Assembly: GCA_964567585.1 (NCBI GenBank)
Contig: CAZMND010000002.1
Span: 7,592-71,591, forward strand
DNA length: 64,000 nucleotides
Source of the DNA: an uncultured Lachnospiraceae bacterium
GTDB taxonomy: Bacteria; Bacillota; Clostridia; Lachnospirales; Lachnospiraceae
Direction: 5' to 3'
Shown here: positions 1 to 64,000 of the stretch, in pieces
Layout of the letters: each line of letters starts with the position of its first letter
How positions within the stretch are numbered: position 1 is the stretch's first letter
Program-made: the position numbers and the translations under genes
The notes under the pieces: model-generated
The model's input: only the letters and a program-made list of their open reading frames with translations
The model's database searches: none
What the model was told of the DNA's origin: nothing

Positions 1-1457
1 GTGATGGTATGCCGGGTATTTCTTATTCCACAAGCGGTTCATCTACAGGTATGTCAAGTGCGGCAGTTCAGTTTGATATTAAAGGTGCATTGCCGGGAAC
101 TGATAACGGGTATTATATTTATCTTTATCCATCGGGAAGTTCCGAAAAAATCGAACTGGAAAAATGGGAATGTGACGGAGAAGTATATTACCTTGTAGCA
201 GGCAAAGACCCGACAACGGAAAATGATACTAAATTGTCAACTTCAGATACAAGTGTAGATTATGGTCTTGTAGCCGATGGTGCAAAAGTGGTATTTGCTA
301 TCCGTGGTCTCGAAAAGAATACTACATATCAGGTAAAACTGATGGCAAGAGATACGCAGAATGTACTTGGTGATTTGTTTGACTATAAGTACGAAACCGG
401 TGGTCGTTATTATCCGTTTAAGACAACATCTTTGATTGAGATGGAGTCAAGTAATATTACATTTACATATGATTCGTATAGAAATAAATACGGTACATTA
501 AGATATGCGGTTTTAGGTAGTGAAGGTACCGGAATGAGAATTTTCTATAAGATTTATGATGAATTAGGTGCAGAAGTAAAATGCGGTACCGGAACATATG
601 ATGATGAACTGGGATATTTATTACAGCCATTAGGTAATAATGTAAAATATTATCAGAGTGATATGGCATTATGTAACCCTGTAAATATTAATTTTGCACC
701 GGGTGGACTATTACAGATGGGAGCCACCTATACTGTGCAATATCGTGCGTATACATCTACAAATGCAGGTGTGATAACGAACAAAACAGAACCGATTGGT
801 TATTGTGAACAGACATTTACAACACCGGACACTTTAGCAATGCCGCGTGCATCAATGCGTGTCGTATCAGCTGAGGATGCTTTAAATATAACGGTTGTTA
901 TGTATGATACACAGAAAACAATATTTGATGATGTGTTCTATGTGGATGTGTATGATTTGGAAGGTAATTTGATGACCAATGAATCTACACAACTCAAAGG
1001 ACAGACCACAAGCGGAAAAAACAGTACCGTATTCAGCGGTAAGATTGAAAACCTTCCGTCTAACCAGTCATATAGGGTTATAGTTAAAGCAAGTTTGGAC
1101 CGTGATAACAACGGAGTAGCGGAAACAAGTTATGTAAACGAATTGACGGGTAGTACAATCAGTACTGCAACAGCAACAGTTTCCACAAGCTATACAGCTG
1201 ACGGATATTTGTCATTTAAACTTTTAGATTTGGCAAACTTCGATAATGTGACAAGAATTGTGTACACGATTGATTCACAGGACGGTAGTACCAACTATGA
1301 AAATGCTGATAAAGCAATTGATACATGGACAAAAGTTGGTAATACATATAGCTATACAACAAATTTTGTTCCTGAAGTAGGAACATATCATTATACATTG
1401 CAGTTCTATAACGGTAGTGCACTCGTTGGTTCTGCAAGTGGTTACTTTACAAAATAG
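1..1457 (+). CDS. 3' part of a large secreted or surface protein, truncated by the window edge, with about four tandem FN3/Ig-like beta-sandwich modules
   Basis: Frame +3 is open from the window edge (codons from nt 3), so the Met at 9 is probably internal. Four ~100-120 aa modules each end in a Y-x-V/h strand signature (TTYQVKLMARD, ATYTVQYRAYT, QSYRVIVKASLD, GTYHYTLQFYN). The stop lies 14 nt before the next gene's start. Confidence 0.7.
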   Translation, partial: DGMPGISYSTSGSSTGMSSAAVQFDIKGALPGTDNGYYIYLYPSGSSEKIELEKWECDGEVYYLVAGKDPTTENDTKLSTSDTSVDYGLVADGAKVVFAIRGLEKNTTYQVKLMARDTQNVLGDLFDYKYETGGRYYPFKTTSLIEMESSNITFTYDSYRNKYGTLRYAVLGSEGTGMRIFYKIYDELGAEVKCGTGTYDDELGYLLQPLGNNVKYYQSDMALCNPVNINFAPGGLLQMGATYTVQYRAYTSTNAGVITNKTEPIGYCEQTFTTPDTLAMPRASMRVVSAEDALNITVVMYDTQKTIFDDVFYVDVYDLEGNLMTNESTQLKGQTTSGKNSTVFSGKIENLPSNQSYRVIVKASLDRDNNGVAETSYVNELTGSTISTATATVSTSYTADGYLSFKLLDLANFDNVTRIVYTIDSQDGSTNYENADKAIDTWTKVGNTYSYTTNFVPEVGTYHYTLQFYNGSALVGSASGYFTK

Positions 1458-1471
1458 TTAGGGGAGAACGT

Positions 1472-3055
1472 ATGAAAAGGATTGAAAGAAAAAATACGGC
1501 TGAATTTAATATTTTTGGCTCTATTATAGTATTAATACTGATCACACTGACTATTTCGGTGGTAGCGGTTGTAAAAAAACAGAGTAAAAGCTACTCGGTT
1601 CCGGCTGGAAGTTGTGTATACGATATTGATAATGAGTATATTTCGATTGAAGAGGAAGCAACCATATATCAAAAAGGTGATGGAGTATATTATTTAAAGA
1701 CGGCCGGTAAAGAAGTTTATACATTGGGGAAAAATGTCGTTGTAAAAGACGGCGAAGGCCGTTCAATATGGGTTTATGGAGATTTATATGAAATTGCAGC
1801 GGATGGAACGGTTACTGTTTCATCCGGCTGTACCGAAATTAAAGATTTGGGGAAACCGGGATTGTACAAGCTGGCAGATCGCAAATATTTAATGACCGGT
1901 AACAGCATTACATCAACAGATGAAGAATATGCTACAAATGATTATGTTTATATCAACATTTATCAATCAGGGGCAGCTGTTTTAATGAATAATCAGTCGA
2001 ATCAGAATGTGATGAGACCTATTATGTTAAACAGTGAAGATTTATATCTGGATATTTCCAGCGAATATGCATTTTTTAATAACAATTTAATCAACTTGAA
2101 AAATGTTTTGGGAAGTACAAACCAGTATGGTGGAGATGCACTTATTTATGTTGAAGGTTTGGTAGATGATGAGCAGTATCAGAGTGCGGCGGATACACCG
2201 GATGTTATTACCATTGTAGGTGGTAATGGTGGTGCCGGTGGCGCAGGTGGTTCCGGTGGAACCGGCGGTAGCGGCGGCCAGGGTGGAACCGGTGGATATG
2301 GTGGAACCGGCGGTAGTGGTGGCTCAGGCGGAACCGGTGGTGTCGGTGGTGCCGGCGGAACCGGTGGTAACGGCGGTGACGGTGGCCAGGGTGGCGACGG
2401 CGGTAAAGGTAGTGATGCCAATGTCAATGCTCTTAAATGGGTAAAACTGGTAGGCGTTACAGCGGGAATCGGAACTTTGGATGTGGATTATGTTGTGACG
2501 GATATTACAGATGATTATGTGGCAGTTTGGCTTGAGGTTAAACACAAGGATTCAAGCGGTAGTGATGTTATTAATCAGGTATATTTAAGCAAAACAGATA
2601 ATCAATTTACAGTTAGAGGCTGTATTCCGGGTACATATTACGAAGTTTCATTATGGTATTCGGCATATTACAGAACCGGTGGAGTTATAGGTGAAAAACC
2701 GGAAGAAGTAATGGTGGATAGTGTAAAAGTGCAGACAAGTTCTAATCTTGGAAATATAGAAGTTGTGAAACAAACGGAAGATACAATTGATTTTGATATA
2801 AAACTGGATAGCCAGTACTTGATTTCCAGTGGAAAAGTTGGTTTATATCGTAGTGATGGAACACTAATCAGTTCACTTCCATTAGATTCTGCTACTATTA
2901 ATCAGGCAGCAAAACAGACAGTGAGACTTTCCATACCGATAAGCAGTACGGCATTAACCGGAGGAGAAAGACTTTATCTGCAGTTTACAGATGTAATTTA
3001 TAACGGCGCAGCATTTAAAATTCCGGAGCAGGCGTCTATTACATACACCAAATAG
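1472..3055 (+). CDS. N-terminally membrane-anchored surface protein with a (Gly-Gly-X)21 tract followed by two FN3-like modules
   Basis: RBS GGGGAG upstream of the ATG. Short basic N-terminus plus one TM (FGSIIVLILITLTISVVAVV). A 64-aa GGX tract. C-terminal modules carry GTYYEVSLWYSAYY and ERLYLQFTD strand signatures like those of the flanking proteins. Confidence 0.8.
   Translation: MKRIERKNTAEFNIFGSIIVLILITLTISVVAVVKKQSKSYSVPAGSCVYDIDNEYISIEEEATIYQKGDGVYYLKTAGKEVYTLGKNVVVKDGEGRSIWVYGDLYEIAADGTVTVSSGCTEIKDLGKPGLYKLADRKYLMTGNSITSTDEEYATNDYVYINIYQSGAAVLMNNQSNQNVMRPIMLNSEDLYLDISSEYAFFNNNLINLKNVLGSTNQYGGDALIYVEGLVDDEQYQSAADTPDVITIVGGNGGAGGAGGSGGTGGSGGQGGTGGYGGTGGSGGSGGTGGVGGAGGTGGNGGDGGQGGDGGKGSDANVNALKWVKLVGVTAGIGTLDVDYVVTDITDDYVAVWLEVKHKDSSGSDVINQVYLSKTDNQFTVRGCIPGTYYEVSLWYSAYYRTGGVIGEKPEEVMVDSVKVQTSSNLGNIEVVKQTEDTIDFDIKLDSQYLISSGKVGLYRSDGTLISSLPLDSATINQAAKQTVRLSIPISSTALTGGERLYLQFTDVIYNGAAFKIPEQASITYTK
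2219..2410 (+). repeat. In-frame Gly-Gly-X triplet repeat (GGNGGAGGAGGSGGTGGSGGQGGTGGYGG...GGDGGKG), a GC-rich island in AT-rich DNA
   Basis: Direct reading gives 21 consecutive GGX tripeptides. The DNA contains near-identical units (ggtggaaccggcggtagcggcggc and ggtggaaccggcggtagtggtggc). Confidence 0.95.
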
Positions 3056-3069
3056 AAAAAGGAGATTAG

Positions 3070-3318
<249 letters not shown>

Positions 3319-3342
3319 CAATCCAGGGAGGAAACTACAGAT

Positions 3343-4152
3343 ATGGGTATATTTATAGCCGTAATCGTGGTTCTTCTGGTTTTAATCTATTTTATGACAG
3401 TAATGCTTAGAAGTGTTGTTTCGGAAAGTAATCAAAAAGTAAATAGTTACTTTCTGAAAAATCTTGAAATGTATGATTCGAGATACAAAGAAAAGGTCAA
3501 TACATTAAGTAAGATTAACGTAGAATATGAAGAAGTAGCCAGAGAACTTCGTAATATGAAAAATGAGATGATATCATATAAAACTTCACCGTTTTATGCA
3601 CCACGTCCGGTGCCGCGTGATATTTACATACCGACTGCCCGTTATATCGATAATGATTTCTTTGAAGAATATAAAATCGCCAAAGATAAATTAATGAGTA
3701 TTAACAAACAGGAAGTTATTGATAATGTAATGGAAAAAGTACCGTTTCAGGGAGATATTAAGCTTTATGAAACCGTGCAGAGCATTATGGCAAAATTAAA
3801 TTTTGACGCGATTTACGATTTGTGTAGCAGTACAAAAGAAGAACAATTGCAGATTATTAAAGAGTGTTTAAACAGCGAAGAACAAAAGCTTTTGTTAAAC
3901 TACATTGAGGATATGGAAGAAATCGAAGAGTTTGAAATTCTTGGATTTACAGATTATTTAAAGCATGTGGCATGGAAGAATGATCCGCACGTATTCGTCA
4001 GTGTGGCGGAAAATGAAGAAGATTATACGGATGAAAGCAGAAATATTGTTTGTCTGGTTGACCAGAATATCTGCGAAGGTCTTAAAATTGTTTATCAGAA
4101 CAAAGTTTATGATTACAGTATTTACAAATCAAGAAGAAAAGTAGGAAGCTGA
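3343..4152 (+). CDS. Candidate peripheral-stalk protein (b-like N-terminal TM plus coiled coil, delta/OSCP-like C-terminus), 269 aa
   Basis: RBS GGGAGG. One N-terminal TM (IFIAVIVVLLVLIYFMTVML) is followed by a charged, heptad-like helix. The C-terminal EGLKIVYQNKVYDYSIYKSRRKV resembles the delta-subunit terminus GG-h-x-h-x-h-GD-x-h-h-D-x-S. It occupies the atpF/atpH position between c and alpha. Assignment is tentative. Confidence 0.45.
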   Translation: MGIFIAVIVVLLVLIYFMTVMLRSVVSESNQKVNSYFLKNLEMYDSRYKEKVNTLSKINVEYEEVARELRNMKNEMISYKTSPFYAPRPVPRDIYIPTARYIDNDFFEEYKIAKDKLMSINKQEVIDNVMEKVPFQGDIKLYETVQSIMAKLNFDAIYDLCSSTKEEQLQIIKECLNSEEQKLLLNYIEDMEEIEEFEILGFTDYLKHVAWKNDPHVFVSVAENEEDYTDESRNIVCLVDQNICEGLKIVYQNKVYDYSIYKSRRKVGS

Positions 4153-4154
4153 GT

Positions 4155-5476
4155 ATGAGTACATTTGTTGAAGGTTTAGTTAATTCAAAGCTTCGTAATA
4201 TGAAGGAAATGAAAAACGTATACGAAGTCGGACACGTAACAAAAGTAAAAGATTATATTCTCGAAGTTACGGGATTGGAATCCGTAGGATTCTATGAAAG
4301 AGTTGTTATCTCCAATTATTCGGTTGGTTATGTTACAGCTATCAAGAAAAATTCAGTAATGGTAGCTGTATTACAGAGAGCAAACGTAATATATGTTGGA
4401 GATGAAGTAGTTACAACAGGTTTTGATTTCTGTGCTATGTACAGTAGAGCGTCAATTGGTCACATTATCGATATTTTCGGTAACGACAGACTATTGGATG
4501 AAAAATTTGAGAACTTAAAACCACTTAGCATTGAAACAAATCCAATTCCGATTATGGAAAGAGGTCCTGTAAAGAGACCGTTCTATACAGGTATTGCGGG
4601 TATTGATCTTGTATATCCGATTGGGTATGGACAGCGTCAGTTGATTATCGGTGATAAAAAATCCGGTAAAACACAGATTGCATTGGATACTATCGTAAAC
4701 CAGAAAGATAAGAACGTAATTTGTATTTACGTGGCAATTAATAAAACAAAGAAAAATATTAAAGAATTATACGATATGCTTATGAAAAAGGGTGCTATGG
4801 AATATACCTTGATTGTTGCATCCTTTAGTGAAGATGAACCACCGGTAGCATACTTTACACCATATATGGCGATGTCGGTTGCAGAGCTCTATATGAGAGA
4901 AGGACAGGATGTTTTGGTTATCCTCGACGATTTAAAACATCATGCCAATATCCATCGTGAAATCAGTTTGCTGACAGGAAAAATTCCGGGTCGTGATGCA
5001 TATCCGTCCGATATATTCTACACACATTCCAGATTGTTGGAAAAAGGTTGTCAGCATAAAGACGGCGGTTCCATTACGGTACTTCCGATTGTTGAAACAA
5101 AGGGTGGAGATATTACAGACTATATTTCTACAAACATTATTTCCATCACGGACGGACAGTTGGTTCTTTCCAGAAAGAACTTTGAAAAAGGCCAGAAACC
5201 GGCTATTGACTATACCTTAAGTGTATCCCGTCTGGGTGGTGCGGTACAGGATAAGGATATGAAAGCTCTTGGTGCAAAGGTACGTCAGAGATTCTTATCA
5301 TACTTAGAAACAAGAGAAGTTTATGAACTTGCAAACACAGATGAAATGAGTTTTGAAATGCAGGCGAAATTGGAAGAAGGACGAAGAATTGAAGAAAGAC
5401 TTCTTCAGTACAAATTTTCTCCAAGAAACAAAAATGAAATTATTCATATATTTGAAGAAGCATTAGAGGACGAAAA

Positions 5477-5480
<4 letters not shown>
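4155..5480 (+). CDS. F1 ATPase alpha-subunit-like protein, 441 aa (C-terminal helical domain about 55 aa shorter than canonical)
   Basis: P-loop GDKKSGKT (canonical GDRQTGKT) at 4650-4673. Also VICIYVAI, ILDDLKHHA, PGRDAYPSDIFYTHSRLLE, ISITDGQLVL and LSVSRLGGAVQ (canonical SVSRVGGAAQ, the Arg-finger region). Confidence 0.9.
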
Positions 5481-7907
<2,427 letters not shown>

Positions 7908-7918
<11 letters not shown>

Positions 7919-8438
7919 TGTTTTGGAAGCTATTATGCAATTACGTGTATTTATTCTCGTATCAGGAATTGGAATTGTTTTAAGCGGAGTATATCTTTTG
8001 TTCCGCTGCAGAAAATTTGGTTGGAACAGAAACAATATAAAACTGATAGGCTTTTTCTACAATTTAAGTGTGTGGGACACTGTTGGTATGGCCTGCGGTT
8101 TTTTGAAAATATTCCTTGTATTTTCCATTCTGATAACTACGGGAAAAGTTGAAATTATTCATATGATTATATTTTGTATACTGGAAGTCTGTTATATTGT
8201 CCACAGACGCAGTATCAAAGGAATTATGCTGGATTTAGTGCTTAGTATGGTTTCATTGATTGTAATGAATATTATGAATATGTTACACCATTATTTGAAC
8301 GAAATTGTTTATGACGTTAAAGTGGCAATTGTCGTGTGGCTGCTTGGAGTGTTACTTTGTCTCTACGGCATTTATGATTTGATGCATTGTGCCAAAACAG
8401 TGCTTGAAACTAGGAAGGAAACTGAAGCTAAAGTATGA
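7908..8438 (+). CDS. Polytopic (~5 TM) membrane protein of unknown function, translationally coupled to epsilon
   Basis: ATG at 7908 is preceded by GAGGAGGAA (7892-7900) and overlaps the epsilon stop by 11 nt. The hydrophobic segments include one with buried polar residues (GKVEIIHMIIFCILEVCYIVHRR). Confidence 0.7.
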
Positions 8439-9184
8439 ATAAAATGAATAAACCTCAAAAAGACAAAAAAAAACATATGAACAGCTTTATAAAGGAAAAC
8501 AGACAGTGGTTTATTTTACTCGGAGCAATCTTCTTGTTTTTAATCTTGATGGTTGTTATCGTATGGTATTCAGGAACGCAGAAAAACTGGAATCCGGGAG
8601 TAGAAACCTACCGATATGTTATGGGTGTGAAGGTTCCGTATTCGCAGGATATGAAGCTGATACATACAGATGCAGGAACTTTGATTGAAGATAAGGATTC
8701 TGTTTATTCGGACGGAACACCGATTTTCAGCGAAGAGGATGAACAACTTATTTTACCTGTAAGTATGGGGTTAATGCGCCCATTTCATGAGGATTCATTA
8801 AAAAGAGTTAACTATTTTGCAACCTTAAAGAAATTAGGCGATGTTATTTCAATTGATCAAAATGGCTATACAACGGAAGTTAGCGAAGGTTTTTTGTATG
8901 ATGGAGATGGCACATATATTTTCATGGAAGATATGACATTGACGATCGGTAACAGTACCTATTATGCACATTCGTTATCTTATGCCAAGGTTTTCTACAG
9001 AGATGCAGTGGAAATTTATAATATAACAACGGGTGATTATCAGTATATTGATATTTCCAATTCGGATACGGTGGCGTTATCTGCCAATGGTTACAGTATT
9101 GATTTAGGTACAGGTGTTATGACAATCGGAGATACACAAAGAATATTATTTGCAGATATTGAGGCAATGGGAGTATTACAATGA
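8435..9184 (+). CDS. Single-pass (N-in) membrane protein with ~200-aa extracytoplasmic domain, unknown function
   Basis: ATGA overlap with the upstream stop. Lys-rich N-terminus, then one TM (WFILLGAIFLFLILMVVIVWY). Confidence 0.7.
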   Translation: MNKMNKPQKDKKKHMNSFIKENRQWFILLGAIFLFLILMVVIVWYSGTQKNWNPGVETYRYVMGVKVPYSQDMKLIHTDAGTLIEDKDSVYSDGTPIFSEEDEQLILPVSMGLMRPFHEDSLKRVNYFATLKKLGDVISIDQNGYTTEVSEGFLYDGDGTYIFMEDMTLTIGNSTYYAHSLSYAKVFYRDAVEIYNITTGDYQYIDISNSDTVALSANGYSIDLGTGVMTIGDTQRILFADIEAMGVLQ

Positions 9185-12100
9185 TTCTGAAAAAGAACAA
9201 AGAAACTGTCAAAAAAGTAAATAAAAAAGCACTGGACAAAAGAAATTATTTTTTCTTTGCCTTGGTGGGTGTTATTTTAATCGGAATTCTTATGATTCTT
9301 CAGACGAGGTTTAAAGAATACTTCCGTTTGAATAATGATGGATTTGCCGTTGTCAGCAATACAGTTACGGAATACTTGAGTATTGATCCAAACGAAGAAG
9401 ACGTTGAGAAAATTATTTCGCTTAAGTCTTTTGACGCCTTGGAATATCTTTATACACAGGGAGGAAAAATTTTCCTTGGTGAGGATAAAAAGGTAGAAGT
9501 TGATACTTCGTATCCTGTGTATATGAATCAGGGCGCGGTATTACAACTGATAGAGGGAACCGGTATCCTGTATGATGAGGATTACGAAAGGGTGGAAACA
9601 TATCAGGGGCTCTATATTGAGGGCGGTTATGCGTATAACGTGGACGGACAAAAAGCCGATCCTGTGAGATATCTGTTCCTCGGTATGAATAATGGTAACT
9701 TTGTTAACTTTGATGAAATTACTTATCACTTAAAAAATGAAGAATATGATATTAATGAAAACTCTCTGGTTCACTTTGAAGCAGATTATTTTTCATATTA
9801 TGAATATGAAAAAGGGGAACTTGTTTATAAATACTGTGTAAGTGTAAATGATTCATTCAAACTTAAGGTTGGAGAAACACAGTATACTTATGATGAATTA
9901 TTAAAACTTTTGGGATTAAGAAGTGAATATGCTTCGTTTGATGGCATTGAAAAAGATGAAAATGTCGAAGAAGATTTTACTGTTAATGACGATGTCGAGA
10001 TGGATGAAGATGAGGATGATACGGTAGAAGCCCAAGTGGAAAAACCGAAAGCACAGCCGTCTACGCCGCCTACACCTCCGGCACCGAGTCAAGGAAAAGA
10101 AAATACGAATTCGTCACCGGGAGTCAGACCGGAAGGAATTGTGAGACCGGGAAGCGGTTCGGGAAATACGGAAGATAAGACAGATGAGGTTGAAAATTAT
10201 ATACAGCCGAATGTTATTATCAACAGTGTAAGTGCAAAGGTGTACCGTATCGAAATCGATGCAACCGTATATGATCCGGCAAACCGTATCGATACAACCA
10301 GATTTGTCCGTTTTGAAGTATATGAAGTGGATAAAGACGGTAATGAGCAGTTGGCTATGAGAAGTTACAGAAGAGGAGAAGGACAGAATGTTACGACTCT
10401 AGGCGGCGGTGCAATTAAGCCGGAAACGACATATCGTATCTATGGCGACTATACGTATTTTGACCAGTATGACAAAGAACAATATGTAGATTTGGGTTCA
10501 TATGAAATTACAACGGGAAGTTTTTCTGATTTAACCCAAATTTCATTAACACATAAACAAGGTACCAGTTATCACAATAGAATTGAAGTTGTGGATTTTG
10601 GTTACAAACCGGATGAATCTGATGATGAATTAATATATGGTATAAGCCAATATGGCGGTATCAGATTTGTTGTTAAAAACAAAACTACAGGTGCTGAAGT
10701 TACTTCAAGAATACTGACAGTAGGTGAAACAAACAGCTTCAAGGCCAACAACGGTGTAATTTTAAACAGTCTCAGCACTCTGAAAGCCAAAACAGAATAT
10801 CAGTATGAATTTGAAATTGAAGACTATTTTGGAAATAAAATTACATTGGAAAATGCAATTGGATATGCGATGACAAGTAATCATGCTCCAAGTGCAACAA
10901 TTATTGAAAAAAATAATGAAATTGGAAGAATGGTATTAACATTATCCATTGAGGATGTTGATGCTGCGGCAGTTCCGTCTAAAAGCACGACGGATGCGGC
11001 GGATGCTTGTGATGTTTATGTAATTCTGACAAAAGATGATCCTTCGCGTTTGGAAAAGTATACAACCTTCGAAGAGATGGAAGAAGCAGGTGTTATTACT
11101 GCGTATAAGAAGCTTGATGTGGGTGAATATACATATACACCATATGATTCAGAAACAGGAACAATTTCTGCCACAAATTTAGATATAGAATTTACAAATT
11201 TGAGATTGGGAGAAAAATTCTTTGTTACCGTGTATGGTGATTATGATTTAACCAACCAGAAAGGTCCGCAGTATTTCAAACCAATAGGTCAGTCATCCTT
11301 TAAAACGACTGATTTGAACTCGCTTGGTAAAATCTACGTTACAGTAGATTTTGATACAGACAGACTTACATATAAATCATTGCCAATGAGCTTCCATTTA
11401 AATAACGAAGCTACAAGTCCGCAGTTAGAAACGCTTATAACAGGTATGAAAATTGATGTTATAAGAGATGGCGGAGTAGGTGATGATGCAATTATTGATG
11501 CGACTTTTGGATTTACGGACAGTACGTTGGCTGCCGATGGTAGCACAAAGATAATTGATATGTTTAAAAATACGGCGGTAACATATCTTGCCGATAATTT
11601 GCAGAGTATGACAGAATATCAGCTGAAGGCGGTTATATATGCAAAATATCAGGATGAGGAATATGAAATTACACCGCAGTTGTCAAACTATGCATTTAAA
11701 ACCCTTCGTAAACCGGCGGAAGTAATTGTGGAAGATTTACTTTTTGCGGCAGGAACCTTGGTTTTTGACGTAAAAGTAGAAGATCCTGACGAAACTGTTA
11801 TCGGTATTTCGGGAGATAAGGTGGTAGTCCAACTGTATACAAGAGAAGGTGAGTTTGTTAAAACAACCCGTGTGGAAAAAGGTCTGGAAGAATGGCAGAC
11901 GGTTACCTTTGATAATTTGGACCCGGGTAAAAAATACCAAATTCGATTTGTGGCGGTAGAATATAACGAAGGTTATACAAATGCAAGCTATGAGTCTAAC
12001 AAAATATTAAAAACAGTAGATGTTAATGAATCCATGAGTATGGATGGAACAATAAAATTGCAGTCTGTTAGCGAAATAGACGGTGATGTGGAGCATTACC

Positions 12101-15100
12101 AAGCATTGGTTAAGGCTACACTTAGTGACCCGGACCATTATCTGACAAGAAAGGATGCAATTCCTTACTACATCAGAGTGGAAAAAGATGGTGTAATTGT
12201 CGAAGATACGGCATATGATTTGTCGCAGGAAGAAGAAGCTGCTGTCTACGAAAAGAAACATAGCTACATTGTTGACAAAGGCGAACATACATATAAATTT
12301 ACAATGTATGTGATTGTAAGTGACAGATTCGTAGAATTGGATACACTTACATTTACAACAGAAGAAATTATTCAGGGATTTGATACTGCATATGAAATGA
12401 TAAAGCTTCTTCAGGACAATCCGGATGGTAAATATGTTGCAACAAACAGTTTTGTACTCAATTCCAATGAATGGAATTTCAAAGATGTTGTGGACCCGGG
12501 TGATGTGGAAGCAATGCCGGAAGCAGATCTTGAGGCTATGGGAGATGGCTTATCAGGGGCCAATATTGTTAATATTTTCAATGGTAAAATTGATTTCCAA
12601 GGTTTTACCTTGACACATAACTATTATGAAGATTCCCAAAGAATGATTACTAATATTGGTTCCCAAGGTGTTATTGAAAATTTTGTGTATTCGGTTAAAT
12701 GTTTAAATGCTACCAGAGTTTATGATGATGGTGTACTTTGCTATCGAAATTTTGGTACGATTCGTGACATTTATATGAAATACCATGGAGGATATTATTT
12801 AAATAATGAATATTTTGGTATTTTATGTCGAATTAATTCTTCAACAGGTATAATTGAAAAATTTGTTATTGAGAATATTCCTGACGAAGGTTTTTCAAGT
12901 TTTAGTGCATACAAAAATGCCGGAATTGTGGCAAATACAAATTATGGCATTGTGCGTTATGGATATGCATATGGAGAAAATGTTGTTACTACTGAAGTAA
13001 ACCAAATTACATCAAGAGATATCGGTGGTTTGGTGGGTGTTAATGCTACACTTGGTAATATGTATAGTTTATATAGTTTACTAAATGTGGATGAAACCAG
13101 CTTGCGTAAGGACAGCGATTATACATATGGTGGTGATTATGGTGCAGTTTGTGGACGTTCAACGGGCAAACTTCACAATCTTTATTCTGCAAAAGACAGT
13201 TTTATTATAGAAAGTAAAAATAGTGAAGCGGATGGTTATCATCATAGTCAGGTTGTTGGTCGGAGAACAAGACCAACTAACTCGAATGTTTATTATTATA
13301 GTAATAAATCATATCCGGATGCGGAAGCTTCAAAAGTATATAGTGTTGGCATTAATGAGTTATATGATGTAACATGGCAAAAAAATATGTTGACGGATAA
13401 TTTTGATGTGAGTCTTGTAGAGGTTGGATATTATCCACACATTGAACTTTCTTCGGATTTGCCGGAACAGGAGTATATTGCATTACCTACAAGGGATATG
13501 TCACAACAAGTTGAAATATCTAGAGCGACTGTAATGGAATATGGTGTTTTAGCGGATGGAAAGACCGATTGTGCAACAGTAGAATTTGTATTTTCAAATA
13601 GAGATGGCGTGAATATTATCGGTCTTGAAATTACAGACCTTGATGTAGAACTTGATTTAACAACAGCATCTTATGAAGATGGTTATACTACAATTTGGGG
13701 TGTGGTTTCCAATCCGAGAAGCTTTTATTCGGAATACGAGATACAGAGCGTAAAATATTATCGAAACAGTAATCTTTCTGCCAATGCAGTAAACTATCTT
13801 TTAAAGGCAGATTTTTGCCGTAAAATTTATACTACAGATGACTGGTATGATTATATGGTTGACCGCAATAGTGCGGAGGAATACGAAAACATAAAATTAG
13901 AAGCTGATTTGGATTTCCAAGGTATTAAAGCGGATGATATTATGGTTAAATATGCCTTTGACCGTATTTTTGACGGCAATGGACATACGATTTCCAACAT
14001 TGACTTACAATATGGATTTAATGCAAAAAATAATTCTACTATAAGACGATTGTTTAAGGGAGACATTCAGTACAGTAGTACCATTAAGAATTTATATATT
14101 GAAAATTATAAAGCAGGTGGAAAATATTATTATGCATCAAAAGGTAAAACATATATTTCCACATCAGCAGGTGTTTTTGGTACGGTTTATGGTGTGTTAG
14201 AAAACATACATGTAAAAGATGTGGAACTTTATACCTACAGTTATGCAGGCGGTTTGGCGGCATATCTGGCAGCTTCCGGTGAAGCAAAGGATTGTTCAGT
14301 AACAAATCTTAATTTAGTGTATTGTGATCCGAATGATACTAATGTTGACAGTTTTATCGGTGGTCTTGTTGGTCGAATGAATGAATCAAGACTGAGTCAT
14401 TGCTATACACAAAATGTAAATATTACTGTTGAAGAGACAAAATCAACTTATGGTATAGGTGGTGTTGTTGGCTATGCAGTAAACAGTGTGATTGACACAG
14501 CTTATGCGGAAGGTGAAATTGTCAGTCGAGCACAAAAAGTTGGTGGTGTTGTAGGACATTACTATTGTACAAATGCTGCTGTTGCATGTATGAAAAATAT
14601 GTATGCAAAGGTGGATATAATTTGTTATACAGATATTGTTGGTGGTTTGGTCGGTCAGAATAATATTACCCAGGAAAGAGTCAGTGCAACAAATAACTTT
14701 TCAGGTATTGCTTTTGGAAACGTTTATCTTTCCAACATTGATTCTGTGAACTGTTCACAGACCATTGGTGCAAATTTAGGTAAGACTGCAACCTTCTATG
14801 GCTACGAAGAGCAGCTTGTCAATGGTATATCCGGTGTAGGCTATGAAGGAAAAGAAGAGTATATCAGAGGGCTGGCAAGTTTTGACGAACTGATGAATGA
14901 TGCAGAAAATACATATTTTAATGTGATTGAATTTGAAAATGTATATGATGTATCCGGTGCAGAAGACGGTTATTTGCCGAAAATGTACTATGAAGACCAA
15001 AGTAAAGGTTTGCTTCCAAATCAAACAGATTTAGTATTAAATGAACTAAGGGAACTGGATATTGAAGTAACAAATGTTCTTCATAATGATGTAAACAGGC

Positions 15101-18100
15101 TTGTAACTGTAGAACTTCGAAATCCGAATAATTACAAAATTACAGCAATCAATATCAGAGATTTAAAATATCATTTTGTTGATATGACAAAAGGAAGTGC
15201 TCATTATGGAGATGCGGTTTCTATTGATGTGGCATCGGATTATGATAGAGGATATACGCGTATTTATCTTCAGTATGATGAAGAGCGAAATCAGGAATAT
15301 TTTTTAGACAGTTATGTTTTGGACAAAATCTCGTTCTATGCTGTTGAAAACAGTGGATTAGATAAAAATCTTACATCAGATAGCATAACAACTAATTTAA
15401 AAGATATTGAGATTTATTCAAGAATTAATGTAATGTTATGTATGGATATTCCGAATGTTTCGGCATGGCAGAATATTGCAAATAGGGAAAATAATGGTCA
15501 TACCTATGAAAATTACCGTTTGACAGGCGATTTGGACTTCACTTATGAAAAACCTGCAACGAATTTGAAACTTGGACGATTGATTTCGGATAATGGTGAA
15601 AGAACTATCCGAAATGTTAATATCAAAGGTGCAGATATGCATTTGATTTCAAGATTAAATAGTGGTATATCCGGTGTTAATTTTGTTAATTGTACGGTTA
15701 CATCATCGACAGTAAACTGTATTGGACTTATTGGTGTATCGAATGGTTCAATAATTAATTGTGATTTTGAAAAAATTACAATTAATCCACAGACCAATAA
15801 CCGTGATGAAGTTGGTATTATCGGTCACTGTAATGGTGGTACATATAAAAATATTACCTTAAAAGATATTACAATTAATGCCACACAAACAAATATCGAT
15901 TATGTTGGTGGTTTTGCAGGTAAAGTTCAAGATGAAAGTTTTTACGAAAATATCGCGGCTTCAAATATCAAGGTAACAGGAACTGCGAATTATGTCGGCG
16001 GTTTGGCGGGCTATATTGAAACAGCAAATGTGAAAGATATAGATATCAGTGATATTGTAGTGGATGGAAAAGCAAACTACGTAGGTGGCTTTAGTGGACT
16101 ACTTGGTGCTAATAGTAACTATAGAGATCAAGTTGCCTCTAATATAAGAATTACAGGAACGGCTACTTATGATGCAGAGGGAAGATGTGTATCCTCTACA
16201 ACCAATATTTATGGAAATAAATATGTAGGCGGATTTGTAGGATATATTTGTGAAAAAGTTGGTACAGCATATGAAGTTTCACGAATTAATCCGAATCTGT
16301 TAGTAGATCAGGTGGTTGTAGAAGGGCTTGATTGCTTCGGTGGTGCTATTGGTTGGTCCTATACCAATATGTATCATTTAACAGTAAGTAATAGTTTAGT
16401 AAAAACAAGAAGCACTATGGATTCGGCAACAGTTTATGCATCATGTGGCGGTATCATAGGTGAAACGACATATTCAGCCACTAGGGCACTTTTGACAGAT
16501 AATGTTTTGATTGATGTTACAAATACCAATAATGTAGGTGGCCTTGTGGGTGCATATAGCAAAGCTACCATGCAACAGTGTTTTGCTAAAAACAGCCATA
16601 TCAATGCTTCAAAAACCAATAAATGTACAGAAACATTGATAAATGTTGGTGGTCTTATAGGATGTTATGAAAATTCAATGTATTATAACGGAGTTCTCAA
16701 TACCAATATTTATGCTCCGGATTATAGTAATGTCGGTGGCCTTGTAGGTCGTTTATCTACATCCCTTGCCAATAGTCATTATGTTGGCCGTTCCTTCTAT
16801 TTGGCTGATTATGATAAAGAAGCAGAATTAGAATATTTAGCAGATACATTGAATCGATATACGGCAGCTGCATCAGATGATTATTATGTTGTAGGTTTTA
16901 CAAACGTTGGTGGTCTTGTAGGTATGCAAAACAGTGGTTATGTAAGAGAAAATTATTCTAATGCTAATGTTATTGCAGCCAATACACAGATAGCCGGTGG
17001 TATGGTTGGTATGTACTGTAATGAGTATATTGCAAGTGTTTCTGCAGGAAAAACGAATTATACATATTCTGTAACCGGTATGTATAATAACTATTTTGCA
17101 GGAAATGTAACGGCTGTTAATGGTTATGCAGGAGGGGCAATTGGTAGGACAGGACTTCTATATAAGGGTCTGGGTACTGATGCAAATGGAACTGTTTCAT
17201 TGACAGGCTATAATGGTAGCCGTATCAAAGGTGTAAACTCTAATACCAACGAAGTAGATAAAACATACGGTAATATTGTATTTGCTGATACAATTACCGG
17301 TGGAAGTGGCAAAACAGGTGCTTTTGCAGCTGATGACACCAAGTTTGTATTTATTGGTCGAGATAACCGTATTTGGGATAAAACTATTTTAAATGATGGT
17401 ACAGGTAATGTTTATGCAGCTTCAATAACGAAGGAAGACGGAGCGTATGCGTATAATTACTGGAATCCTGATAAAACAAAGCTTGCTTCAGGTTTCCCTA
17501 GTAAATTGAATGAGATGCAAGTTTTTGAAAGCACAGATCTTGATGGTAGTTATGTTGTAAATACTAAATATAACAGAGCAAGTAACTTCTACAGTTCTAT
17601 TGGTTGGACATTGGCATATACAGGAACGGCATCTTATGGTTATGTAAACCGTAATACATACTGGGGAGCATCCGTAGGTGATATCCCGGATGGTTCCGGC
17701 GGCACAAAGGGGCTTAGAAACAGATATGATCCAAATGTATATGATTCCGGCTCATACCTGCCGATTATCCGTGAAGCTACTACAACAATGTATAACCAGG
17801 ATAATCTTGTTCAGAAGCAGTTTACTTTAAGCAGACTGCCGTTGCCAAGAGATAAGGCTATGGCACGTACACTTAGTTTGACTTCAAATTATGGTTTGAG
17901 ACAGATAGAAGCTACTTACGGTACCTTGTATGCATCGGATATTGATAAAATCAACGTGGAATTCTCTGATGATTTGGTAGATGCAGGATATTATGTATTA
18001 AAATCAGGTGATACTGTAATTGCAAAAGAAGTAATTAAAGACAGGGTAACAACATTTAGTTATGCATTTGATGAAAACATAACCTTCGAATATGGTTTCT

Positions 18101-19611
18101 TAAAAGATACGAGTTTATCGGAAGATACTATTTTGAAGGGAAGTAATCTTGAGGAACTGGAAAGCCTTCTTTTCGGTGTGAATGATATTAAGACAGATAT
18201 TATGGTATACAGAAATGATTACTATTATATTTCGGAGGAAGGTCTTGTTTCATCAGCAGGCACATGGGCAGGCGACTTTGTTACATTGATGAATGGTAAA
18301 GCATTAGATGCAAGTGGAAATATCTGGAATGTAGAAAGCCGTAAGAAAGTAGGAAGTGTTACACAAACAGTGAAACAAAGTGAGGATAATCCACTTTGGA
18401 CATTCAAATACGGAAGTATTGATATAAAAACCTATGCGAAGTTCAGTGCAATTGAATCGGAATATGATACTATCAACAGAAATGCACAGATTTTTGTACT
18501 GAATGAACAGTTATTCGCTGTGGATGGTTCGCTTGAAACAAGAAAGACGGATATTTTGATTTACAAACTGAATGGCGTTCAATACCAGACAGTTCTGGGT
18601 AATGATGGTATGATGGTTGATATGATGCAGGATGATTGGAATATTCCGGAAGACGTGGACAATCAGGCGATTGTTCGTATGAGTAATACGTTAAATGCAT
18701 CGGTTCCATATGTTCTTGTTGAATACAATAACGGCGGAATTATCGGATATAATTACGCAACAGGCGATATCCTTTTTGATAACAGTATCGAAAAAGAAGT
18801 TTCTCTGTTAGATTATGCGGTTGAATTCTTTGGTGAGAAGAAAGATTCACAGTATGCAAATATCAGCAATACTTATTCGGCAAATGCTAATTTGAGTGAA
18901 ATGATTCATTCAGCTGCTGATTTGGAAAAAATTGTCGGTAACAGTTCGGGTGAACTTGTAACTGATAACAGTACCGGAGAAAATACAGGTTCTACGGTAG
19001 GTGCGCAGGCGATGGCGGATGCAAATAATGCACAGGCAGGAGAAGGTGTACAAGGAAGCAGTGATGCACTGAATGGCCAGGGTTCTAATGAAGATGATTT
19101 TGCAGGCGTAAAGGATGATGAAGAAGGTACGTTTGTAAGTACACAGGAAACAGAACCTGAAAATGCTACAGAAAATGAAAGTACTTCTTCTGAAACATCA
19201 ACCGAAATCGTGGAAGATGAAAACACCAAGGATTCGGATGATACTAATGTAGATAATACGGAAGAAGGTAATTCGTCTGCGAATAATCCAAATCCGAGCG
19301 AACGTCCGGAAAATCCGGGTGAAAATCAGGAAGTCGGAGCCGGAGAATATATGACTGTTTACAACAATGAAACAGGCGTATATGAAATTGTCAGTGTGGC
19401 AGAGTATCTCACTAAGGATGCGTATATTTCCGAAAATCATAAACTGGGTATTAAAGATTTATCTAAAGAAGTATCCAGTGGATATGCGGTATCGACTATT
19501 GATGTAAATCAGGAAAGAGGTATTATTATGTACATTATTCCGATTTTCATTATCTTTGGTATTGCAGGCGCAATTATTATTTATGTAAAACGTAAAGAGC
19601 GTAAAGCATAA
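9181..19611 (+). CDS. Giant (3,476 aa) surface protein: N-terminal TM, acidic/Pro-rich stalk, six FN3-like modules, three beta-helix cassettes with GLUG-like motifs, C-terminal globular region, acidic low-complexity stalk, C-terminal TM plus KRKERKA tail
   Basis: A single uninterrupted 10.4-kb ORF with an ATGA overlap with the upstream gene. TM segments at ~9247-9303 and ~19519-19587. Motifs were read directly (see the repeat feature and findings). Confidence 0.9.
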   Translation: MILKKNKETVKKVNKKALDKRNYFFFALVGVILIGILMILQTRFKEYFRLNNDGFAVVSNTVTEYLSIDPNEEDVEKIISLKSFDALEYLYTQGGKIFLGEDKKVEVDTSYPVYMNQGAVLQLIEGTGILYDEDYERVETYQGLYIEGGYAYNVDGQKADPVRYLFLGMNNGNFVNFDEITYHLKNEEYDINENSLVHFEADYFSYYEYEKGELVYKYCVSVNDSFKLKVGETQYTYDELLKLLGLRSEYASFDGIEKDENVEEDFTVNDDVEMDEDEDDTVEAQVEKPKAQPSTPPTPPAPSQGKENTNSSPGVRPEGIVRPGSGSGNTEDKTDEVENYIQPNVIINSVSAKVYRIEIDATVYDPANRIDTTRFVRFEVYEVDKDGNEQLAMRSYRRGEGQNVTTLGGGAIKPETTYRIYGDYTYFDQYDKEQYVDLGSYEITTGSFSDLTQISLTHKQGTSYHNRIEVVDFGYKPDESDDELIYGISQYGGIRFVVKNKTTGAEVTSRILTVGETNSFKANNGVILNSLSTLKAKTEYQYEFEIEDYFGNKITLENAIGYAMTSNHAPSATIIEKNNEIGRMVLTLSIEDVDAAAVPSKSTTDAADACDVYVILTKDDPSRLEKYTTFEEMEEAGVITAYKKLDVGEYTYTPYDSETGTISATNLDIEFTNLRLGEKFFVTVYGDYDLTNQKGPQYFKPIGQSSFKTTDLNSLGKIYVTVDFDTDRLTYKSLPMSFHLNNEATSPQLETLITGMKIDVIRDGGVGDDAIIDATFGFTDSTLAADGSTKIIDMFKNTAVTYLADNLQSMTEYQLKAVIYAKYQDEEYEITPQLSNYAFKTLRKPAEVIVEDLLFAAGTLVFDVKVEDPDETVIGISGDKVVVQLYTREGEFVKTTRVEKGLEEWQTVTFDNLDPGKKYQIRFVAVEYNEGYTNASYESNKILKTVDVNESMSMDGTIKLQSVSEIDGDVEHYQALVKATLSDPDHYLTRKDAIPYYIRVEKDGVIVEDTAYDLSQEEEAAVYEKKHSYIVDKGEHTYKFTMYVIVSDRFVELDTLTFTTEEIIQGFDTAYEMIKLLQDNPDGKYVATNSFVLNSNEWNFKDVVDPGDVEAMPEADLEAMGDGLSGANIVNIFNGKIDFQGFTLTHNYYEDSQRMITNIGSQGVIENFVYSVKCLNATRVYDDGVLCYRNFGTIRDIYMKYHGGYYLNNEYFGILCRINSSTGIIEKFVIENIPDEGFSSFSAYKNAGIVANTNYGIVRYGYAYGENVVTTEVNQITSRDIGGLVGVNATLGNMYSLYSLLNVDETSLRKDSDYTYGGDYGAVCGRSTGKLHNLYSAKDSFIIESKNSEADGYHHSQVVGRRTRPTNSNVYYYSNKSYPDAEASKVYSVGINELYDVTWQKNMLTDNFDVSLVEVGYYPHIELSSDLPEQEYIALPTRDMSQQVEISRATVMEYGVLADGKTDCATVEFVFSNRDGVNIIGLEITDLDVELDLTTASYEDGYTTIWGVVSNPRSFYSEYEIQSVKYYRNSNLSANAVNYLLKADFCRKIYTTDDWYDYMVDRNSAEEYENIKLEADLDFQGIKADDIMVKYAFDRIFDGNGHTISNIDLQYGFNAKNNSTIRRLFKGDIQYSSTIKNLYIENYKAGGKYYYASKGKTYISTSAGVFGTVYGVLENIHVKDVELYTYSYAGGLAAYLAASGEAKDCSVTNLNLVYCDPNDTNVDSFIGGLVGRMNESRLSHCYTQNVNITVEETKSTYGIGGVVGYAVNSVIDTAYAEGEIVSRAQKVGGVVGHYYCTNAAVACMKNMYAKVDIICYTDIVGGLVGQNNITQERVSATNNFSGIAFGNVYLSNIDSVNCSQTIGANLGKTATFYGYEEQLVNGISGVGYEGKEEYIRGLASFDELMNDAENTYFNVIEFENVYDVSGAEDGYLPKMYYEDQSKGLLPNQTDLVLNELRELDIEVTNVLHNDVNRLVTVELRNPNNYKITAINIRDLKYHFVDMTKGSAHYGDAVSIDVASDYDRGYTRIYLQYDEERNQEYFLDSYVLDKISFYAVENSGLDKNLTSDSITTNLKDIEIYSRINVMLCMDIPNVSAWQNIANRENNGHTYENYRLTGDLDFTYEKPATNLKLGRLISDNGERTIRNVNIKGADMHLISRLNSGISGVNFVNCTVTSSTVNCIGLIGVSNGSIINCDFEKITINPQTNNRDEVGIIGHCNGGTYKNITLKDITINATQTNIDYVGGFAGKVQDESFYENIAASNIKVTGTANYVGGLAGYIETANVKDIDISDIVVDGKANYVGGFSGLLGANSNYRDQVASNIRITGTATYDAEGRCVSSTTNIYGNKYVGGFVGYICEKVGTAYEVSRINPNLLVDQVVVEGLDCFGGAIGWSYTNMYHLTVSNSLVKTRSTMDSATVYASCGGIIGETTYSATRALLTDNVLIDVTNTNNVGGLVGAYSKATMQQCFAKNSHINASKTNKCTETLINVGGLIGCYENSMYYNGVLNTNIYAPDYSNVGGLVGRLSTSLANSHYVGRSFYLADYDKEAELEYLADTLNRYTAAASDDYYVVGFTNVGGLVGMQNSGYVRENYSNANVIAANTQIAGGMVGMYCNEYIASVSAGKTNYTYSVTGMYNNYFAGNVTAVNGYAGGAIGRTGLLYKGLGTDANGTVSLTGYNGSRIKGVNSNTNEVDKTYGNIVFADTITGGSGKTGAFAADDTKFVFIGRDNRIWDKTILNDGTGNVYAASITKEDGAYAYNYWNPDKTKLASGFPSKLNEMQVFESTDLDGSYVVNTKYNRASNFYSSIGWTLAYTGTASYGYVNRNTYWGASVGDIPDGSGGTKGLRNRYDPNVYDSGSYLPIIREATTTMYNQDNLVQKQFTLSRLPLPRDKAMARTLSLTSNYGLRQIEATYGTLYASDIDKINVEFSDDLVDAGYYVLKSGDTVIAKEVIKDRVTTFSYAFDENITFEYGFLKDTSLSEDTILKGSNLEELESLLFGVNDIKTDIMVYRNDYYYISEEGLVSSAGTWAGDFVTLMNGKALDASGNIWNVESRKKVGSVTQTVKQSEDNPLWTFKYGSIDIKTYAKFSAIESEYDTINRNAQIFVLNEQLFAVDGSLETRKTDILIYKLNGVQYQTVLGNDGMMVDMMQDDWNIPEDVDNQAIVRMSNTLNASVPYVLVEYNNGGIIGYNYATGDILFDNSIEKEVSLLDYAVEFFGEKKDSQYANISNTYSANANLSEMIHSAADLEKIVGNSSGELVTDNSTGENTGSTVGAQAMADANNAQAGEGVQGSSDALNGQGSNEDDFAGVKDDEEGTFVSTQETEPENATENESTSSETSTEIVEDENTKDSDDTNVDNTEEGNSSANNPNPSERPENPGENQEVGAGEYMTVYNNETGVYEIVSVAEYLTKDAYISENHKLGIKDLSKEVSSGYAVSTIDVNQERGIIMYIIPIFIIFGIAGAIIIYVKRKERKA
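10201..12366 (+). repeat. Six tandem FN3/Ig-like modules within the giant protein
   Basis: Recurrent ~105-145 aa units end in strand signatures TTYRIYGDYTY, TEYQYEFEIEDY, KFFVTVYGDYDL, TEYQLKAVIYAKY, KKYQIRFVAVEY and HTYKFTMYVIV, followed by h-x-h-T-T. Confidence 0.6.
12379..17150 (+). repeat. Three beta-helix-type super-repeats carrying at least 18 GGLVG/GGhhG (GLUG-like) motifs within the giant protein
   Basis: Cassette entry signatures are FNGKIDFQGFTLTHN (12577-12621), DLDFQG...FDGNGHTISNIDL (~13900-14010) and GDLDFTYEK...SDNGERTIRNVNI (~15520-15625). Motifs include IGGLVGVN, FIGGLVGRMN, VGGVVGHY, VGGLVGQN, YVGGFAGK, YVGGLAGY, YVGGFSGL, YVGGFVGY, NVGGLVGAY, NVGGLIGCY, NVGGLVGRL, NVGGLVGMQ, AGGMVGMY and YAGGAIGR. 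Confidence 0.7.
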
Positions 19612-19619
19612 AACTAAAG

Positions 19620-19651
19620 GAGTCGTAATTTGATGATTACGGCTCTTTTTA
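19620..19651 (+). terminator. Rho-independent terminator closing the giant-protein/F1-like operon
   Basis: Stem GAGTCGTAAT / ATTACGGCTC (10 bp, one G-U pair), 6-nt loop, then TTTTT. It starts 9 nt after the stop codon. Confidence 0.8.
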
Positions 19652-19767
19652 TGCATATCGCACAAAAAGAGAAAAAAAACTTGTGAAATATGTACACTTA
19701 TAACGTTGTGTTTTTATATAAAATTCTTTATTCTTATTGTGTATGTTTAAGTACAGAAGGAGAACTT

Positions 19768-21936
19768 ATGGGTAAAGGTTTTTTTAAGAAAGAAAAGCTA
19801 GTTAAATTTTTCAATAGAACATCGTTGATTTGGCATATGGTATTGGCTGCTTTTTTATGTTTGTTTATTGAATCCTGTTCAAGACATTCCGTGAAAGCTG
19901 CTTTTACATTTTTGAAAGAAACACCATGGATTTTCTTATATAATTCTCTGATTATTTATGTGACATTTTTTGTTGTATATCTTTTCAGAAAAAGAATTGC
20001 AATGCGTGTTACGCTTTCGGTTTTATGGTGTTTTTTGGGAATTATAAATGGTTGTATTTTGGCAAAAAGAGTAACGCCTTTTAGTTATACGGATTTAAAG
20101 CTGATAGGTGACTTGTTTGCAATGAATAGTACATATTTTACAGCGACAGAATGTGTATTGGTTATTATTTTGGTTGCGATTGTTGTTGCATTAAATGTAT
20201 TGCTTTATATAAAAGCACCAAAATTCAAAGGAAAGATTAATAAGTTGATTTCGCTGACTGTAATCGGTTCGTGTTTTATGTGGCTTCCGATGGTGACTGA
20301 AGCAGCGGTAAACAAAGAAGTTTTATCAACTTATTTTGAAAATATTGCATTGGGATATGAAGAATATGGATTTGTATATGGTTTTTCCACCAGTGTTGTC
20401 GGTACGGGAATGAGCAGACCGGCCAATTACAGTGAAGAAATCATTGTGGAAATTCAGGATTCCATTCAGGTAAATGAAACGGCTGAAACGGAAAAACTAC
20501 CAAATGTTATTGTGGTTTTATTAGAGTCTTTTATTGATCCGACAGAAGTAAATTATTTGGATATTGAAGGGGAAGCGATACCAAATTTCCGTTATTTAGA
20601 AGAAAATTTCACAACCGGTTATATGACGGTTCCGGTTGTCGGTGCAGGTACTGCAAATACAGAATTTGAAGTGCTTACAGGTATGAGTATGCGTTTCTTC
20701 GGTACGGGAGAATATCCATATAAAACAATTTTGAAGGAAACCGATTGTGAAAGTATTGCCGGCAATCTTGGAAAACTGGGCTATTCAACTCATGTAGTAC
20801 ACAATAATACAGCAAAATTTTATAGCCGTAATAATGCTTTTTCCATGATGGGATTTGATTCCTTTGTCAGCAAAGAATTTATGATTGTAGATGAATACAA
20901 CACATTGGGTACATGGGCCGCTGACAATTTGTTACTGGAACAGATTGATAATGTAATGAATAAAAGTGAAAATCAGCAGGATTTGGTGTATTGTATTACC
21001 GTTCAGGGGCACGGTGCATATCCGACAGAACCGGTTTTTGAAGAACCGGAATTTAAGGTTACGGGTGCGCCGACAGATGAACTCAATTATTCATGGGAAT
21101 ACTATGTAAATGAACTTCACTATGTTGATGAGTTTATTGGTAATCTTGTAGCGCAGATGGAAGCAAGAGATGAAGAAACCTTGATTGTGCTTTGGGGTGA
21201 TCATTTGCCGACTATGGGACTTAATGAAACGGATATGGCCTCAGGCAGTACATTCAAAACCAAATATGTTACCTGGAATAACTTCGGTTTACCTAAAAAA
21301 GACGCGGATTTAACTGCGTATCAGTTACTTGCTTATGTGACAGGACAGGCAAATATTCATGAAGGTACAATTTTTAAATATCATCAGGATTATTTGAATG
21401 CAGGCTATGCAATTGATAATGATATTTATTTAAATGGTCTTGAAAACTTACAGTATGACCTTTTATATGGTAAGAGATATTCTTATGCCGGTGAGGATTT
21501 ATACCCTGCCAGCGATTTAGAACTCGGTGTGAATGATATAATAATTGATTCCGTGGCGGTTATCGGAAAAGGTTTATATGTTTATGGTGAAAACTTTACG
21601 GCATGGACGAAAGTATACATTAATGGTGAAAAGTGTGCGACAAAGTTTATTTCGCCGGAATGTCTTGCTATCAGCTTGAATAAATACGATATCAACGATG
21701 GGGATATCATTAATGCGAACGTTGTAGGTACAGGTACCATTTTACGTGCTTCAGAAGATTACATCTTCACGCATTATGTAGAAGATGTGAATAATCCATC
21801 TATGATTGCAAATGAAGCATTGGCTGATTATCTGATTGAAGAAGATATTGTATTACATGAAGTTATATTGGATGATGAAGAAGAGTTAACAGAACCGCAC
21901 GAAGATGAGAGTCTTGATATAGAAATTACAGAATAA
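19768..21936 (+). CDS. LTA-synthase/sulfatase-family membrane protein (LtaS-like) with extra C-terminal beta-sandwich domain and acidic tail
   Basis: The ATG at 19768 has RBS GAAGGAG, so the 19690 start is unlikely. Multi-TM N-terminus. Sulfatase-fold motifs NVIVVLLESF, GAGTANTEFEVLTG and WGDHLP. About 90 aa of IPT/TIG-like sequence, then an Asp/Glu-rich tail. Confidence 0.75.
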   Translation: MGKGFFKKEKLVKFFNRTSLIWHMVLAAFLCLFIESCSRHSVKAAFTFLKETPWIFLYNSLIIYVTFFVVYLFRKRIAMRVTLSVLWCFLGIINGCILAKRVTPFSYTDLKLIGDLFAMNSTYFTATECVLVIILVAIVVALNVLLYIKAPKFKGKINKLISLTVIGSCFMWLPMVTEAAVNKEVLSTYFENIALGYEEYGFVYGFSTSVVGTGMSRPANYSEEIIVEIQDSIQVNETAETEKLPNVIVVLLESFIDPTEVNYLDIEGEAIPNFRYLEENFTTGYMTVPVVGAGTANTEFEVLTGMSMRFFGTGEYPYKTILKETDCESIAGNLGKLGYSTHVVHNNTAKFYSRNNAFSMMGFDSFVSKEFMIVDEYNTLGTWAADNLLLEQIDNVMNKSENQQDLVYCITVQGHGAYPTEPVFEEPEFKVTGAPTDELNYSWEYYVNELHYVDEFIGNLVAQMEARDEETLIVLWGDHLPTMGLNETDMASGSTFKTKYVTWNNFGLPKKDADLTAYQLLAYVTGQANIHEGTIFKYHQDYLNAGYAIDNDIYLNGLENLQYDLLYGKRYSYAGEDLYPASDLELGVNDIIIDSVAVIGKGLYVYGENFTAWTKVYINGEKCATKFISPECLAISLNKYDINDGDIINANVVGTGTILRASEDYIFTHYVEDVNNPSMIANEALADYLIEEDIVLHEVILDDEEELTEPHEDESLDIEITE

Positions 21937-21946
21937 AGAAATGAAA

Positions 21947-21985
21947 AAAGAGAAAGATTACATTGTAATACTTTCTCTTTTTTTG
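21947..21985 (+). terminator. Rho-independent terminator after the LtaS-like gene
   Basis: Perfect 10-bp stem AAAGAGAAAG / CTTTCTCTTT, 14-nt loop, then TTTTT. Confidence 0.8.
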
Positions 21986-22020
21986 TATGATAAATATATC
22001 AAAAGAGTGAGGTAAAAGTG

Positions 22021-22194
22021 ATGTCAATATGTGATACCTGTATCAATTATGAATATGATGAAGATTATGAATGTTATACCTGTATGATGGATTTGGATGA
22101 AGATGAATATGAAAAATTTATTACAAACCGAAACACATCCTGTCCATATTATCAGAATGGGGATGAATATCTGGTAGTACGTAAGCAAATGTAA
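22021..22194 (+). CDS. Small (57 aa) Cys-rich acidic protein, putative zinc-ribbon-like, absent from the ORF track (below its length cutoff)
   Basis: ATG preceded by GAGGT. Translation: MSICDTCINYEYDEDYECYTCMMDLDEDEYEKFITNRNTSCPYYQNGDEYLVVRKQM. CxxC, CxxC and one further Cys. It is co-oriented with all neighbours. Confidence 0.55.
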   Translation: MSICDTCINYEYDEDYECYTCMMDLDEDEYEKFITNRNTSCPYYQNGDEYLVVRKQM

Positions 22195-22226
22195 ATAGGC
22201 GTAGGATTGGAAGTGGGGCAAAGACT

Positions 22227-23531
22227 ATGAGAATGTATGACTTAATTATGAAAAAAAGAAATGGTGGCGTGCTTTCTAAGGAAGAAATTGATTTTATGAT
22301 TTCGGAATATACAGATGGTAAAATACCGGATTATCAGATGTCGGCTATGATGATGGCAATTTATTTTGTTGGGATGAACGATGAAGAAACACTCCATTTG
22401 ACTATGGCAATGGCACATAGTGGTGATATGCTTGATTTGTCAGCAATTCATGGAATTAAAGTAGACAAGCACAGCACAGGTGGTGTGGGAGACAAAACCT
22501 CTCTGGCATTGACTCCGATGGTGGCTGCGTGTGGCTTATCCGTTGCAAAAATGAGCGGCAGAGGTCTTGGTCACACCGGTGGTACAATTGATAAACTGGA
22601 AAGCTTTGAAGGCTTCAGAACAGATATTCCAACGGAGAAATTCATAGAAAATGTTAATACAATCGGTGTTTCCATTATGGGTCAGACTGCCAATCTGGCA
22701 CCGGCGGATAAGAAACTTTATGCTCTGCGCGATGTAACAGCAACGGTTGATAATATGTCTTTAATTGCGTCCTCCATTATGAGTAAAAAGCTTGCGGCAG
22801 GAAGCGATGCCATTGTTTTGGATGTAAAGACCGGAAGCGGTGCATTTATGAAAGAAAAAGAAGATGCAACCTTGCTTGCAAAGGCTATGGTTAATATCGG
22901 AAAAATGGCAGGACGTAAGACTGTTGCAATTATTACGGATATGGATCAGCCCCTTGGTTTCGCAGTAGGAAATGCATTGGAAGTAAAAGAAGCCATAGAT
23001 ACTTTGCAAGGCAGGGGCCCTGAAGATTTTACAAAACTCTGTTATACATTGGGAGCGTATATGCTTATGGCAGGTGAAATTGCACCGGACGTTCAAAGTG
23101 CAAAAGCGATGATAAAAGAAGCCGTAGACAGTGGTAAAGCTTTTGAAAAATTTGTTGAGTTTATTTTGGCTCAGGGTGGAAATGCCGAGCAGGCACACAA
23201 TCCTAAGCTTTTGCCAAAAGCAGCTTTGGAAGAAGAAGTTTTTACCGAAACGGAAGGCTACATTGAAAAAATCGTATGTGATGAAGTGGGCGTTTGTTCA
23301 TTAATTCTTGGCGGTGGACGAGAAAACAAAGAGAGTGAAATTGATTTATCCGTTGGACTGATTTTGCATAAAAAAGTTGGGGATTATGTTTCGAAGGATA
23401 CTCCGATTGCGACGATTTACGGCAATTCTGAAGTGAAAATTAAAGAAGCAAAGGAAAGACTCTTAAAGGCATATACATTTACAGATAAAGAAGTCATAAA
23501 AAGAGAACTGATTCAAGGAATTATTGAATAA
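22227..23531 (+). CDS. pdp: Pyrimidine-nucleoside (thymidine) phosphorylase
   Basis: Full-length match to the family pattern: MRMYDLI-KKR-G..L..EEI.F.I..Y..G.IPDYQMSA..MAI.F.GM, KHSTGGVGDKTSL, SGRGLGHTGGTIDKLES. Confidence 0.9.
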   Translation: MRMYDLIMKKRNGGVLSKEEIDFMISEYTDGKIPDYQMSAMMMAIYFVGMNDEETLHLTMAMAHSGDMLDLSAIHGIKVDKHSTGGVGDKTSLALTPMVAACGLSVAKMSGRGLGHTGGTIDKLESFEGFRTDIPTEKFIENVNTIGVSIMGQTANLAPADKKLYALRDVTATVDNMSLIASSIMSKKLAAGSDAIVLDVKTGSGAFMKEKEDATLLAKAMVNIGKMAGRKTVAIITDMDQPLGFAVGNALEVKEAIDTLQGRGPEDFTKLCYTLGAYMLMAGEIAPDVQSAKAMIKEAVDSGKAFEKFVEFILAQGGNAEQAHNPKLLPKAALEEEVFTETEGYIEKIVCDEVGVCSLILGGGRENKESEIDLSVGLILHKKVGDYVSKDTPIATIYGNSEVKIKEAKERLLKAYTFTDKEVIKRELIQGIIE

Positions 23532-23551
23532 TCTTTTGCATATTTTTTAGT

Positions 23552-23833
23552 ATGAAAAAGAATTCTAATTTTTTAACAGCCAAAGAACATATTTCCGGAA
23601 AAATCGGATTTACACAGGATGTGATGCTTGGAGCAACTATAATCACTCTAGAAGGTGACACAGCGCTTTTTGTGGAAAATTATAAGGGGATTGTTACCTA
23701 CACGGATCAATGTATTGTTATCCAGGGACGCAAGAATAAAATACACATCGAAGGAAAAAACATGCAAATTGAATACTACACGAATATGGATATGAAAATC
23801 AAAGGAATTATTTCGGCAGTAAAATATTGTTAG
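23552..23833 (+). CDS. yqfC: Sporulation protein YqfC
   Basis: 93 aa. Has the YqfC pattern (ITLEGDTALFVENYKGIVTYTD..IVIQG...IHIEGKNMQIEY....MKIKGIISAVKY). Conserved position upstream of yqfD-phoH. Confidence 0.8.
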   Translation: MKKNSNFLTAKEHISGKIGFTQDVMLGATIITLEGDTALFVENYKGIVTYTDQCIVIQGRKNKIHIEGKNMQIEYYTNMDMKIKGIISAVKYC

Positions 23834-23842
23834 GAGTTTAAG

Positions 23843-25060
23843 ATGTTTCGTTTTTTCTTGTTTTTAAGAGGATATTACCTGATAAAAGTACAGGGATTTG
23901 GAACTGAGCGTTTTATTAATTTGTGTAAAGCCAAAAGTATTTATTTATGGGATTTGCAGATGTCACATAATGAATATGGAATGAAAATTTCAGTGGATGA
24001 TTATAGGGAACTTAAAGAAATTGTGAATAAGACAGGGGTAAAGGTAGACATACTTAAAAAGTATGGACTACCTTTTTTATTTCTTGGAAAGAAAAGCAGG
24101 GTTTTTTATATTTGTTTTATATTGGTTGCGCTCCTGATGATATTTATAAGCAATTTATTTGTTTGGAAAATCGAATTTGAAGGGAATTATACGGTTTCGG
24201 ATGAGCAGCTTGAGGACTTTTTGAAAAGTTATGAGGTGGATGAAGGCGTTTTGAAAGCCGGAATTCAATATGCATTTTTGGAAGAAAATCTTCGAAAAGA
24301 ATTTTCGATAATTAAATGGTGTTCTGTGGCACTTTCCGGAAATACGTTATATATACGAATTGAAGAAAATACACTGTTAAAAGACGAAACAGCAGATGCA
24401 ATGAGCGGTATTTACTCGGACATTGTTTCACAGGCAGACGGAGTTGTGACAAGTATTCTCGTAAGAAACGGTCTTGCACAGGTAAAAGTGGGAGATGCGG
24501 TGACAAAAGGCCAGATTCTTGTAACGGGAGCGGTTCCTATTTATGATGATGCATTACAAATAAAAAGTTATCACTATTATGATGCTGATGCGGATGTTTT
24601 CATTGAAACAAGCACAAGTTATGAAGATAAATTGGATAATATGTATTTACAAAAAGAATATACGGGTCGAAAAAAGGAAAGAACGTATATCAAAATAAAA
24701 AATACGGATATACATTTGCCGTTTTCCACAGGTTTTGCTTATTACGACACTTACACCACATCGCAGCAGCTTACATTGTTTAACAGCCTTGTTTTGCCCG
24801 TATATTACGGTACTTACGAGGCCAGGGAATACTATCTGGTAGAAAAGGAATATACAAAAGAAGAGGTGCAAAAAATATTTAATAAAAAATTAAGCAATTA
24901 TTATACAAGTTTAAGTGAAAAAGGGGTACAAATTCTTCAAAAAGATGTTAAAATAGAACATAATGCGAATAATTGGGTTATTAGGGGGAATTTTGTCGTT
25001 TCCATTAATAATTCACAGAAAGAATACAGAGAACAACAGGTGGAGAATATTATTCAATGA
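23843..25060 (+). CDS. yqfD: Sporulation protein YqfD
   Basis: 405 aa. N-terminal RGYYLIKVQGFGTERFINLCKAKSIYLWD, a central TM, and synteny yqfC-yqfD-phoH. Confidence 0.8.
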   Translation: MFRFFLFLRGYYLIKVQGFGTERFINLCKAKSIYLWDLQMSHNEYGMKISVDDYRELKEIVNKTGVKVDILKKYGLPFLFLGKKSRVFYICFILVALLMIFISNLFVWKIEFEGNYTVSDEQLEDFLKSYEVDEGVLKAGIQYAFLEENLRKEFSIIKWCSVALSGNTLYIRIEENTLLKDETADAMSGIYSDIVSQADGVVTSILVRNGLAQVKVGDAVTKGQILVTGAVPIYDDALQIKSYHYYDADADVFIETSTSYEDKLDNMYLQKEYTGRKKERTYIKIKNTDIHLPFSTGFAYYDTYTTSQQLTLFNSLVLPVYYGTYEAREYYLVEKEYTKEEVQKIFNKKLSNYYTSLSEKGVQILQKDVKIEHNANNWVIRGNFVVSINNSQKEYREQQVENIIQ

Positions 25061-26046
25061 ACTTGGAATTGGAATTAGAGGCTTCGGTCATAAGCAATAT
25101 TTTCGGTCCCTTTGATTCTTATGTCAGAACTATCGAAAAAACATTTCATGTAATTATTGTAGACCGTGACGGCAAGATTAAAATTGCCGGAGAAAAGAGA
25201 GAAAATCTTGAGTCGGCTAAAAATGTTCTTTTGGAGTTATACAGATTATATCAGAGAGGAAATGAAATTGACGTTCAGCGCGTTAATTATGTAATCGATA
25301 TGGAGAAAATTAATCAGATAGAGGCTTTGGCGGGGATGGATTCGGAATGTATCTGCCATACCATAAATGGTAAACCTATTAAACCAAAGACATTGGGACA
25401 AAAAGAATATGTAGATGCCATTAAAAACAATATGATTGTGTTTGGTCTTGGACCCGCAGGAACCGGTAAAACATATCTTGCTATGGCTATGGCAATTACT
25501 GCTTTCAAAAACGAAGAGGTAAGCCGTATTATTCTGACAAGACCGGCTATTGAAGCGGGTGAAAAATTGGGATTTTTACCGGGCGATTTACAGAGTAAAG
25601 TAGACCCGTATTTAAGACCGCTTTATGATGCACTTTATCAGATTATGGGCGCGGAAAGTTTTGCAAAAAATATGGAAAAAGGATTGATTGAAGTTGCACC
25701 GCTTGCGTATATGCGAGGAAGAACCTTGGATAATGCCTATATTATTTTGGATGAAGCACAGAATACCACGCCTGCCCAGATGAAAATGTTTTTAACAAGA
25801 ATCGGTTTTGGTTCGAAGGTGGTTATTACGGGGGATGCGACCCAGAAGGATTTATCGCCTGGAACAAAGTCGGGACTGGATATAGCGGTGAAAGTTTTAT
25901 CCAAAATTGAGGACATTGCTTTTTGTAATCTGACAAGTAAAGACGTTGTACGTCATCCGCTTGTACAGAAAATAGTAAAAGCGTATGATAATTACGAGCA
26001 AAGGGAACAAAAGAAAACAAGCAGGAATCAAAAAAATGGAAGATAG
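25057..26046 (+). CDS. phoH: PhoH-family ATPase
   Basis: Walker A GPAGTGKTYLAMA. Also LTRPAIEAGEKLGFLPGDL, ILDEAQN and ITGDATQ.DL. Confidence 0.9.
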   Translation: MNLELELEASVISNIFGPFDSYVRTIEKTFHVIIVDRDGKIKIAGEKRENLESAKNVLLELYRLYQRGNEIDVQRVNYVIDMEKINQIEALAGMDSECICHTINGKPIKPKTLGQKEYVDAIKNNMIVFGLGPAGTGKTYLAMAMAITAFKNEEVSRIILTRPAIEAGEKLGFLPGDLQSKVDPYLRPLYDALYQIMGAESFAKNMEKGLIEVAPLAYMRGRTLDNAYIILDEAQNTTPAQMKMFLTRIGFGSKVVITGDATQKDLSPGTKSGLDIAVKVLSKIEDIAFCNLTSKDVVRHPLVQKIVKAYDNYEQREQKKTSRNQKNGR

Positions 26047-27244
26047 AGAGAAATATTTACAGCTTAGAAGCAGATTTATAAATATAGTACTGTTTTTTGT
26101 AACGCTTGTAGCTGTTACGGGTAGCAGTTTTTTGTATACAAAAGATATGGTTCAGATAATCCGTAATGCGGTTATCAGCTGTATCTGTCTTGGCACGATT
26201 ATTTTTTTACTTGCAGAAGCAAGAATCAAACATTCTTATCAGGAAGATAATGAAGAACATCCGATACGGTTTATGATATGTTTTCTTGCAGGTGTATTTC
26301 TTGCAGTACTTTTGCCGATTTTGCCTATAACAGGTTGGCCGTATGTAGTGGTATTTATTGTATTGACCTTATTCAGCAATGCACTTGTAGGTATTGTTAG
26401 TGCTTCGTATTTGTTGATGGTAAGTGTGTTATTAAGCAGTAGTGCCGATGTCAATACGTTTTGTCTTTATTTTGTAAGCGGTATTATCTGTAGTATTTTA
26501 TTTCAAAAACTGGATGAGGATTTTAAAATCGCATATCCGCTTATGTTGTCCGTGATGATTATTGTTATGTGTGAAGTTGCGAATGCGGTTTTGTTTATAA
26601 ATGAGACCTTGCACTGGGAACTTTTAATTATTCCGGCGGTAAACGTGGTTGTTAGTACTATTTTGATTTTGATTATTTTAAAACTATATGGCCAGTTGAT
26701 TGTATTTAAGTTCCGTGAAAGATTTCTGATTATCAATGATACGGAATGTCCTTTGATGGTTGAATTAAAGGAAAAAGATGCCAATTTATATCTTCATACG
26801 GTACATGTGGCTTATTTGAGTGATAAACTGGCTACCGCGCTTGATTTGGACGGTCAGTGTGTGAAGACGTTGTCATATTATTATAAAATTGGCGTTTTGC
26901 AAGGAGAAGCAAACTTCGAAAATGCTATGACTGCGATTGAGGATTATGAATTCCCTTCTTACACATATGATTATTTGAAGGATGTTATTGAAAACCAAAA
27001 CTGTCCAAACACCAAGGAAGCGTTTGTTGTGTTGATTGCTGAGATGATTATATCTTCAATGGAATATTTACACACGAAAAATGCCAATAAAGAAATACAA
27101 TATGAACAGGTGATTTTAGCACTCCTTAAAAAGAAAATGGACAGTGTTTTCCCAAAGAAGTGCGGAATTACTTATGGTGAAGCGGAAATTGTAAAACATA
27201 TACTTTTGGAGGAAAAATTGTATTATGATTTTTTACATAGATAA
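26036..27244 (+). CDS. PgpH/YqfF-like 7TM protein with degenerate HD domain and no N-terminal extracellular domain
   Basis: It occupies the yqfF position between phoH and ybeY. About 7 TM, then a C-terminal domain that aligns with the HD domain, but YHHS reads YLHT and YYHDIGK reads YYYKIGV (26873-26896). Start chosen at ATG 26036. Confidence 0.6.
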   Translation: MEDREKYLQLRSRFINIVLFFVTLVAVTGSSFLYTKDMVQIIRNAVISCICLGTIIFLLAEARIKHSYQEDNEEHPIRFMICFLAGVFLAVLLPILPITGWPYVVVFIVLTLFSNALVGIVSASYLLMVSVLLSSSADVNTFCLYFVSGIICSILFQKLDEDFKIAYPLMLSVMIIVMCEVANAVLFINETLHWELLIIPAVNVVVSTILILIILKLYGQLIVFKFRERFLIINDTECPLMVELKEKDANLYLHTVHVAYLSDKLATALDLDGQCVKTLSYYYKIGVLQGEANFENAMTAIEDYEFPSYTYDYLKDVIENQNCPNTKEAFVVLIAEMIISSMEYLHTKNANKEIQYEQVILALLKKKMDSVFPKKCGITYGEAEIVKHILLEEKLYYDFLHR

Positions 27245-27731
27245 CGAATGTAATGTGGATTTTTCATTCGATATAAATGAGATTGCAGGGATGGTAATTG
27301 AGAAGGCAATTGAATATGTGAAATGTCCATATGATGCAGAGGTGAATTTGTTAATAACAGACAACGAAGGTATCCGTGAATATAACAGGGATTACAGGGA
27401 GATTGACAAAGAAACCGATGTTTTAAGTTTTCCGAATGTGGATTATGAAGTTCCGGCGGATTTTTCACATGTAGAAGAACATTTTGAAGATTATTTTGAT
27501 CCGGACAGTGGAAGGCTTGTTCTTGGAGATATGATAATTTCTGCCCAAAAGGTTTTAGAGCAGGCAGAAGCTTATGGACATAGCACGAAGCGGGAATTTG
27601 CGTTTTTGATTGCGCATAGTATGCTGCATTTATGTGGTTATGACCATATGGAAGATGCAGAGCGGATAGAAATGGAAAAGCATCAGGAAGCCATTTTAAA
27701 TGCATTAGAGATTAGACGGGATACGGAATAG
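27225..27731 (+). CDS. ybeY: rRNA maturation endoribonuclease YbeY
   Basis: Zinc motif HSMLHLCGYDH and the typical length (168 aa). Synteny after phoH/yqfF. Confidence 0.9.
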   Translation: MIFYIDNECNVDFSFDINEIAGMVIEKAIEYVKCPYDAEVNLLITDNEGIREYNRDYREIDKETDVLSFPNVDYEVPADFSHVEEHFEDYFDPDSGRLVLGDMIISAQKVLEQAEAYGHSTKREFAFLIAHSMLHLCGYDHMEDAERIEMEKHQEAILNALEIRRDTE

Positions 27732-27741
27732 AGGAGCACAA

Positions 27742-29370
27742 ATGAATTCAAAACAACAAATATTATTAAATAAAATTGAATATTTGTTCAAATTCTTTTA
27801 TATATTAGGTATTTTAGCAGTGTTGGCGATGCTGGATGACGTGGGAAAGGATTATATAATTGCATCGTTTATGGTGTTTATGCTCATATATCTTTTTTGT
27901 GGTCTTTCGTTGCCGCAAGCTTTTCAAAATGTGGTAAAACCGCGTTTTCAGAAGCAGCAGTTTAAAAATGCAAAAACGGTTTTTAAAAGCACGGTATTGT
28001 ATTTACTGATTGTTGAAGGCATTGCAATGATTGTGGCATTTGTTTTTGTAGATAAAATGTCTGCGTTTTTACATGTTGTAAAGCCTTTTCCATATGGGAT
28101 AGGGTTGTTTTTGCCGCTTCTTGTGTTGGTTCCGCTCAACGAGGTGTTTCGCACCTATTATCAATGTTATAACAGAAGGCTGACTGTTATTATTTCAAGA
28201 GTATTGGGCTTTGTTACCGCATTGGTTGTAGGAATAGGCGTGTACAATCCTTTAAAAGAATACGGCATTAAAGTGGATGCGTTGTTAAAGAGCAGTTGTA
28301 TGGAAAATCTGTATGCATCTTTAACAATACCGATTGCGCTTCTGGCTTCGCAGATTATGGTGTTATTGTGTATGGGATGGATGTATCTTGTATATAAACC
28401 ATACATCAGAAAACAGACTACCAATGATTTGACCAAGTATAATGAAAACATTTTCGGAATGCTGCCGGTTGTTGCCAGAGCACATATAGCAGTAAATATC
28501 CATAAAATAAGTATATATCTGCTTGTTTTTGCGGCATTTATTTTCTGCTCTTTTTATAATAGAAAAGCGCCGGGACTTGAGAATGCCAATACATCCTTTG
28601 GAATTTTGGCGATTGTGCTATGTGTGACGATACTTGTTCCGTATTTTGTCACCAAGGCTTTCACATTAAAATATATTATACGATACAGGAAAATGTTAAA
28701 AAACGAAGATATACGAGGTGTAAAGGCGTATTTATGGAATCGTACACATAAATACGTTATAATAACTTTCGCGCTTGCCGTTTTCTTTATTGTAATGGCG
28801 GAAAGTGTTATTTATATTTTGACCGGAAATACTTCGCCGCAGTATGTTGTCCATATGCAGATTTTATCGTTTGCATTTGCATTGGTACCTTTATACAGTT
28901 TGTATGGGATGTTCCTTACCAATATCGGAAAATCAAAGAGTGTACTTGCTATTAACTACATTTCGCTTTTTGTATCCGTGATTATAACATTTTTGTTGTA
29001 TAAAACTCCGGCTGTTGGAGGATACAGTATCAGCATCGGTATTATATGTTATTTTATACTTGCTTTTATTGCAGAGTTCTTTGTTTTGGAAAGAGAATCA
29101 GGCTTTAATAAAAATGTTATGAAACTTTTTGTATTACCGACGCTTGGAACCTTTGTAATGGGAATTATTTTATTGCTTTTAGAAAAAGCAATCGGTATAA
29201 CACAGCAAAGAATTTTACAGCTTGTGATTGTAGTCGGTCTTTTGATTTTATGTGTGCTTTTATATATGATTCTTCTTTTGGTATTACATTGTGTGGACGA
29301 AGAGGAACTAAACGGTGGTTTCTGTGGACGCATTATGTATAAACTTGGCGAATTATTGCACATTTTTTAA
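27742..29370 (+). CDS. Polytopic membrane protein, probably a divergent MOP-superfamily flippase (SpoVB/MurJ/Wzx-like)
   Basis: 542 aa with ~12-14 TM. A loop after TM2 (QAFQNVVKPRFQKQQFKNAKTVFKSTVLYLLIVEG) resembles the MOP-family pattern. This is weak, by-eye evidence only. Confidence 0.4.
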   Translation: MNSKQQILLNKIEYLFKFFYILGILAVLAMLDDVGKDYIIASFMVFMLIYLFCGLSLPQAFQNVVKPRFQKQQFKNAKTVFKSTVLYLLIVEGIAMIVAFVFVDKMSAFLHVVKPFPYGIGLFLPLLVLVPLNEVFRTYYQCYNRRLTVIISRVLGFVTALVVGIGVYNPLKEYGIKVDALLKSSCMENLYASLTIPIALLASQIMVLLCMGWMYLVYKPYIRKQTTNDLTKYNENIFGMLPVVARAHIAVNIHKISIYLLVFAAFIFCSFYNRKAPGLENANTSFGILAIVLCVTILVPYFVTKAFTLKYIIRYRKMLKNEDIRGVKAYLWNRTHKYVIITFALAVFFIVMAESVIYILTGNTSPQYVVHMQILSFAFALVPLYSLYGMFLTNIGKSKSVLAINYISLFVSVIITFLLYKTPAVGGYSISIGIICYFILAFIAEFFVLERESGFNKNVMKLFVLPTLGTFVMGIILLLLEKAIGITQQRILQLVIVVGLLILCVLLYMILLLVLHCVDEEELNGGFCGRIMYKLGELLHIF

Positions 29371-29435
29371 AAAATGAAATGAAATGAATATTTTGGTAAA
29401 AAAACGTTGATAATTTTTTTAAGGAGCGTGATGAT

Positions 29436-30065
29436 ATGCACACATTAAAAAGAATCGGCGTTTTTTTATTTGTTTTCGGAATTGCTTTTATGGCCGGGAT
29501 TTACAGCGAAAAGTTTATGAACTCTTTTTATCCTCACAGATATGAAAATGAGATAAACCCAATATCTGTTTCGAAGCCGGATAATAGTGAAGAAAACATA
29601 AAACCTGCCATACAGAGTGAAGAACTAATCACTGCGGATACAAAGCTTATTATTATAGAACACAATTTGGAGTCCGGGGAAGAAATTAAAGGCGAAAATG
29701 TGATGCCGACAAAATATATAGGACTTAACAGGGAGCGTTTTATAGAAGAAATGGAAATCTACGAAATATCTCCGGCGTTGTCAGATATAAAAAAAGGATT
29801 TAGAAGTCTTGCGGTTGTAAGTTTTTCGAGTAAAGAAATACAACTTCAGAAGAATTATTCGAACAGTGCGATTAAAATGCGTTTTTATATGGTGTCGAAA
29901 GATAATAAACTTGTTGTATATTACGAGGATATGGAAACCGTCTTTTTGACAACAGATATTTCAATGGAAAATCTCCCGGAAAATGTCAGACTGGAAATTT
30001 TAAATAAAAAGTACTTTGAATCGGAAGAAGAATTATATAATTTTCTTGAGTCTTATTCAAGTTAG
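29436..30065 (+). CDS. Membrane-anchored protein, possibly with a BofC C-terminal-like domain
   Basis: N-terminal TM. The C-terminal FYMVSKDNKLVVYYEDMETVFLTTDISMENLPENVRLEILNKKYFESEEELYNFLESYSS resembles the BofC_C pattern. Tentative. Confidence 0.35.
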   Translation: MHTLKRIGVFLFVFGIAFMAGIYSEKFMNSFYPHRYENEINPISVSKPDNSEENIKPAIQSEELITADTKLIIIEHNLESGEEIKGENVMPTKYIGLNRERFIEEMEIYEISPALSDIKKGFRSLAVVSFSSKEIQLQKNYSNSAIKMRFYMVSKDNKLVVYYEDMETVFLTTDISMENLPENVRLEILNKKYFESEEELYNFLESYSS

Positions 30066-30107
30066 TATTATAATTTGAAATAGTGAGTATTGTGGGAGGA
30101 GTCTGTA

Positions 30108-31346
30108 ATGCAGGTGAAAATTGCGGTAATAGGTGGCGGAGCCGCAGGTATGATGGCTGCAATTGCTGCGGCGAAAAAAGGCGCAGATGTAACTATCATA
30201 GAAGCGACCGGCCGTATTGGAAATAAAATATTGCTGACAGGTAATGGCAAGTGCAATTTTTCTAATCTTTTCTTGGATGAATCCTGCTATTATTGCAAGG
30301 ATAAAGAATTTTTGATGCGGTTATTTGAAAGATTTTCTGCCAAGGATGTTATGGCATTTTTTGAAGATGCAGGCATGCTTATAAAAAATAGAGACGGCTA
30401 TTTGTATCCGATTGGAGAGCAGGCATCCATCGTGCTTGATATTTTAAGGATGGAACTGAAAAAATTCGGTGTTTCAATTATAACCGAGAAAAAAGTAACT
30501 AAAGTTACGAAAGAAAAAGAGACATTCTTTGTATACACGGAAAATGATGAAGAATATTATTTTGATAAAGTGATTGTCACAACGGGTGGTAGAAGCTATC
30601 CAAAAACCGGTTCTGACGGAAGCGGTTATAAGCTTGCAAAGAAAATGGGACATCGCATAATACCTACGGTTCCGGCGCTTGTACAGCTTGTGGGACGTGA
30701 TGATTTTTATAAAATGATAGCAGGAGTCCGTACGGAAGGAAGTGTTTCCATATATGTAGATGAGGTACTTGTCCGTATGGAACAGGGCGAAATACAATTT
30801 ACGGATTATGGTATTTCCGGAATTCCGGTATTTCAACTTAGCAGACTGGTGTCTTATGGCTTGTTTGAACAGAAAAATGTGAAAATAATTGCAGATGTGT
30901 TGCCGGAATTAAAATTGGATGAATTAAAAAGTATGGTAGATACACGTCTTATATTACATAAAGAGAATACATTGGAAGAATTTATGTGCGGACTTGCCAA
31001 TAAGAAGCTATGTCTTTGGGCTATCAAACAAGCGGGATGTAAACCGGCAGATATTGTAAAAAGTAAGTCGCCAAAAGAACTTTTTGAAATAGTAAAGCAA
31101 CTTAAGAATATTGTATTTAATATTATAGATACAAAGGGCTATGCAACAGCACAGGTAACTGCCGGTGGTGTGGATGTTTGTGAACTGGATGAAAACTTGC
31201 AGTCAAAGTTTGTGAAGGGCTTATATTTTGCAGGGGAAATAGTGGATGTTGACGGTATTTGCGGAGGATATAATCTTCAGTGGGCATTTGCCGGCGGATA
31301 TTTGGCAGGCTGTGATGCCGCCACAGAAAAGGTAAATAACAGATAA
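30108..31346 (+). CDS. HI0933/YhiN-family FAD flavoprotein (aminoacetone-oxidase-like)
   Basis: RBS GGGAGGAG before ATG 30108. Dinucleotide fold VIGGGAAGMMAAIAAAKKG. Also GNKILLTGNGKCNFSN and a C-terminal GLYFAGEIVDVDGICGGYNLQWAF. Confidence 0.85.
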   Translation: MQVKIAVIGGGAAGMMAAIAAAKKGADVTIIEATGRIGNKILLTGNGKCNFSNLFLDESCYYCKDKEFLMRLFERFSAKDVMAFFEDAGMLIKNRDGYLYPIGEQASIVLDILRMELKKFGVSIITEKKVTKVTKEKETFFVYTENDEEYYFDKVIVTTGGRSYPKTGSDGSGYKLAKKMGHRIIPTVPALVQLVGRDDFYKMIAGVRTEGSVSIYVDEVLVRMEQGEIQFTDYGISGIPVFQLSRLVSYGLFEQKNVKIIADVLPELKLDELKSMVDTRLILHKENTLEEFMCGLANKKLCLWAIKQAGCKPADIVKSKSPKELFEIVKQLKNIVFNIIDTKGYATAQVTAGGVDVCELDENLQSKFVKGLYFAGEIVDVDGICGGYNLQWAFAGGYLAGCDAATEKVNNR

Positions 31347-31347
31347 T

Positions 31348-32973
31348 ATGATTCGGATTTCGCAGTTAAAATTAGAGGTAAACCACACTGAGAAACAGCT
31401 TGTTTCAAAAATATGTAAAACGCTTCGCATTAATGAGGATATGCTGACAGACTATCAGATTCAGAAGTTGTCCATTGATGCCAGAAAAAAGCCGCAAATT
31501 TTTTACATATATGTTGTGGATGTTAAAGTTAATAATGAAAAACAGGTACTTGCAAAAGTAAAAGATAACAATGTACAAAAAATAGTGAAAGACCCCTATG
31601 CTTTTGTATGCTCCGGAAAAGAAAAACTTCCCTTTAGACCGGTAGTTATCGGTTCCGGACCGGCGGGGCTTTTCTGCGCTTATATGCTTTCCCAAAACGG
31701 TTATTGCCCGATATTGTTGGAACAGGGCGAGGATGTAGATAAACGAAGTAAAACCGTGGAGGAATTTTGGACCAAAGGGGTTTTAAAAAAGTATTCCAAT
31801 GTACAGTTTGGTGAAGGCGGAGCGGGTACTTTTTCGGATGGAAAATTAAATACTTTGGTAAAGGACAAGTACGGAAGAAACAAAAAGGTTTTGGAGGTAT
31901 TTGTAGAAAACGGTGCGCCGGAAAATATTTTATACGAAGCCAAGCCGCACATTGGGACGGATATTTTAAAAACAGTGGTTAAAAACATGAGAAACCGCAT
32001 CAGAGAATGGGGCGGGGACGTTTTGTTTGAAAAACTGGTTACGGACATTGAGTTTGAAAAAAACGCTGTGAAAAGTGTTATTGTCAACGGCAAAGAAGTA
32101 TTAGAAACAAATTGTGTTGTTTTGGCAATTGGTCACAGTGCAAGAGACACTTTTGAAATGTTGTATCAGAAGGGCGTTGTAATGGAATCCAAGGAATTTG
32201 CGGTAGGTTTTCGCGTGGAACATCCGCAAAAACTGATTAATACTGAAATGTATGGCAGTCAGATGGCTGATAAATTACCGCCTGCACCATACAAAGTGAC
32301 GGCAAAAACATCTTTAGGGAGAGGTGTTTATTCTTTCTGTATGTGCCCGGGAGGCTATGTGGTGAACGCATCCAGCGAAGAAAAAAAGCTGGCCATTAAT
32401 GGTATGAGTTACAGTAAAAGAGACAGTAAAAGCGCAAACAGTGCGATTATTATTTCGGTTACCAGGGAAGACTTTGAGTCGGATAATCCGCTGGCGGGTA
32501 TAGAATTTCAGCGAAGAATTGAAGAGAAGGCTTATAAACTTGGCGAAGGCAGTATTCCGTATTGCACCTATGGGCAACTTTGCGATTCAATGGGCGCAAA
32601 AAACGTTTTAAAAGGCCAAAATACGGATTGTTTTACGGGATTCGAGAGAAATACCAAGGGGAACGCAAAAAAAGCCGATTTGGGTAGTTTTTTCAAAGAG
32701 GATATGATGCAAGGTTTTGTGGAAGGAATGAGTCATTTTGATAAAATTATTCCGGGCTTTGCACACCCTGAAACAAAAATATATGCAGTGGAAAGCCGGA
32801 CATCGTCACCTGTACGCATTATAAGGGATAACGAAACACTTACAAGTAATTTTGACGGTTTATATCCTTGCGGAGAAGGTGCGGGCTACGCCGGCGGAAT
32901 CACCTCGGCAGGAATGGACGGCATTAAAGTGGCAGAAAAAATTGCCTCAATATATAGACCTATAAAGGAGTAA
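31348..32973 (+). CDS. FAD-dependent oxidoreductase (COG2509-like uncharacterised dehydrogenase)
   Basis: VVIGSGPAGLFCAYML, FGEGGAGTFSDGKLNT and a C-terminal LYPCGEGAGYAGGI. Confidence 0.8.
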   Translation: MIRISQLKLEVNHTEKQLVSKICKTLRINEDMLTDYQIQKLSIDARKKPQIFYIYVVDVKVNNEKQVLAKVKDNNVQKIVKDPYAFVCSGKEKLPFRPVVIGSGPAGLFCAYMLSQNGYCPILLEQGEDVDKRSKTVEEFWTKGVLKKYSNVQFGEGGAGTFSDGKLNTLVKDKYGRNKKVLEVFVENGAPENILYEAKPHIGTDILKTVVKNMRNRIREWGGDVLFEKLVTDIEFEKNAVKSVIVNGKEVLETNCVVLAIGHSARDTFEMLYQKGVVMESKEFAVGFRVEHPQKLINTEMYGSQMADKLPPAPYKVTAKTSLGRGVYSFCMCPGGYVVNASSEEKKLAINGMSYSKRDSKSANSAIIISVTREDFESDNPLAGIEFQRRIEEKAYKLGEGSIPYCTYGQLCDSMGAKNVLKGQNTDCFTGFERNTKGNAKKADLGSFFKEDMMQGFVEGMSHFDKIIPGFAHPETKIYAVESRTSSPVRIIRDNETLTSNFDGLYPCGEGAGYAGGITSAGMDGIKVAEKIASIYRPIKE

Positions 32974-32977
32974 AATC

Positions 32978-33829
32978 ATGAATGCATTTCGTGAAAAATT
33001 AAAAGATAAAAAGAGAATTGTTATTAAGATTGGTTCTTCCTCTTTACAACACGCTACAGGGGAACTGGACTACGGAAAGATGGACATTTTTGTCAGGGAA
33101 CTTTGTAACCTGAAAAACCAGGGGAAAGAAGTTGTTCTTGTTACTTCGGGAGCTGTTGCGGCAGGAAGAAAAGCAGTCGGTATCAGCAAAAAAGACCAGG
33201 AAGCCTGCGAAAATTCCATGGCAATCAAACAGGCCTGTGCCGCAATCGGACAGGCGAGACTGATGATGATTTATGAAAAACTTTTTGCAGAATACAACCA
33301 GTTAACTGCGCAGATTCTTATGACCAAATATACCATTATGGACAAGGAAAGCAATGAAAATGCACATAATACATTTGTCCAACTTTTAAAAATGGGGGTT
33401 ATTCCGATTGTAAACGAAAACGATACCGTTGCTACTGACGAACTTGGAATCGGCGATAATGATACGTTGTCTGCCATAGTTGCCAATTTGGTAGGGGCAG
33501 ATTTGTTGATTTTGTTATCGGATATTGATGGATTATACTCTGACGATCCAAGACAAAATGAGAATGCGAAATTTATTCATTTGGTTGAGAATTTAACCGA
33601 AGAATACGAAAATATGGCAAAAGAATCTACAGGAAGCAGTGTAGGCACGGGCGGTATGAATACGAAATTAACTGCGGCCAAAATTGCCACAAAATCCGGA
33701 GCGGATATGATTATTGCCAACAGTGCGGATGTAAAGATTTTAGGGCGCCTTGTAAGCGGATGCGAAGAAGGCACACTTTTTGTCGGAAAGAAAGACGCCG
33801 ACTTTGATATGAAAGAATATATAAAATAA
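32978..33829 (+). CDS. proB: Glutamate 5-kinase (short form, no PUA domain)
   Basis: IVIKIGSSSL, VLVTSGAVAAG, IPIVNENDTV, GDNDTLSA and GTGGMNTKL. At 283 aa it ends before any PUA domain. Confidence 0.9.
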   Translation: MNAFREKLKDKKRIVIKIGSSSLQHATGELDYGKMDIFVRELCNLKNQGKEVVLVTSGAVAAGRKAVGISKKDQEACENSMAIKQACAAIGQARLMMIYEKLFAEYNQLTAQILMTKYTIMDKESNENAHNTFVQLLKMGVIPIVNENDTVATDELGIGDNDTLSAIVANLVGADLLILLSDIDGLYSDDPRQNENAKFIHLVENLTEEYENMAKESTGSSVGTGGMNTKLTAAKIATKSGADMIIANSADVKILGRLVSGCEEGTLFVGKKDADFDMKEYIK

Positions 33830-33844
33830 TTTGAGGTAAAAGTT

Positions 33845-34072
33845 ATGGATAAAATAGTTGCCAGAATTAATGAACTGTATCGTAAAAAAGAAACAGTAGG
33901 TCTTACTGCTGAGGAGAATGAGGAAAGAACAAGATTGTTTGAAGAATACAGAGTTCTTTTCCGTCAGTCTATAAGAAGTCAGCTCAATAATATTGATATT
34001 GAAAACGAAGATGGTACCATCGTAAATTTAGGTGAGAAATTCGGAAATAAAAACAATGAAGACGTACACTAA
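33845..34072 (+). CDS. DUF896/UPF0291 (YnzC-like) small protein
   Basis: INELYRKKETVGLTAEENEERTRLFEEYRVLFRQSIRSQL matches the family pattern. Confidence 0.75.
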   Translation: MDKIVARINELYRKKETVGLTAEENEERTRLFEEYRVLFRQSIRSQLNNIDIENEDGTIVNLGEKFGNKNNEDVH

Positions 34073-34625
34073 AGAAATTCTTGATAAAAGAAAACAATTA
34101 TCCAAGGAAAATTATGAAACCTTTTCAAAAATAATCTGTCAAAGAACAGAAGAACTGGACGAATACAGGAACGCAGAAAATGTACTTCTTTTTTACCCTT
34201 ATTTAGGTGAAGTGGATATGCTTCCCTTGGCAAATAAGGCTTTTTCGGAAGGAAAATATGTTTATTTTCCGAAAGTGACAGATTATGCTTCTATGGATTT
34301 TATTAAAGTAAACAGCCTTAGTGAATTTGAAGAAGGATATAAAGGCATTAAAGAGCCAAAAGGGAATGTGATTTTCGATAAGAATACTATTAATACACGG
34401 ACGATTATGATTTTACCGGGAAGTGTATTTGATGTATTTGGGAACCGCGCCGGTTATGGAAAAGGATATTATGACAGATATTTAAAAGCGTGTCATAACG
34501 ACATCACGAAGGTGGGAGTTTGTTTTTGTTTGCAGATACTTCCCAAAATTCCGGATGTAAATGTATGGGACATTCCTATGGATTATGTAATAAACGAAGA
34601 AAATGTAATTAGGAGAGTGAAATAG
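34056..34625 (+). CDS. 5-formyltetrahydrofolate cyclo-ligase (MTHFS)
   Basis: ILPGSVFDVFGNRAGYGKGYYDRYL is the hallmark motif (G-x-R-h-G-x-G-x-G-Y-Y-D-R). Start chosen at ATG 34056, a 17-nt overlap with the upstream gene. Confidence 0.85.
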   Translation: MKTYTKEILDKRKQLSKENYETFSKIICQRTEELDEYRNAENVLLFYPYLGEVDMLPLANKAFSEGKYVYFPKVTDYASMDFIKVNSLSEFEEGYKGIKEPKGNVIFDKNTINTRTIMILPGSVFDVFGNRAGYGKGYYDRYLKACHNDITKVGVCFCLQILPKIPDVNVWDIPMDYVINEENVIRRVK

Positions 34626-35873
34626 ATGGATATGTTAATTGAAATCGGGAAACGGGCAAAAGCTGCAAAATATGATGTGCAAAAATATACAACAAAAATG
34701 AAAAATGAGGCACTTATACATATTGCGGAAAAGTTGGTTGCCTGTAGTGAAGACATTTTAAAGGCAAACCAAATGGATATTGATAAGGCAAAAGATAACG
34801 GAATTCATGATGGGATGATTGACAGGCTCTCTCTATCAGTAAGCAGAATTGAAGCGATGGCTGAAGGGTTGAAACAGATTGCCGATTTGCCGGATTATGT
34901 AGGGGATGTTATGGAAGAATTTTCTCACAAAAATGGAATGAAAATCCGTAAAGTGAGAGTTCCGCTCGGGGTAATCGGAATCATTTTTGAATCCAGACCA
35001 AATGTAACCGCAGATGCTTTCGGACTTTGCTTTAAATCCGGAAATTCCGTGATTTTAAAGGGCGGAAAGGAAGCTATTTACTCAAATATTGCCATTACCA
35101 AGGTTATCAGAGAAGGTTTAAAAGAGAAGAATTTGAATGAAGATGCGGTTATTTTAATTGAAAATACAGACCGCGAAGTGACAGGCCGATTTATGAAGCT
35201 TAAAGAATATGTAGATGTTTTAATTCCACGCGGAGGAGCAGGACTTATTAAAGCTGTGGTTGAAAACAGCACCATTCCGGTAATTGAAACAGGTACGGGA
35301 AACTGTCATATTTATGTAGATGAATCGGCAGACTTGACCAAGGCAGTCAACATAATTAATAACGCTAAAACACAGAGAATCAGTGTATGTAATGCATGTG
35401 AATCTTTGGTGGTACATAAAAATGTTGCAGAAAAACTTATGCCGATGGTGAAAGCTGCATTAAGTCATGCGGATGTGGAATACCGTTGTGATGAAATGTC
35501 AAAACAATTTACCATAGACGCTTTTGATGCTACGGAAGAAGACTATGGAAGAGAGTATTTGGATTACATTTTATCCGTAAAAACAGTAGATGGCGTGGAA
35601 GAGGCGGTAGAACATATTAATAAATACAATACCGGCCATTCAGATGCGATTATTACGGAAAGTAAAGAGAATGCACAGTATTTCTTAAACAATGTGGATT
35701 CAGCCTGCGTATATGTAAATGCTTCCACCAGATTTACGGATGGTTTTGAATTTGGTTTTGGCGCAGAAATCGGTATCAGTACGCAGAAATTACATGCCAG
35801 AGGACCAATGGGACTTAGGGAATTGACGGCATATAAATATCAGGTTATCGGTAACGGAGAAATCAGAGGTTAA
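34626..35873 (+). CDS. proA: Gamma-glutamyl phosphate reductase
   Basis: VPLGVIGIIFESRPNVT, ILKGGKEA, IPRGGAGLI, TGNCHIYVD, CNACESLVVH and HSDAIIT. Confidence 0.92.
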   Translation: MDMLIEIGKRAKAAKYDVQKYTTKMKNEALIHIAEKLVACSEDILKANQMDIDKAKDNGIHDGMIDRLSLSVSRIEAMAEGLKQIADLPDYVGDVMEEFSHKNGMKIRKVRVPLGVIGIIFESRPNVTADAFGLCFKSGNSVILKGGKEAIYSNIAITKVIREGLKEKNLNEDAVILIENTDREVTGRFMKLKEYVDVLIPRGGAGLIKAVVENSTIPVIETGTGNCHIYVDESADLTKAVNIINNAKTQRISVCNACESLVVHKNVAEKLMPMVKAALSHADVEYRCDEMSKQFTIDAFDATEEDYGREYLDYILSVKTVDGVEEAVEHINKYNTGHSDAIITESKENAQYFLNNVDSACVYVNASTRFTDGFEFGFGAEIGISTQKLHARGPMGLRELTAYKYQVIGNGEIRG

Positions 35874-35881
35874 GGATTATT

Positions 35882-37495
35882 ATGGAAATCAATCAATTTT
35901 TATCAGGGCACGGCGGAATTGATATGGGTAAACTTTTTTACTATGAAAATGTAAAAGCTTATCCGGTTATGACAAAATGCGAAGATGTTGAGGCGGAAAT
36001 TGAACTTTTAAATAAAGCAGTACAGGACTGTATGAAGGAATTATCTATTCTTTCCAAAATGGCTTTAGAGAAAAATAATATAAACGAAGCTAAAATTTTT
36101 GCAGCCCATGAAATGTTACTTCGTGATGAGGTGATTTTAAACCGTATTACTGAGTTTATTAAGAATTATTCATGTAATGTTCAGTTTGCTGTGTGGAAGG
36201 TGTGTCAGCAGATTTGCGTGGAACTTAGCAAGTTACTGGATACTCTTGTTATTGAGAGAATTGATGATATTAATGATGTGTGCGAACGCGTTCTGCGTAT
36301 TTTAAATCATCAGAAAAACTCTACGCTGCAGTTTGAAGAACCTGTTATTATTGTAGCTAATTCTTTAACACCAAGCGAAGTTTTAATGTTTAGTCAGGAA
36401 AATGTAATCGGTATCGTGACGCATCATGGCGGTTTTACATCTCATGTATCCCTTATGGCGGCCGAACGTAACATTCCATATCTGTTTGGTGGTGAAATAA
36501 ACAGCCAGTGGCAGGGAAAGAGTGGAATTATTGACGGTGAAAGCGGAAAATTGCTTATTTCACCGGATGAATCCGCATATCTTTTATACAAAAAAGAAAA
36601 AGAGAAATATTTGCATTCGCATAACGCATTAAAAGAATATGCCGGTTTACCGACTGTTACAAAATCAGGAAAGAAAATAGGTCTTTTTGCCAATATCGGT
36701 CATGTTCAGGAAGTTAAAAATGTAATTGATCAGGATGGAGAAGGAATTGGACTTTACAGAACAGAATATGACTTTTTAACAAGCTCACATATGCCTACGG
36801 AAGAAGAACTTTTGGCTATTTACACCAAACTCAGCGAATCTATGCCTGCCAGCAGTATTGTTATCAGAACGATGGACTTGGGTTCGGATAAGGTTTTACC
36901 ATATCTTTACCACGAAGCGGAAGATAATCCGGCTATGGGATGTAGAGGAATTCGTTTTTGCTTTAAGCATAAAGAAATGTTTAAAGCCCAGTTGAAAGCC
37001 ATTTATAGGGCAAATTTTCTTGGAAATTTTAAAGTTTTATATCCAATGATTTCCTGTTTTGATGATGTGGAAAAAATTAAAGAAATCAATGAAGAAATAA
37101 AAAATGAACTGGTAAATGAAGGTAAAAAATTTATGGTTCCGAAGCAGGGACTTATGATTGAAACACCTGCGGCAGTTATGATTTCTAAGGAATTGGCAAA
37201 GGAAGTGGATTTCTTTAGTATCGGAACAAACGACCTGACACAGTACGCCCTTGCCATTGACAGATTGAATCCTTCTGTGGCAGAATATTACACTACCTGC
37301 AACTTAAGTATTATGCGACTGATTGAATACACGGTTAGAAGTGCACATTCGGTTGGAATACCGGTTTGTATCTGTGGTGAATTGGCAGGTAATACCCAAT
37401 ATACAAAAGATTTCATTGATATCGGCGTGGACGAATTGTCGGTAAGCCCACAGTTTGTTTTAGCCCTTCGAAAACATATTAGAGATTTAGATTAG
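35882..37495 (+). CDS. ptsI: Phosphoenolpyruvate-protein phosphotransferase (PTS enzyme I)
   Basis: Phospho-His region GGFTSHVSLMAAERNIPYL. Also GLYRTEYDF, IVIRTMDLGSDK, IETPAAV, FFSIGTNDLTQYALAIDR and ICGELAG. The start could be a few codons downstream. Confidence 0.85.
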   Translation: MEINQFLSGHGGIDMGKLFYYENVKAYPVMTKCEDVEAEIELLNKAVQDCMKELSILSKMALEKNNINEAKIFAAHEMLLRDEVILNRITEFIKNYSCNVQFAVWKVCQQICVELSKLLDTLVIERIDDINDVCERVLRILNHQKNSTLQFEEPVIIVANSLTPSEVLMFSQENVIGIVTHHGGFTSHVSLMAAERNIPYLFGGEINSQWQGKSGIIDGESGKLLISPDESAYLLYKKEKEKYLHSHNALKEYAGLPTVTKSGKKIGLFANIGHVQEVKNVIDQDGEGIGLYRTEYDFLTSSHMPTEEELLAIYTKLSESMPASSIVIRTMDLGSDKVLPYLYHEAEDNPAMGCRGIRFCFKHKEMFKAQLKAIYRANFLGNFKVLYPMISCFDDVEKIKEINEEIKNELVNEGKKFMVPKQGLMIETPAAVMISKELAKEVDFFSIGTNDLTQYALAIDRLNPSVAEYYTTCNLSIMRLIEYTVRSAHSVGIPVCICGELAGNTQYTKDFIDIGVDELSVSPQFVLALRKHIRDLD

Positions 37496-37503
37496 GAGAA
37501 TAT

Positions 37504-38913
37504 ATGAATCAATTAACAAATGAAACAAAGTTGCAATATGAGTTTATGGATAAAGCAGCTGTTTATGTAAAAAAATTAGAAGAAGAACTTGGCAGAAAAC
37601 CTACATGTTGTGTGACCACTTTCGGTTGTCAGATGAATGCAAGGGATTCGGAAAAATTGGTCGGTATTTTAGAAAATGTAGGCTATGAACTTATAGAAGA
37701 AGAAACGGCAGATTTTGTTATTTACAATACCTGTACGGTTCGTGACAACGCAAATCAACGAGTTTACGGACGTCTTGGAGCACTCCAGCCGCAGAAAAAG
37801 AAAAATCCTTACAAAAAAATTGCACTTTGCGGTTGTATGATGCAGGAACCATCTGTAATTGAAAAATTGAGAAAAAGCTATCGTTTTGTGGATTTGATTT
37901 TCGGTACACATAACATTTATAAATTTGCCGAATTGCTGGTAAGAATGTTTGAAGCGGACGGTATGGTAATAGATATCTGGGAAGATACGGATAAAATTGT
38001 AGAAGATTTACCTGTAGAAAGAAAATTTGCATTCAAATCCGGAATCAATATTATGTTTGGCTGTAATAATTTCTGCAGCTACTGTATTGTACCGTATGTT
38101 CGCGGAAGAGAAAGAAGCCGTGAGCCAAAGGATATTATCAGGGAAATTGAAAGTCTTGTAAAAGATGGTGTCGTGGAAATTATGCTCCTTGGACAAAACG
38201 TAAATTCCTATGGTAAAAATCTGGAAAACCCGATGACTTTTGCTCAGCTTTTACAGGAAATTGAAAAAATTGAAGGTCTTCAGAGAATTCGTTTTATGAC
38301 TTCCCATCCAAAGGATTTGTCTGATGAACTGATTGAAGTGATGAAAAACTCCAAGAAAATCTGCAGACATTTGCATTTGCCGCTTCAGTCCGGTTCAAGC
38401 CGTATTTTAAGTGCTATGAATCGCCGTTACGACAAAGAAAAATACGTGGAATTGGCATTGAAAATCCGTAAGGAAATTCCGGATATCGCACTGACTACAG
38501 ATATTATGGTTGGTTTTCCGGGAGAAACCGATGAGGATGTGAATGATACCATTGATGTAATTAAAAAAGTGCAGTATGAAAATGCCTTTACGTTTATTTA
38601 TTCCAAACGTACGGGAACGCCGGCTGCGGCTATGGAAAATCAAGTGCCGGAGACGATAGTAAAAAGGAATTTTGACCGTGTTTTAAGCACGGTACAGGAG
38701 ATGGCAAGAGAAAGAGTCAGTCTTTTAGAAGGAAAAACGATGTCGGCACTTGTGGAAGAAATGAACGAACACGATTCGTCCCTTGTAACGGGAAGATTAT
38801 CCAACAACATTATTGTACATTTCCCGGGTGATGAAAGCTTAGTTGGTTCCATTGTAGATGTTGTACTGGATGAGTGTCATGGATTTTATTATGTAGGACA
38901 TATGGCGAAATAA
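37504..38913 (+). CDS. miaB: tRNA (i6A37) methylthiotransferase MiaB
   Basis: N-terminal Cys triad (TFGCQMN...NTCTVR...CGC). Radical-SAM motif CNNFCSYCIVPYVRGRERS. C-terminal TRAM domain. Confidence 0.92.
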   Translation: MNQLTNETKLQYEFMDKAAVYVKKLEEELGRKPTCCVTTFGCQMNARDSEKLVGILENVGYELIEEETADFVIYNTCTVRDNANQRVYGRLGALQPQKKKNPYKKIALCGCMMQEPSVIEKLRKSYRFVDLIFGTHNIYKFAELLVRMFEADGMVIDIWEDTDKIVEDLPVERKFAFKSGINIMFGCNNFCSYCIVPYVRGRERSREPKDIIREIESLVKDGVVEIMLLGQNVNSYGKNLENPMTFAQLLQEIEKIEGLQRIRFMTSHPKDLSDELIEVMKNSKKICRHLHLPLQSGSSRILSAMNRRYDKEKYVELALKIRKEIPDIALTTDIMVGFPGETDEDVNDTIDVIKKVQYENAFTFIYSKRTGTPAAAMENQVPETIVKRNFDRVLSTVQEMARERVSLLEGKTMSALVEEMNEHDSSLVTGRLSNNIIVHFPGDESLVGSIVDVVLDECHGFYYVGHMAK

Positions 38914-38982
38914 TCGGATTTAATTTTGCAAAATCTTGTATATTTTGACATTGAAAATGCATAAATAAAGGAATAATATAAA

Positions 38983-39017
38983 ACTCGTGTGGATGTAAAA
39001 ATTCATACGAGTTTTTT
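38983..39017 (+). terminator. Rho-independent terminator hairpin between miaB and sulP
   Basis: Stem ACTCGTGTG / CATACGAGT (9 bp, one G-U pair), 12-nt loop, T6 tract. It ends only ~9 nt before the sulP RBS. Confidence 0.65.
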
Positions 39018-39038
39018 ACATATATGAGGAGAAAAACA

Positions 39039-40688
39039 ATGGAAAAACTAAAACCAAAGTTGTTTTCGGTTATGAAAACATACACAAAAGAGCAATTTGT
39101 TAAAGATATTATTGCCGGAATAATTGTTGCTATCATAGCGCTGCCTTTGTCAATCGCTTTAGCGCTTGCTTCGGGTGTCACACCAGAAAAAGGTATTTAC
39201 ACAGCGATTATTGCAGGATTTTTGATTTCCTTCTTCGGAGGAAGCAGGGTACAGATTTCCGGGCCTACAGCGGCTTTTGCCACCATCGTGGCGGGGATTG
39301 TAGCTGAAAACGGTATGGATGGCTTGATTGTTGCAACCATTTTAGCCGGTATTATTTTGATTTTGATGGGCTTATTAAAACTCGGAAGTTTGATTAAGTT
39401 TATTCCATACACCATCACAACAGGATTCACATCCGGTATTGCCATTACGATTGTGGTAGGACAGATAAAATCCTTTCTGGGACTAACAACAGATCCAAAT
39501 GTTAATGCCATTGAAACTGTTGAAAAAATCGAAGAAGTCATTCATCACATCGGAACAATTAACTGGTCTGCGGTGATTGTAGGTGTTGTTTGTCTTGCAA
39601 TTTTGATTATCTGGCCGATGTTGCCGGGATTTTTAAAGAAAATACCGGGTTCGCTTGTAGCGGTATTTGTGGGAATTTTTATGGTTTCCGGGCTTAAAAT
39701 GGAAGTGAAAACTATTGGCGAGTTATATACAATTACATCAGATTTGCCAAAATTCCGGTTGCCTGAGTTTTCATTTGCGACAATCAGCAACGTACTTCCT
39801 GATGCTTTTACCATTGCGATTTTGGCAGCAATTGAATCTTTGCTTTCCTGTGTGGTTGCAGACAGTATGGTAAACAGCCGTCATCGTTCCAATATGGAAC
39901 TTGTTGCGCAAGGGATTGGTAACGTGGGAAGTGCTTTGTTTGGCGGTATTCCGGCCACAGGTGCCATTGCAAGAACTGCTGCCAACGTAAAAAATGGCGG
40001 CAGAACACCGATTTCCGGTATGGTACATTCGGTTGTATTGTTATTGATTTTGGTTGTTTTAATGCCTTATGCGGGATTGATTCCAATGCCGACAATTGCA
40101 GCAATTCTGTTTATGGTTGCATACAATATGTCTGAATGGAAAAAGTTTTTACACTTATGTAAAACAGCACCTAAGAGCGATATTATCGTACTTGTATTAA
40201 CTTTTGTTCTTACAGTTATGTTTGATTTGGTTGTGGCAATCGAAGTGGGTATGATTTTGGCAGCTATGTTGTTCATGAAACGTATGAGTGAAGTAACAGA
40301 GGTTGAAGGCTGGAAATACATCGATGATGAAAACGATCCTGACAGTATCAGTTTGAGAGAAGTTCCGAAGAATACCGTTGTGTATGAAATCAGCGGACCT
40401 TTATTCTTTGGTGCGGCAGATAAAATTTTAAACATTAGTTTAAAAGATAAAGAAAATATTTTGATTTTGAGAATGAGAAGTGTGAATGCTATAGATGCAA
40501 CAGCGATGCATTCTTTGGAACAGCTTTATGGCAAATGTAAGAAAAAGAATATCACATTAATATTGAGCCATGTAAATGAACAACCGATGCGTACAATGCA
40601 GAAAGCGGGCTTTGACAAAATCGTTGGAGAAGAGAATTTCTGCGAGCATATCGATGATGCATTAAAACGTGCCGGGGAATTGCAATAA
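39039..40688 (+). CDS. SulP-family anion transporter with C-terminal STAS domain
   Basis: RBS GAGGAG 7 nt before ATG 39039. IAGIIVAIIALPLSIALALASGV, FFGGSRVQISGPTAA and a STAS-like C-terminus (VVYEISGPLFFGAADK). Confidence 0.88.
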   Translation: MEKLKPKLFSVMKTYTKEQFVKDIIAGIIVAIIALPLSIALALASGVTPEKGIYTAIIAGFLISFFGGSRVQISGPTAAFATIVAGIVAENGMDGLIVATILAGIILILMGLLKLGSLIKFIPYTITTGFTSGIAITIVVGQIKSFLGLTTDPNVNAIETVEKIEEVIHHIGTINWSAVIVGVVCLAILIIWPMLPGFLKKIPGSLVAVFVGIFMVSGLKMEVKTIGELYTITSDLPKFRLPEFSFATISNVLPDAFTIAILAAIESLLSCVVADSMVNSRHRSNMELVAQGIGNVGSALFGGIPATGAIARTAANVKNGGRTPISGMVHSVVLLLILVVLMPYAGLIPMPTIAAILFMVAYNMSEWKKFLHLCKTAPKSDIIVLVLTFVLTVMFDLVVAIEVGMILAAMLFMKRMSEVTEVEGWKYIDDENDPDSISLREVPKNTVVYEISGPLFFGAADKILNISLKDKENILILRMRSVNAIDATAMHSLEQLYGKCKKKNITLILSHVNEQPMRTMQKAGFDKIVGEENFCEHIDDALKRAGELQ

Positions 40689-40709
40689 ACGCTATTTTGT
40701 GGTAATATA

Positions 40710-40758
40710 TTGAACGGGTATGCACGATGAAAAATGTGCACTCCCGTTCAATTTTTTT
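40710..40758 (+). terminator. Rho-independent terminator after sulP
   Basis: Outer stem TTGAACGGG / CCCGTTCAA plus inner stem TGCAC / GTGCA, followed by T7. Confidence 0.85.
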
Positions 40759-40784
40759 AACTTTAAGAAGAAGGTAAAACCAAA

Positions 40785-43445
40785 ATGCCAGATATCAATA
40801 TGTCAGAATTGACACCAATGATGCAACAATATTTAGAGACAAAAAACGCGTATAAGGATTGTATTCTTTTTTACCGTCTTGGTGATTTTTATGAAATGTT
40901 TTTTGAAGATGCACAGACTGCTTCCAAGGAACTTGAAATCACATTGACAGGTAAAAACTGCGGTCTTGCTGAGCGTGCGCCGATGTGTGGTGTTCCGTAT
41001 CATGCGTTGGAAGGTTATTTGAATAAATTAGTTTCAAAAGGCTACAAAGTAGCAATTTGTGAACAGGTAGAAGATCCAAAACAGGCAAAAGGGATTGTTA
41101 AACGAGAAGTAGTCCGCATTGTTACACCGGGTACCAATACAAATCCACAGGCCATTGATGAACGAAAGAATAATTATATTATGTGTATTACCTATCTGCC
41201 GGAAAAAATAGGTATTTCCGTGGCAGATGTTACAACGGGCGACTATTTTGTTACAGAAGTGGAATCACTGAAAAAACTGATGGACGAGCTGATGAAGTAT
41301 TCACCCAGTGAAATTATTTGTAACGATGCTCTTTTACTAAGTGGCATTGATGTGGAGGATTTACGCGGGAGACTGCGTATATGTGTTAATGCGCTGGAAC
41401 CACATTATTTTGATGATGACGCCTGCAAAAAATGTCTGATGAAGCATTTTAAAGTGAATGTTTTAACAGGGCTTGGAATTGAAGATTTCCCGGTTGGAGT
41501 GATTGCGGCGGGAGCTCTTCTGTTATATTTATATGAGACACAAAAAAATGATTTGACACATTTTACGCATTTGGTTCCGTATTTGCCAAGTAAGTTTATG
41601 CTTCTTGACAGTTCAACAAGACGTAATTTGGAACTTGTGGAAACCTTACGTGAAAAGCAAAAAAGAGGCTCGCTTTTGTGGGTGCTTGATAAGACAAAAA
41701 CCGCTATGGGCGGTAGATGTCTTCGAAGCTATATTGAACAGCCTCTGATTGAAAAGGATGAAATCAATGCCCGCCTCGATGCGATTGAAGAATTGAACAA
41801 AGATACGGTATCAAGAGATGAACTTCGTGAATATTTAAATCCGATTTACGATTTGGAACGTCTCCTTGGCCGAATCAGTTATAAAACAGCCAATCCAAGA
41901 GATTTGATTGCATTTGCATCTTCTTTAAGAATGCTTCCGCATATTAAAACCGTACTTAGTGGCTTTGAAAAGCAGCTTTTGAGCCAAATCAATGAAGAAA
42001 TAGATGATTTACAGGATATTTATCATTTGATTGATGATTCCATTACCGAAGAACCGCCGATTCTGGTACGTGAAGGCGGCATAATTAAGGACGGCTTTAA
42101 TGAATTGATTGATAATCTTCGCCGGGCAAAAACAGAAGGAAAAAGCTGGCTTGCCAAATTGGAAGAGGATGACCGTCAAAGAACCGGTATTAAAAATTTA
42201 AAAATTAAATACAACAAAGTTTTCGGCTACTATTTTGAGGTGACGAATTCCTATAAAGATTTGGTTCCGGAGGATTATATCCGTAAACAGACTTTAGCCA
42301 ATGCGGAACGCTACACAACGCCTCAATTAAAGGAATTGGAAGATACTATTTTGAATGCCGAGGACAAATTAGTTTCCCTGGAATATGAATTGTTCTGTGA
42401 AATCAGGGATGCCATCGCATGTGAAATTGAGAGAATTCAGAAAACTGCAAAGGCAATTGCAAAACTGGATGTTTTTACATCGCTTTCCTTTGTTTCGGAA
42501 AGAAATGGCTATATCAGACCAAAACTCAATGATAAAGGTGTCATTGATATTAAAGACGGAAGACACCCGGTTGTGGAAAAAATGATTGTCAATGATATGT
42601 TTGTATCAAATGATACATATTTAGACAACGGAAACAACTGTATTTCCATTATTACAGGACCGAATATGGCCGGAAAATCAACATACATGAGACAGACGGC
42701 TTTAATTGTACTGATGGCTCAGGTGGGTTGTTTTGTTCCTGCAGCGAAGGCAAATATCGGTATAGTGGACCGCATTTTTACCCGTGTGGGTGCATCCGAC
42801 GACTTATCAAGCGGTCAAAGTACCTTTATGGTGGAAATGAACGAGGTTGCCAATATTTTAAGAAATGCAACACCGAACAGTCTGCTTATTTTAGATGAAA
42901 TTGGACGTGGAACATCCACTTTTGATGGCTTGAGTATCGCCTGGGCGGTGATTGAACATATCAGTAATCGGAAATTCTTGGGTGCAAAGACTTTATTTGC
43001 AACGCATTATCATGAACTTACGGAACTGGAAGGGAAAATGAGCAATGTAAACAACTATTGTATTGCCGTAAAAGAAAAAGGAGACGACATCGTCTTTTTA
43101 CGAAAAATCGTAAAAGGTGGTGCCGATAAGAGTTACGGTATTCAGGTTGCAAAGCTTGCCGGAGTTCCGGATATTGTAATCAACAGAGCCAAAGAAATCG
43201 TTGTGGAACTTTGTGACAATGATATTATTGAAAAAATTCAAAACATCACGGTTGGTAATAAAACAGAAACAAAAAAAGTTACATTACCAAAAGATGAGGA
43301 TTTAGACCAGTTGTCATTATTTGATACGGTAAAAGATGAAGATATTATAAACGAAATTAAGGAGTTGGATATTTCCAATTTAACTCCGATTGATGCCCTT
43401 AACACGTTAGACCGGTTTAAACGTAAACTTTTAAACCGATGGTAG
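40785..43445 (+). CDS. mutS: DNA mismatch repair protein MutS
   Basis: TPMMQQYLE.K......ILFYRLGDFYEMFFEDA, Walker A ITGPNMAGKSTYMRQ, DEIGRGTSTFDG, and FATHYHELT. Confidence 0.97.
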   Translation: MPDINMSELTPMMQQYLETKNAYKDCILFYRLGDFYEMFFEDAQTASKELEITLTGKNCGLAERAPMCGVPYHALEGYLNKLVSKGYKVAICEQVEDPKQAKGIVKREVVRIVTPGTNTNPQAIDERKNNYIMCITYLPEKIGISVADVTTGDYFVTEVESLKKLMDELMKYSPSEIICNDALLLSGIDVEDLRGRLRICVNALEPHYFDDDACKKCLMKHFKVNVLTGLGIEDFPVGVIAAGALLLYLYETQKNDLTHFTHLVPYLPSKFMLLDSSTRRNLELVETLREKQKRGSLLWVLDKTKTAMGGRCLRSYIEQPLIEKDEINARLDAIEELNKDTVSRDELREYLNPIYDLERLLGRISYKTANPRDLIAFASSLRMLPHIKTVLSGFEKQLLSQINEEIDDLQDIYHLIDDSITEEPPILVREGGIIKDGFNELIDNLRRAKTEGKSWLAKLEEDDRQRTGIKNLKIKYNKVFGYYFEVTNSYKDLVPEDYIRKQTLANAERYTTPQLKELEDTILNAEDKLVSLEYELFCEIRDAIACEIERIQKTAKAIAKLDVFTSLSFVSERNGYIRPKLNDKGVIDIKDGRHPVVEKMIVNDMFVSNDTYLDNGNNCISIITGPNMAGKSTYMRQTALIVLMAQVGCFVPAAKANIGIVDRIFTRVGASDDLSSGQSTFMVEMNEVANILRNATPNSLLILDEIGRGTSTFDGLSIAWAVIEHISNRKFLGAKTLFATHYHELTELEGKMSNVNNYCIAVKEKGDDIVFLRKIVKGGADKSYGIQVAKLAGVPDIVINRAKEIVVELCDNDIIEKIQNITVGNKTETKKVTLPKDEDLDQLSLFDTVKDEDIINEIKELDISNLTPIDALNTLDRFKRKLLNRW

Positions 43446-43456
43446 GAGGAAAGTAA

Positions 43457-45358
43457 ATGGCTGCAATTCATTTATTGGATCATAATACTATTGATAAAAT
43501 TGCTGCAGGTGAAGTAGTAGAAAAGCCTGCAAGTGTGGTAAAAGAATTAGTGGAAAATGCCATTGATGCGGGTGCTACGGCACTTACAATCGAAATTAAA
43601 AACGGAGGCATTGACTATATCCGTATTACGGACAACGGAACGGGAATTGACAGCAGTGATGTGAAAAATGCATTTCTGCGCCATGCTACCAGTAAAATCG
43701 AAAAAGCAGATGATTTGCAGTTTGTTACAACTCTGGGTTTCCGCGGCGAAGCTTTGTCAAGTATCAGTGCCGTTGCCAAGGTAGAACTGATTACAAAAAC
43801 AAAGGATTCTCTTCTTGGCACCAGATATGTTATTGAAGGAGCGAACGAAGTGGAGTTTTCAGAGGTAGGAGCTCCGAATGGGACAACCATTATTGTCAGA
43901 AATTTGTTTTATAATGTTCCTGCCAGAAGAAAGTTTTTGAATTCACCGATTACAGAAGGTGGCTATATTGCAGATTTAGTAGAGCATATTGCACTTTCAA
44001 AACCACATATTTCTTTTAAATTTATTAACGGAAGAGACGTGAAATTCCATACCTCCGGAAACGACGATTTGAAAGAAATTGTTTACAGGATTTATGGAAA
44101 AGATACGGCAGATGCGCTTATTCCAATTGATTATAAGTCGGATTTTATGCATATGACCGGCTATTTGGGAAAGCCTGTGTTAAATCGTGGATCCAGAGGC
44201 TTTGAAAATTATTTTGTAAACGGCAGATATATTAAAAGTAAAGTGATTTCAGGAGCTATCGAAGAAGGATATAAAGAATTTTTAATGCAGCATAAGTTCC
44301 CGTTTACGGTTTTGCATATTGCGACAAAGCCTGAACAGGTAGATGTTAATGTGCATCCTACCAAAATGGATGTGCGAATTACAGGAGAAAGAGATTTTTA
44401 TGAAGATATTAAAACGGCCGTATATCAGGCTTTGAAAGAAAGTGAACTGATACCTGAGTTTTCATTGGTAGAAGAAGAAAAAGAGAAAATTAATTATAAA
44501 GATGCCATTATTCCGGAACCGTTTGAAGAAAAAAGATTAGAAAATATGCGTGTTTCGGAAGAAAAGACGAAATATTCTGAAAATGGCGAAAAATACGGGA
44601 ATTTGCAAGAAAAGTTGCAAAAATGGGAAGAAAACCAGATTTTAGGAGAAGATATAGCACGTCTTTTGGTGAAAAATGAAAAGAAACCTTCAAACAATAT
44701 TATCAAAGCAAGAGACCATATAATCGTTGAAAAACCTGTGCAAATGAACTTTTTTGAAGAGAAACTTCTGACAAAGGAAGCCAAGGAAGAATATGAAATT
44801 TTAGGTCAGATTTTTGATACGTACTGGATGGTTGCATTTAAGGACAAGTTGTATATTATTGACCAGCATGCGGCCCACGAGAAAGTAAAGTATGAAGAGT
44901 TTATGAAAAAATTTGAGGAAAAAGAACTTGTTTCCCAGACCTTGAATCCGCCGATTATTGTTTCATTATCATCTAAAGAGGAAACAGTTTTAAAGACGAA
45001 TTGGGACATTTTCAGCAGTCTTGGTTTTAATATCGAGGAATTCGGCGGCAATGAATATGCTTTAAGATGCGTGCCGCTGGATTTGTACGGACAAAATGAG
45101 CAGTCTCTTTTCTTAAGTGTTTTGGATGAACTTTGCGAGGATGACAATAAAGGCACATTGACCATTGAACAGAAAATTGCCTCTATGTCTTGTAAGGCGG
45201 CTGTGAAGGGGAATAACAAACTGTCCAAAGAAGAGATGATTTCACTTATCGACCAGCTTTTGGAATTAGAAAACCCATACAACTGTCCTCACGGAAGACC
45301 GACAATTATCTCTATGAGTAAATATGAAATCGAAAAGAAATTTAAGAGAATAGTTTAA
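43457..45358 (+). CDS. mutL: DNA mismatch repair protein MutL
   Basis: IAAGEVVEKPASVVKELVENAIDAG, DNGTGI, LGFRGEALSSI and a C-terminal QHAAHEKVKYE. Confidence 0.97.
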   Translation: MAAIHLLDHNTIDKIAAGEVVEKPASVVKELVENAIDAGATALTIEIKNGGIDYIRITDNGTGIDSSDVKNAFLRHATSKIEKADDLQFVTTLGFRGEALSSISAVAKVELITKTKDSLLGTRYVIEGANEVEFSEVGAPNGTTIIVRNLFYNVPARRKFLNSPITEGGYIADLVEHIALSKPHISFKFINGRDVKFHTSGNDDLKEIVYRIYGKDTADALIPIDYKSDFMHMTGYLGKPVLNRGSRGFENYFVNGRYIKSKVISGAIEEGYKEFLMQHKFPFTVLHIATKPEQVDVNVHPTKMDVRITGERDFYEDIKTAVYQALKESELIPEFSLVEEEKEKINYKDAIIPEPFEEKRLENMRVSEEKTKYSENGEKYGNLQEKLQKWEENQILGEDIARLLVKNEKKPSNNIIKARDHIIVEKPVQMNFFEEKLLTKEAKEEYEILGQIFDTYWMVAFKDKLYIIDQHAAHEKVKYEEFMKKFEEKELVSQTLNPPIIVSLSSKEETVLKTNWDIFSSLGFNIEEFGGNEYALRCVPLDLYGQNEQSLFLSVLDELCEDDNKGTLTIEQKIASMSCKAAVKGNNKLSKEEMISLIDQLLELENPYNCPHGRPTIISMSKYEIEKKFKRIV

Positions 45359-45366
45359 GGATTTAT

Positions 45367-46317
45367 ATGAAAAAACAACCGCTTATTATTTTAACAGGGC
45401 CTACAGCAGTGGGAAAAACGGCTCTTTCCATTAAACTTGCAAAAGCAGTAAATGGGGAAATTATTTCCGCAGATTCTATGCAGGTTTACAAAGGGATGGA
45501 TATTGGTTCCGCCAAGATTATGCCGCATGAAACGGAAGGTGTAAAGCATCACTTGATTGATGTTTTAGAACCGTCTGAGGAATTTAATATTGTAAAATTT
45601 CAGGAACTTGCGAAAAAGGCTATGGATGATATTTATGCCAAAGGAAAAATTCCCATTATAGCCGGTGGAACCGGGTTTTATATCCAGTCTGTTTTGTATG
45701 ATATAGATTTTGATGCAAATGAAGAAAGCAAAGAATACAGAACCTATCTGGAGGGGATTGCGGCTACGGAGGATGGCGAAAAGAGGCTGTATGAAATGTT
45801 GAAAGCAGCAGATCCAAAATCCGCAGAAATCATCCACGAAAACAATGTAAAAAGAGTCATTCGTGCCCTGGAATTTTTCAAAGAAACAGGGACACCGATT
45901 TCTGACCACAACGAGGAACAACGGCAAAAGGAGTCGCCATATAATTTTTGTTATTTTGTTTTAAACGATGATAGAGAAAAATTGTATCAAAATATTGAAA
46001 AGCGTGTGGATTTGATGCTTAGTGCAGGACTGTTGGATGAAGTTAAATCGTTACACGAAAAAGGTTATACCAAAGATATGGTTTCCATGCAGGGGCTTGG
46101 ATATAAAGAAATATTGGATTATTTTGATGGTGAAATCACTTTGGATAGGGCTCTTTATTTAATAAAAAGAGACACAAGACATTTTGCCAAAAGACAGTTG
46201 ACATGGTTTCGTCGCGAAAAGACGGTTACATGGGTAAACAAACCGGAATTTTATTACGATAATCAGCAGATTTTGGACTATATGTTAACAAAATTAAAGG
46301 AGAAAGACATCCTATGA
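45367..46317 (+). CDS. miaA: tRNA dimethylallyltransferase MiaA
   Basis: P-loop LTGPTAVGKTALSI, SADSMQVYKGMDIGSAK, and GGTGFYIQS. Confidence 0.95.
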   Translation: MKKQPLIILTGPTAVGKTALSIKLAKAVNGEIISADSMQVYKGMDIGSAKIMPHETEGVKHHLIDVLEPSEEFNIVKFQELAKKAMDDIYAKGKIPIIAGGTGFYIQSVLYDIDFDANEESKEYRTYLEGIAATEDGEKRLYEMLKAADPKSAEIIHENNVKRVIRALEFFKETGTPISDHNEEQRQKESPYNFCYFVLNDDREKLYQNIEKRVDLMLSAGLLDEVKSLHEKGYTKDMVSMQGLGYKEILDYFDGEITLDRALYLIKRDTRHFAKRQLTWFRREKTVTWVNKPEFYYDNQQILDYMLTKLKEKDIL

Positions 46318-47612
46318 TACAGACAGAAAGTATAAACAATCTTTTTAAGGAAATGGGAATATCGGATGAAGTCTATGCTTATTCCCAAAAAGTGCTGGAT
46401 GAATTGAAGGGTAGATTTGAAGAGATTGATGCAGTTTGCGAATATAATCAGTTAAAGGTTTTGAAAGCACTTCAGGACTGTCGTGTGAGTGAGGCTTGTT
46501 TGTATGGTTCTACCGGTTATGGCTATAACGATATCGGAAGAGATACCTTGGAACAGGTTTACGCTCATATTTTTCACACAGAGGATGCATTGGTACGTCC
46601 TCAGATTACTTGTGGAACACATGCGTTGGCACTTGCTCTTATGAGTAATTTACGCCCGGGAGATGAACTCTTATCACCGGTAGGAAAACCTTATGATACG
46701 TTGGAAGAGGTTATTGGAATCAGAGAATCCAAAGGTTCATTAAAAGAATATGGTATTTCTTATAAACAGGTGGATTTACTTCCAAATGGTACATTTGACT
46801 ATGAAAATATCAAAAAAGCCATCAATGAAAAAACAAAGCTTGTTACAATCCAGCGTTCAAAAGGTTATCAGACAAGACCGACTTTTTCCGTGAAACAAAT
46901 CGGCGAATTGATTGCATTTATCAAAAATATTAAACCGGAAATTATTTGTATGGTGGATAACTGTTACGGTGAATTTGTGGAAACAATAGAACCAAGCGAT
47001 GTGGGCGCGGATATGATAGTTGGTTCTTTGATTAAGAATCCGGGCGGTGGTCTGGCACCTATCGGCGGCTATATTGCAGGCAAAAAAGAGTGTGTGGAAA
47101 ATGCGGCCTATCGTCTGACTTCGCCGGGACTTGGAAAAGAAGTGGGTGCATCTTTAGGTGTGTTGGAAAAATTCTACCAGGGCTTGTTTTTGGCACCAAC
47201 CGTTACATCCGGTGCCTTAAAAGGTGCGATTTTTGCGGCTGATTTGTATGAAAAATTAGGATATAAGGTGATTCCAAACAGTACGGAATCCAGACATGAC
47301 ATTATTCAGGCAATTGAATTCGGTACTAAAGAAGGTATGGTTGCTTTTTGTAAAGGCATCCAGGCGGCAGCACCTATTGACAGCTTTGTTACACCGGAGC
47401 CATGGGCAATGCCTGGGTATGATTCCGACGTAATTATGGCGGCGGGTGCATTTGTATCGGGTTCTTCCATCGAACTGAGCGCGGATGGACCTGTAAAAGA
47501 ACCATATGCAGTGTATTTCCAGGGTGGACTCACATGGCATCACGCCAAATTCGGAATGATGAAAACCTTGCAGTCTTTGTTGGATGAAGGGGTAATTTCG
47601 AACCTTGTGTAA
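46314..47612 (+). CDS. YnbB/aluminium-resistance-type methionine-gamma-lyase-family (PLP) protein
   Basis: TGYGYNDIGRDTLEQVYAHIF and CGTHALALALMSNLRPGDELLSPVGKPYDTLEEVIG match the PF06838-type pattern. 4-nt overlap with miaA. Confidence 0.75.
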   Translation: MIQTESINNLFKEMGISDEVYAYSQKVLDELKGRFEEIDAVCEYNQLKVLKALQDCRVSEACLYGSTGYGYNDIGRDTLEQVYAHIFHTEDALVRPQITCGTHALALALMSNLRPGDELLSPVGKPYDTLEEVIGIRESKGSLKEYGISYKQVDLLPNGTFDYENIKKAINEKTKLVTIQRSKGYQTRPTFSVKQIGELIAFIKNIKPEIICMVDNCYGEFVETIEPSDVGADMIVGSLIKNPGGGLAPIGGYIAGKKECVENAAYRLTSPGLGKEVGASLGVLEKFYQGLFLAPTVTSGALKGAIFAADLYEKLGYKVIPNSTESRHDIIQAIEFGTKEGMVAFCKGIQAAAPIDSFVTPEPWAMPGYDSDVIMAAGAFVSGSSIELSADGPVKEPYAVYFQGGLTWHHAKFGMMKTLQSLLDEGVISNLV

Positions 47613-47749
47613 AATTATGCGATAAATAAATAAAATTTAACGCAATTTTAAGCTGTCTTTTATATACATATTTTTTTCATTATGATAAAATAATATGTTG
47701 TGAAACGATGATTTATTCTCCCGGAGAGAAGGTTTTTAGGGGAGAAAAA

Positions 47750-48415
47750 ATGACAAATAAACCTTATGACAAATTTAAAGAGTTGGGCGCATCTGCGCTG
47801 TCAAACGAAGAACTACTGGCTATTATTTTAAGGACAGGCACAAGTAATAAGCCGGCACTTAAAATCGCAGAAGAAATTTTAAACACAAAAGATGCGTATG
47901 ACGGCAAGTTAACGGGGCTTTATCACAAATCCTTAAAGCAGCTTATGGAAATAGAAGGAATTGGTGAAGTGAAGGCAATCAAGTTAAAATGTCTTACGGA
48001 ATTGTCTATGCGAATGGCGAAAGAACGGCTTGATAACCGGCTGATTTTTCAAAATCCTGAAGAAATTGCTGCTTACTATATGGAGTCTTTTAGGCATCTG
48101 GAGGTGGAAAAAGTTTTTCTTTTATGCCTTGATAACCAACTAAGGCTCATAAAAGAGTGTGAACTTTCAAAAGGTACAATCAATGCGTCTTTGATTTCAC
48201 CAAGAGAAATTTTTATTGAAGCACTGAATGCAAAAGCTGTACATATTTTGCTTATACACAACCACCCAAGCGGTGATCCGATGCCAAGCCGGGCGGATGT
48301 GCAAATTAGCAAAAAGGTTATGGAGGCCGGTGAAGTGATAGATATCAGACTATTGGATCATATCATTATCGGCGACCATTCTTATGTAAGTTTGAAAGAA
48401 CAAAAAATAATTTAG
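47750..48415 (+). CDS. radC: RadC-family JAMM protein
   Basis: RBS AGGGGAG before ATG 47750. ELLAIILRTGT and the JAMM motif HNHPSGDPMPSRAD. Confidence 0.9.
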   Translation: MTNKPYDKFKELGASALSNEELLAIILRTGTSNKPALKIAEEILNTKDAYDGKLTGLYHKSLKQLMEIEGIGEVKAIKLKCLTELSMRMAKERLDNRLIFQNPEEIAAYYMESFRHLEVEKVFLLCLDNQLRLIKECELSKGTINASLISPREIFIEALNAKAVHILLIHNHPSGDPMPSRADVQISKKVMEAGEVIDIRLLDHIIIGDHSYVSLKEQKII

Positions 48416-48443
48416 ATAAACAAAAGTTGGAAAGGAGTTCATT

Positions 48444-49454
48444 ATGGCAATGAACGCATACGGTATCGATTTAGGTACAAGCACAATTAAAATTTATAGT
48501 AAAAACGATGACAAATATCTTGTGGAGAAAAATATGATTGCCATCGAAAATAAACGCAATATTTTTGCCTACGGTGACTCGGCTTTTGAAATGTTTGAAA
48601 AAGCACCGTCAAATATCCAGATTTCTTATCCTTTATGCAAAGGTGTTATTGCGGATATCAAAAATATGGAAACATTAATCAAGTTTTTCCTTAGTGATAT
48701 AAATAACGGAAGCGTAAAACCGGCTGATTACTATATTGCAGTTCCGACAGATGTTACGGAAGTGGAAAAAAGAGCTTTTTATGATTTGATTAAAGATGCT
48801 AATATCAAAGCAAAAAAAATCATGGTTGTAGAAAAAGCAGTAGCCGATGGTTTTGGTATGGATATTGACGTGAAAAATGCCCAGGGTGTGCTTGTAGTAA
48901 ACGTAGGTTACGAAACAACCGAAATTTCCATCCTTTCATTAGGCGGCATTGTTTTAAGTAAACTTATCAAAGTGGGTGGATATAATTTTGATGAAGCAAT
49001 TAAGAACGTTATCAGACGTGAATATGGATTGGTAATCGGTTCGAAAACAGCTGAAAATGTAAAAATTTCATTGATTGATCTTGCAAAAGAAGGAAAACCG
49101 GCCACTGTTTACGGTCGTGATATTGTATCGGGACTTCCTGTGGAAAGAAGTATTCCGACAGATATTTTACAAAATGTTTTGGTAGAACACTTCCGAATGA
49201 TTATTGATAATATCAAGGTTATTTTGGAAAGAACTCCACCTGAATTGGCCGCAGACATTTATCGTCACGGTGTATATTTAACAGGTGGTGCATCCCAGGT
49301 AAACAATCTTGCCCAGCAGCTTAGCAACGGCACGGGATTAAATGTAAATGTGGCAGAAAATCCGACCACAAGTGTTACTATGGGTCTTGCAAAAATAATT
49401 AAAAATGATGCCTACAAATCTGTGGCATACACAATTGAAGGAATGAGTAAATAA
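48444..49454 (+). CDS. mreB: Rod-shape protein MreB (actin-like)
   Basis: GIDLGTSTIKIY, PLCKGVIAD, VVNVGYETTEISILSLGG and GVYLTGGAS. Followed by mreC/mreD. Confidence 0.9.
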   Translation: MAMNAYGIDLGTSTIKIYSKNDDKYLVEKNMIAIENKRNIFAYGDSAFEMFEKAPSNIQISYPLCKGVIADIKNMETLIKFFLSDINNGSVKPADYYIAVPTDVTEVEKRAFYDLIKDANIKAKKIMVVEKAVADGFGMDIDVKNAQGVLVVNVGYETTEISILSLGGIVLSKLIKVGGYNFDEAIKNVIRREYGLVIGSKTAENVKISLIDLAKEGKPATVYGRDIVSGLPVERSIPTDILQNVLVEHFRMIIDNIKVILERTPPELAADIYRHGVYLTGGASQVNNLAQQLSNGTGLNVNVAENPTTSVTMGLAKIIKNDAYKSVAYTIEGMSK

Positions 49455-50320
49455 TGAGTCCTATTGTAAGAAAAAAAGGTGAAAAATTTAAATTACCTTC
49501 CCAATACTGGTTATTGATATTGACGCTTATCTGTTGTGGACTTGTTATTTTGAGTTTCAATACATCCATCTTTAAAGGACCTCTAAATTTTATAGCAAAT
49601 TATCTGATTGTTCCGTTTCAAAATGGTGTAAGTGCCGTAGGAATCCAGATAAAAGAAAAATCCGATGAATTGGTACAAATCAGGGATTTGCTCGAGGAAA
49701 ATGAACGCCTGAAAGCACAGGTGGATGAATTGTCGATTCAAAATACGGAATTACAGCAGGATCGTTATGAATTAAACACACTTCGTCAGTTATATGAATT
49801 AGATGAACAGTATGATGAATACGAAAAAACAGGTGCCCGAATCATTGCCAGAGATAGTGGTAACTGGTATCACAGTTTTGTTATTAACAAAGGTACAAGC
49901 GATGGAATTGAAGTAGATATGAATGTAATCGCAGGTAGCGGGCTCGTGGGCCGTGTTACCGAAGTTGGTCCCGACTGGGCAAAAGTACTTTCGATTATTG
50001 CGGATAATTCCAACGTCAGTGCGACTTTGCTTTCTACAGAAGAACATCTTATTGTATCAGGTGATTTGGAACTTTACTCACAGGGTTCTATACGTTTCAG
50101 TCAGTTGATTGACAGGGAAGAAAAAGTAGCGCACGGCGATAAAATTGTCACAAGTAATATTAGTGATAAGTATTTGCCGGGAATTTTAATCGGTTACATA
50201 GAAAGCATAGACGTGGATTCCAATAATTTAACGAAATCCGGTGAGGTAACACCGGCGGTAGATTTCGGACATTTGGATGAAGTTTTGGTAATTTTAGATA
50301 AGAAACAGACGATTAATTAA
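49454..50320 (+). CDS. mreC: Rod-shape protein MreC
   Basis: N-terminal TM, a coiled coil (ENERLKAQVDEL), GLVGRVTEV, and the position after mreB. Confidence 0.88.
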   Translation: MSPIVRKKGEKFKLPSQYWLLILTLICCGLVILSFNTSIFKGPLNFIANYLIVPFQNGVSAVGIQIKEKSDELVQIRDLLEENERLKAQVDELSIQNTELQQDRYELNTLRQLYELDEQYDEYEKTGARIIARDSGNWYHSFVINKGTSDGIEVDMNVIAGSGLVGRVTEVGPDWAKVLSIIADNSNVSATLLSTEEHLIVSGDLELYSQGSIRFSQLIDREEKVAHGDKIVTSNISDKYLPGILIGYIESIDVDSNNLTKSGEVTPAVDFGHLDEVLVILDKKQTIN

Positions 50321-50344
50321 GATTAGTAAATAGTAGGAGAATGT

Positions 50345-50860
50345 ATGAGACGAACAATTACGGTTGGAATTCTAATTTTTGTTTGTTTTCTTTTGCAGTC
50401 CTCTGTTTTTACAAGGCTGGATTTGGGTGGAATAACACCGAATCTGTTGATTGTTTTGACTGCTTCTTTTGGAGTTATGAGAGGCGAAAAAGAAGGAATG
50501 TTTATCGGCTTTGTTTGCGGACTGCTTATGGACATATTTTTTTCGGAATATATGGGTTTGTATTCACTTGTATATCTGTATATTGGCTTTTTTAACGGTA
50601 AATTCAAGAAAATTTTCTATCCGGATGATATTAAATTGCCGATTACTTTAATTATTTTCAGTGATTTGGTATATGGTCTGGTGTGCTATATTTCGTTTTT
50701 GCTTCGCGGAAAATTCCATTTCGGATACTATTTTTTAAATGTAATACTTCCCGAAATTGTATATACAATCATTATTACAATTGCATTGTATCCGCTTATT
50801 CTGATTATTAACAAAAAGTTGGACAACTACGAGAAAGGTCGGGCAAAGAAATTTGTTTAG
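50345..50860 (+). CDS. mreD: Rod-shape protein MreD
   Basis: 171-aa polytopic membrane protein in the mreD position, with PNLLIVLT and GLLMD patterns. Confidence 0.8.
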   Translation: MRRTITVGILIFVCFLLQSSVFTRLDLGGITPNLLIVLTASFGVMRGEKEGMFIGFVCGLLMDIFFSEYMGLYSLVYLYIGFFNGKFKKIFYPDDIKLPITLIIFSDLVYGLVCYISFLLRGKFHFGYYFLNVILPEIVYTIIITIALYPLILIINKKLDNYEKGRAKKFV

Positions 50861-53720
50861 TAACATAAAAAAATGGTTTGAAGGGTCAGTCAATATCCGA
50901 ATGAGCATCATTTCGATTGTTCTGTGTGTCATTGCCGGGATATTGATTTATAGGGTTTTTTCTCTGCAAATTGTCAGCGGACAGACTTATTTGGATGACT
51001 TTCAGTTAAAAATAGAAAAAGAACGTTCCCTTGCCAGCGCAAGAGGAAATATTTATGACAGAAACGGCAATCTTCTTGCCTATAATGAACTGGCATATTC
51101 TGTAACAATCGAGGATGTTTATGAATCAGGCAGATATAAAAACCGAAATATAAATAACACTCTGTACACGGTCATTAAAATGATTGAAAAAAATGGCGAC
51201 AGTGTAATCAGTGGATATGAAGTAATTCTAAATGACAGCGGCGAATATGAATTTTCCGTTAGCGGTACGAAGTTACTTAGATATCTGGCAGATATTTATG
51301 GACATAAGTCTACGGATAACTTGAAACTGGAAGAGCGAAATGCAACTCCTGATGAGGTTGTTGAGTATTTGTGTTCTACAAAAAAATACGGAATCGGTAC
51401 ATATACAGATCCGGAAGATTCAAAATCTTTTGTTCCATGTATGGGCTTTTCAAAAGAAGATATTTTGAAAATTATTACAATACGTGATGCTATGAGTGCA
51501 AACAATTACCAGAAATACATCCCAACAACCATCGCAACAGATGTAAGCGATGAAACGGTGGCTGTGATTATGGAAAATTTGGATGGACTTGACGGAATAA
51601 CCATTGCCGAAGATACGGTAAGACGCTATGTAGAAGGTAAGTATTTCTCGCAAATTATCGGTTATACCGGAAAAGCATCATCAGAAGAACTTGAAGAATT
51701 AAAACTGGAAAATCCTGATTATGCAGCTAATGATATTATCGGTAAAACCGGTATTGAGCAGACTATGGAGACAACTCTTCAGGGTACAAAAGGTTCAGAA
51801 ACGGTTTATGTAGACAATCTGGGCCGTGTTATTGAATCCACAAATTATATTGAACCTATCGCGGGTAACGATGTTTATTTGACAATTGATAAAGATTTAC
51901 AGATGGCTGCTTATAATATTTTAGAGCAAAATATTGCAGGTATTCTGGTTTCTAAAATAAGAAACGTAAAAGAGTATGTTCCCGGTGAAAATGCTTCCAG
52001 TGCGAATATTATTATACCGATATATGATGTTTATTTTGCATTGTTTGATAACAATATTATCAGTCTTTCAGATATGGCTGATGAAAATGCCGGCGAGACA
52101 GAAATGCTGGTGTATGAACGTTTTGGAACCCAGCAGGAAAATGTTCTTGAACGTATTTACGAAGAGATGTATGAGAAAAATACAGTCTATTCAAAATTGA
52201 CCAAAGAATATAAAAGTTATGAATCGTTTATTGTAGATGATTTACTTACAGATAAAGGAATTCTTGTTAAAGACAATATTGATACGGAAGACGAAACGTA
52301 TAAAGCCTTTAATGATGGCACTATCAGTATGTCGGAATATTTGAAATATGTCATTTCTGTCGGTTGGATTGATGTAAGTAAATTGGATGTCACAAGTGAA
52401 TATGCCGATTCGCAGGAAATTTATGATAAATTATCCGACTATATTCAGGAAAATTTAACGAAACAAAAAGATTTTTCCAAATTAATCATTAAATATATGA
52501 TTAAAGGGGATAAAATATCCGGGAAAATGGTATGCAATTTATTATGGGAGCAGGAAATTATATCTGTAAGCGAAGATGAGATGAATGCCTTAAATAATGG
52601 CAAAAAAACAGCTTATAATTTTATGATTGATCGTATTGTAAATCTGGAGATTACACCCTCGCAACTTGCACTTGATCCTTTTTCAGGTTCCATAGTTGTT
52701 ACGGATGTGAATACAGGCGATGTTTTAGCACTTGTTTCTTATCCGAGTTATGATAATAATAAGATGGCCAATGGCGTTGATGCGGAATATTTTTCAGCTA
52801 TTTTAGCGGATAAAACCACACCATTGTATAACTATGCAACGCAGCAGAGAACTGCGCCGGGTTCCACTTATAAAATGGTTTCGGCAACAGCCGCACTTGG
52901 AGAAGAGATTATCAATACCTCTTCAAAAATTACCTGCTATGGTTTTTATGAAACAGGTGATTCCATTGCAAGATGTTGGATTCATCCGGGAGCACATGGT
53001 TCATTAAATGTAATCGGTGGTATTCAACATTCGTGTAACGCATTTTTCTATGAAGTCGGACACAAGCTCAGTTTGACGGATAGCATATATGATAGCAGCA
53101 CAGGACTTGCTGTACTGGCAAAATATGCTGATATGTATGGTTTGTCAGAAACTTCCGGTGTGGAAATAGAAGAGTATTCGCCTAAGATTTCTGACACTGA
53201 CCCGATTCGTTCGGCAATCGGGCAGGGTACGAATAACTTTACGACTGCTCAGCTTGCCAGATATGTAACCACTGTTGCGAACCGTGGCACATGTTATAAT
53301 TTGACTTTGATTGATAAGGTGACAGATTCTAACAATAATCTTCTTTATGACAACGAAGCAACCATCCGTAATACTATGGATGATATCAGTACAAGTACAT
53401 GGAACGCCATTCAGCTTGGTATGAAACGTGTAGTGGAAGGCAAAGCATATTTTAAAGAGCTTGATGTTACAGTAGCCGGAAAAACCGGTACTGCACAGGA
53501 AAGTAAATCCAGAGCCAATCATGCGCTTTTTGTGTGTTTTGCGCCTTATGAAAAACCGGAAGTAGCTATTGCAACAAGAATTGCATTCGGGTATTCTTCT
53601 GATTATGCTGCACAGACGACGAAGGATGTTCTGGCATTCTATTATGGAAAAGATGATAATGAAGATATCGTAACAGGTACAGCTTCCGATATTGAAACAG
53701 GAACAGTATCAGGTGACTAA
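50853..53720 (+). CDS. mrdA: Class B penicillin-binding protein 2 (elongasome transpeptidase), long form (955 aa)
   Basis: RGNIYDRNGNLLA. Transpeptidase motifs STYK (SxxK), SCN (SxN) and KTGTA (KTG). The start is either TTG 50853 or in-frame ATG 50901. Confidence 0.9.
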   Translation: MFSNIKKWFEGSVNIRMSIISIVLCVIAGILIYRVFSLQIVSGQTYLDDFQLKIEKERSLASARGNIYDRNGNLLAYNELAYSVTIEDVYESGRYKNRNINNTLYTVIKMIEKNGDSVISGYEVILNDSGEYEFSVSGTKLLRYLADIYGHKSTDNLKLEERNATPDEVVEYLCSTKKYGIGTYTDPEDSKSFVPCMGFSKEDILKIITIRDAMSANNYQKYIPTTIATDVSDETVAVIMENLDGLDGITIAEDTVRRYVEGKYFSQIIGYTGKASSEELEELKLENPDYAANDIIGKTGIEQTMETTLQGTKGSETVYVDNLGRVIESTNYIEPIAGNDVYLTIDKDLQMAAYNILEQNIAGILVSKIRNVKEYVPGENASSANIIIPIYDVYFALFDNNIISLSDMADENAGETEMLVYERFGTQQENVLERIYEEMYEKNTVYSKLTKEYKSYESFIVDDLLTDKGILVKDNIDTEDETYKAFNDGTISMSEYLKYVISVGWIDVSKLDVTSEYADSQEIYDKLSDYIQENLTKQKDFSKLIIKYMIKGDKISGKMVCNLLWEQEIISVSEDEMNALNNGKKTAYNFMIDRIVNLEITPSQLALDPFSGSIVVTDVNTGDVLALVSYPSYDNNKMANGVDAEYFSAILADKTTPLYNYATQQRTAPGSTYKMVSATAALGEEIINTSSKITCYGFYETGDSIARCWIHPGAHGSLNVIGGIQHSCNAFFYEVGHKLSLTDSIYDSSTGLAVLAKYADMYGLSETSGVEIEEYSPKISDTDPIRSAIGQGTNNFTTAQLARYVTTVANRGTCYNLTLIDKVTDSNNNLLYDNEATIRNTMDDISTSTWNAIQLGMKRVVEGKAYFKELDVTVAGKTGTAQESKSRANHALFVCFAPYEKPEVAIATRIAFGYSSDYAAQTTKDVLAFYYGKDDNEDIVTGTASDIETGTVSGD

Positions 53721-53735
53721 AACGGAGATTTTTTT

Positions 53736-54413
53736 ATGAAAAGTTCAATTATTATTAAAAGCTTTCCACATGGTATCAGCTTACATTTACCACAGGAAGA
53801 AAGTATGGAATTTGTATTGGAAAAAGTGGCATTAAAATTTAAAGAATCCGCCGCATTTTTCAAAGATGCAAAAATGGTATTATCCATTGAAGGCAGACAA
53901 TTGACACAAGAAGAAGAACAGGCAGTTATTGATGCAATTGAAGGTAATTCAGATATTAAGATTTTGTGTCTTATCGGAAAAGATGCCGAAACGGAAAATA
54001 ATATTTTAAAAGCATTGGAACAGTACGAAAATGTTTCCGGTGACAACCGGGAACAAAATATCGGGCAGTTCTATAAAGGCAGTTTGAAGAGCGGACAGGT
54101 TTTGGAAACAGATTCCAGTATTGTTATTTTAGGCGATGTAAATCCCGGCGCAAATGTTATATCCAAAAAGGATATTATTATTATAGGCGGGCTTTATGGA
54201 AATGCGTATGCAGGCGGGAGTGGTGAAGAAGGACATTATATTATTGCACTGGATATTTCGGCAGAATGCATTAAGGTTGATAATCATCGCAGTAAGCCTC
54301 AAAAAACATCGAAATGGCCTATTAGGCCAAAGTATCAGCCAAAGATTGCGCATGTAGTAAATGACAATTTGGTTATAGAAACTATTTCAAAAGATTTTAC
54401 AAGCAAATTGTAA
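53736..54413 (+). CDS. minC: Septum site-determining protein MinC
   Basis: C-terminal beta-helix pattern ILGDVNPGANVISKKDIIIIGGLYGNAYAG. Located upstream of minD/minE. Confidence 0.88.
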   Translation: MKSSIIIKSFPHGISLHLPQEESMEFVLEKVALKFKESAAFFKDAKMVLSIEGRQLTQEEEQAVIDAIEGNSDIKILCLIGKDAETENNILKALEQYENVSGDNREQNIGQFYKGSLKSGQVLETDSSIVILGDVNPGANVISKKDIIIIGGLYGNAYAGGSGEEGHYIIALDISAECIKVDNHRSKPQKTSKWPIRPKYQPKIAHVVNDNLVIETISKDFTSKL

Positions 54414-54483
54414 AGAAATAACATAAGATAACTTTTCAATATATACCAAGGATAAATTCACTAAATTTAAGGAGGTATATGAT

Positions 54484-55275
54484 ATGTGTGAAGTTATTGT
54501 TGTTACATCCGGAAAAGGCGGCGTTGGCAAAACCACATCGTCAGCAAATATCGGTACGGGACTTGCCGCTACCGGAAAAAGGGTCGTTTTAATTGATACG
54601 GATATAGGCCTTAGAAACCTTGATGTTGTTATGGGGCTCGAAAACCGTATTGTTTACAATCTGGTTGACGTGATTGAAGGCAACTGCCGGATAAAACAGG
54701 CACTAATCAGGGATAGACGTTATCCAAGTCTTTATTTATTACCATCAGCTCAGACAAAGGATAAATCGTCCGTCACACCGGAACAAATGATAAAAATGAT
54801 AGACCACTTGCGCAGTCAGTTTGATTACATTATTTTGGACTGTCCCGCAGGAATTGAACAGGGATTTCAGAACGCAGTAGCAGGCGCCGATAGGGCATTT
54901 GTTGTTACAACACCTGAAGTATCGGCTATTCGAGATGCCGACAGAATTATTGGACTTTTGGAGGCGTATGAATTTACACAGATACATTTGATTATCAATC
55001 GTCTTCGCTACGATATGGTGAAAAGAGGAGATATGATGTCTTCGTCGGATGTTGTAGATATTTTGTCCATACCGCTTCTCGGAATCGTACCGGATGATGA
55101 AAATGTTGTAGTATCCACTAATCAGGGAGAGCCTCTTGTTGGAAGCAGCACCATGGCCGGAAAGGCCTATGAAAATATATGCAGAAGAATTTTGAATGAA
55201 GAAGTTCCGTTTATGAACTTTGAACACGGATTTTCTTTTTGGACAAAATTAAGCGGCATATTTCATAGAGTCTAA
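54484..55275 (+). CDS. minD: Septum site-determining ATPase MinD
   Basis: RBS GGAGG. The deviant Walker A SGKGGVGKTT, plus IDTDIGLRNLD and ILDCPAGIE. Confidence 0.96.
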   Translation: MCEVIVVTSGKGGVGKTTSSANIGTGLAATGKRVVLIDTDIGLRNLDVVMGLENRIVYNLVDVIEGNCRIKQALIRDRRYPSLYLLPSAQTKDKSSVTPEQMIKMIDHLRSQFDYIILDCPAGIEQGFQNAVAGADRAFVVTTPEVSAIRDADRIIGLLEAYEFTQIHLIINRLRYDMVKRGDMMSSSDVVDILSIPLLGIVPDDENVVVSTNQGEPLVGSSTMAGKAYENICRRILNEEVPFMNFEHGFSFWTKLSGIFHRV

Positions 55276-55285
55276 AGGAAAGGGT

Positions 55286-55552
55286 GTGAAAAATATGAAA
55301 TTTTATAGATTTTTTTACAAAAGGCATTCGAAAACAACGGCAAAAGACAGACTTCGGGTATTGCTGATTTCTGATAGGATAAATTGTTCGCAGGAAACAC
55401 TGGAACTTATGAAAAAGGATATTGCAAAGGTGATTTCGCAGTATATGAAAATTGACGTCAGTAAGATGGATGTGCAAATCAAGCAGGACGTTCAGGGAAA
55501 ACGAAATGCATCCTTAAATGCAACTATTCCGATTTTAGATTTATATAAATAA
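55286..55552 (+). CDS. minE: Cell division topological specificity factor MinE
   Basis: 88 aa. SKTTAKDRLRVLLISDR...LELMKKDIAKVISQYMKID matches the MinE pattern. Located after minD. Confidence 0.88.
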   Translation: MKNMKFYRFFYKRHSKTTAKDRLRVLLISDRINCSQETLELMKKDIAKVISQYMKIDVSKMDVQIKQDVQGKRNASLNATIPILDLYK

Positions 55553-55564
55553 CTTGGAGAAAAA

Positions 55565-56707
55565 ATGTTACGACAGTACCATATAAAAAATTATGATTTT
55601 AAGTTAATATTATTAGTAGTAGCACTTACGGTCGTCGGAATTGTAACAATCGGAAGCGCCAACAGCGAGTTCCAGGACAAGCAGATAATGGGGCTTTTTA
55701 TGGGGCTTTTCGTTATGGTTGTGGTTTCGCTGATTGATTATTCGTTTATTTTACGTTTCTCATGGGTAATATACGGATTAAATCTTTTGTTACTCATTTT
55801 GGTAACTACAAGCCTTGGAGAAACTACGAATAATTCACAACGATGGGTCAGTATTTTCGGCATACGTTTTCAGCCTTCAGAGCTGACGAAAATATTGTTG
55901 ATTTTATTCTTTGCCCAGTTTATTATGTTACATAAGGAACATATTAGTAAGCTAAAGTATATCATTTTATCCGTTATACTTTTGGCACCACCGTTATTTT
56001 TGGTCTTAGAGCAACCGGACTTATCTACAAGTATTGTAATTGCAGTAGTATTTTGCGTTTTAATGTTTGTAGGCGGACTTGATAAACGAATTGTTATAGG
56101 GATTGTATCAGTTCTTGTTCCGGCAGTAATTATTTTTTTTATGCTGATTGTGCAAGAAGACCAAAATCTGGTCCAAGACTACCAAAGACTTCGTATTATG
56201 GCGTGGCTTTATCCGGATGAATATTCTACATCTACAGCATATCAACAGCTGAATTCCATTATGGCAATTGGTTCAGGAATGTTGTTTGGAAAAGGATATA
56301 AAAATAACGAAATTACATCCGTAAAAAATGGTAATTTCATTTCAGAACCACAGACTGACTTTATTTTTGCAATTGTAGGTGAAGAATTTGGGTTTATAGG
56401 TACATGTGGTGTTATTGTACTGATATTATTGATTGTATTGGAATGTATAAGTATTGCGCGTAAGGCGAAAGATCTGGCAGGAACACTGATTGCAATGGGT
56501 GTTGCAGCATTAATAGGTTTCCAAAGCTTTTTGAATATATCCGTAGCAACGGGTGTTATGCCTAACACAGGTATTCCGCTACCGTTTGTCAGTTACGGAT
56601 TAACATCATTATTAAGCTTATATATAGGTGTAGGGCTATTATTAAATGTAAGGTTACAAGGGAATAACAGAAAACAGGCTACCAACCAGAGGGGGTTAGA
56701 ACTATGA
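55565..56707 (+). CDS. rodA: SEDS-family peptidoglycan polymerase RodA
   Basis: FQPSELTKI, PDLSTSIV, EPQTDFIFAIVGEEFGFIG, and GIPLPFVSYG. Confidence 0.9.
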   Translation: MLRQYHIKNYDFKLILLVVALTVVGIVTIGSANSEFQDKQIMGLFMGLFVMVVVSLIDYSFILRFSWVIYGLNLLLLILVTTSLGETTNNSQRWVSIFGIRFQPSELTKILLILFFAQFIMLHKEHISKLKYIILSVILLAPPLFLVLEQPDLSTSIVIAVVFCVLMFVGGLDKRIVIGIVSVLVPAVIIFFMLIVQEDQNLVQDYQRLRIMAWLYPDEYSTSTAYQQLNSIMAIGSGMLFGKGYKNNEITSVKNGNFISEPQTDFIFAIVGEEFGFIGTCGVIVLILLIVLECISIARKAKDLAGTLIAMGVAALIGFQSFLNISVATGVMPNTGIPLPFVSYGLTSLLSLYIGVGLLLNVRLQGNNRKQATNQRGLEL

Positions 56708-57099
56708 ACATAGCATTAATTGCACATGATGCTAAGAAAAAACTTATGCAAAATTTCTGTATTGCATATAGGGGTATTTTAAGCAAAAATGATCTTTTTG
56801 CGACAGGAACAACAGGAAGACTTATTGAGGAAGTTACAAATCTTACGATTCATAAGTTTTTAGCAGGTCATTTGGGTGGCGAACAACAAATTGGGGCACA
56901 GATTGAACACAATCAGATTGACTTGGTAATCTTTTTGAGAGATCCACTTAATCCAAAACATCACGAACCAGATGTTAGTAATGTTATGCGTCTTTGTGAT
57001 ATGCATAATATTCCGTTAGCAACAAATCTTGCATCAGCAGAACTTTTAATCAAGTCATTGGACAGAGGAGACTTAGAGTGGCGTGAAATGTACAAATAA
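56704..57099 (+). CDS. mgsA: Methylglyoxal synthase
   Basis: IALIAHDAKK, LFATGTTG, GHLGGEQQIGA, VIFLRDPL, HEPDV, and NIPLATN. Confidence 0.93.
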   Translation: MNIALIAHDAKKKLMQNFCIAYRGILSKNDLFATGTTGRLIEEVTNLTIHKFLAGHLGGEQQIGAQIEHNQIDLVIFLRDPLNPKHHEPDVSNVMRLCDMHNIPLATNLASAELLIKSLDRGDLEWREMYK

Positions 57100-58063
57100 G
57101 AAAAAAACAAGGCTTATTTTGCTATGCATTCTTGCTATAACTTTATGCGGTTGTGGCAAGAGTGACTATGCATTTGAATACAGCAAAAATCATCACACCA
57201 GTAGTTTTAACATTATTTCATCTACCACACCGCAGACTGTCGATACATTTGCATCTGATATTTGTGTGGTAACCGATGATATTTCATCGGATGATTTTGC
57301 AGTGGAAGATGAAAGCGCTGCGGCACTTTTTGATGTAAAAAACAACGAGGTTATTTATGCAAAGGATGCCAATGAAATGTTGTATCCTGCCAGTCTGACA
57401 AAGGTTATGACAGCTTTGGTTGCTATAAAAAATGCCAATCCGGATGATATTTTGGTAGCAACAGACAGTGTTAAAATAACAGAAAGCGGAGCAACGCTTA
57501 TCGGATTAAAATCCGGCGATACAATGACACTTAACCAGGCACTACATATTTTACTTATCAATTCCTCAAATGATGTCGCTAATCTGATTGCAGAAAATGT
57601 AGCAGGCGATATTGAGACTTTTGTTGAAATGATGAATGAAGAAGCCGTAAGACTGGGTGCAACCAACACGAATTTTACAAATCCGCATGGTTTAAGTGAT
57701 TCCAATCATTACACAACCGTGTATGATATGTACTTAATTTTTAACGAGGCCGTTAAGTATGATATGTTCAATGAAATCATTCATATGCAGTCGTATGAGA
57801 CTGTTTATTATGATTCCAGAGGCCATGAAAAAGAAGTGTCCATAAGCACTACAAATATGTTTTTGCGTGGAAATTATACAGCACCGAATAATATGACTGT
57901 AGTAGGCGGAAAAACAGGAACAACCGATATGTCGGGACACTGTCTTATGATTCTCGCAAAAGACACTTCGGGCAATCCATATATTGGTGTTATACTTAGA
58001 GCAAGCTCAAGAGATTTAATAAATAAAGAAATGGTACAAATGCTTTCCGAAATCAATAAATAA
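57083..58063 (+). CDS. Serine-type D-Ala-D-Ala carboxypeptidase (S11, PBP5/DacB-like), lipoprotein
   Basis: GTG start. Lipobox LCGC-G. SxxK (SLTK), SxN (SSND) and KTG (KTGTT). Confidence 0.85.
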   Translation: MKCTNKKKTRLILLCILAITLCGCGKSDYAFEYSKNHHTSSFNIISSTTPQTVDTFASDICVVTDDISSDDFAVEDESAAALFDVKNNEVIYAKDANEMLYPASLTKVMTALVAIKNANPDDILVATDSVKITESGATLIGLKSGDTMTLNQALHILLINSSNDVANLIAENVAGDIETFVEMMNEEAVRLGATNTNFTNPHGLSDSNHYTTVYDMYLIFNEAVKYDMFNEIIHMQSYETVYYDSRGHEKEVSISTTNMFLRGNYTAPNNMTVVGGKTGTTDMSGHCLMILAKDTSGNPYIGVILRASSRDLINKEMVQMLSEINK

Positions 58064-58066
58064 ATG

Positions 58067-58095
58067 TTGTTTTTTACAAGTATATCCTTTATAAT
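58067..58095 (+). promoter_or_regulatory. Candidate sigma-A-type promoter (-35 TTGTTT, 17-nt spacer, -10 TATAAT)
   Basis: Read directly. The -10 is perfect and the -35 is weak (TTG only). Located in the 90-nt gap upstream of the P-loop ORF. Confidence 0.35.
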
Positions 58096-58153
58096 AAATC
58101 TAAGGTATTTACTTGGGGAAAGTAAAATTTCTATACCGTAGGAGGGTATCTCA

Positions 58154-58573
58154 ATGATTCAGTTAATTGTAGGAAATAAGGGTAAAGGTAAAACAAAAAA
58201 ACTCTTAGACAAAGTTAATGCTGAAGTTTTAACAGCAAATGGTAATATTGTATATCTTGATAAGAGTACAAAGCATATGTTCGAATTAAACAACAAGGTT
58301 CGTTTAATCGATGTTAGTGAATTCCCGATTGATAATTGTGATCAGTTTGTAGGTTTTGTATTAGGAATTGCTTCACAGGATCATGATTTAGAGCAGGTTT
58401 ATTTCGATAGTTTCTTAGACCTTGCAAAAATTGATGGAAATAGCGTAGAAGATGCGTTATCTAAATTTGAAAATATCAGTAATAAATATAATATAAATCT
58501 TGTTATGAGTATTTCAATGGATGAAAAGGATATTCCTGAATCAATGAAATCAACTATAATTGTTTCACTGTAA
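58154..58573 (+). CDS. Small (139 aa) P-loop protein of unknown function
   Basis: RBS GGAGGG. Walker A GNKGKGKT at residues 7-14. Possible Walker B IVYLD. Confidence 0.6.
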   Translation: MIQLIVGNKGKGKTKKLLDKVNAEVLTANGNIVYLDKSTKHMFELNNKVRLIDVSEFPIDNCDQFVGFVLGIASQDHDLEQVYFDSFLDLAKIDGNSVEDALSKFENISNKYNINLVMSISMDEKDIPESMKSTIIVSL

Positions 58574-58584
58574 TGAAAGGATAA

Positions 58585-58615
58585 GGCCTCGGAAAATTCC
58601 GAGGTCTTAAGTTTT
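58585..58615 (+). terminator. Hairpin, a possible weak terminator, after the P-loop ORF
   Basis: Stem GGCCTCGGA / TCCGAGGTC with a 4-nt loop, followed by an interrupted T tract (TTAAGTTTT). Confidence 0.45.
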
Positions 58616-58634
58616 GTATGTTAGGAGGTGCAAA

Positions 58635-60020
58635 ATGGAAGAAAATAATGTCATACAGTTTCCCAAACTCAAAAAATTAAATTTGGGTATTTTAGCATTT
58701 TTTGTATTGATTATTTTTTATCTGTGTGGAATTATGTATTCTTATTTTACCTCCAAACATATTGTTAGTTATCAGGTATTAAACAGTTCACTATCTACGG
58801 AAAGTACCTATACAGGTATTGCATTACGTGAAGAGACCGTTTACACGGCAAATAAAAGCGGATATTTGAACTATTATGTAAGGGAAGCTTCTAAAGTGGG
58901 TTATGGAAATTTAATATATTCCGTGGATCCTGATGGTTCTGTAAAAGAAATAATTAGTTCGAATCTTACAGATAACGTATCAGTTCTTTCAGAAGAAGAA
59001 CTTAATCTGTTGCGAACAGAAATTACAGGATATGTATCCAATTTTGATGTTGCAAATTATTCTGATACCTATCAGTTAAAATATACTATCCAAAATTATA
59101 TTTCCAAAATTTTAAGTGAATCCTTATCCTCTTTGCAATCAAGCGGAAATGTTCATTTTTCCTATGCAAATAAACCGGGATATGTAATTTATTCCGTAGA
59201 CGGCTATGAAAATCTTACTCCCACAGATATCACGGAAGATATAATGAGCAGAAGAAATTATGAGAAAAAAAATCTGATTATGGGTGAAGAAATTGCCGCC
59301 GGAGATCCTGCGTATAAACTGTGTACATCCGAAAATTGGTCGATTGTTATTGAATGTAACGAAGCTTATGCAGATAAACTGGTTGCGGAAGAGTATGTTC
59401 AGGTCAAATTTGAAAAGAATCAGAACACTTCATGGGGAAAGGTTACAAAATACAATAATCCGGATGGAAAAACATATGTAAGTCTTACATTTAACAATTC
59501 GGTGATTGCTTTTTGTACAGAACGTTTTATAGATATTGAGATTATACTGGAAAAAGAAAATGGATTAAAAATTCCAAACACTTCTATCGTAGAAAAAGAA
59601 TTTTTCTTAATTCCGTCCAAATATATTATGAAAGGTGCTAACAGCACAACAGGATATATGGTTAGTCGATTGACATATGACAGTAAGGGCGAGCGTATTA
59701 GAGAAACCTTCGAGATTTCAATTTATAATTATGATGAAGCGAATGAATTGTATTATGTAGACGATGAAATATTGAGAAAAGATGATATTTTATGTGCTGA
59801 AGATACTATGACTGATACACATATTGTTGGGCAAACGGGCACATTGATTGGTGTTTATAATATCAATAAAGGTTATGCGGATTTTAAACAAATTATTATT
59901 TTATCGCAAAATGATGAATATTCTATTGTTGCGTCCAATACAGATTACGGTCTGAATATGTATGATTATATCGTTCTGGATGCAAAAGTAGTTAATGAAA
60001 ATGATTTTATTTATGAATAG
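58635..60020 (+). CDS. N-terminally anchored extracytoplasmic protein, possibly HlyD/membrane-fusion-like
   Basis: RBS AGGAGG before ATG 58635. One TM (LGILAFFVLIIFYLCGIMYSYF). My family assignment rests only on recollection of similar synteny upstream of yggS/sepF in Clostridia. Confidence 0.35.
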   Translation: MEENNVIQFPKLKKLNLGILAFFVLIIFYLCGIMYSYFTSKHIVSYQVLNSSLSTESTYTGIALREETVYTANKSGYLNYYVREASKVGYGNLIYSVDPDGSVKEIISSNLTDNVSVLSEEELNLLRTEITGYVSNFDVANYSDTYQLKYTIQNYISKILSESLSSLQSSGNVHFSYANKPGYVIYSVDGYENLTPTDITEDIMSRRNYEKKNLIMGEEIAAGDPAYKLCTSENWSIVIECNEAYADKLVAEEYVQVKFEKNQNTSWGKVTKYNNPDGKTYVSLTFNNSVIAFCTERFIDIEIILEKENGLKIPNTSIVEKEFFLIPSKYIMKGANSTTGYMVSRLTYDSKGERIRETFEISIYNYDEANELYYVDDEILRKDDILCAEDTMTDTHIVGQTGTLIGVYNINKGYADFKQIIILSQNDEYSIVASNTDYGLNMYDYIVLDAKVVNENDFIYE

Positions 60021-60028
60021 GTGTATTT

Positions 60029-60727
60029 ATGATAAAAGACAATTATTTCAAAGTAAATGAACAGATTGTATCTGTATGTGAAAAGAACAATATTCCAAAA
60101 GAAAAAGTAACATTAATTGCAGTCAGCAAAACAAAACCCGTGGCAGATATTGAACAGGTATATGAAGCAGGATGTCGTGATTTTGGCGAAAACAAAGCGC
60201 AGGAGATGAAAGAAAAATACGAAGTACTTCCTAAGGATATCCGCTGGCATTTTATTGGAACTTTACAAAAAAACAAGGTAAAATATGTTGTAGGAAAAGC
60301 TTTTCTGATACACAGTGTCGACAGTTATGAGCTAGCATTGGAAATACAGAAACGCGCCGAAAAAATAGATGTTCACTGTGATATTTTAATTGAAGTAAAT
60401 GTTGCAAAAGAGGCTTCAAAACAAGGAATATTTGATTTTGAAGAAGTAATGGAAACCATAAAGCAAATCAGTGTACTACCTAATGTACACATTAAAGGTC
60501 TTATGACAATTGCTCCCATTTGTGAGAAATCATCGGACAATGCCATTTATTTTAGGCAGTTGAAGGATTTATCTGTTGACATAATGACCAAAAACATTGA
60601 TAATGTTTGTATGGATATTTTATCAATGGGTATGAGTTCTGATTATGAAACAGCCATAGAAGAGGGTGCTACATATGTCAGAGTAGGGACAAGCATCTTT
60701 GGCGTGCGAAATTATAGCCCACAATAA
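60029..60727 (+). CDS. yggS: YggS/YlmE-family PLP homeostasis protein
   Basis: LIAVSKTKP, FGENKAQE, HFIGTLQKNKVKY, LSMGMS-DYE-AIEEGAT-VRVGTSIFG. Confidence 0.92.
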   Translation: MIKDNYFKVNEQIVSVCEKNNIPKEKVTLIAVSKTKPVADIEQVYEAGCRDFGENKAQEMKEKYEVLPKDIRWHFIGTLQKNKVKYVVGKAFLIHSVDSYELALEIQKRAEKIDVHCDILIEVNVAKEASKQGIFDFEEVMETIKQISVLPNVHIKGLMTIAPICEKSSDNAIYFRQLKDLSVDIMTKNIDNVCMDILSMGMSSDYETAIEEGATYVRVGTSIFGVRNYSPQ

Positions 60728-60748
60728 GATATAGTAAAGGAGACAGAT

Positions 60749-61225
60749 ATGTTACTGGATAGGTTTGTAAATAGTTTTTCAACAATGGGAAATGATGATG
60801 TGTATGATGATTATGATGATCCGGATTATGTAGTAGATGAAGAACCGGTAAATACAAAGAAAGAATCTGCACCTGTTGAAGATGAAAGACCAAAGAGAAA
60901 CAACAATGCAAATAAAGTTTCTCCAATCGGAAGAAATAAAAGGGTACAGGGTAATGGAATGGAAGTATGTGTTATTAAGCCGACATCCGTTGATGATGGA
61001 AGAGAAATTACAGAAACACTGTTATCTAACAGAACGGTTGTTTTAAATTTGGAAGGTCTTGATGTCAATATTGCACAGAGAATTATTGACTTTGCTTCCG
61101 GTTCAACTTATGCAATCGGTGGCAGCTTACAAAAAATTTCACAATACATTTTTATTTTAACACCGGCAAGTGTTGATATTTCAGGTGATATCCAAGGCTA
61201 TTTTGATGGTGCATTTGATGTATAA
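60749..61225 (+). CDS. sepF: Cell division protein SepF
   Basis: RBS AAGGAG. The C-terminal domain VCVIKPTSVDDGREITETLLSNRTVVLNLEGLDVNIAQRIIDFASGSTYAIGGSLQKIS is typical SepF. Located after yggS. Confidence 0.9.
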   Translation: MLLDRFVNSFSTMGNDDVYDDYDDPDYVVDEEPVNTKKESAPVEDERPKRNNNANKVSPIGRNKRVQGNGMEVCVIKPTSVDDGREITETLLSNRTVVLNLEGLDVNIAQRIIDFASGSTYAIGGSLQKISQYIFILTPASVDISGDIQGYFDGAFDV

Positions 61226-61253
61226 AAATAAGAATTAAACAAAATCGTAAACT

Positions 61254-61297
61254 AAAAACTTCCCTCGCATTTCGTTGCGGTTTTGGGAAGTTTTTTC
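61254..61297 (+). terminator. Rho-independent terminator after sepF
   Basis: 11-bp stem AAAAACTTCCC / GGGAAGTTTTT with an inner CGCA/TGCG stem, then a T tract. Confidence 0.8.
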
Positions 61298-61333
61298 TAA
61301 ATAAATTATTATACAAAGAGAGGCTTAAATATT

Positions 61334-62443
61334 ATGGCTAACACACTTACAGTAAATATGGGAAACAAACCATGTTATGATATTTATATTACAAAAGGAT
61401 TCGATGCATTATGTGAGCAATTGACAAAAATTTCATTAACAGATAAGAAATTTGCAATTATAACTGATAGCCAGGTCGGACCAATTTATGCAGAAAAGGT
61501 TACTGATGCCTTAAAAACAGCCGCAACAGAGGTTGTTTCATTCAGTTTTAAAGCCGGAGAGGCAAGTAAAAATCTCGATACAATCAATGAAATCTATGAT
61601 TTTTTATTAGAAAATAATTTTACAAGAAGTGATGTTTTAATCGCTCTTGGTGGCGGTGTTGTAGGTGATATGACAGGTTTCGTTGCAGCAACATATATGC
61701 GCGGAATGGATTTTATCCAGGTGCCTACATCGCTTTTAGCCCAGGTAGACAGCAGTGTGGGCGGAAAAACAGGCGTTGATTATAAACAGTACAAAAACAT
61801 TATCGGTGCTTTCAATATGCCTCGTCTTGTTTACATCAATACAGAAACTTTAAATACTTTGGATGCAAGACAGTATTATGCCGGCATAGCCGAAGTAATG
61901 AAATATGGTCTTATCAGACGAAGTGCTTTTTATGTTTGGTTAATTGATAATATGTATGAAATTCACGATAAAGACGAAGCCGCTTTGGAATATATGATTG
62001 GTCAGTGTTGTCAGATAAAAAAAGAATATGTGGATAAAGATCCGTATGACAAAGGCGATAGAGCAATGTTGAATTTCGGACACACTATAGGCCACGCAAT
62101 CGAAAAAGCAATGGATTTCAAACTTCTTCACGGAGAATGCGTAGCTCTTGGTTCAGTTGCCGCTGCATTTATATCCTGGAAAAAAGGCTATATCCAAATG
62201 GAAGATTATTACGAAATCCGCGATATGTTCGTGCCGTTCAATTTACCAATCAGTATTGATGGAATCGATGCCGATGCCATTATGAACAACATTAAATATG
62301 ACAAAAAACATGACGGAAAAACTCTTAACTTTATTTCCTTAAAAAAGGTTGGAAAAGCCTTTATTGACAAGACAGTAACTGCTGAGGAAATTAAAGCAGC
62401 ATTGGATGAAATTATTTTTACCGAAGAGGATGCCCATGAATAA
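61334..62443 (+). CDS. aroB: 3-dehydroquinate synthase
   Basis: ALGGGVVGDMTGFVAATYMRGMDFIQVPTSLLAQVDSSVGGKTGVD, FGHTIGHAIE, and HGECVALG. Confidence 0.93.
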   Translation: MANTLTVNMGNKPCYDIYITKGFDALCEQLTKISLTDKKFAIITDSQVGPIYAEKVTDALKTAATEVVSFSFKAGEASKNLDTINEIYDFLLENNFTRSDVLIALGGGVVGDMTGFVAATYMRGMDFIQVPTSLLAQVDSSVGGKTGVDYKQYKNIIGAFNMPRLVYINTETLNTLDARQYYAGIAEVMKYGLIRRSAFYVWLIDNMYEIHDKDEAALEYMIGQCCQIKKEYVDKDPYDKGDRAMLNFGHTIGHAIEKAMDFKLLHGECVALGSVAAAFISWKKGYIQMEDYYEIRDMFVPFNLPISIDGIDADAIMNNIKYDKKHDGKTLNFISLKKVGKAFIDKTVTAEEIKAALDEIIFTEEDAHE

Positions 62444-62966
62444 AAGCCGGTTTAAAAAGAAAATTCTTATATGGGATTTTTTATGTCTTATTTTACTGAA
62501 TGTAGTAGACAGATTATCTAAATTTGCCGCTGTTTATTTTTGCGAAAATGAAAATTTCATAATTATAAAAGATGCATTTGAAATTACATATATGCAAAAT
62601 ACCGGTGGTGCATTGGGAATACTTAATAATCAAAGATTTTTCTTTATTTTTATTTCTGTACTTTTTATATGCCTGATTATATTTTTTATGCTGGCAATGC
62701 CTGATGAACGTAAATTTAACGCTTTGCATATATGGCTTTCATTTATCTTATCAGGTACGATAGGAAATGTTGCAGACAGAATTATTTATGGTTATGTAAT
62801 TGATATAATCTATATTTCCAAGATTAACTTCCCGGTATTTAATTTGTCGGATGTATTTATGAGTATGGGAACGATATTTTTAGTTATTATTGTTCTTTTC
62901 AGATTAAAAGAAAAAGATTTTGAATTTTTGAATTTTAAACAAAACAAATATAGAGAGATTAAATAA
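62436..62966 (+). CDS. lspA: Lipoprotein signal peptidase II
   Basis: NTGGALGIL (the N-x-G-x-A-F motif region), GNVADRIIYGYVIDII, and FPVFNLSD. The ATG at 62436 overlaps the aroB stop. Confidence 0.88.
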   Translation: MNKSRFKKKILIWDFLCLILLNVVDRLSKFAAVYFCENENFIIIKDAFEITYMQNTGGALGILNNQRFFFIFISVLFICLIIFFMLAMPDERKFNALHIWLSFILSGTIGNVADRIIYGYVIDIIYISKINFPVFNLSDVFMSMGTIFLVIIVLFRLKEKDFEFLNFKQNKYREIK

Positions 62967-63874
62967 TGGACAAATTTTTATTTCAGATACAGGAAGAACT
63001 GGCGGATGAAAGAATTGATAAATGCTTATCTGTATTGATGGACACATTATCACGTTCCTACATTCAAAAGTTAATTAAAGATGAACATGTATTAGTGAAT
63101 AATAAGGTTGTTAAAGCAAATTATCGCGTAAAAGAAGATGATGAGGTTTGCTTTTATCTCCCTAAAAGTGTGGAACCGGAAATTTTACCACAAGATATTC
63201 CTTTAGATGTTTTGTATGAAGATGAAGACGTAATTATTGTAAATAAACCGAAAGGAATGGTGGTTCATCCGGCCGCGGGACATTATAAAGATACCTTGGT
63301 AAATGGACTTTTATTTCATTGTAAAGACAGTCTGTCAGGGATTAATGGTGTAATGAGACCAGGAATAGTGCATCGGATTGATATGAATACGACAGGTTCT
63401 CTGATTGTATGTAAAAATGATTTGGCGCACAATCATATTGCAGAACAACTCAAGGTGCATTCCATAAACCGAAAATATCACGCCATTGTGTATGGTGTGT
63501 TAAAAGACGATTTTGGGACGATTGACAAACCAATCGGGAGAAGTGACACTGACCGCAAAAAAATGGCTGTAAACGCCAAAAACGGGCGAAATGCGGTGAC
63601 TCATTATAAAGTTTTAAAAAGATTTGAAAAATATACGTATATTGAATGTAAGTTGGAAACCGGAAGAACCCATCAAATCAGAGTTCATATGGCAAGCATA
63701 GGACATCCGATTTTAGGAGACGATGTGTATTCGGGTCGTTCTTGTCCGTTCAAATTAGAAGGACAGACACTACATGCAAAAACGATTGGTTTTGTACATC
63801 CAAGAACCGAAGAATATGTGGAATTTGATGCTGCGTTACCACATTATTTTGTACACTTGTTGGATATTTTATAG
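62966..63874 (+). CDS. rluD: RluA/RluD-family 23S rRNA pseudouridine synthase
   Basis: An S4-like N-terminus, the catalytic HRIDMNTTGSLIV, and GRTHQIRVHM. Confidence 0.9.
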   Translation: MDKFLFQIQEELADERIDKCLSVLMDTLSRSYIQKLIKDEHVLVNNKVVKANYRVKEDDEVCFYLPKSVEPEILPQDIPLDVLYEDEDVIIVNKPKGMVVHPAAGHYKDTLVNGLLFHCKDSLSGINGVMRPGIVHRIDMNTTGSLIVCKNDLAHNHIAEQLKVHSINRKYHAIVYGVLKDDFGTIDKPIGRSDTDRKKMAVNAKNGRNAVTHYKVLKRFEKYTYIECKLETGRTHQIRVHMASIGHPILGDDVYSGRSCPFKLEGQTLHAKTIGFVHPRTEEYVEFDAALPHYFVHLLDIL

Positions 63875-63911
63875 TATAATTTTAATAGAAAGATTTTTTG
63901 GGGGTGTATTT

Positions 63912-64000
63912 ATGAAAACAATCATTACAATCGGTCGTCAGTTCGGTTCAGGCGGAAGAGAAATAGGAGAGAAGATAGCTGCTCATTTTGGAATAAATTG
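63912..64000 (+). CDS. 5' end of a cytidylate-kinase-like family protein, truncated by the window end
   Basis: MKTIITIGRQFGSGGREIGEKIAAHFGI matches the conserved N-terminus of this family. Confidence 0.6.
   Translation, partial: MKTIITIGRQFGSGGREIGEKIAAHFGIN

Follow-up and report, generated by a model that had tools for sequence, protein, structure and literature searches.

An F1-like ATPase module with a carboxylate-free c protein, encoded in one operon with giant surface proteins of Lachnospiraceae

Canonical F1Fo ATP synthase operons (atpIBEFHAGDC) share with the module described here the gene order c, stalk, alpha, gamma, beta, epsilon, the catalytic residues, a c hairpin with a GxGxGxG motif and an RNPE loop, and a delta/OSCP-like fold predicted for the stalk. 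The best matches of the module's beta and alpha proteins are F1 structures of thermophilic bacilli (382 and 314 bits, respectively). The module differs from the canonical operon in that an a subunit, atpI and a second b are all missing, b and delta apparently being combined in one protein. Its c protein lacks the ion-binding Glu/Asp, its alpha is shortened, its epsilon is without the C-terminal helices, all subunits remain below the equivalog cut-offs, and five surface-protein genes surround the ATPase genes.

A second class of relatives are the F1-like X0 ATPases of mycoplasmas, which comprise Type 2, the G1-ATPase of Mycoplasma mobile gliding (MMOB1610-1670), and Type 3 (MSC_0618-0624), required for the MIB-MIP system; with both, the module shares the character of a putative accessory F1-derived ATPase that probably hydrolyses ATP instead of making it, and a link to surface function together with very large surface proteins (PMC3369863, PMC11864180, PMC12994834). 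The mycoplasma clusters have neither a c-like gene nor a membrane-anchored peripheral stalk; they carry a 12-TM protein, and their order is 1, 2, gamma, epsilon, 5, alpha, beta. Scores of the module proteins against the models for MMOB1660/1670 and MSC_0619/0618 are 315-391 bits at cut-offs of 520-850, and the G1-ATPase is farther from the module than canonical F1 (beta 321 versus 382 bits, alpha 260 versus 314 bits). The leg proteins of M. mobile are encoded outside the G1-ATPase cluster, whereas the giant proteins of the module are encoded within the ATPase operon. The host, a walled, sporulating member of the Clostridia, also differs from mycoplasmas. A preliminary description had drawn the comparison with the X0 ATPases: it holds as an analogy but not as membership, since the module still has a peripheral stalk and a protein of the c-ring type, and its alpha and beta lie nearer to canonical F1.

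Further systems share individual traits. In mycobacterial AtpFH and in GliD of M. mobile, as predicted for the stalk protein of the module (g04), one polypeptide comprises a long b-like helix and a delta-like domain, although g04 has no sequence similarity to either. Unlike the module, the mycobacterial enzyme possesses b' as a separate subunit, and its a/c ion path is functional. GliD, which bridges the hexamers of the G1-ATPase twin motors and presumably descends from a b-delta fusion, lacks the TM segment of g04 (PMC11864180). The hybrid c ring of Acetobacterium woodii, with a c1 hairpin devoid of the Na+ site, is a precedent for carboxylate-free c hairpins; there, nine c2/3 subunits that do bind accompany the non-binding hairpin in the ring (nine c2 chains in 4bem), whereas the sole c gene of the module is without the site in every lineage. 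The N-ATPase (alternate F1Fo, atpDCQRBEFAG) is, as the module putatively is, a second, accessory F-type operon. Its genes are ordered differently and include those for AtpQ and AtpR; its a subunit is complete and its c binds Na+. Against the alt_F1F0 models the module reaches 348 and 407 bits at cut-offs of ~750.

On balance, the module is probably an F-type-derived rotary ATPase, uncoupled from ion transport and built into a giant membrane-anchored surface-protein complex; its assembly, rotation and coupling we infer from homology and gene order. Our literature search found no prior description of such a module, and the preliminary description had likewise known of no account of the linkage.

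Layout of the operon

The window, i.e. the whole stretch of DNA analysed (64,000 nucleotides, from an uncultured Lachnospiraceae bacterium), contains eleven consecutive + strand genes at 9-19611, followed by a terminator:

9-1457, + strand: C-terminal 482 aa of a surface protein with an N-terminal TM anchor (g01), 5' end cut by the window start
1472-3055, + strand: N-anchored surface protein, 527 aa (g02), TM helix at aa 16-34
3073-3318, + strand: c-like hairpin, 81 aa (g03), Pfam ATP-synt_C E = 1.4e-8
3343-4152, + strand: peripheral-stalk candidate, 269 aa (g04), from an AF2 model (pLDDT 79) and Foldseek
4155-5480, + strand: alpha-like, non-catalytic, 441 aa (g05), Pfam ATP-synt_ab E = 8e-72
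5477-6259, + strand: gamma-like central stalk, 260 aa (g06), Pfam ATP-synt E = 1.1e-23
6268-7635, + strand: beta-like, catalytic, 455 aa (g07), Pfam ATP-synt_ab E = 3e-64
7619-7918, + strand: epsilon-like, 99 aa (g08), from its position right after beta and weak profile matches
7908-8438, + strand: protein with five TM helices, 176 aa (g09), novel fold predicted by AF2
8435-9184, + strand: single-pass protein, 249 aa (g10), TM helix at aa 25-43
9181-19611, + strand: giant surface protein, 3,476 aa (g11), TM helices at aa 24-42 and 3448-3466, KRKERKA tail
19619-19651, + strand: intrinsic terminator at the operon end, 12-bp stem followed by TTTTTAT, -22.4 kcal/mol, z = -6.6

In the ORF layout, adjacent genes are separated by 2-24 nt (gaps of 14, 17, 24, 2 and 8 nt) or overlap. 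ATGA stop/start overlaps are found at 5477, joining the gamma to the alpha gene, and at 8435 and 9181, on both flanks of g10. The beta and epsilon genes overlap by 17 nt, the epsilon and 5-TM genes by 11 nt; the start of the latter is the Met at 7908, which is kept across all orthologues (the listed ORF begins at 7809). Through these start/stop overlaps, translation of the ATPase genes is coupled to that of the genes for the 5-TM, single-pass and giant proteins. A consensus scan returned no terminator in the intergenic gaps, just weak + strand candidates of 5-7 bp that all lie within coding sequence. A hairpin analogous to the one at the operon end is also found 3' of the giant gene in a distant locus (L037). 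The packed eleven-gene operon of the preliminary description, free of internal terminators and closed by a strong one, is thus confirmed by coordinates, gaps, overlaps and scan, and the proposed central order atpE-(F/H)-A-G-D-C by subunit identities from Pfam, the predicted stalk fold and, for epsilon, position and weak profile matches.

The F1-like head and the membrane sector

The beta-like protein retains its catalytic motifs, namely Walker A (GGAGVGKT), GERSREG, Walker B (DVLLFVDN) and the catalytic Glu. The DELSEED loop is replaced by EELSLAD, and there is no N-terminal extension. Its orthologues are 64-95% identical, those of the alpha-like protein 57-98%. The latter keeps the Arg finger (SVSRLGG); its alignment covers residues 16-438 of 509 of the PS3-type alpha, with ~65 C-terminal residues missing, and its N-terminal segment can be aligned with PS3 alpha from residue 8 onwards, in the region of the stalk-binding helix. 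The epsilon-like protein, present in all loci, consists of the N-terminal beta-sandwich only, the C-terminal inhibitory helices being gone. Its match to PS3 epsilon is weak in the PDB profile search (E = 0.3-0.5); for residues 4-79, hhalign gives E = 5.9e-4 with a probability of 29%. Intact catalytic residues together with an epsilon devoid of inhibitory helices fit an ATP-hydrolysing machine.

Every subunit scores under the NCBIfam cut-offs, including the models for atpA/atpD, the N-ATPase and mycoplasma types 2 and 3: beta reaches 448 bits against TIGR01039 (cut-off 462.85), gamma 62 bits against TIGR01146 (cut-off 194), the c-like protein 27.3 bits against TIGR01260 (cut-off 43.95), and alpha is below every model. 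Public records label the module genes as plain F0F1 subunits.

In the c-like protein, the GxGxGxG packing motif and the GRNPETK loop, which corresponds to the rotor loop contacting gamma and epsilon, are invariant in an alignment of 15 orthologues. The 37 loci yield 28 distinct c-like sequences, none with an Asp or Glu in TM2. In the PDB, the profile matches the A. woodii c ring (4bem) best; opposite the Glu of that ring stand Thr, Ala, Val or Ile here. Polar residues are present at H/Q50, S51 and T60. We note that the c-like protein is among the best-conserved parts of the module.

The 5-TM protein g09 is modelled with a pLDDT of 82 and a pTM of 0.76. Foldseek gave no match in the PDB below E = 2, no Pfam match reached the gathering score, and NCBIfam returned no match. 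Only F50, L126 and Y129 are invariant among its orthologues, with D/E136 nearly so, and there is no invariant Arg. The protein diverges fast (20-30% identity from lineage to lineage), faster than would be usual in a core stator. An assignment as an a subunit is ruled out by the absent conserved Arg and the lack of an a-like fold, and no other gene of the module encodes an a subunit. We regard g09 as a candidate membrane stator or adaptor.

The c-like protein without carboxylate, the missing a subunit and the scores below cut-off together exclude an ion-coupled housekeeping synthase, in agreement with the preliminary description. A variant reading retains ion pumping or ATP synthesis through an unusual coupling site: the ring would rely on H/Q50, S51 and T60, and the 5-TM protein would represent an a subunit that has diverged very far. 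The E-(F/H)-A-G-D-C order, a polytopic membrane protein within the operon and the public F0F1 labels speak for it. We nevertheless consider it very unlikely, given that none of the c-like sequences has the TM2 carboxylate and the position itself varies, that g09 has neither the Arg nor the fold, that up to three copies of the module occur in one MAG, and that the strict co-conservation with five surface-protein genes would be left unexplained. The loss of ion site and a subunit, with catalytic residues intact and inhibitory helices gone, instead supports the ATP-hydrolysing motor that had been proposed at the outset.

Stalk protein, surface proteins and their conservation

The model of g04 consists of an N-terminal TM helix running into an 80-residue helix, a linker, a helical bundle and a small beta domain. 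The linker carries the invariant motif SPFYAPRPxxRDIYIPTARYIDNDFF. Sequence searches of Pfam, NCBIfam and PDB gave no match for g04, whose family comprises 473 clusters at 50% identity. With the model as query, the best 36 Foldseek matches in the PDB are uniformly ATP synthase delta/OSCP chains, including the mycobacterial b-delta fusion (best E = 5e-3, the rest weaker, probability up to 0.99). The protein therefore looks like a b-delta fusion, as a candidate assignment from the predicted fold.

Such a protein recalls GliD, and with it a non-rotary, cytoskeleton-like force generator as in M. mobile, in which submembrane dimers or chains of the F1-like units would pull on the TM anchors of the surface proteins and the c-like protein would serve as a membrane anchor only. 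The twin motors of the G1-ATPase, bridged by GliD, are a precedent (PMC11864180), the module too has a predicted b-delta-like protein, and one variant locus carries a ParA/MinD-type positioning ATPase. Several features nevertheless make this reading unlikely: alpha and beta score better against canonical F1 than against the G1-ATPase, as given above, the scores against the MMOB1660/1670 models are well under the cut-offs, beta has no N-terminal extension, the stalk protein has a TM helix where GliD has none, and the highly conserved c-like protein keeps both its ring-packing motif and its rotor-contact loop.

The surface proteins form two paralogous pairs in their membrane-proximal parts. Full-length orthologues of g01 have 2,010-2,247 aa (~2,100 aa; L001:1851-8120 and, in Kineothrix, L014:1416-7958) and consist of an N-terminal TM helix, a membrane-proximal domain, a collagen-like GXY stretch (Pfam Collagen E = 1.9e-8) and Ig-like repeats; the resemblance to Scl-type collagen adhesins is confined to the collagen stretch. 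The protein g02, located directly 5' of the c-like gene in all loci, has a collagen-like (GGX)n repeat at ~aa 250-315 and beta-rich C-terminal domains, without a match in Pfam or NCBIfam. Its membrane-proximal domain is paralogous to that of g01 (hhalign of the N-termini, E = 2.4e-5, probability 75%). Likewise, the extracellular domain of g10 is paralogous to the membrane-proximal domain of g11 (hhalign against the g11 N-terminus, E = 3.6e-6, probability 87%). The giant g11 further consists of a Pro-rich linker, beta-rich repeats, stretches of GLUG-type motifs and an acidic low-complexity region, and has no match in PDB, NCBIfam or PADLOC. Its orthologues are 24-68% identical, and anchoring at both ends is kept in a distant one of 2,994 aa (L037). 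Of the downstream genes described initially, the 5-TM, single-pass and giant proteins stand; the GLUG assignment is marginal (21.0 bits at a cut-off of 20.5, seen just when the segment is scanned alone), and FN3 fails, with 16.9 bits under a 25-bit cut-off.

The cassette occurs in the same order, from N-anchored collagen-like proteins through the ATPase, 5-TM and 1-TM proteins to the doubly anchored giant, in at least 23 genome loci of Roseburia, Butyrivibrio, Kineothrix and Lachnospiraceae G11, and also in distant metagenomic lineages (GC 0.21-0.49). All 11 genes are syntenic in genome loci that are long enough; alpha is 73-98%, beta 77-95% and the surface proteins are 23-71% identical there. 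Co-conservation persists down to identities of 22-33% for the stalk protein and 24% for the giant. Nine distant relatives of the stalk protein were inspected, and each adjoins an 81-aa c-like gene and, contig permitting, also alpha, gamma, beta, epsilon-like, small membrane proteins and giants of 2,994-5,088 aa. Flanking genes differ between the loci, whose hosts are gut and rumen Lachnospiraceae. The linkage of ATPase and surface genes suggested earlier thus extends to essentially every related locus of sufficient length, and the module is self-contained and vertically conserved in Lachnospiraceae.

This conservation bears on the reading as an ordinary housekeeping ATP synthase operon with the surface-protein genes as mere neighbours. 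The subunit order looks canonical and beta comes near its atpD cut-off, but the synteny across lineages of such different GC content despite differing flanks, the start/stop overlaps that tie the ATPase genes to those of the membrane and giant proteins, the shortened alpha, the low gamma score and the combined loss of carboxylate, a subunit and epsilon helices leave it with hardly any likelihood.

The size of the giants (2,000-5,000 aa) and the translational coupling of the genes might also point to an export or assembly motor, i.e. an F1-like head that acts as translocase or unfoldase, as FliI/FliJ in type III export, and aids insertion or secretion of proteins too large or repetitive for unaided Sec export. 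The FliI/SctN families are detectably related to both alpha and beta, but FliI-type scores are well under the F1-type scores. With hetero-hexameric alpha/beta, a peripheral stalk and a c-ring protein, the module retains components of a torque generator rather than of an export gate, and no polytopic protein resembles such a gate, g09 having just 5 TM helices and no fold match. In the TM scan, all anchored proteins carry ordinary N-terminal signal-anchor helices. We consider an export function improbable.

A proposed actuator of the cell surface

For the rotary ATPase uncoupled from ion transport, we propose the following arrangement. The alpha3beta3 head would hydrolyse ATP and turn gamma-epsilon together with the c-ring against a stator that the 5-TM protein and the b-delta-like stalk would form. 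Work would leave the motor mechanically because the ring would be unable to carry H+ or Na+, and the output would reach the extracellular giants via the four anchored proteins, through their membrane-proximal domains. The complex may thereby actuate an apparatus on the cell surface, with movement, tensioning or remodelling of adhesive fibres as its effect and surface motility as a possible role. The module points to a hitherto undescribed surface machine of walled bacteria that would be powered by ATP.

Operon layout and genomic surroundings

The module under study comprises eleven genes (g01 to g11), which encode two N-terminally anchored surface proteins (g01, g02), a c-like protein (g03), a putative stalk protein (g04), alpha (g05), gamma (g06), beta (g07) and epsilon-like (g08) proteins, a protein with five transmembrane (TM) helices (g09), a single-pass protein (g10), and a giant surface protein of 3,476 aa (g11). 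The main features of the region are:

9-19611, plus strand: eleven consecutive genes, g01 to g11
19619-19651: terminator, a 12-bp hairpin followed by a T-run (-22.4 kcal/mol, z = -6.6)
19690-21936, directly after the terminator: gene for a membrane protein of 748 aa that carries a Sulfatase domain and looks LtaS-type

The ORF map of the window bears out the preliminary description, which had reported an eleven-gene plus-strand run with short gaps and overlaps. The intergenic gaps are 14, 17, 24, 2, and 8 nt; ATGA overlaps are located at 5477, 8435, and 9181; the beta and epsilon-like genes overlap by 17 nt, and the epsilon-like and 5-TM genes by 11 nt. The start of the latter is placed at 7908, because it is fixed by the conserved N-terminus of the 5-TM orthologues. 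The same description had named a strong closing terminator and no internal one. Both hold: the folded hairpin is stable, and a consensus terminator scan of the operon yields weak candidates only, all inside coding sequence. Only the 3' end of g01 lies within the window; the full-length product has 2,089 aa in the closest relative and 2,180 aa in Kineothrix. A minus-strand ORF for an 82-aa Pro-rich product (2179-2427) is not a gene; it arises from the (GGX)n repeat of g02 read on the opposite strand.

The remainder of the window is ordinary chromosome. The sulfatase gene is followed by a gene for a pyrimidine-nucleoside phosphorylase and then by the sporulation genes yabP and yqfD; phoH, a gene for a MiaB-like radical-SAM enzyme, and mutS are also present. 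Pfam gives no match at E <= 1e-5 for two plus-strand ORFs (25985-27244, 419 aa; 27742-29370, 542 aa). Neither a second alpha/beta pair nor a V-type operon is found within the 64-kb window.

The ATPase core

Pfam searches match the c-like protein (E = 1.4e-8), alpha (E = 8e-72), beta (E = 3e-64), and gamma (E = 1e-23), so that the identities initially read from the sequence are confirmed for these four proteins. The GLUG and FN3 domains read in the giant g11 do not stand as firm assignments, being below the Pfam thresholds on the whole protein and marginal on fragments. No ATPase subunit of the module reaches any curated NCBIfam cut-off, and the epsilon-like g08 has no match among the NCBIfam/TIGRFAM models.

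Scores of module proteins against NCBIfam/TIGRFAM models (protein; model; bits reached / family cut-off)
beta; atpD; 448 / 462.85
beta; alt_F1F0 (N-ATPase exception model); 407 / 752
beta; MSC_0618 (mycoplasma Type 3); 391 / 570
beta; MMOB1670 (mycoplasma Type 2); 373 / 850
alpha; PRK13343; 426 / 554
alpha; TIGR00962 (atpA); 372 / 484
alpha; MMOB1660 (mycoplasma Type 2); 373 / 600
alpha; alt_F1F0 (N-ATPase exception model); 348 / 750.5
alpha; MSC_0619 (mycoplasma Type 3); 315 / 520
gamma; equivalog; 62 / 194
c-like; 27 / 44
module; fliI_yscN; 176-202 / 379.5

Among PDB sequences, the top matches are F1 subunits of thermophilic bacilli (beta 382 bits, alpha 314 bits); the chains of the Mycoplasma mobile G1-ATPase score lower (321 bits for beta, 260 bits for alpha). 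Alignments indicate that the catalytic residues are kept, namely Walker A, GERSREG, and Walker B (DVLLFVDN) in beta as well as the Arg finger (SVSRLGG) in alpha. The alpha C-terminus is approximately 65 residues short; the N-terminal segment, which binds the stalk in canonical enzymes, is retained. The 99-aa g08, encoded after beta, can be aligned with PS3 epsilon over residues 4-79, the N-terminal beta-sandwich (hhalign E = 6e-4, probability 29%; PDB profile E = 0.3), and has no C-terminal helices. We tentatively designate g08 as epsilon-like, its weak scores agreeing with those of the delta-like assignment described below.

The c-like protein has lost its ion site. A profile of 15 orthologues has its best match in the c ring of A. 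woodii, in which the Na+-binding Glu of c2 aligns with T, A, V, or I of the c-like protein, and the Gln of the site aligns with Leu. The 28 distinct c-like sequences (from 37 loci, DNA GC 0.21-0.49) all lack an acidic residue in TM2. Two elements do not vary in the 15-orthologue alignment (identity 65-91%), namely the GxGxGxG packing motif and the GRNPETK loop; in canonical enzymes, a loop of this type touches gamma and epsilon. The pattern is that expected of a ring that would still assemble and meet the central stalk without carrying ions. We consider it highly improbable that the module is an ion pump with a non-canonical ion path.

Stalk, membrane and surface proteins

The stalk protein g04 has no relatives by sequence in Pfam, NCBIfam, or the PDB sequences. 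In its AlphaFold model (pLDDT 79), a TM helix continues into a helix of 80 residues and is followed by a disordered stretch with an invariant motif, a helical bundle, and a small beta domain. In a Foldseek search against the PDB, the best 36 matches are all ATP synthase delta/OSCP, a mycobacterial b-delta fusion among them (E >= 5e-3, probability <= 0.99). On the basis of this model, g04 is read as a peripheral stalk resembling a b-delta fusion; a second b gene is absent from the module. The idea that g04 is related by sequence to b, delta, or GliD was also considered and rejected: a profile search of PDB sequences gave nothing relevant, and it is only the predicted fold that points to delta/OSCP. 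The most conserved part of g04 in the close subfamily is SPFYAPRPxxRDIYIPTARYIDNDFF (3586-3663, aa 82-107), for which AlphaFold predicts disorder and which probably serves to dock a partner. The stalk also bears on a reading of the module as a non-rotary, chain-type force generator. Such a chain has a precedent in M. mobile, where GliD, derived from b-delta, bridges hexamers (PMC11864180); for the module we regard this reading as unlikely.

The only polytopic protein of the module is g09, with five TM helices and a confident AlphaFold-type model (pLDDT 82, pTM 0.76). It has no match in Pfam above the gathering score or in NCBIfam, and no fold match in the PDB. We reject g09 as a divergent a subunit, since its orthologues share no invariant Arg and the model has no a-like fold match.

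An N-terminal signal-anchor helix is found in g02, g10, g11, and the full-length g01 orthologues; g11 additionally ends in a C-terminal TM helix and a basic tail. Profile-profile comparison links the membrane-proximal domains of these proteins in pairs, g01 with g02 (E = 2e-5) and g10 with g11 (E = 4e-6), the comparisons of g01 with g11 and of g02 with g10 being weak. BLASTP detects no pairwise similarity between the domains. Just outside the membrane-proximal domain lie repeat stretches, of the collagen GXY type in g01 and of the (GGX)n type in g02. The giant g11 has no sequence match in the PDB and no internal repeats by self-BLAST.

Distribution, relation to known systems and proposed function

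Database relatives of beta number in the thousands; the 120 best are 78-96% identical and originate from Lachnospiraceae MAGs. The specific marker of the module is g04, with 92 clusters in an indexed search and 473 clusters at 50% identity in an exhaustive profile search. A scan of GTDB species genomes yields at least 23 loci, from Roseburia, Butyrivibrio, Kineothrix alysoides KNHs209, Lachnospiraceae bacterium G11, and faecal and rumen MAGs. The identity across genome loci is 73-98% for alpha, 77-95% for beta, and 64-99% for c, and only 23-71% for g01, g10, and g11. The preliminary description had suggested comparing gene neighbourhoods for the linkage of ATPase and giant proteins. This linkage is indeed conserved: the eleven genes occur in the same order in essentially every sufficiently long locus, and distant metagenomic operons share it. 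All nine distant g04 relatives that were looked up adjoin an 81-aa c-like gene. Where the contig permits, the loci also encode alpha (437-449 aa), gamma (258-263 aa), beta, an epsilon-like protein (83-96 aa), proteins of 5-TM and 1-TM size, and large flanking proteins. Two of these distant operons are complete. One (GC 0.26) encodes a 2,994-aa giant with TM helices at both ends, directly followed by a terminator; in the other, the giant has 5,088 aa and a ParA/MinD-type ATPase is added. The genes upstream of g01 differ between loci, and the conserved unit is therefore the module itself. An origin from a mobile element or defence system is rejected, as g04 has no match in PLSDB plasmids or INPHARED phages, and PADLOC gives no hit.

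In the divergent operon with the 5,088-aa downstream giant (L034, a Logan SRR21150872 contig), the 256-aa ParA/MinD-family ATPase gene (12814-13584) is inserted between gamma and beta, beta has 505 aa, and an upstream giant has at least 2,600 aa. The inserted gene hints at a spatial positioning of the machine. The MAG 'uncultured Hungatella sp.' SRP287540_co2_50 contains, on three contigs (L015, L016, L022), up to three different copies of c, stalk, and alpha, with differing c-like sequences; either these are paralogous systems or the bin mixes strains. The locus on JBQKHF010000004.1 ('Thermoguttaceae bacterium LCP21S3_D1') has approximately the same identities to the window proteins as a Roseburia MAG locus, and its taxonomic label looks wrong.

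Rotary ATPases are textbook ion-coupled energy converters. To our knowledge, the sole exceptions that perform work at the cell surface are the F1-like X0 ATPases of mycoplasmas, which serve gliding and MIB-MIP antibody cleavage. These were reported to be without equivalent in other bacteria (PMC3369863), and the Type 3 enzyme is now tied to MIB-MIP (PMC12994834). They are the nearest concept to the module, which differs in its retained c-like protein and putative membrane-anchored stalk, its gene order, its host, and the giants within the same operon. The Type 2 gliding G1-ATPase has a beta N-terminal extension of approximately 30 kDa and neither c nor a membrane stalk, whereas the module beta has no extension and a c-like protein and putative stalk are present. 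Type 3 clusters comprise seven genes, among them those for protein 1 (12 TM helices) and protein 5; the module differs in gene content and order, and its accessory proteins have no NCBIfam match. Alpha and beta remain below the family cut-offs of both types. The N-ATPase has the order atpDCQRBEFAG, in contrast to c, stalk, alpha, gamma, beta, epsilon in the module.

The canonical F1Fo ATP synthase shares the catalytic alpha3beta3 residues with the module. Its c subunit, however, carries a conserved TM2 Glu/Asp that binds H+ or Na+, its a subunit presents an invariant Arg to the c ring, and its stalk is built from b2 and delta; the module has a c-like protein without the carboxylate, no a subunit, and one protein, g04, that joins a TM helix and an 80-residue helix to a predicted delta/OSCP-like fold. 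The alpha, beta, gamma, and c-like proteins of the module score below the equivalog cut-offs, and its epsilon-like protein has no hit. The loss of the c carboxylate, the missing a subunit, the scores below cut-off, and the co-conservation of the module exclude a housekeeping ATP synthase with surface genes as mere neighbours. The module may be an accessory rotary ATPase beside a canonical atp or ntp operon, at which its lack of a site for coupling ions and its up to three copies in one MAG hint indirectly. The export ATPases FliI/SctN are homo-hexamers of a single ATPase with a FliJ-like stalk, whereas the module has distinct alpha and beta; that the module is an export or assembly motor seems to us rather improbable. 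Literature searches gave no prior description of the module, only the mycoplasma work and unrelated papers. The comparison points to an F-type ATPase recruited for surface work, with an origin independent of the mycoplasma systems.

The economical reading is that the ATPase and the anchored proteins work as one complex. The parts kept belong to a torque generator and its stator, and the parts lost serve ion coupling and the inhibition of hydrolysis. Because the ring-packing motif, rotor-contact loop, central stalk, putative peripheral stalk, and catalytic residues are kept, and the carboxylate of c, the a subunit, and the C-terminal epsilon helices are lost, we favour an ATP-driven, ion-uncoupled rotary or mechanical actuator. 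It would be an F-type motor with an ion-uncoupled ring, whose load would be the surface apparatus; we infer the physical coupling and the biological output. In a more specific form of this actuator, to which we assign a low probability, the module would be a bacterial rotary surface organelle of a third kind. Here, the proton-blind c-ring would turn or cyclically strain an extracellular shaft (the trimer-compatible, collagen-like stalks of g01 and g02) against a stator of g04, the 5-TM g09, g10, and the doubly anchored g11.

The module also bears on annotation, because its genes are labelled as ordinary F0F1 subunits. In public records (NCBI, IMG), exact or near-exact c, alpha, and beta (3073-7635) are named 'F0F1 ATP synthase subunit C/alpha/beta' or 'F-type H+-transporting ATPase subunit c', labels that can mislead metabolic reconstructions of Lachnospiraceae. 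The exact c-like sequence is present on 312 contigs.

Compared with the mycoplasma systems, the module is a more complete F-type derivative; its ion site is lost, and the F1 head, the c-ring protein, and a putative peripheral stalk are kept. Its genes are joined to those for surface proteins 2,000-5,000 aa long, in Firmicutes that are abundant in gut and rumen. The finding is relevant to the use of F-type torque or force for work other than ion transport, and to how Gram-positive gut commensals power adhesion or movement. Cultured carriers exist (K. alysoides KNHs209 and Lachnospiraceae bacterium G11), and the idea is therefore directly testable. If the organelle reading is true, the module could mark an evolutionary route by which F-type ATPases were recruited to surface work, before or beside the mycoplasma systems, and it would be an undescribed, ATP-powered way for gut and rumen Lachnospiraceae to move at surfaces or to adhere actively through the cell wall.

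Follow-up and report, generated by a model that had tools for sequence, protein, structure and literature searches.

We report that an F-type rotary ATPase cluster in an uncultured Lachnospiraceae bacterium carries, directly after its epsilon-like gene, a pair of genes for two membrane proteins of 176 and 249 aa, and we consider it somewhat probable that the two proteins form one membrane module of an ion-uncoupled F-type rotary ATPase, serving as a stator or as an adaptor to the cell surface. Throughout, "the window" denotes the whole 64,000-nucleotide stretch of DNA that was analyzed, and the two proteins are called the five-TM and the single-TM protein after their numbers of transmembrane (TM) helices (Table 1).

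Table 1. Features of the ATPase cluster and its flanking genes, with positions in the window.
Feature	Position	Strand	Basis or remark
Gly-rich (GGX) single-TM protein	1472..3055	+	upstream of c-like gene
c-like proteolipid, 81 aa	3073..3318	+	Pfam ATP-synt_C, E = 1.4e-8
b/delta-like single-TM stalk protein, 269 aa	3343..4152	+	Pfam search; kept in related loci
alpha-like gene	4155-5480	+	Pfam match
gamma-like gene	5477-6259	+	Pfam match
beta-like gene	6268-7635	+	Pfam match
epsilon-like gene, 99 aa	7619..7918	+	weak NCBIfam matches; kept in 11/11 related loci
Shine-Dalgarno GAGGAGGAA	7892-7900	+	read from sequence; within epsilon-like gene end
five-TM gene, 176 aa	7908..8438	+	homologues, AlphaFold2 model, loop charges
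segment GKVEIIHMIIFCILEVCYIVHRR, residues 79-101 of five-TM protein	8142..8210	+	outer TM2-TM3 loop, TM3, start of cytoplasmic loop
outer TM4-TM5 loop of five-TM protein, motif Y129-x2-E132-x3-D136	8292..8321	+	family alignment; net negative charge
single-TM gene, 249 aa	8435..9184	+	homologues; AlphaFold2 model
3476-aa surface protein	9181..19611	+	start overlaps single-TM stop by ATGA

The preliminary description had placed the start of the five-TM gene within the end of the epsilon-like gene and behind a ribosome-binding site, and the coordinates confirm this arrangement, with a spacer of 7 nt between the Shine-Dalgarno sequence and the ATG, and an overlap of 11 nt that ends at the epsilon-like TAG stop (7916-7918). 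In the ORF listing the five-TM reading frame extends back to 7809 (209 aa); we take 7908 as the start because 50 close homologues have lengths of 171-179 aa and start with MLDS. The TGA stop of this frame (8436-8438) shares an ATGA with the ATG at 8435 that opens the single-TM frame, and the end of the latter (9184) in turn overlaps the ATG (9181) of the 3476-aa gene, again as ATGA. These start/stop overlaps, the one between the epsilon-like and five-TM genes included, indicate translational coupling. Nor are the two genes chance ORFs, because profile searches recovered 177 clusters at 50% identity for the five-TM family, nearly all of them full length, and 275 proteins for the single-TM family.

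Hydropathy and AlphaFold2 agreed on five TM helices in the 176-aa protein, at residues 13-35, 55-76, 83-99, 103-132 and 137-175 of a confident model (pLDDT 94.7, pTM 0.87), and the distribution of loop charges, read by the positive-inside rule, predicted an N-out, C-in topology. The protein is a new family, without a match in Pfam or in NCBIfam (E ≤ 0.1), and its profile gave only two chance-level matches to PDB sequences (E = 0.11 and 2.6). One hydrophobic segment had previously been read as carrying buried Glu, His and Arg residues that might replace functions normally split between subunits a and c, and this idea is not supported. By the positive-inside rule, H99-R100-R101 falls in the cytoplasmic TM3-TM4 loop (net charge +1.3), and the family alignment from which we took all conservation counts (n = 133 sequences) revealed that position 93 (Glu here) is mostly Ser, Thr or Val, that position 99 (His here) is mostly Leu, Ala or Ile, and that Arg occupies position 100 in 17% of sequences; E93, H99 and R100 are clade-specific, and the c-like subunit offers no carboxylate with which such residues could pair. 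No membrane Arg is conserved in the alignment. The top conserved polar positions of the family are instead H85 (moderately conserved, at 53%), N124, Tyr at 129 (118/133), Glu or Asp at 132 (87/133) and Asp, Glu or Asn at 136 (99/133), and under the predicted topology all five would lie at the outer face, adjoining the exit of the partner's ectodomain.

That partner had been described as a single-pass protein with an outside domain of about 200 aa whose gene overlaps the preceding one by ATGA, and this too was borne out. Its Lys-rich cytoplasmic tail leads into one TM helix (residues 23-48, nt 8501-8578) and then into a ~200-aa, all-beta ectodomain (beta domain at residues 58-237 in an AlphaFold2 model with pLDDT 88.1), for a predicted N-in, C-out topology. 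Foldseek of this model against PDB and BFVD returned no analogue (TM ≤ 0.23), no Pfam family matched the protein, and NCBIfam gave only a sub-threshold CrgA match. BLASTP of the ectodomain against the GGX and giant proteins' juxtamembrane domains found no homology, and because the profile comparison (hhalign) reached only 13-20% probability, we draw no specific link from the ectodomain to the surface proteins. One lineage encodes the two proteins as a natural fusion (404 aa in locus L013 and 406 aa in P0106, the two 45% identical over their full length), in which a linker of ~15-18 residues, counted in both, joins TM5 to the sixth TM helix. The fusion is topologically consistent because an N-out/C-in five-TM protein runs into an N-in/C-out single-TM protein. 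These are the only two true fusions: other single-TM homologues of ~400-420 aa were evaluated as candidates and rejected, as they carry K/E-rich cytoplasmic N-terminal extensions of ~190 aa.

The c-like protein aligns to canonical c with 98.3% hhalign probability and has its carboxylate position replaced, and helix 2 contained no Asp or Glu in the window or in the seven related loci that we inspected. The alpha-, gamma- and beta-like proteins scored under all curated NCBIfam cut-offs, the mycoplasma MMOB1660/1670 and MSC_0619/0618 families among them, and residues 3-87 of the epsilon-like protein gave weak matches to epsilon equivalogs (E = 0.04-0.1). The GGX gene precedes the c-like gene both in the window and in 9 other loci, and a giant gene follows downstream in six related loci (L002, L003, L013, L017, L018 and L052), whereas L049 and L053 have none after the single-TM gene and both carry one upstream.

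The gene order c, b/delta, alpha, gamma, beta, epsilon, five-TM, single-TM was fixed in all 11 related loci, spanning several Clostridia families down to ~60% alpha identity. Using the b/delta-like protein to mark clusters of this type, we found that the marker and the five-TM profile both matched the same five of ~400 sampled Clostridia genomes (G000, G621, G646, G651 and G767), the marker giving only two more matches, which were weak and partial. The co-conservation with the ATPase genes on which the preliminary description had made its proposal depend is thus observed for both proteins. A search for related loci that started from a distant member (P0096) returned none, and no account of such a cluster in Clostridia turned up in a literature search. 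At ~60% alpha identity the five-TM proteins are 20-24% and the single-TM proteins 26-34% identical, next to ~25% for the b/delta-like and 22-29% for the epsilon proteins, a rate pattern that fits structural or adaptor subunits and not an ion path. The co-occurrence itself would fit both a subunit of the ATPase and a part of the surface-protein apparatus of the same operon.

The operon had been described as having no subunit a, and our searches agree. PF00119 and a custom a-subunit HMM were negative across the window, the latter with a best E of 0.3 when run with --max in six frames on the window and the 11 related loci (positive controls, 1e-100), and a Pfam scan of the window proteins (E ≤ 1) gave no ATP-synt_A. 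The only PF00119 match in the source genome lies on another contig (C68), and PF00119 had no match at all in three carrier genomes of 1.4 Mb and 100% completeness (G621, G646 and G767), in two of which (G621 and G767) the alpha and beta of the cluster are the sole strong ATP-synt_ab matches. An a-subunit fold concealed in either ORF, which would have made the module more canonical, was looked for by profile and fold searches and not found. Against 30 a subunits the five-TM protein reached hhalign probabilities of 0.5-1.8%, with the c-like comparison given above as the positive control; ATP-synt_A matched none of the 133 family members at E ≤ 0.01; and Foldseek of the five-TM model against PDB returned nothing at E ≤ 0.001 (best E = 1.0, TM ≤ 0.46), and the top 50 matches listed included no chain of a subunit a. 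Five TM helices as in subunit a, polar TM3 residues in this clade and its place as the operon's only polytopic membrane protein would speak for an extremely diverged subunit a with an ion path via H85, E93 and R100. This reading is nonetheless effectively refuted: Pfam, custom HMM, hhalign and Foldseek gave negative results throughout while a positive control worked, E93, H99 and R100 are unconserved, R100 and R101 belong to a cytoplasmic loop, and no carboxylate is present in the c-like ring.

Three other readings place the proteins differently. The single-TM layout of basic tail, one TM helix and beta-rich juxtamembrane domain is common to the GGX and giant proteins, and both proteins of the pair evolve about as fast as surface proteins do, such that the module might be purely surface-side, anchoring, inserting or organizing the giant proteins and sharing an operon with the ATPase without direct contact; we think this unlikely, since the pair always directly follows epsilon, often with translational coupling, whereas the number and position of giant genes differ between loci, and homology of the ectodomain to the giant and GGX juxtamembrane domains was undetectable. 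Still less probable, in our judgment, is a rotor-attached output shaft, in which the six-TM bundle would sit inside the c-ring, or be fixed to it, and turn with it, rotating the ectodomain outside the cell. A c-ring without ion sites would need another load for its rotation, the module combines a compact bundle of helices with a domain outside the cell, and the fusion puts the sixth helix next to that bundle. There is also a resemblance to the accessory proteins at the center of the V-ATPase c-ring, where the helices of Ac45/ATP6AP1, ATP6AP2 and yeast Voa1 sit within the ring; these, too, span the membrane once, bear an extracytoplasmic domain and associate with the proteolipid ring of a rotary ATPase, although V-ATPases retain an ion-conducting a, and homology is not expected. 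Against the shaft, no evidence locates the module within the ring, a six-helix bundle may not fit there, and the complex would then be missing a stator membrane partner, save for the one TM helix that the b/delta-like, GGX and giant proteins each have. If true, it would be an ATP-powered rotary transmission from inside to outside in a walled Gram-positive, without an ion gradient and working giant surface proteins.

As a small polytopic membrane protein in an atp-like operon, the five-TM protein might also be an analogue of AtpI/UncI, proteins that are likewise small and poorly conserved, and act as an assembly factor for the unusual c-ring outside the finished complex. We give this very little credence: comparison by hhalign with 17 aligned AtpI sequences from related genomes gave 1.0% probability, ATP-synt_I, AtpR and ATPase_gene1 were absent from the window protein (E ≤ 1) and from the 133 family members (E ≤ 0.01), and a stable fusion to a 200-aa ectodomain protein misfits a transient chaperone. 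Membership in AtpI/UncI (PF03899) proper was rejected on the same hhalign value and the lack of a Pfam match.

We return, then, to the preferred reading of a stator or adaptor. The module would consist of six TM helices and the all-beta outside domain, an obligatory, lineage-specific and fast-evolving pair of subunits that would be neither a diverged a nor an ion conductor of the a/c type. It would stand beside the carboxylate-free c-ring, presumably in contact with the TM helix of the b/delta-like protein, as a non-rotating membrane partner, probably stator rather than rotor. ATP-driven motion of the gamma/epsilon/c-ring rotor would be passed to the cell surface via the module's ectodomain, which may touch the operon's own giant, membrane-anchored surface proteins. 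Of the original suggestion that the two proteins are X0 membrane partners of the F1-like head, a partnership is supported by the strict co-conservation with the ATPase genes, and the fusion found in one lineage fits the idea of lineage-specific partners; a takeover of a and c functions by buried charges is not supported.

A close comparison is with the mycoplasma Type 2/Type 3 'F1-like X0' ATPases, namely the M. mobile G1-ATPase and the MIB-MIP-linked ATPase, which share F1-like alpha, beta, gamma and epsilon, the lack of an a subunit, lineage-specific membrane proteins (one polytopic, one with a large outside domain) and an association with surface proteins for which ATP-driven force transmission across the membrane has been proposed, but which have no c-like or b-like gene, both of which the Clostridia cluster possesses (PMC3369863, PMC12994834). 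The mycoplasma X0 comprises a 12-TM protein and a signal-peptide protein with two C-terminal TM helices, in contrast to five TM helices and one N-terminal TM helix here; the Clostridia alpha and beta score under the MMOB1660/1670 and MSC_0619/0618 cut-offs; and the host is walled. Membership among the mycoplasma X0 subunits was rejected on these TM counts and the lack of a significant NCBIfam match, that is, on published descriptions and family models. The 'symbiotic' ATPase loci of Omnitrophota, in the passages of Seymour et al. 2023 that treat them (PMC10066038), are likewise non-respiratory, F-type and outside the mollicutes, and adjoin surface machinery, and their genomes abound in giant ORFs; they differ in phylum and in a link to type-4a pili, and membrane partners of the five-TM/single-TM kind are not described in those passages.

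With canonical subunit a (AtpB, PF00119) the five-TM protein has in common its approximately five TM helices, an operon with c, b/delta, alpha, gamma, beta and epsilon, and a presumed place in the membrane next to c-ring and stalk. It differs in lacking sequence, profile or fold similarity, in having no invariant membrane Arg (LRLFGN-type) to face a c carboxylate and, by Foldseek against PDB, no a-subunit fold with a long tilted H5-H6 hairpin, in being encoded after epsilon and not before c, in evolving much faster than the catalytic subunits, and in its pairing or fusion with an ectodomain protein. The N-ATPase operon, atpDCQRBEFAG, encodes AtpQ and AtpR directly after epsilon, and so resembles this cluster as an unusual F-type operon with two small membrane proteins in that position, but N-ATPases retain subunit a and an ion-binding c. 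PF09527 and PF12966 matched neither the window protein (E ≤ 1) nor the 133 family members (E ≤ 0.01).

Rotary F-type ATPases are understood to work on ions, with torque generated where subunits a and c meet. The F-type complex described here contains a c-ring but lacks both an ion site and a subunit a, and in some complete carrier genomes no a is found anywhere and this complex is the sole rotary ATPase. Its sole polytopic membrane partner is the new five-TM protein, which is either paired with an ectodomain protein or fused to one, and the two families provide small, confidently modelled experimental targets in gut Clostridia. If the rotor works against this module or turns it, the cluster would show how a rotary motor was converted from transporting ions to doing mechanical work at the cell surface, a question that the mycoplasma gliding and MIB-MIP ATPases pose as well.

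The window begins with an operon of 11 genes, all on one strand, in which c, alpha, gamma and beta were identified by Pfam and neither the 5-TM nor the 1-TM protein had a match. Reading the sequence directly, we found the gene boundaries to be as first described, with a ribosome-binding sequence (GAGGAGGAA, 7892-7900) ahead of the 5-TM ATG, which lies 11 nt inside the epsilon-like ORF, and with an ATGA overlap at 8435 (5-TM/1-TM); a further ATGA overlap lies at 9181 (1-TM/3476-aa gene). Hydropathy and structure modeling both gave five helices for the 176-aa protein, again as described. An alternative start at 7809 (209-aa frame) was unsupported, as close homologues are all ~176 aa and start MLDS. 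A minus-strand, Pro-rich 82-aa ORF (2179-2427) mirrors the 527-aa protein's (GGX)n repeat and is almost certainly not a gene.

Genes of the operon at the start of the window.
Product	Position	Strand	Identified by
Surface protein, truncated	ends 1457	+	
Gly-rich single-TM protein (527 aa, (GGX)n repeat)	1472-3055	+	
c-like proteolipid	3073-3318	+	Pfam
b/delta-like protein	3343-4152	+	
alpha	4155-5480	+	Pfam
gamma	5477-6259	+	Pfam
beta	6268-7635	+	Pfam
epsilon-like protein	7619-7918	+	
5-TM protein	7908-8438	+	
1-TM protein	8435-9184	+	
Surface protein, 3476 aa	9181-19611	+	

We evaluated whether the two proteins travel with the ATPase genes across 11 related loci from other Lachnospiraceae genera, two further Clostridia families and metagenomes. 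In every one of them the genes run c, b/delta, alpha, gamma, beta, epsilon, 5-TM, 1-TM. The 5-TM family is rare (4/401 Lachnospiraceae and 5/399 Clostridia genomes sampled), and the b/delta-like stalk protein, our marker for this cluster, had real matches in the same five Clostridia genomes, with only two more, weak and partial, in the rest of that sample. The fixed order and the shared five genomes therefore support the co-conservation on which the preliminary description had staked a role for the pair. Giant surface protein genes varied among loci, and in two (L049 and L053) the operon ends with the 1-TM gene and a large protein lies upstream. The beta-like gene of L053 (7649-9023, a JGI metagenome contig) is broken into ORFs of 84 and 368 aa, which is a frameshift, pseudogene or assembly error.

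The 5-TM protein had 50 close relatives, the sole named match being a Lachnospiraceae MAG, and searching 1.84 billion representatives with a profile recovered 177 clusters (50% identity), almost all of them 160-200 aa long and aligned full length; profile search of the 1-TM protein gave 275 relatives. Scanning 5-TM family members against Pfam yielded no meaningful family match, no NCBIfam model covered either protein, and none of the papers searched described the two proteins or the Clostridia cluster. Where alpha identity was ~60%, identity to the window counterparts was 62% for c-like, 63% for beta, 46% for gamma, 25% for b/delta-like, 22-29% for epsilon-like, 20-24% for 5-TM and 26-34% for 1-TM proteins. 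Judged by these identities, the module's pace of change resembles that of the stalk and epsilon proteins and differs from that of a catalytic or ion-conducting core.

The two proteins also occur as one. At L013 (lineage of genome G651) they form a single 404-aa polypeptide, and P0106 from the representative library, likewise fused (406 aa), shares 45% identity with it from end to end, so the fusion is old and no assembly error. Its linker from TM5 to the sixth helix is only ~15-18 residues, and these helices therefore adjoin. Charge counts over 133 family sequences placed loop 1 (net +3.4), loop 3 (net +1.3) and the C-terminal tail (K+R 4.8) inside and the net-negative N-terminus and loop 4 outside; the 5-TM protein is thus predicted to be N-out, C-in, such that its C-terminus can, on predicted topology, lead straight into the 1-TM protein (N-in, C-out). 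Some lineages carry K/E/D-rich low-complexity extensions of 60-190 residues, either as long 5-TM C-terminal tails (P0061, P0090, P0094) or as K/E-rich 1-TM N-terminal extensions of ~190 aa (P0315-P0321). Both lie on the cytoplasmic side, that of the F1-like head, and could reach the head or act as a second stalk.

The 1-TM protein was modeled by AlphaFold2 at pLDDT 88.1 (ectodomain ~93), with a helix at 23-48 followed by 23 short strands across residues 58-237 and with family-invariant positions including G64, Y69, P96, D156-G157, Y183, Y188 and E193. Foldseek searches of PDB (best E = 0.018, TM <= 0.18) and BFVD (TM <= 0.23) turned up no analogue. In comparisons with the GGX and giant proteins at their juxtamembrane regions, BLASTP detected no similarity and hhalign gave 13-20% probability.

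That the operon lacks an a subunit, as first described, was borne out. PF00119 matched the window's genome only on another contig, C68, in a canonical a subunit with LSLRLFANV, and a custom a-subunit HMM at maximum sensitivity gave nothing below E = 0.3 in six frames of the window and 11 loci (controls 1e-100). On C68 (L001), the canonical atp operon is cut by the contig end directly after subunit a. A genome of the same genus (G028, L019) holds a full canonical set (atpI, a, c with Glu present, b, delta), with a Q...ET motif around the Glu of c that we take to be Na+-type. The 133-sequence 5-TM alignment reached hhalign probabilities of only 0.5-1.8% against 30 a subunits and 1.0% against 17 AtpI proteins, with c-like versus canonical c recovered at 98.3% as control. 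The very confident 5-TM AlphaFold2 model (pLDDT 94.7, pTM 0.87) had no Foldseek match in PDB at E <= 0.001 (best E = 1.0, TM <= 0.46) and no a-subunit chain among the top 50 matches listed. These negatives, with working controls for the HMM and hhalign, argue strongly against the 5-TM protein being subunit a, and a cryptic a subunit is a less likely reading.

The proposal that buried charges stand in for a/c ion chemistry was not supported. The motif in question spans residues 79-101; within clade A1 (close relatives) there is no variation at W56, D57, K67, H85, H99, R100, D109, D136 and D157, and almost none at E93. Family-wide (133 sequences), position 93 is mainly S/T/V, 99 mainly L/A/I, 100 Arg in 17%, and 85 His in 53% and otherwise chiefly Tyr or Gln, making E93, H99 and R100 clade-specific. 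H99, R100 and R101 sit where TM3 ends on the cytoplasmic side, within a loop assigned there by the positive-inside rule and outside the bilayer core. Helix 2 of the c-like protein had no Asp/Glu in the window and seven related loci inspected, and the canonical Glu is missing from the profile of its family, so there is no target for an a-type Arg. Conserved family-wide are G48, F50, L53, H85, L92, N112, N124, L126, Y129, E132, D136, F149, Y153 and Y156, of which the polar H85, N124, Y129, E132 and D136 group at the outer face.

Three 100%-complete, 1.4-Mb Clostridia genomes carrying the cluster (G621, G646, G767) had no PF00119 match anywhere; the complex therefore works without subunit a, with none to borrow. 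In G621 (L016) and G767 (L014), strong ATP-synt_ab matches were limited to the cluster's alpha and beta, with one further weak match (~1e-28), probably to a FliI-type ATPase, so from these matches the two genomes seem to have no rotary ATPase other than the ion-blind motor. A V/A-type pair is present in G646 as well.

Among the soluble subunits, the 99-aa epsilon-like protein gave weak matches to epsilon models, confined to the N-terminal beta-sandwich (residues 3-87), and seems to lack the C-terminal regulatory helices. Alpha and beta (within 4155-7635) scored below all curated NCBIfam cut-offs (canonical atpA/atpD, N-ATPase, M. mobile gliding, MSC_0618/0619; beta against atpD, 448 versus 463), which suggests, at the level of profile scores, a separate F-type lineage.

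The closest concept is that of the mycoplasma Type 2/3 F1-like X0 ATPases, whose X0 combines one protein of 12 TM helices with a small cytoplasmic one and a large one bearing a signal peptide and two TM helices, and which lack c and b homologues (PMC3369863, PMC12994834). In contrast, the window operon has c-like and b/delta-like genes, and its alpha and beta fall under the curated cut-offs of the mycoplasma families. Non-respiratory F-type ATPases adjoining pili are described for Omnitrophota (PMC10066038).

The best-supported reading joins the 5-TM and 1-TM proteins in one module, with six TM helices and an ectodomain, that is an obligatory component of an F-type motor uncoupled from ions. 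Set beside the fixed gene order and the variable giant genes, a module purely of the surface-protein side is less likely, as is an assembly factor in view of the fusion. As part of the motor, the module could be either static (stator/adaptor) or turning with the ring as an output shaft. New for this module are its family sizes, strict co-occurrence, fusion, topology and confident models without known folds, together with controlled negative a-subunit tests and carrier genomes without any a subunit. The module would fill subunit a's place as membrane neighbor of ring and stalk, and would connect the motor with the cell exterior.

Follow-up and report, generated by a model that had tools for sequence, protein, structure and literature searches.

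The window analysed here, a stretch of 64,000 nucleotides from a Lachnospiraceae genome, carries an operon of eleven genes in which a giant protein is encoded last, behind a divergent set of F-type ATPase subunits. This protein is a genuine and conserved giant envelope protein of Lachnospiraceae, and the operon points to an undescribed ATP-driven machine of the cell surface. Our main reading, to which we assign a probability of roughly 0.55, is that the giant protein does the extracellular work of an ATPase machine of F-type descent that is uncoupled from ions. Operon membership alone is not proof of mechanical coupling. Such coupling, the physical association of the components, an uncleaved first transmembrane segment (TM1) and stalks that span the wall are what we infer from the evidence given below.

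The gene of the giant protein and the parts of its product are as follows.

Positions 9181 to 19611, forward strand: giant protein gene (3,476 aa), an intact open reading frame with a single stop, which is terminal.
Positions 9181 to 9306, forward strand: Lys-rich cytoplasmic tail (aa 1-22) and TM1 or signal anchor (aa 23-42), predicted from the hydrophobicity scan, AF2 and flanking charge.
Positions 9307 to 9930, forward strand: membrane-proximal all-beta N-domain (aa 43-250), the family hallmark, with an AF2 pLDDT of ~93-98 over aa 21-240.
Positions 9931 to 10194, forward strand: acidic, Pro-rich linker 1 (aa 251-338), 25 D/E versus 7 K/R, conservation 0.22, pLDDT <50.
Positions 10195 to 12420, forward strand: beta-rich repeat array (aa 339-1080), presumed Ig/Fn3-like (weak fn3 match, E=0.093), collinear and conserved across the family.
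Positions 12421 to 17280, forward strand: three diverged modules (aa 1081-2700), presumed beta-helices, with 15 GG[LFVAM]xG (GLUG-type) motifs.
Positions 17908 to 18777, forward strand: C-terminal beta core (aa ~2910-3199), beta-propeller-like, with AF2 block-mean pLDDT mostly 70-94.
Positions 18931 to 19356, forward strand: acidic low-complexity linker 2 (aa 3251-3392), 34 D/E versus 3 K/R, predicted disordered by AF2.
Positions 19357 to 19608, forward strand: juxtamembrane mini-domain (VYNxxTGxYE...SEN), TM2 (aa 3444-3469) and basic tail KRKERKA, delimited by conservation and AF2.

A chance reading frame is implausible given 3,476 open codons in DNA of 36% G+C and the existence of collinear orthologues. 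The original prediction of a 3,476-residue protein with a transmembrane segment at both ends was borne out by the intact frame and two strong hydrophobic segments (aa 23-42 and aa 3444-3469), and the termini it had described are present exactly: YFFFALVGVILIGILMILQ behind the Lys-rich tail, and IIMYIIPIFIIFGIAGAIIIYV followed by KRKERKA. On a Kyte-Doolittle scan with 19-residue windows the protein displays two strong peaks only, at aa 20-45 (2.56) and aa 3445-3471 (2.76), and the third-ranked window reaches 1.61 and has charged residues inside. An exhaustive search of representative sequences found the family in 323 clusters at 50% identity, mostly of 2.8-4.5 kaa and unannotated, with a collinear full-length alignment at 35-50% identity. 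Conservation of both segments among orthologues, which had been proposed as a check, was found in 106 of 111 full-length representatives, internal transmembrane segments being almost absent; one orthologue has near-identical segments at the two ends. In an index of 5.8 billion sequences the C-terminal 787 aa gave three fragmentary matches only and the N-domain profile 14 fragments only.

The N-terminal segment had been read as a signal anchor rather than a cleaved peptide, and cleavage indeed appears unlikely. If the segment were instead a cleaved Sec signal peptide, the giant protein would project as a fibril from its C-terminal segment only. Many relatives do have a short MKK n-region and a 16-residue hydrophobic run, the length of which is like that in a signal peptide, and a heuristic scan detected some (-3,-1)-compatible cleavage site past TM1 in 37 of 112 members, though only in these. 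In the window protein, however, the hydrophobic run is 18-20 residues long, LQ/TRF comes next and position -1 is not occupied by a small residue. The QTRF-type motif after TM1 is conserved in the closest relatives. Moreover G30, L37 and F44, within or beside TM1, are invariant in the family alignment, and the identity of TM1 (0.42) is about that of the ectodomain, which is unusual for signal peptides. AF2 models one unbroken helix (aa 20-42) that runs directly into a very confident beta domain from aa 45, a signal-peptide c-region being absent. Hence we hold single-ended anchoring to be unlikely. The flanking charges (net charge of at least +2 before TM1 in 100 of 112 members and after TM2 in 99 of 112) lie outside each segment and so fit an N-in/C-in topology.

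The earlier reading also held that sortase, S-layer and choline-binding signals as well as HExxH were absent, and the regular expressions, Pfam and NCBIfam all came out empty. Indeed, no LPxT[GASN], NPxTG, HExxH or lipobox pattern occurs in the giant protein, Pfam gave no SLH, CW_binding or sortase-signal match (its sole entry at E<=0.1 was fn3, E=0.093), and NCBIfam, including its models of C-terminal sorting signals, returned nothing at E<=0.1 and no peptidase domain. A cryptic signal could still be imagined, in which TM2, the basic tail and VYNxxTGxYE are read by a sortase-like or exosortase-like enzyme that attaches the protein covalently to the wall or releases it. The three elements together resemble known sorting signals, with G3447 and Y3451 of TM2 (a G-x3-Y edge) invariant in the family alignment; a hydrophobic segment with a basic tail at the C-terminus belongs to such signals and is not diagnostic by itself. 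Yet there is no LPXTG-like motif, the curated sorting-signal models do not match and no sortase-like gene is found in the operon. NPxTG occurs in 4 of 111 relatives, ~45 aa upstream of the transmembrane segment, and there it is part of the conserved VYNxxTGxYE mini-domain, which AF2 models as a small folded hairpin plus helix. We therefore judge this explanation very improbable. Taken with the conservation of both segments, the charges and the AF2 models, this suggests that each end of the giant protein is fixed in the membrane, as had been proposed.

Between its anchors the giant protein is predicted to consist mostly of beta structure. The N-domain is the region most widely matched among family members, and its AF2 model found no PDB match at E<=1e-3 with Foldseek. 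Internal similarity between the three central modules, seen by chunked BLAST, corresponds to a weak duplication, and a plain self-BLAST of the protein found no internal repeats. Of 10 close homologues, 5 match Pfam GLUG (PF07581), at 1.8e-7 in the best case, and one matches Peptidase_M26_N, while the window protein itself is below the Pfam GLUG threshold despite its 15 motifs. Overall confidence in the C-terminal AF2 model is low (mean pLDDT 54), and Foldseek matches of its core are WD40/propeller proteins with weak scores (best E=1.3e-4). Acidic low-complexity stretches near both ends had been described earlier at nearly the same positions, and they are real. No other part of the protein is so poorly conserved (identity 0.19-0.22 versus 0.35-0.49 elsewhere) and the C-terminal one is predicted disordered, which fits flexible stalks; as such they may span the wall. 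PHROGs, sequence and profile searches of the PDB, Pfam and NCBIfam gave nothing usable for the giant protein as regards its relation to known families.

GLUG/M26 and other giant Gram-positive surface proteins are likewise very large, beta-rich and fast-evolving. The GLUG/M26 proteins (IgA1 protease, Zmp) share GLUG-type GGxxG repeats with the central modules of the giant protein, which, unlike them, has no HExxH, no metalloprotease domain and no LPXTG. Neither the GLUG/M26 proteins nor the other giant surface proteins are known to combine double transmembrane anchoring with an obligatory place in an ATPase operon.

The genes upstream of the giant gene overlap or abut, and the operon follows the order of these lines, with the giant gene as its eleventh and last member and a hairpin behind it.

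Positions 1 to 1457, forward strand: final ~482 codons (3' end) of operon gene one, which in close relatives encodes a ~2,100-aa collagen-like N-anchored protein, its frame here open to the window start.
Positions 1472 to 3055, forward strand: 527-aa N-anchored extracellular protein with a single TM at aa 16-34, synteny conserved.
Positions 3073 to 3318, forward strand: F-type c-subunit-like hairpin of 81 aa (Pfam ATP-synt_C, 1.4e-8), its ion-binding site absent.
Positions 3343 to 4152, forward strand: b-like stalk protein of 269 aa with a TM at aa 3-21, a coiled coil and a conserved C-terminal domain.
Positions 4155 to 5480, forward strand: F1 alpha-like subunit of 441 aa (ATP-synt_ab, 8e-72).
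Positions 5477 to 6259, forward strand: F1 gamma-like subunit of 260 aa, very divergent (Pfam ATP-synt, 1.1e-23).
Positions 6268 to 7635, forward strand: F1 beta-like catalytic subunit of 455 aa (ATP-synt_ab, 2.7e-64).
Positions 7619 to 7918, forward strand: epsilon-like small subunit of 99 aa, the length of the beta-sandwich only, directly after beta.
Positions 7908 to 8438, forward strand: membrane protein with four TM peaks, 176 aa as called in relatives, its reading frame open from 7809.
Positions 8435 to 9184, forward strand: 249-aa N-anchored protein with a TM at aa 25-43 and a ~200-aa ectodomain, the stalk being absent.
Positions 19616 to 19649, forward strand: terminator-like hairpin with a U-run (-18.9 kcal/mol, z=-4.83; 0 of 200 shuffles fold as well).

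The giant ATG overlaps the preceding stop as ATGA, with GGGAG 8 nt upstream. The giant gene had been placed directly after the ATPase, and this has to be corrected: beta ends at 7635 and the epsilon-like, 4-TM and 249-aa genes intervene, all of them translationally coupled. Directly 3' of the giant stop the hairpin marks the end of the operon; a consensus terminator scan did not report it. A downstream LtaS-like gene was considered as part of the system and rejected, given that the terminator precedes it and that it adjoins the giant gene in the closest relative only.

Every locus with upstream DNA, 20 Lachnospiraceae loci including that of the cultured Kineothrix alysoides, has the giant gene last in the operon, and the 249-aa gene is always immediately upstream of it. 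The complete set from the c-like to the 249-aa gene is present in 17 loci with its order kept, while 3 others keep this order up to where their contigs end; 6 additional loci with the operon were found via the c subunit. The hosts are Butyrivibrio, Roseburia, Kineothrix alysoides, Lachnospiraceae bacterium G11 and AM93-12TA. Across loci alpha and beta are 62-92% identical and the giant protein 24-50%, a pattern expected of a conserved motor with a fast-evolving exposed partner. Since synteny is kept in every locus examined, the link between giant protein and ATPase is much stronger than the original prediction could know.

Could this operon be an ordinary F1Fo ATP synthase with an unrelated adhesin co-transcribed as a neighbour? 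Databases do label its subunits 'F0F1 ATP synthase subunit alpha/beta/C', and the order c-b-alpha-gamma-beta-epsilon is classical. However, TM2 of the c-like hairpin is devoid of Asp and Glu in 18 of 18 orthologues, so that the ion-binding carboxylate is missing, and compared with the c2 subunit of Acetobacterium woodii (4bem) the Na+-site residues Q, E and T are replaced by L, T and L. No operon protein gave an ATP-synt_A or OSCP match, the a and delta subunits thus being absent from the operon. The NCBIfam scores are below the curated cut-offs for c (41.7 bits versus 71), alpha (425.6 versus 554 for atpA, and under the MMOB1660 and MSC_0619 cut-offs), gamma (62 versus 194) and beta (448.1 versus 462.85 for atpD, and under those of MSC_0618, MMOB1670 and the N-ATPase). 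Synteny with the giant gene, moreover, is kept even at 24% identity of the giant protein. A coincidental neighbour is, in light of these results, barely credible. As an indirect hint that a canonical ATP synthase may exist beside this operon, a and delta subunits have been reported from each of 62 rumen butyrivibrio genomes (PMC4478896).

The same subunits do not fall into the other curated families either. Scores against the alt_F1F0 (N-ATPase) models of alpha, beta and c are 348, 407 and 15.6 bits for cut-offs of 750, 752 and 131 bits, and those against the mycoplasma Type 2/3 families are 315, 391, 373 and 373 bits for cut-offs of 520, 570, 600 and 850 bits. The alpha-like subunit misses the first ~14 and the last ~70 positions of the canonical profile and has GDKKSGKT as its Walker A, and the best PDB match of the gamma-like subunit to a gamma scores 39.7 bits. 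In the beta-like subunit both Walker A and Walker B (LLFVDN) are present, and its PDB scores are 382 bits for canonical beta and 321 bits for the G1-ATPase beta of Mycoplasma mobile (9io5). The epsilon-like protein has no Pfam match, and its profile matches to ATP synthase epsilon N-domains are in register and sub-threshold (E 0.3-0.6). The b-like subunit was recognised from its architecture alone; its gene stands where b/delta would be expected, and its PDB profile matches are to generic coiled coils only. Because the c-like TM2 is without an acidic residue, the Na+ site is replaced, a and delta are absent and the scores are below cut-offs, the ATPase, judged by its sequences, is not an ion-coupled synthase. 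With Walker A/B and the GERxRE motif intact and alpha and beta so well conserved, it is probably active.

The remaining operon products are membrane or anchored proteins, and the 527-aa, b-like, 4-TM and 249-aa proteins have no family match in Pfam or NCBIfam. Orthologues of the first gene in close relatives, full-length in loci L024-L029 and syntenic in 15 further loci, encode ~2,080-2,108 aa with a sole TM, which is N-terminal, then a juxtamembrane domain of ~200 aa, a stalk of collagen-like (GXY)~20 (Pfam Collagen, PF01391) and beta-rich repeats. The three long N-anchored proteins are built alike, with a ~200-aa juxtamembrane domain followed at aa ~250-340 by an extended segment of 65-90 aa, which is collagen-like GXY in the ~2,100-aa protein, GGX in the 527-aa protein (22 triplets of Gly period 3, nt 2219-2416) and acidic and Pro-rich in the giant protein. 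A docking module shared by the four N-anchored operon proteins was considered and rejected as unsupported, their juxtamembrane N-domains not being significantly alike by BLASTP and hhalign. The 4-TM protein, called at 171-179 aa in loci L024-L029, was also considered as a cryptic a subunit, an idea that found no support, as it has no family match and its alignment is without an a-like conserved Arg inside a transmembrane segment.

The presence of three exceptionally long exported proteins also bears on what the ATPase might do. It could be an assembly or export helper, comparable to the FliI/FliJ-type ATPases of type III export, which are relatives of F1. It would then not move the mature giant protein, and would power the secretion of these three very large proteins, their insertion into the membrane, their threading through the wall or their quality control, the giant protein being a static adhesin or fibril. 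To bring 3,400 residues through both membrane and wall is demanding, alpha and beta also match the FliI/SctN families (E ~1e-50 to 1e-59), and the operon association would be explained equally well. On the other hand, the head is heteromeric, made up of alpha, beta, gamma and an epsilon-like subunit; together with the c-like ring and the b-like stalk this amounts to a full rotary architecture and not to an export-gate ATPase. The exported proteins, moreover, have ordinary Sec-type signal anchors, and Pfam and NCBIfam detect no export-gate homologue in the operon. We give this explanation a minor but real chance, and keep to the reading of the giant protein as the working part of an ATPase machine.

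Known relatives of such a machine are found in mycoplasmas, where F1-like ATPases power or enable surface systems, namely gliding (PMC7052211) and the antibody-cleaving MIB-MIP system (PMC12994834), and where F1-like X0 ATPases have been stated to be mycoplasma-specific (PMC3369863, in 2012; PMC12994834, in 2026). The Type 3 cluster of MIB-MIP comprises seven genes, among them those of a 12-TM protein, of a small protein in the cytoplasm and of a large one that carries a signal peptide plus two TMs at its C-terminus, and has no c subunit (PMC12994834). Like the operon described here, Type 3 F1-like X0/MIB-MIP encodes, besides alpha-, beta-, gamma- and epsilon-like subunits, membrane proteins of no known family, one of them a large, mostly extracellular anchored protein, and shows no recognisable ion path; its ATPase is supernumerary and is required for the function of surface proteins. 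It differs in that its seven genes stand in another order, with a 12-TM protein and without c-like or b-like subunits, whereas the present operon has eleven genes with c-like, b-like and 4-TM products, and in its large protein, which has a signal peptide plus a pair of C-terminal TMs instead of an N-terminal TM or TMs at both termini. Its hosts are wall-less and use genetic code 4, those of the present operon are walled Lachnospiraceae, and alpha and beta here remain below the MSC_0619 (315/520) and MSC_0618 (391/570) cut-offs.

In M. mobile, the machinery for gliding combines a Type 2 G1-ATPase with the giant surface proteins Gli349, Gli521 and Gli123 (PMC7052211; PMC8406192). As in the present operon, an intracellular F1-derived ATPase goes with surface proteins of 3,000-4,700 aa that have a terminal TM (at the N-terminus in Gli349, at the C-terminus in Gli521), the giant protein being likened to the Gli proteins by architecture. 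In M. mobile the energy of ATP crosses the membrane to extracellular 'legs', and such transmission is here only proposed. Further differences of M. mobile are that the giant genes lie at a separate locus, that each protein is anchored at one end, that the ATPase forms cytoplasmic dimer chains and that there is no wall. The beta subunit here scores 373 bits for an MMOB1670 cut-off of 850, and with 321 bits to 9io5 it is no closer to the M. mobile protein than to ordinary F1 beta. The canonical F1Fo and the A. woodii Na+ F-ATPase, for their part, have in common with the operon the gene order c-b-alpha-gamma-beta-epsilon and the catalytic motifs, and the c-like hairpin, with its GxGxGxG motif and RNPE loop, has A. 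woodii c1/c2 (4bem) as its best PDB match. Compared with canonical F1Fo, the operon is without a, delta and I, has an alpha shorter at both ends than the profile, and includes five extra genes for envelope proteins. The best reading of these comparisons would be a system that is analogous to the F1-like ATPase systems of mycoplasmas (gliding and MIB-MIP) and does not belong among them.

In the machine that we propose, the giant protein would enter the membrane through a signal anchor at its N-terminus, which stays uncleaved, and a stop-transfer helix at its C-terminus, both ends lying in the cytoplasm. Some 3,400 residues would then be outside, as a beta domain on the membrane, the acidic and Pro-rich linker, the beta-rich array, the three GLUG-type modules folded as beta-helices, the propeller-like domain, the second linker and the juxtamembrane domain. 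The core would be formed by an alpha3beta3-gamma-epsilon-like head, a b-like stalk and a c-like ring, the ion path having been lost. ATP hydrolysis in the cytoplasmic head would move the parts embedded in the membrane (c-like ring, 4-TM protein, single-pass anchors), and this movement may be passed on to the wall-spanning proteins outside, that is, the giant, the collagen-like ~2,100-aa and the 527-aa proteins. At the cell surface this could result in movement or tensioning, or in binding and release, and the giant protein would not be a free-standing adhesin. With a thick peptidoglycan wall, leg movement in the style of mycoplasmas is hard to picture.

A wider proposal, which we put forward tentatively and at somewhat short of even odds, is that Lachnospiraceae hold an unrecognised class of envelope machine. 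In it an F-type rotary ATPase would have been deprived of its ion channel, its carboxylate-free c-ring would serve as a purely mechanical rotor or lever, and ATP-driven work would be done in a double-stapled loop of ~3,500 residues and in collagen-like stalks that cross the peptidoglycan. Such a machine would be a counterpart, independent and compatible with a wall, of the motors behind mycoplasma gliding and MIB-MIP. Candidate outputs of such a rotor would be surface motility, a catch-and-release adhesion cycle or the winching of bound particles.

We found no description of such a system in Lachnospiraceae or Clostridia in the literature, and mechanical or non-bioenergetic surface F1-like ATPases have so far been reported only from mycoplasmas. 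The association described here, a divergent F-type ATPase without an ion path together with giant surface proteins, is comparable and occurs in walled, spore-forming Lachnospiraceae, which dominate gut and rumen communities and in which the operon spans genera. Its current annotation as an ordinary 'F0F1 ATP synthase' and a 'hypothetical protein' means that metabolic reconstructions may miscount ATP synthases. The operon is present in the cultured Kineothrix alysoides KNHs209 and Lachnospiraceae bacterium G11. How rotary ATPases came to be repurposed as mechanical motors becomes testable in a genetically more conventional group, in a system that keeps intermediate features lost in mycoplasmas, namely the c-ring, the b-stalk and the classical gene order. 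Furthermore, it would define a new display, and possibly actuation, of giant Gram-positive surface proteins that are anchored at two ends and independent of sortase and S-layer.

The genomic context of the giant, the 3,476-aa protein of the window, is the main result of this analysis. Its gene is the final one of a tightly packed operon:

Genes of the operon, in order
1..1457: 3' end of gene 1, a large gene inside which the window starts
1472..3055: 527-aa N-anchored protein, second
third: c-subunit-like protein, 81 aa (Pfam ATP-synt_C)
fourth: b-like protein, 269 aa (TM at the N-terminus, plus coiled coil)
fifth to seventh: alpha-like, gamma-like and beta-like subunits, in that order (family profile matches)
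7619-7918: epsilon-like protein, 99 aa, after the beta-like gene (sub-threshold, in-register epsilon matches)
next: 4-TM protein, between the epsilon-like gene and a249
last before the giant: a249, a 249-aa N-anchored protein
9181..19611, forward strand: the giant

The start codon of the giant shares an ATGA with the stop codon of the gene before it, with GGGAG 8 nt upstream, and a strong hairpin with a U-run lies directly 3' of its own stop at 19616-19649 (dG -18.9 kcal/mol, z -4.8); this hairpin was not called by a consensus terminator scan of 19000-22400. The epsilon-like gene shares ~ 110 nt with the long 4-TM ORF (7809-8438), while gene calls in relatives start the 4-TM protein at ~ 7908 (171-179 aa), leaving only a short overlap. 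On contigs with an identical c-like protein, rlmH precedes gene 1, whose product of ~ 2,080-2,108 aa has only one TM, at the N-terminus, together with a (GXY)~20 segment that resembles collagen (Pfam Collagen). The full-length gene is seen at positions 2058-8384 of one such locus (L024) and equivalently in L026-L029, which makes its product another very large surface protein belonging to this system.

When one genome per species was scanned, 21 loci were recovered; apart from one evidently mislabelled record they are from Lachnospiraceae, and cultured Kineothrix alysoides KNHs209, Lachnospiraceae bacterium G11 and AM93-12TA are among them. The complete gene set from the c-like gene to a249 precedes the giant in the same order at 17/17 loci with enough upstream sequence, and in three shorter loci the order is unchanged as far as the contig reaches. 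The operon association of the giant with an ATPase and with three other N-anchored extracellular proteins is obligate. Across loci the alpha and beta subunits are 62-92% identical, against 24-50% for the terminal regions of the giant. The exceptional record (L015, JBQKHF010000004.1), titled 'Thermoguttaceae bacterium' (Planctomycetota), contains the complete operon with an alpha 92% identical to that of the window, and therefore probably represents an assembly that is contaminated or wrongly labelled; another 'Thermoguttaceae' name occurs among the c-subunit cluster members.

Database labels present the ATPase genes as ordinary F0F1 ATP synthase subunits. Every subunit nevertheless misses the curated NCBIfam cut-offs (alpha 425.6 vs 554, beta 448.1 vs 462.85, gamma 62 vs 194, c 41.7 vs 71), and the subunits also fall below those of the N-ATPase, mycoplasma gliding (MMOB1660/1670) and MSC_0619/0618 families. 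Compared with solved structures, the beta is roughly equidistant from canonical beta subunits (382-324 bits) and the M. mobile G1-ATPase beta (321 bits). The c-like protein retains the GxGxGxG helix and the RNPE loop; an acidic residue in its TM2 is found in 0/18 orthologues, and L/T/L take the place of the Q/E/T site residues when it is aligned with the A. woodii Na+ c2 subunit, its top hit in the PDB. The operon encodes no a or delta subunit, and the alpha-like subunit is missing ~ 14 profile positions at its start and ~ 70 at its end, while the Walker A/B and GERxRE motifs of the ATPase are intact. These features suggest an F-type-derived ATPase that is not an ion-coupled synthase and, though without an ion site, is probably active. 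Subunits a and delta are reported for all 62 rumen butyrivibrio genomes (PMC4478896); since this operon could not supply them, this is an indirect indication of a second, canonical operon. A fortuitous adjacency of giant and ATPase is effectively excluded because of the conserved synteny and the dead ion site of the c-like subunit.

The original prediction for the giant had placed TM segments at both ends and acidic low-complexity stretches near them, and had found neither a sortase motif nor HExxH. The ORF is intact, with the N-terminus MILKKNKETVKKVNKKALDKRN-YFFFALVGVILIGILMIL-QTRF and the C-terminus ...ERG-IIMYIIPIFIIFGIAGAIIIYV-KRKERKA. In a 19-residue scan the two terminal segments are the only strong hydropathy peaks (2.56 and 2.76), the third-best window reaching 1.61 and including charged residues, and the acidic segments were located at aa 251-338 and aa 3251-3392. 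A pattern scan of the translation revealed no LPxTG-like, NPxTG, HExxH or lipobox pattern; NCBIfam, models for C-terminal sorting signals included, gave no match, nor did PHROGs and PDB sequence searches, and Pfam gave only a sub-threshold fn3. Taken together, these results confirm the observation. A rival reading takes the C-terminal signal for a possible cryptic sorting motif.

Residues 1-1080, searched exhaustively with phmmer against 1.84 billion representatives, yielded 323 family clusters at E<=1e-3, 130 of them at E<=1e-30. Lengths of 2,800-4,500 aa predominate, and most members align with the giant from their very N-terminus; RefSeq and UniProt name the members 'hypothetical protein' (e.g. 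K. alysoides WP_031391420.1). Of 111 representatives with 2,800 aa or more, 109 display the N-terminal hydrophobic segment, 108 a C-terminal one with a basic tail after it and 106 both, with internal TM-like peaks nearly missing; the giant is a conserved protein with two terminal TMs. Uncharged runs have a median length of 18 residues at the N-terminal end and of 21 at the C-terminal end. A net charge of at least +2 is observed within the 15 residues preceding TM1 in 100/112 members and within the 12 residues after TM2 in 99/112. TM1 is usually followed by a QTRF-like motif, and only 37/112 members show any (-3,-1)-compatible cleavage site after it. In a rival reading, TM1 could be a cleaved signal peptide.

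The closest orthologue (metagenome locus L001) is 61-68% identical overall with near-identical TMs. Nine relatives (35-50% identity) align collinearly over the full length, conservation being fairly even (0.35-0.49), falling to ~ 0.2 in both linkers and peaking in the N-domain and the juxtamembrane mini-domain. The latter is a conserved VYNxxTGxYE...SEN stretch (19357-19420, aa ~ 3393-3412), upstream of an invariant G-x3-Y at the outer edge of TM2 (19510-19530, aa 3447/3451); together they could be a docking or a processing site. An NPxTG in four relatives, where the giant has NNETG, does not lie where a sortase signal normally would, as it belongs to this VYNxxTGxYE motif ~ 45 residues before the TM. 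A 427-aa metagenomic family fragment from the N-domain profile search (P0214) has a precomputed Pfam Cohesin match (PF00963), which hints at cellulosome-type modules in some members.

AlphaFold2 modelled aa 1-300 confidently (mean pLDDT 85.8, 25-sequence alignment): a TM helix at aa 20-42 leads straight into an all-beta domain at aa 45-243 (block-mean pLDDT 93-98), followed by a disordered linker. Foldseek found no relative of this model in the PDB at E<=1e-3; the hallmark domain of the family is therefore without solved counterpart. Residues 339-1080 are beta-rich with a weak Pfam fn3 signal, and aa 1081-2700 comprise three diverged modules with 15 GG[LFVAM]xG motifs. Pfam GLUG matches 5/10 close homologues and Peptidase_M26_N 1/10, yet no protease motif was found in the giant. 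Over aa 2700-3476 the prediction as a whole is poor (mean pLDDT 54), its confident part, aa ~ 2910-3199, showing weak Foldseek matches to WD40/propeller-type structures (best E=1.3e-4). The linker after this core is acidic and disordered; it leads to a small domain of hairpin plus helix and then to a long TM helix (aa 3442-3475).

Downstream, 19690-21936 encodes an LtaS-type sulfatase-domain protein (5 TM, PF00884) whose C-terminus is extended by an additional, highly acidic stretch. This gene neighbours the giant only in the window and L001, and was therefore rejected as part of the conserved system. Three ORFs without Pfam match, 25985-27244 (419 aa), 27742-29370 (542 aa) and 29436-30065 (209 aa), sit amid housekeeping and sporulation genes (yabP, yqfD, phoH, ybeY), the sporulation genes indicating a walled, spore-forming host. 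Every sizeable ORF lies on the forward strand and the GC skew stays positive throughout (0.14-0.28 per 2 kb), as is typical of a Firmicute leading strand.

In mycoplasmas, the Type 2 F1-like ATPase powers gliding via giant proteins, namely Gli349 with an N-terminal and Gli521 with a C-terminal TM (PMC7052211), and the Type 3 enzyme co-purifies with MIB-MIP and is needed for its function (PMC12994834), a precedent for an ATPase that serves surface proteins. However, gene content and order differ, the Lachnospiraceae operon has c-like and b-like subunits unlike the mycoplasma systems, and its alpha and beta lie outside the mycoplasma F1-like families. Both key papers report no equivalent outside mycoplasmas (PMC3369863; PMC12994834), and the open-access literature searched did not describe any counterpart from Lachnospiraceae or Clostridia.

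By analogy, the system may work like the mycoplasma ones despite falling outside their families, the mechanism being hypothetical. The giant would be N-in/C-in with an external loop of ~ 3,400 residues, and its linkers would cross the cell wall. Each of the three long anchored proteins has a ~ 200-aa juxtamembrane domain and then, at about aa 250-340 and at equal distance from its N-terminal TM, an extended segment. In the 527-aa protein this is a run of 22 GGX triplets; the ~ 2,100-aa protein has a collagen-like GXY repeat there, and the giant an acidic/Pro-rich stretch. With 0.29-0.35 nm for each residue, we estimate these at roughly 20-30 nm, the scale of a Gram-positive wall. The triplet run, an unbroken Gly-period-3 (GGN GGA GGA GGS ...) at 2219-2416, could be a collagen-like or polyglycine-II-type stalk. 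The ATPase could alternatively serve the assembly or export of these huge proteins and not their actuation; under actuation, the membrane parts would transmit ATP hydrolysis to the giant and the other long anchored proteins.
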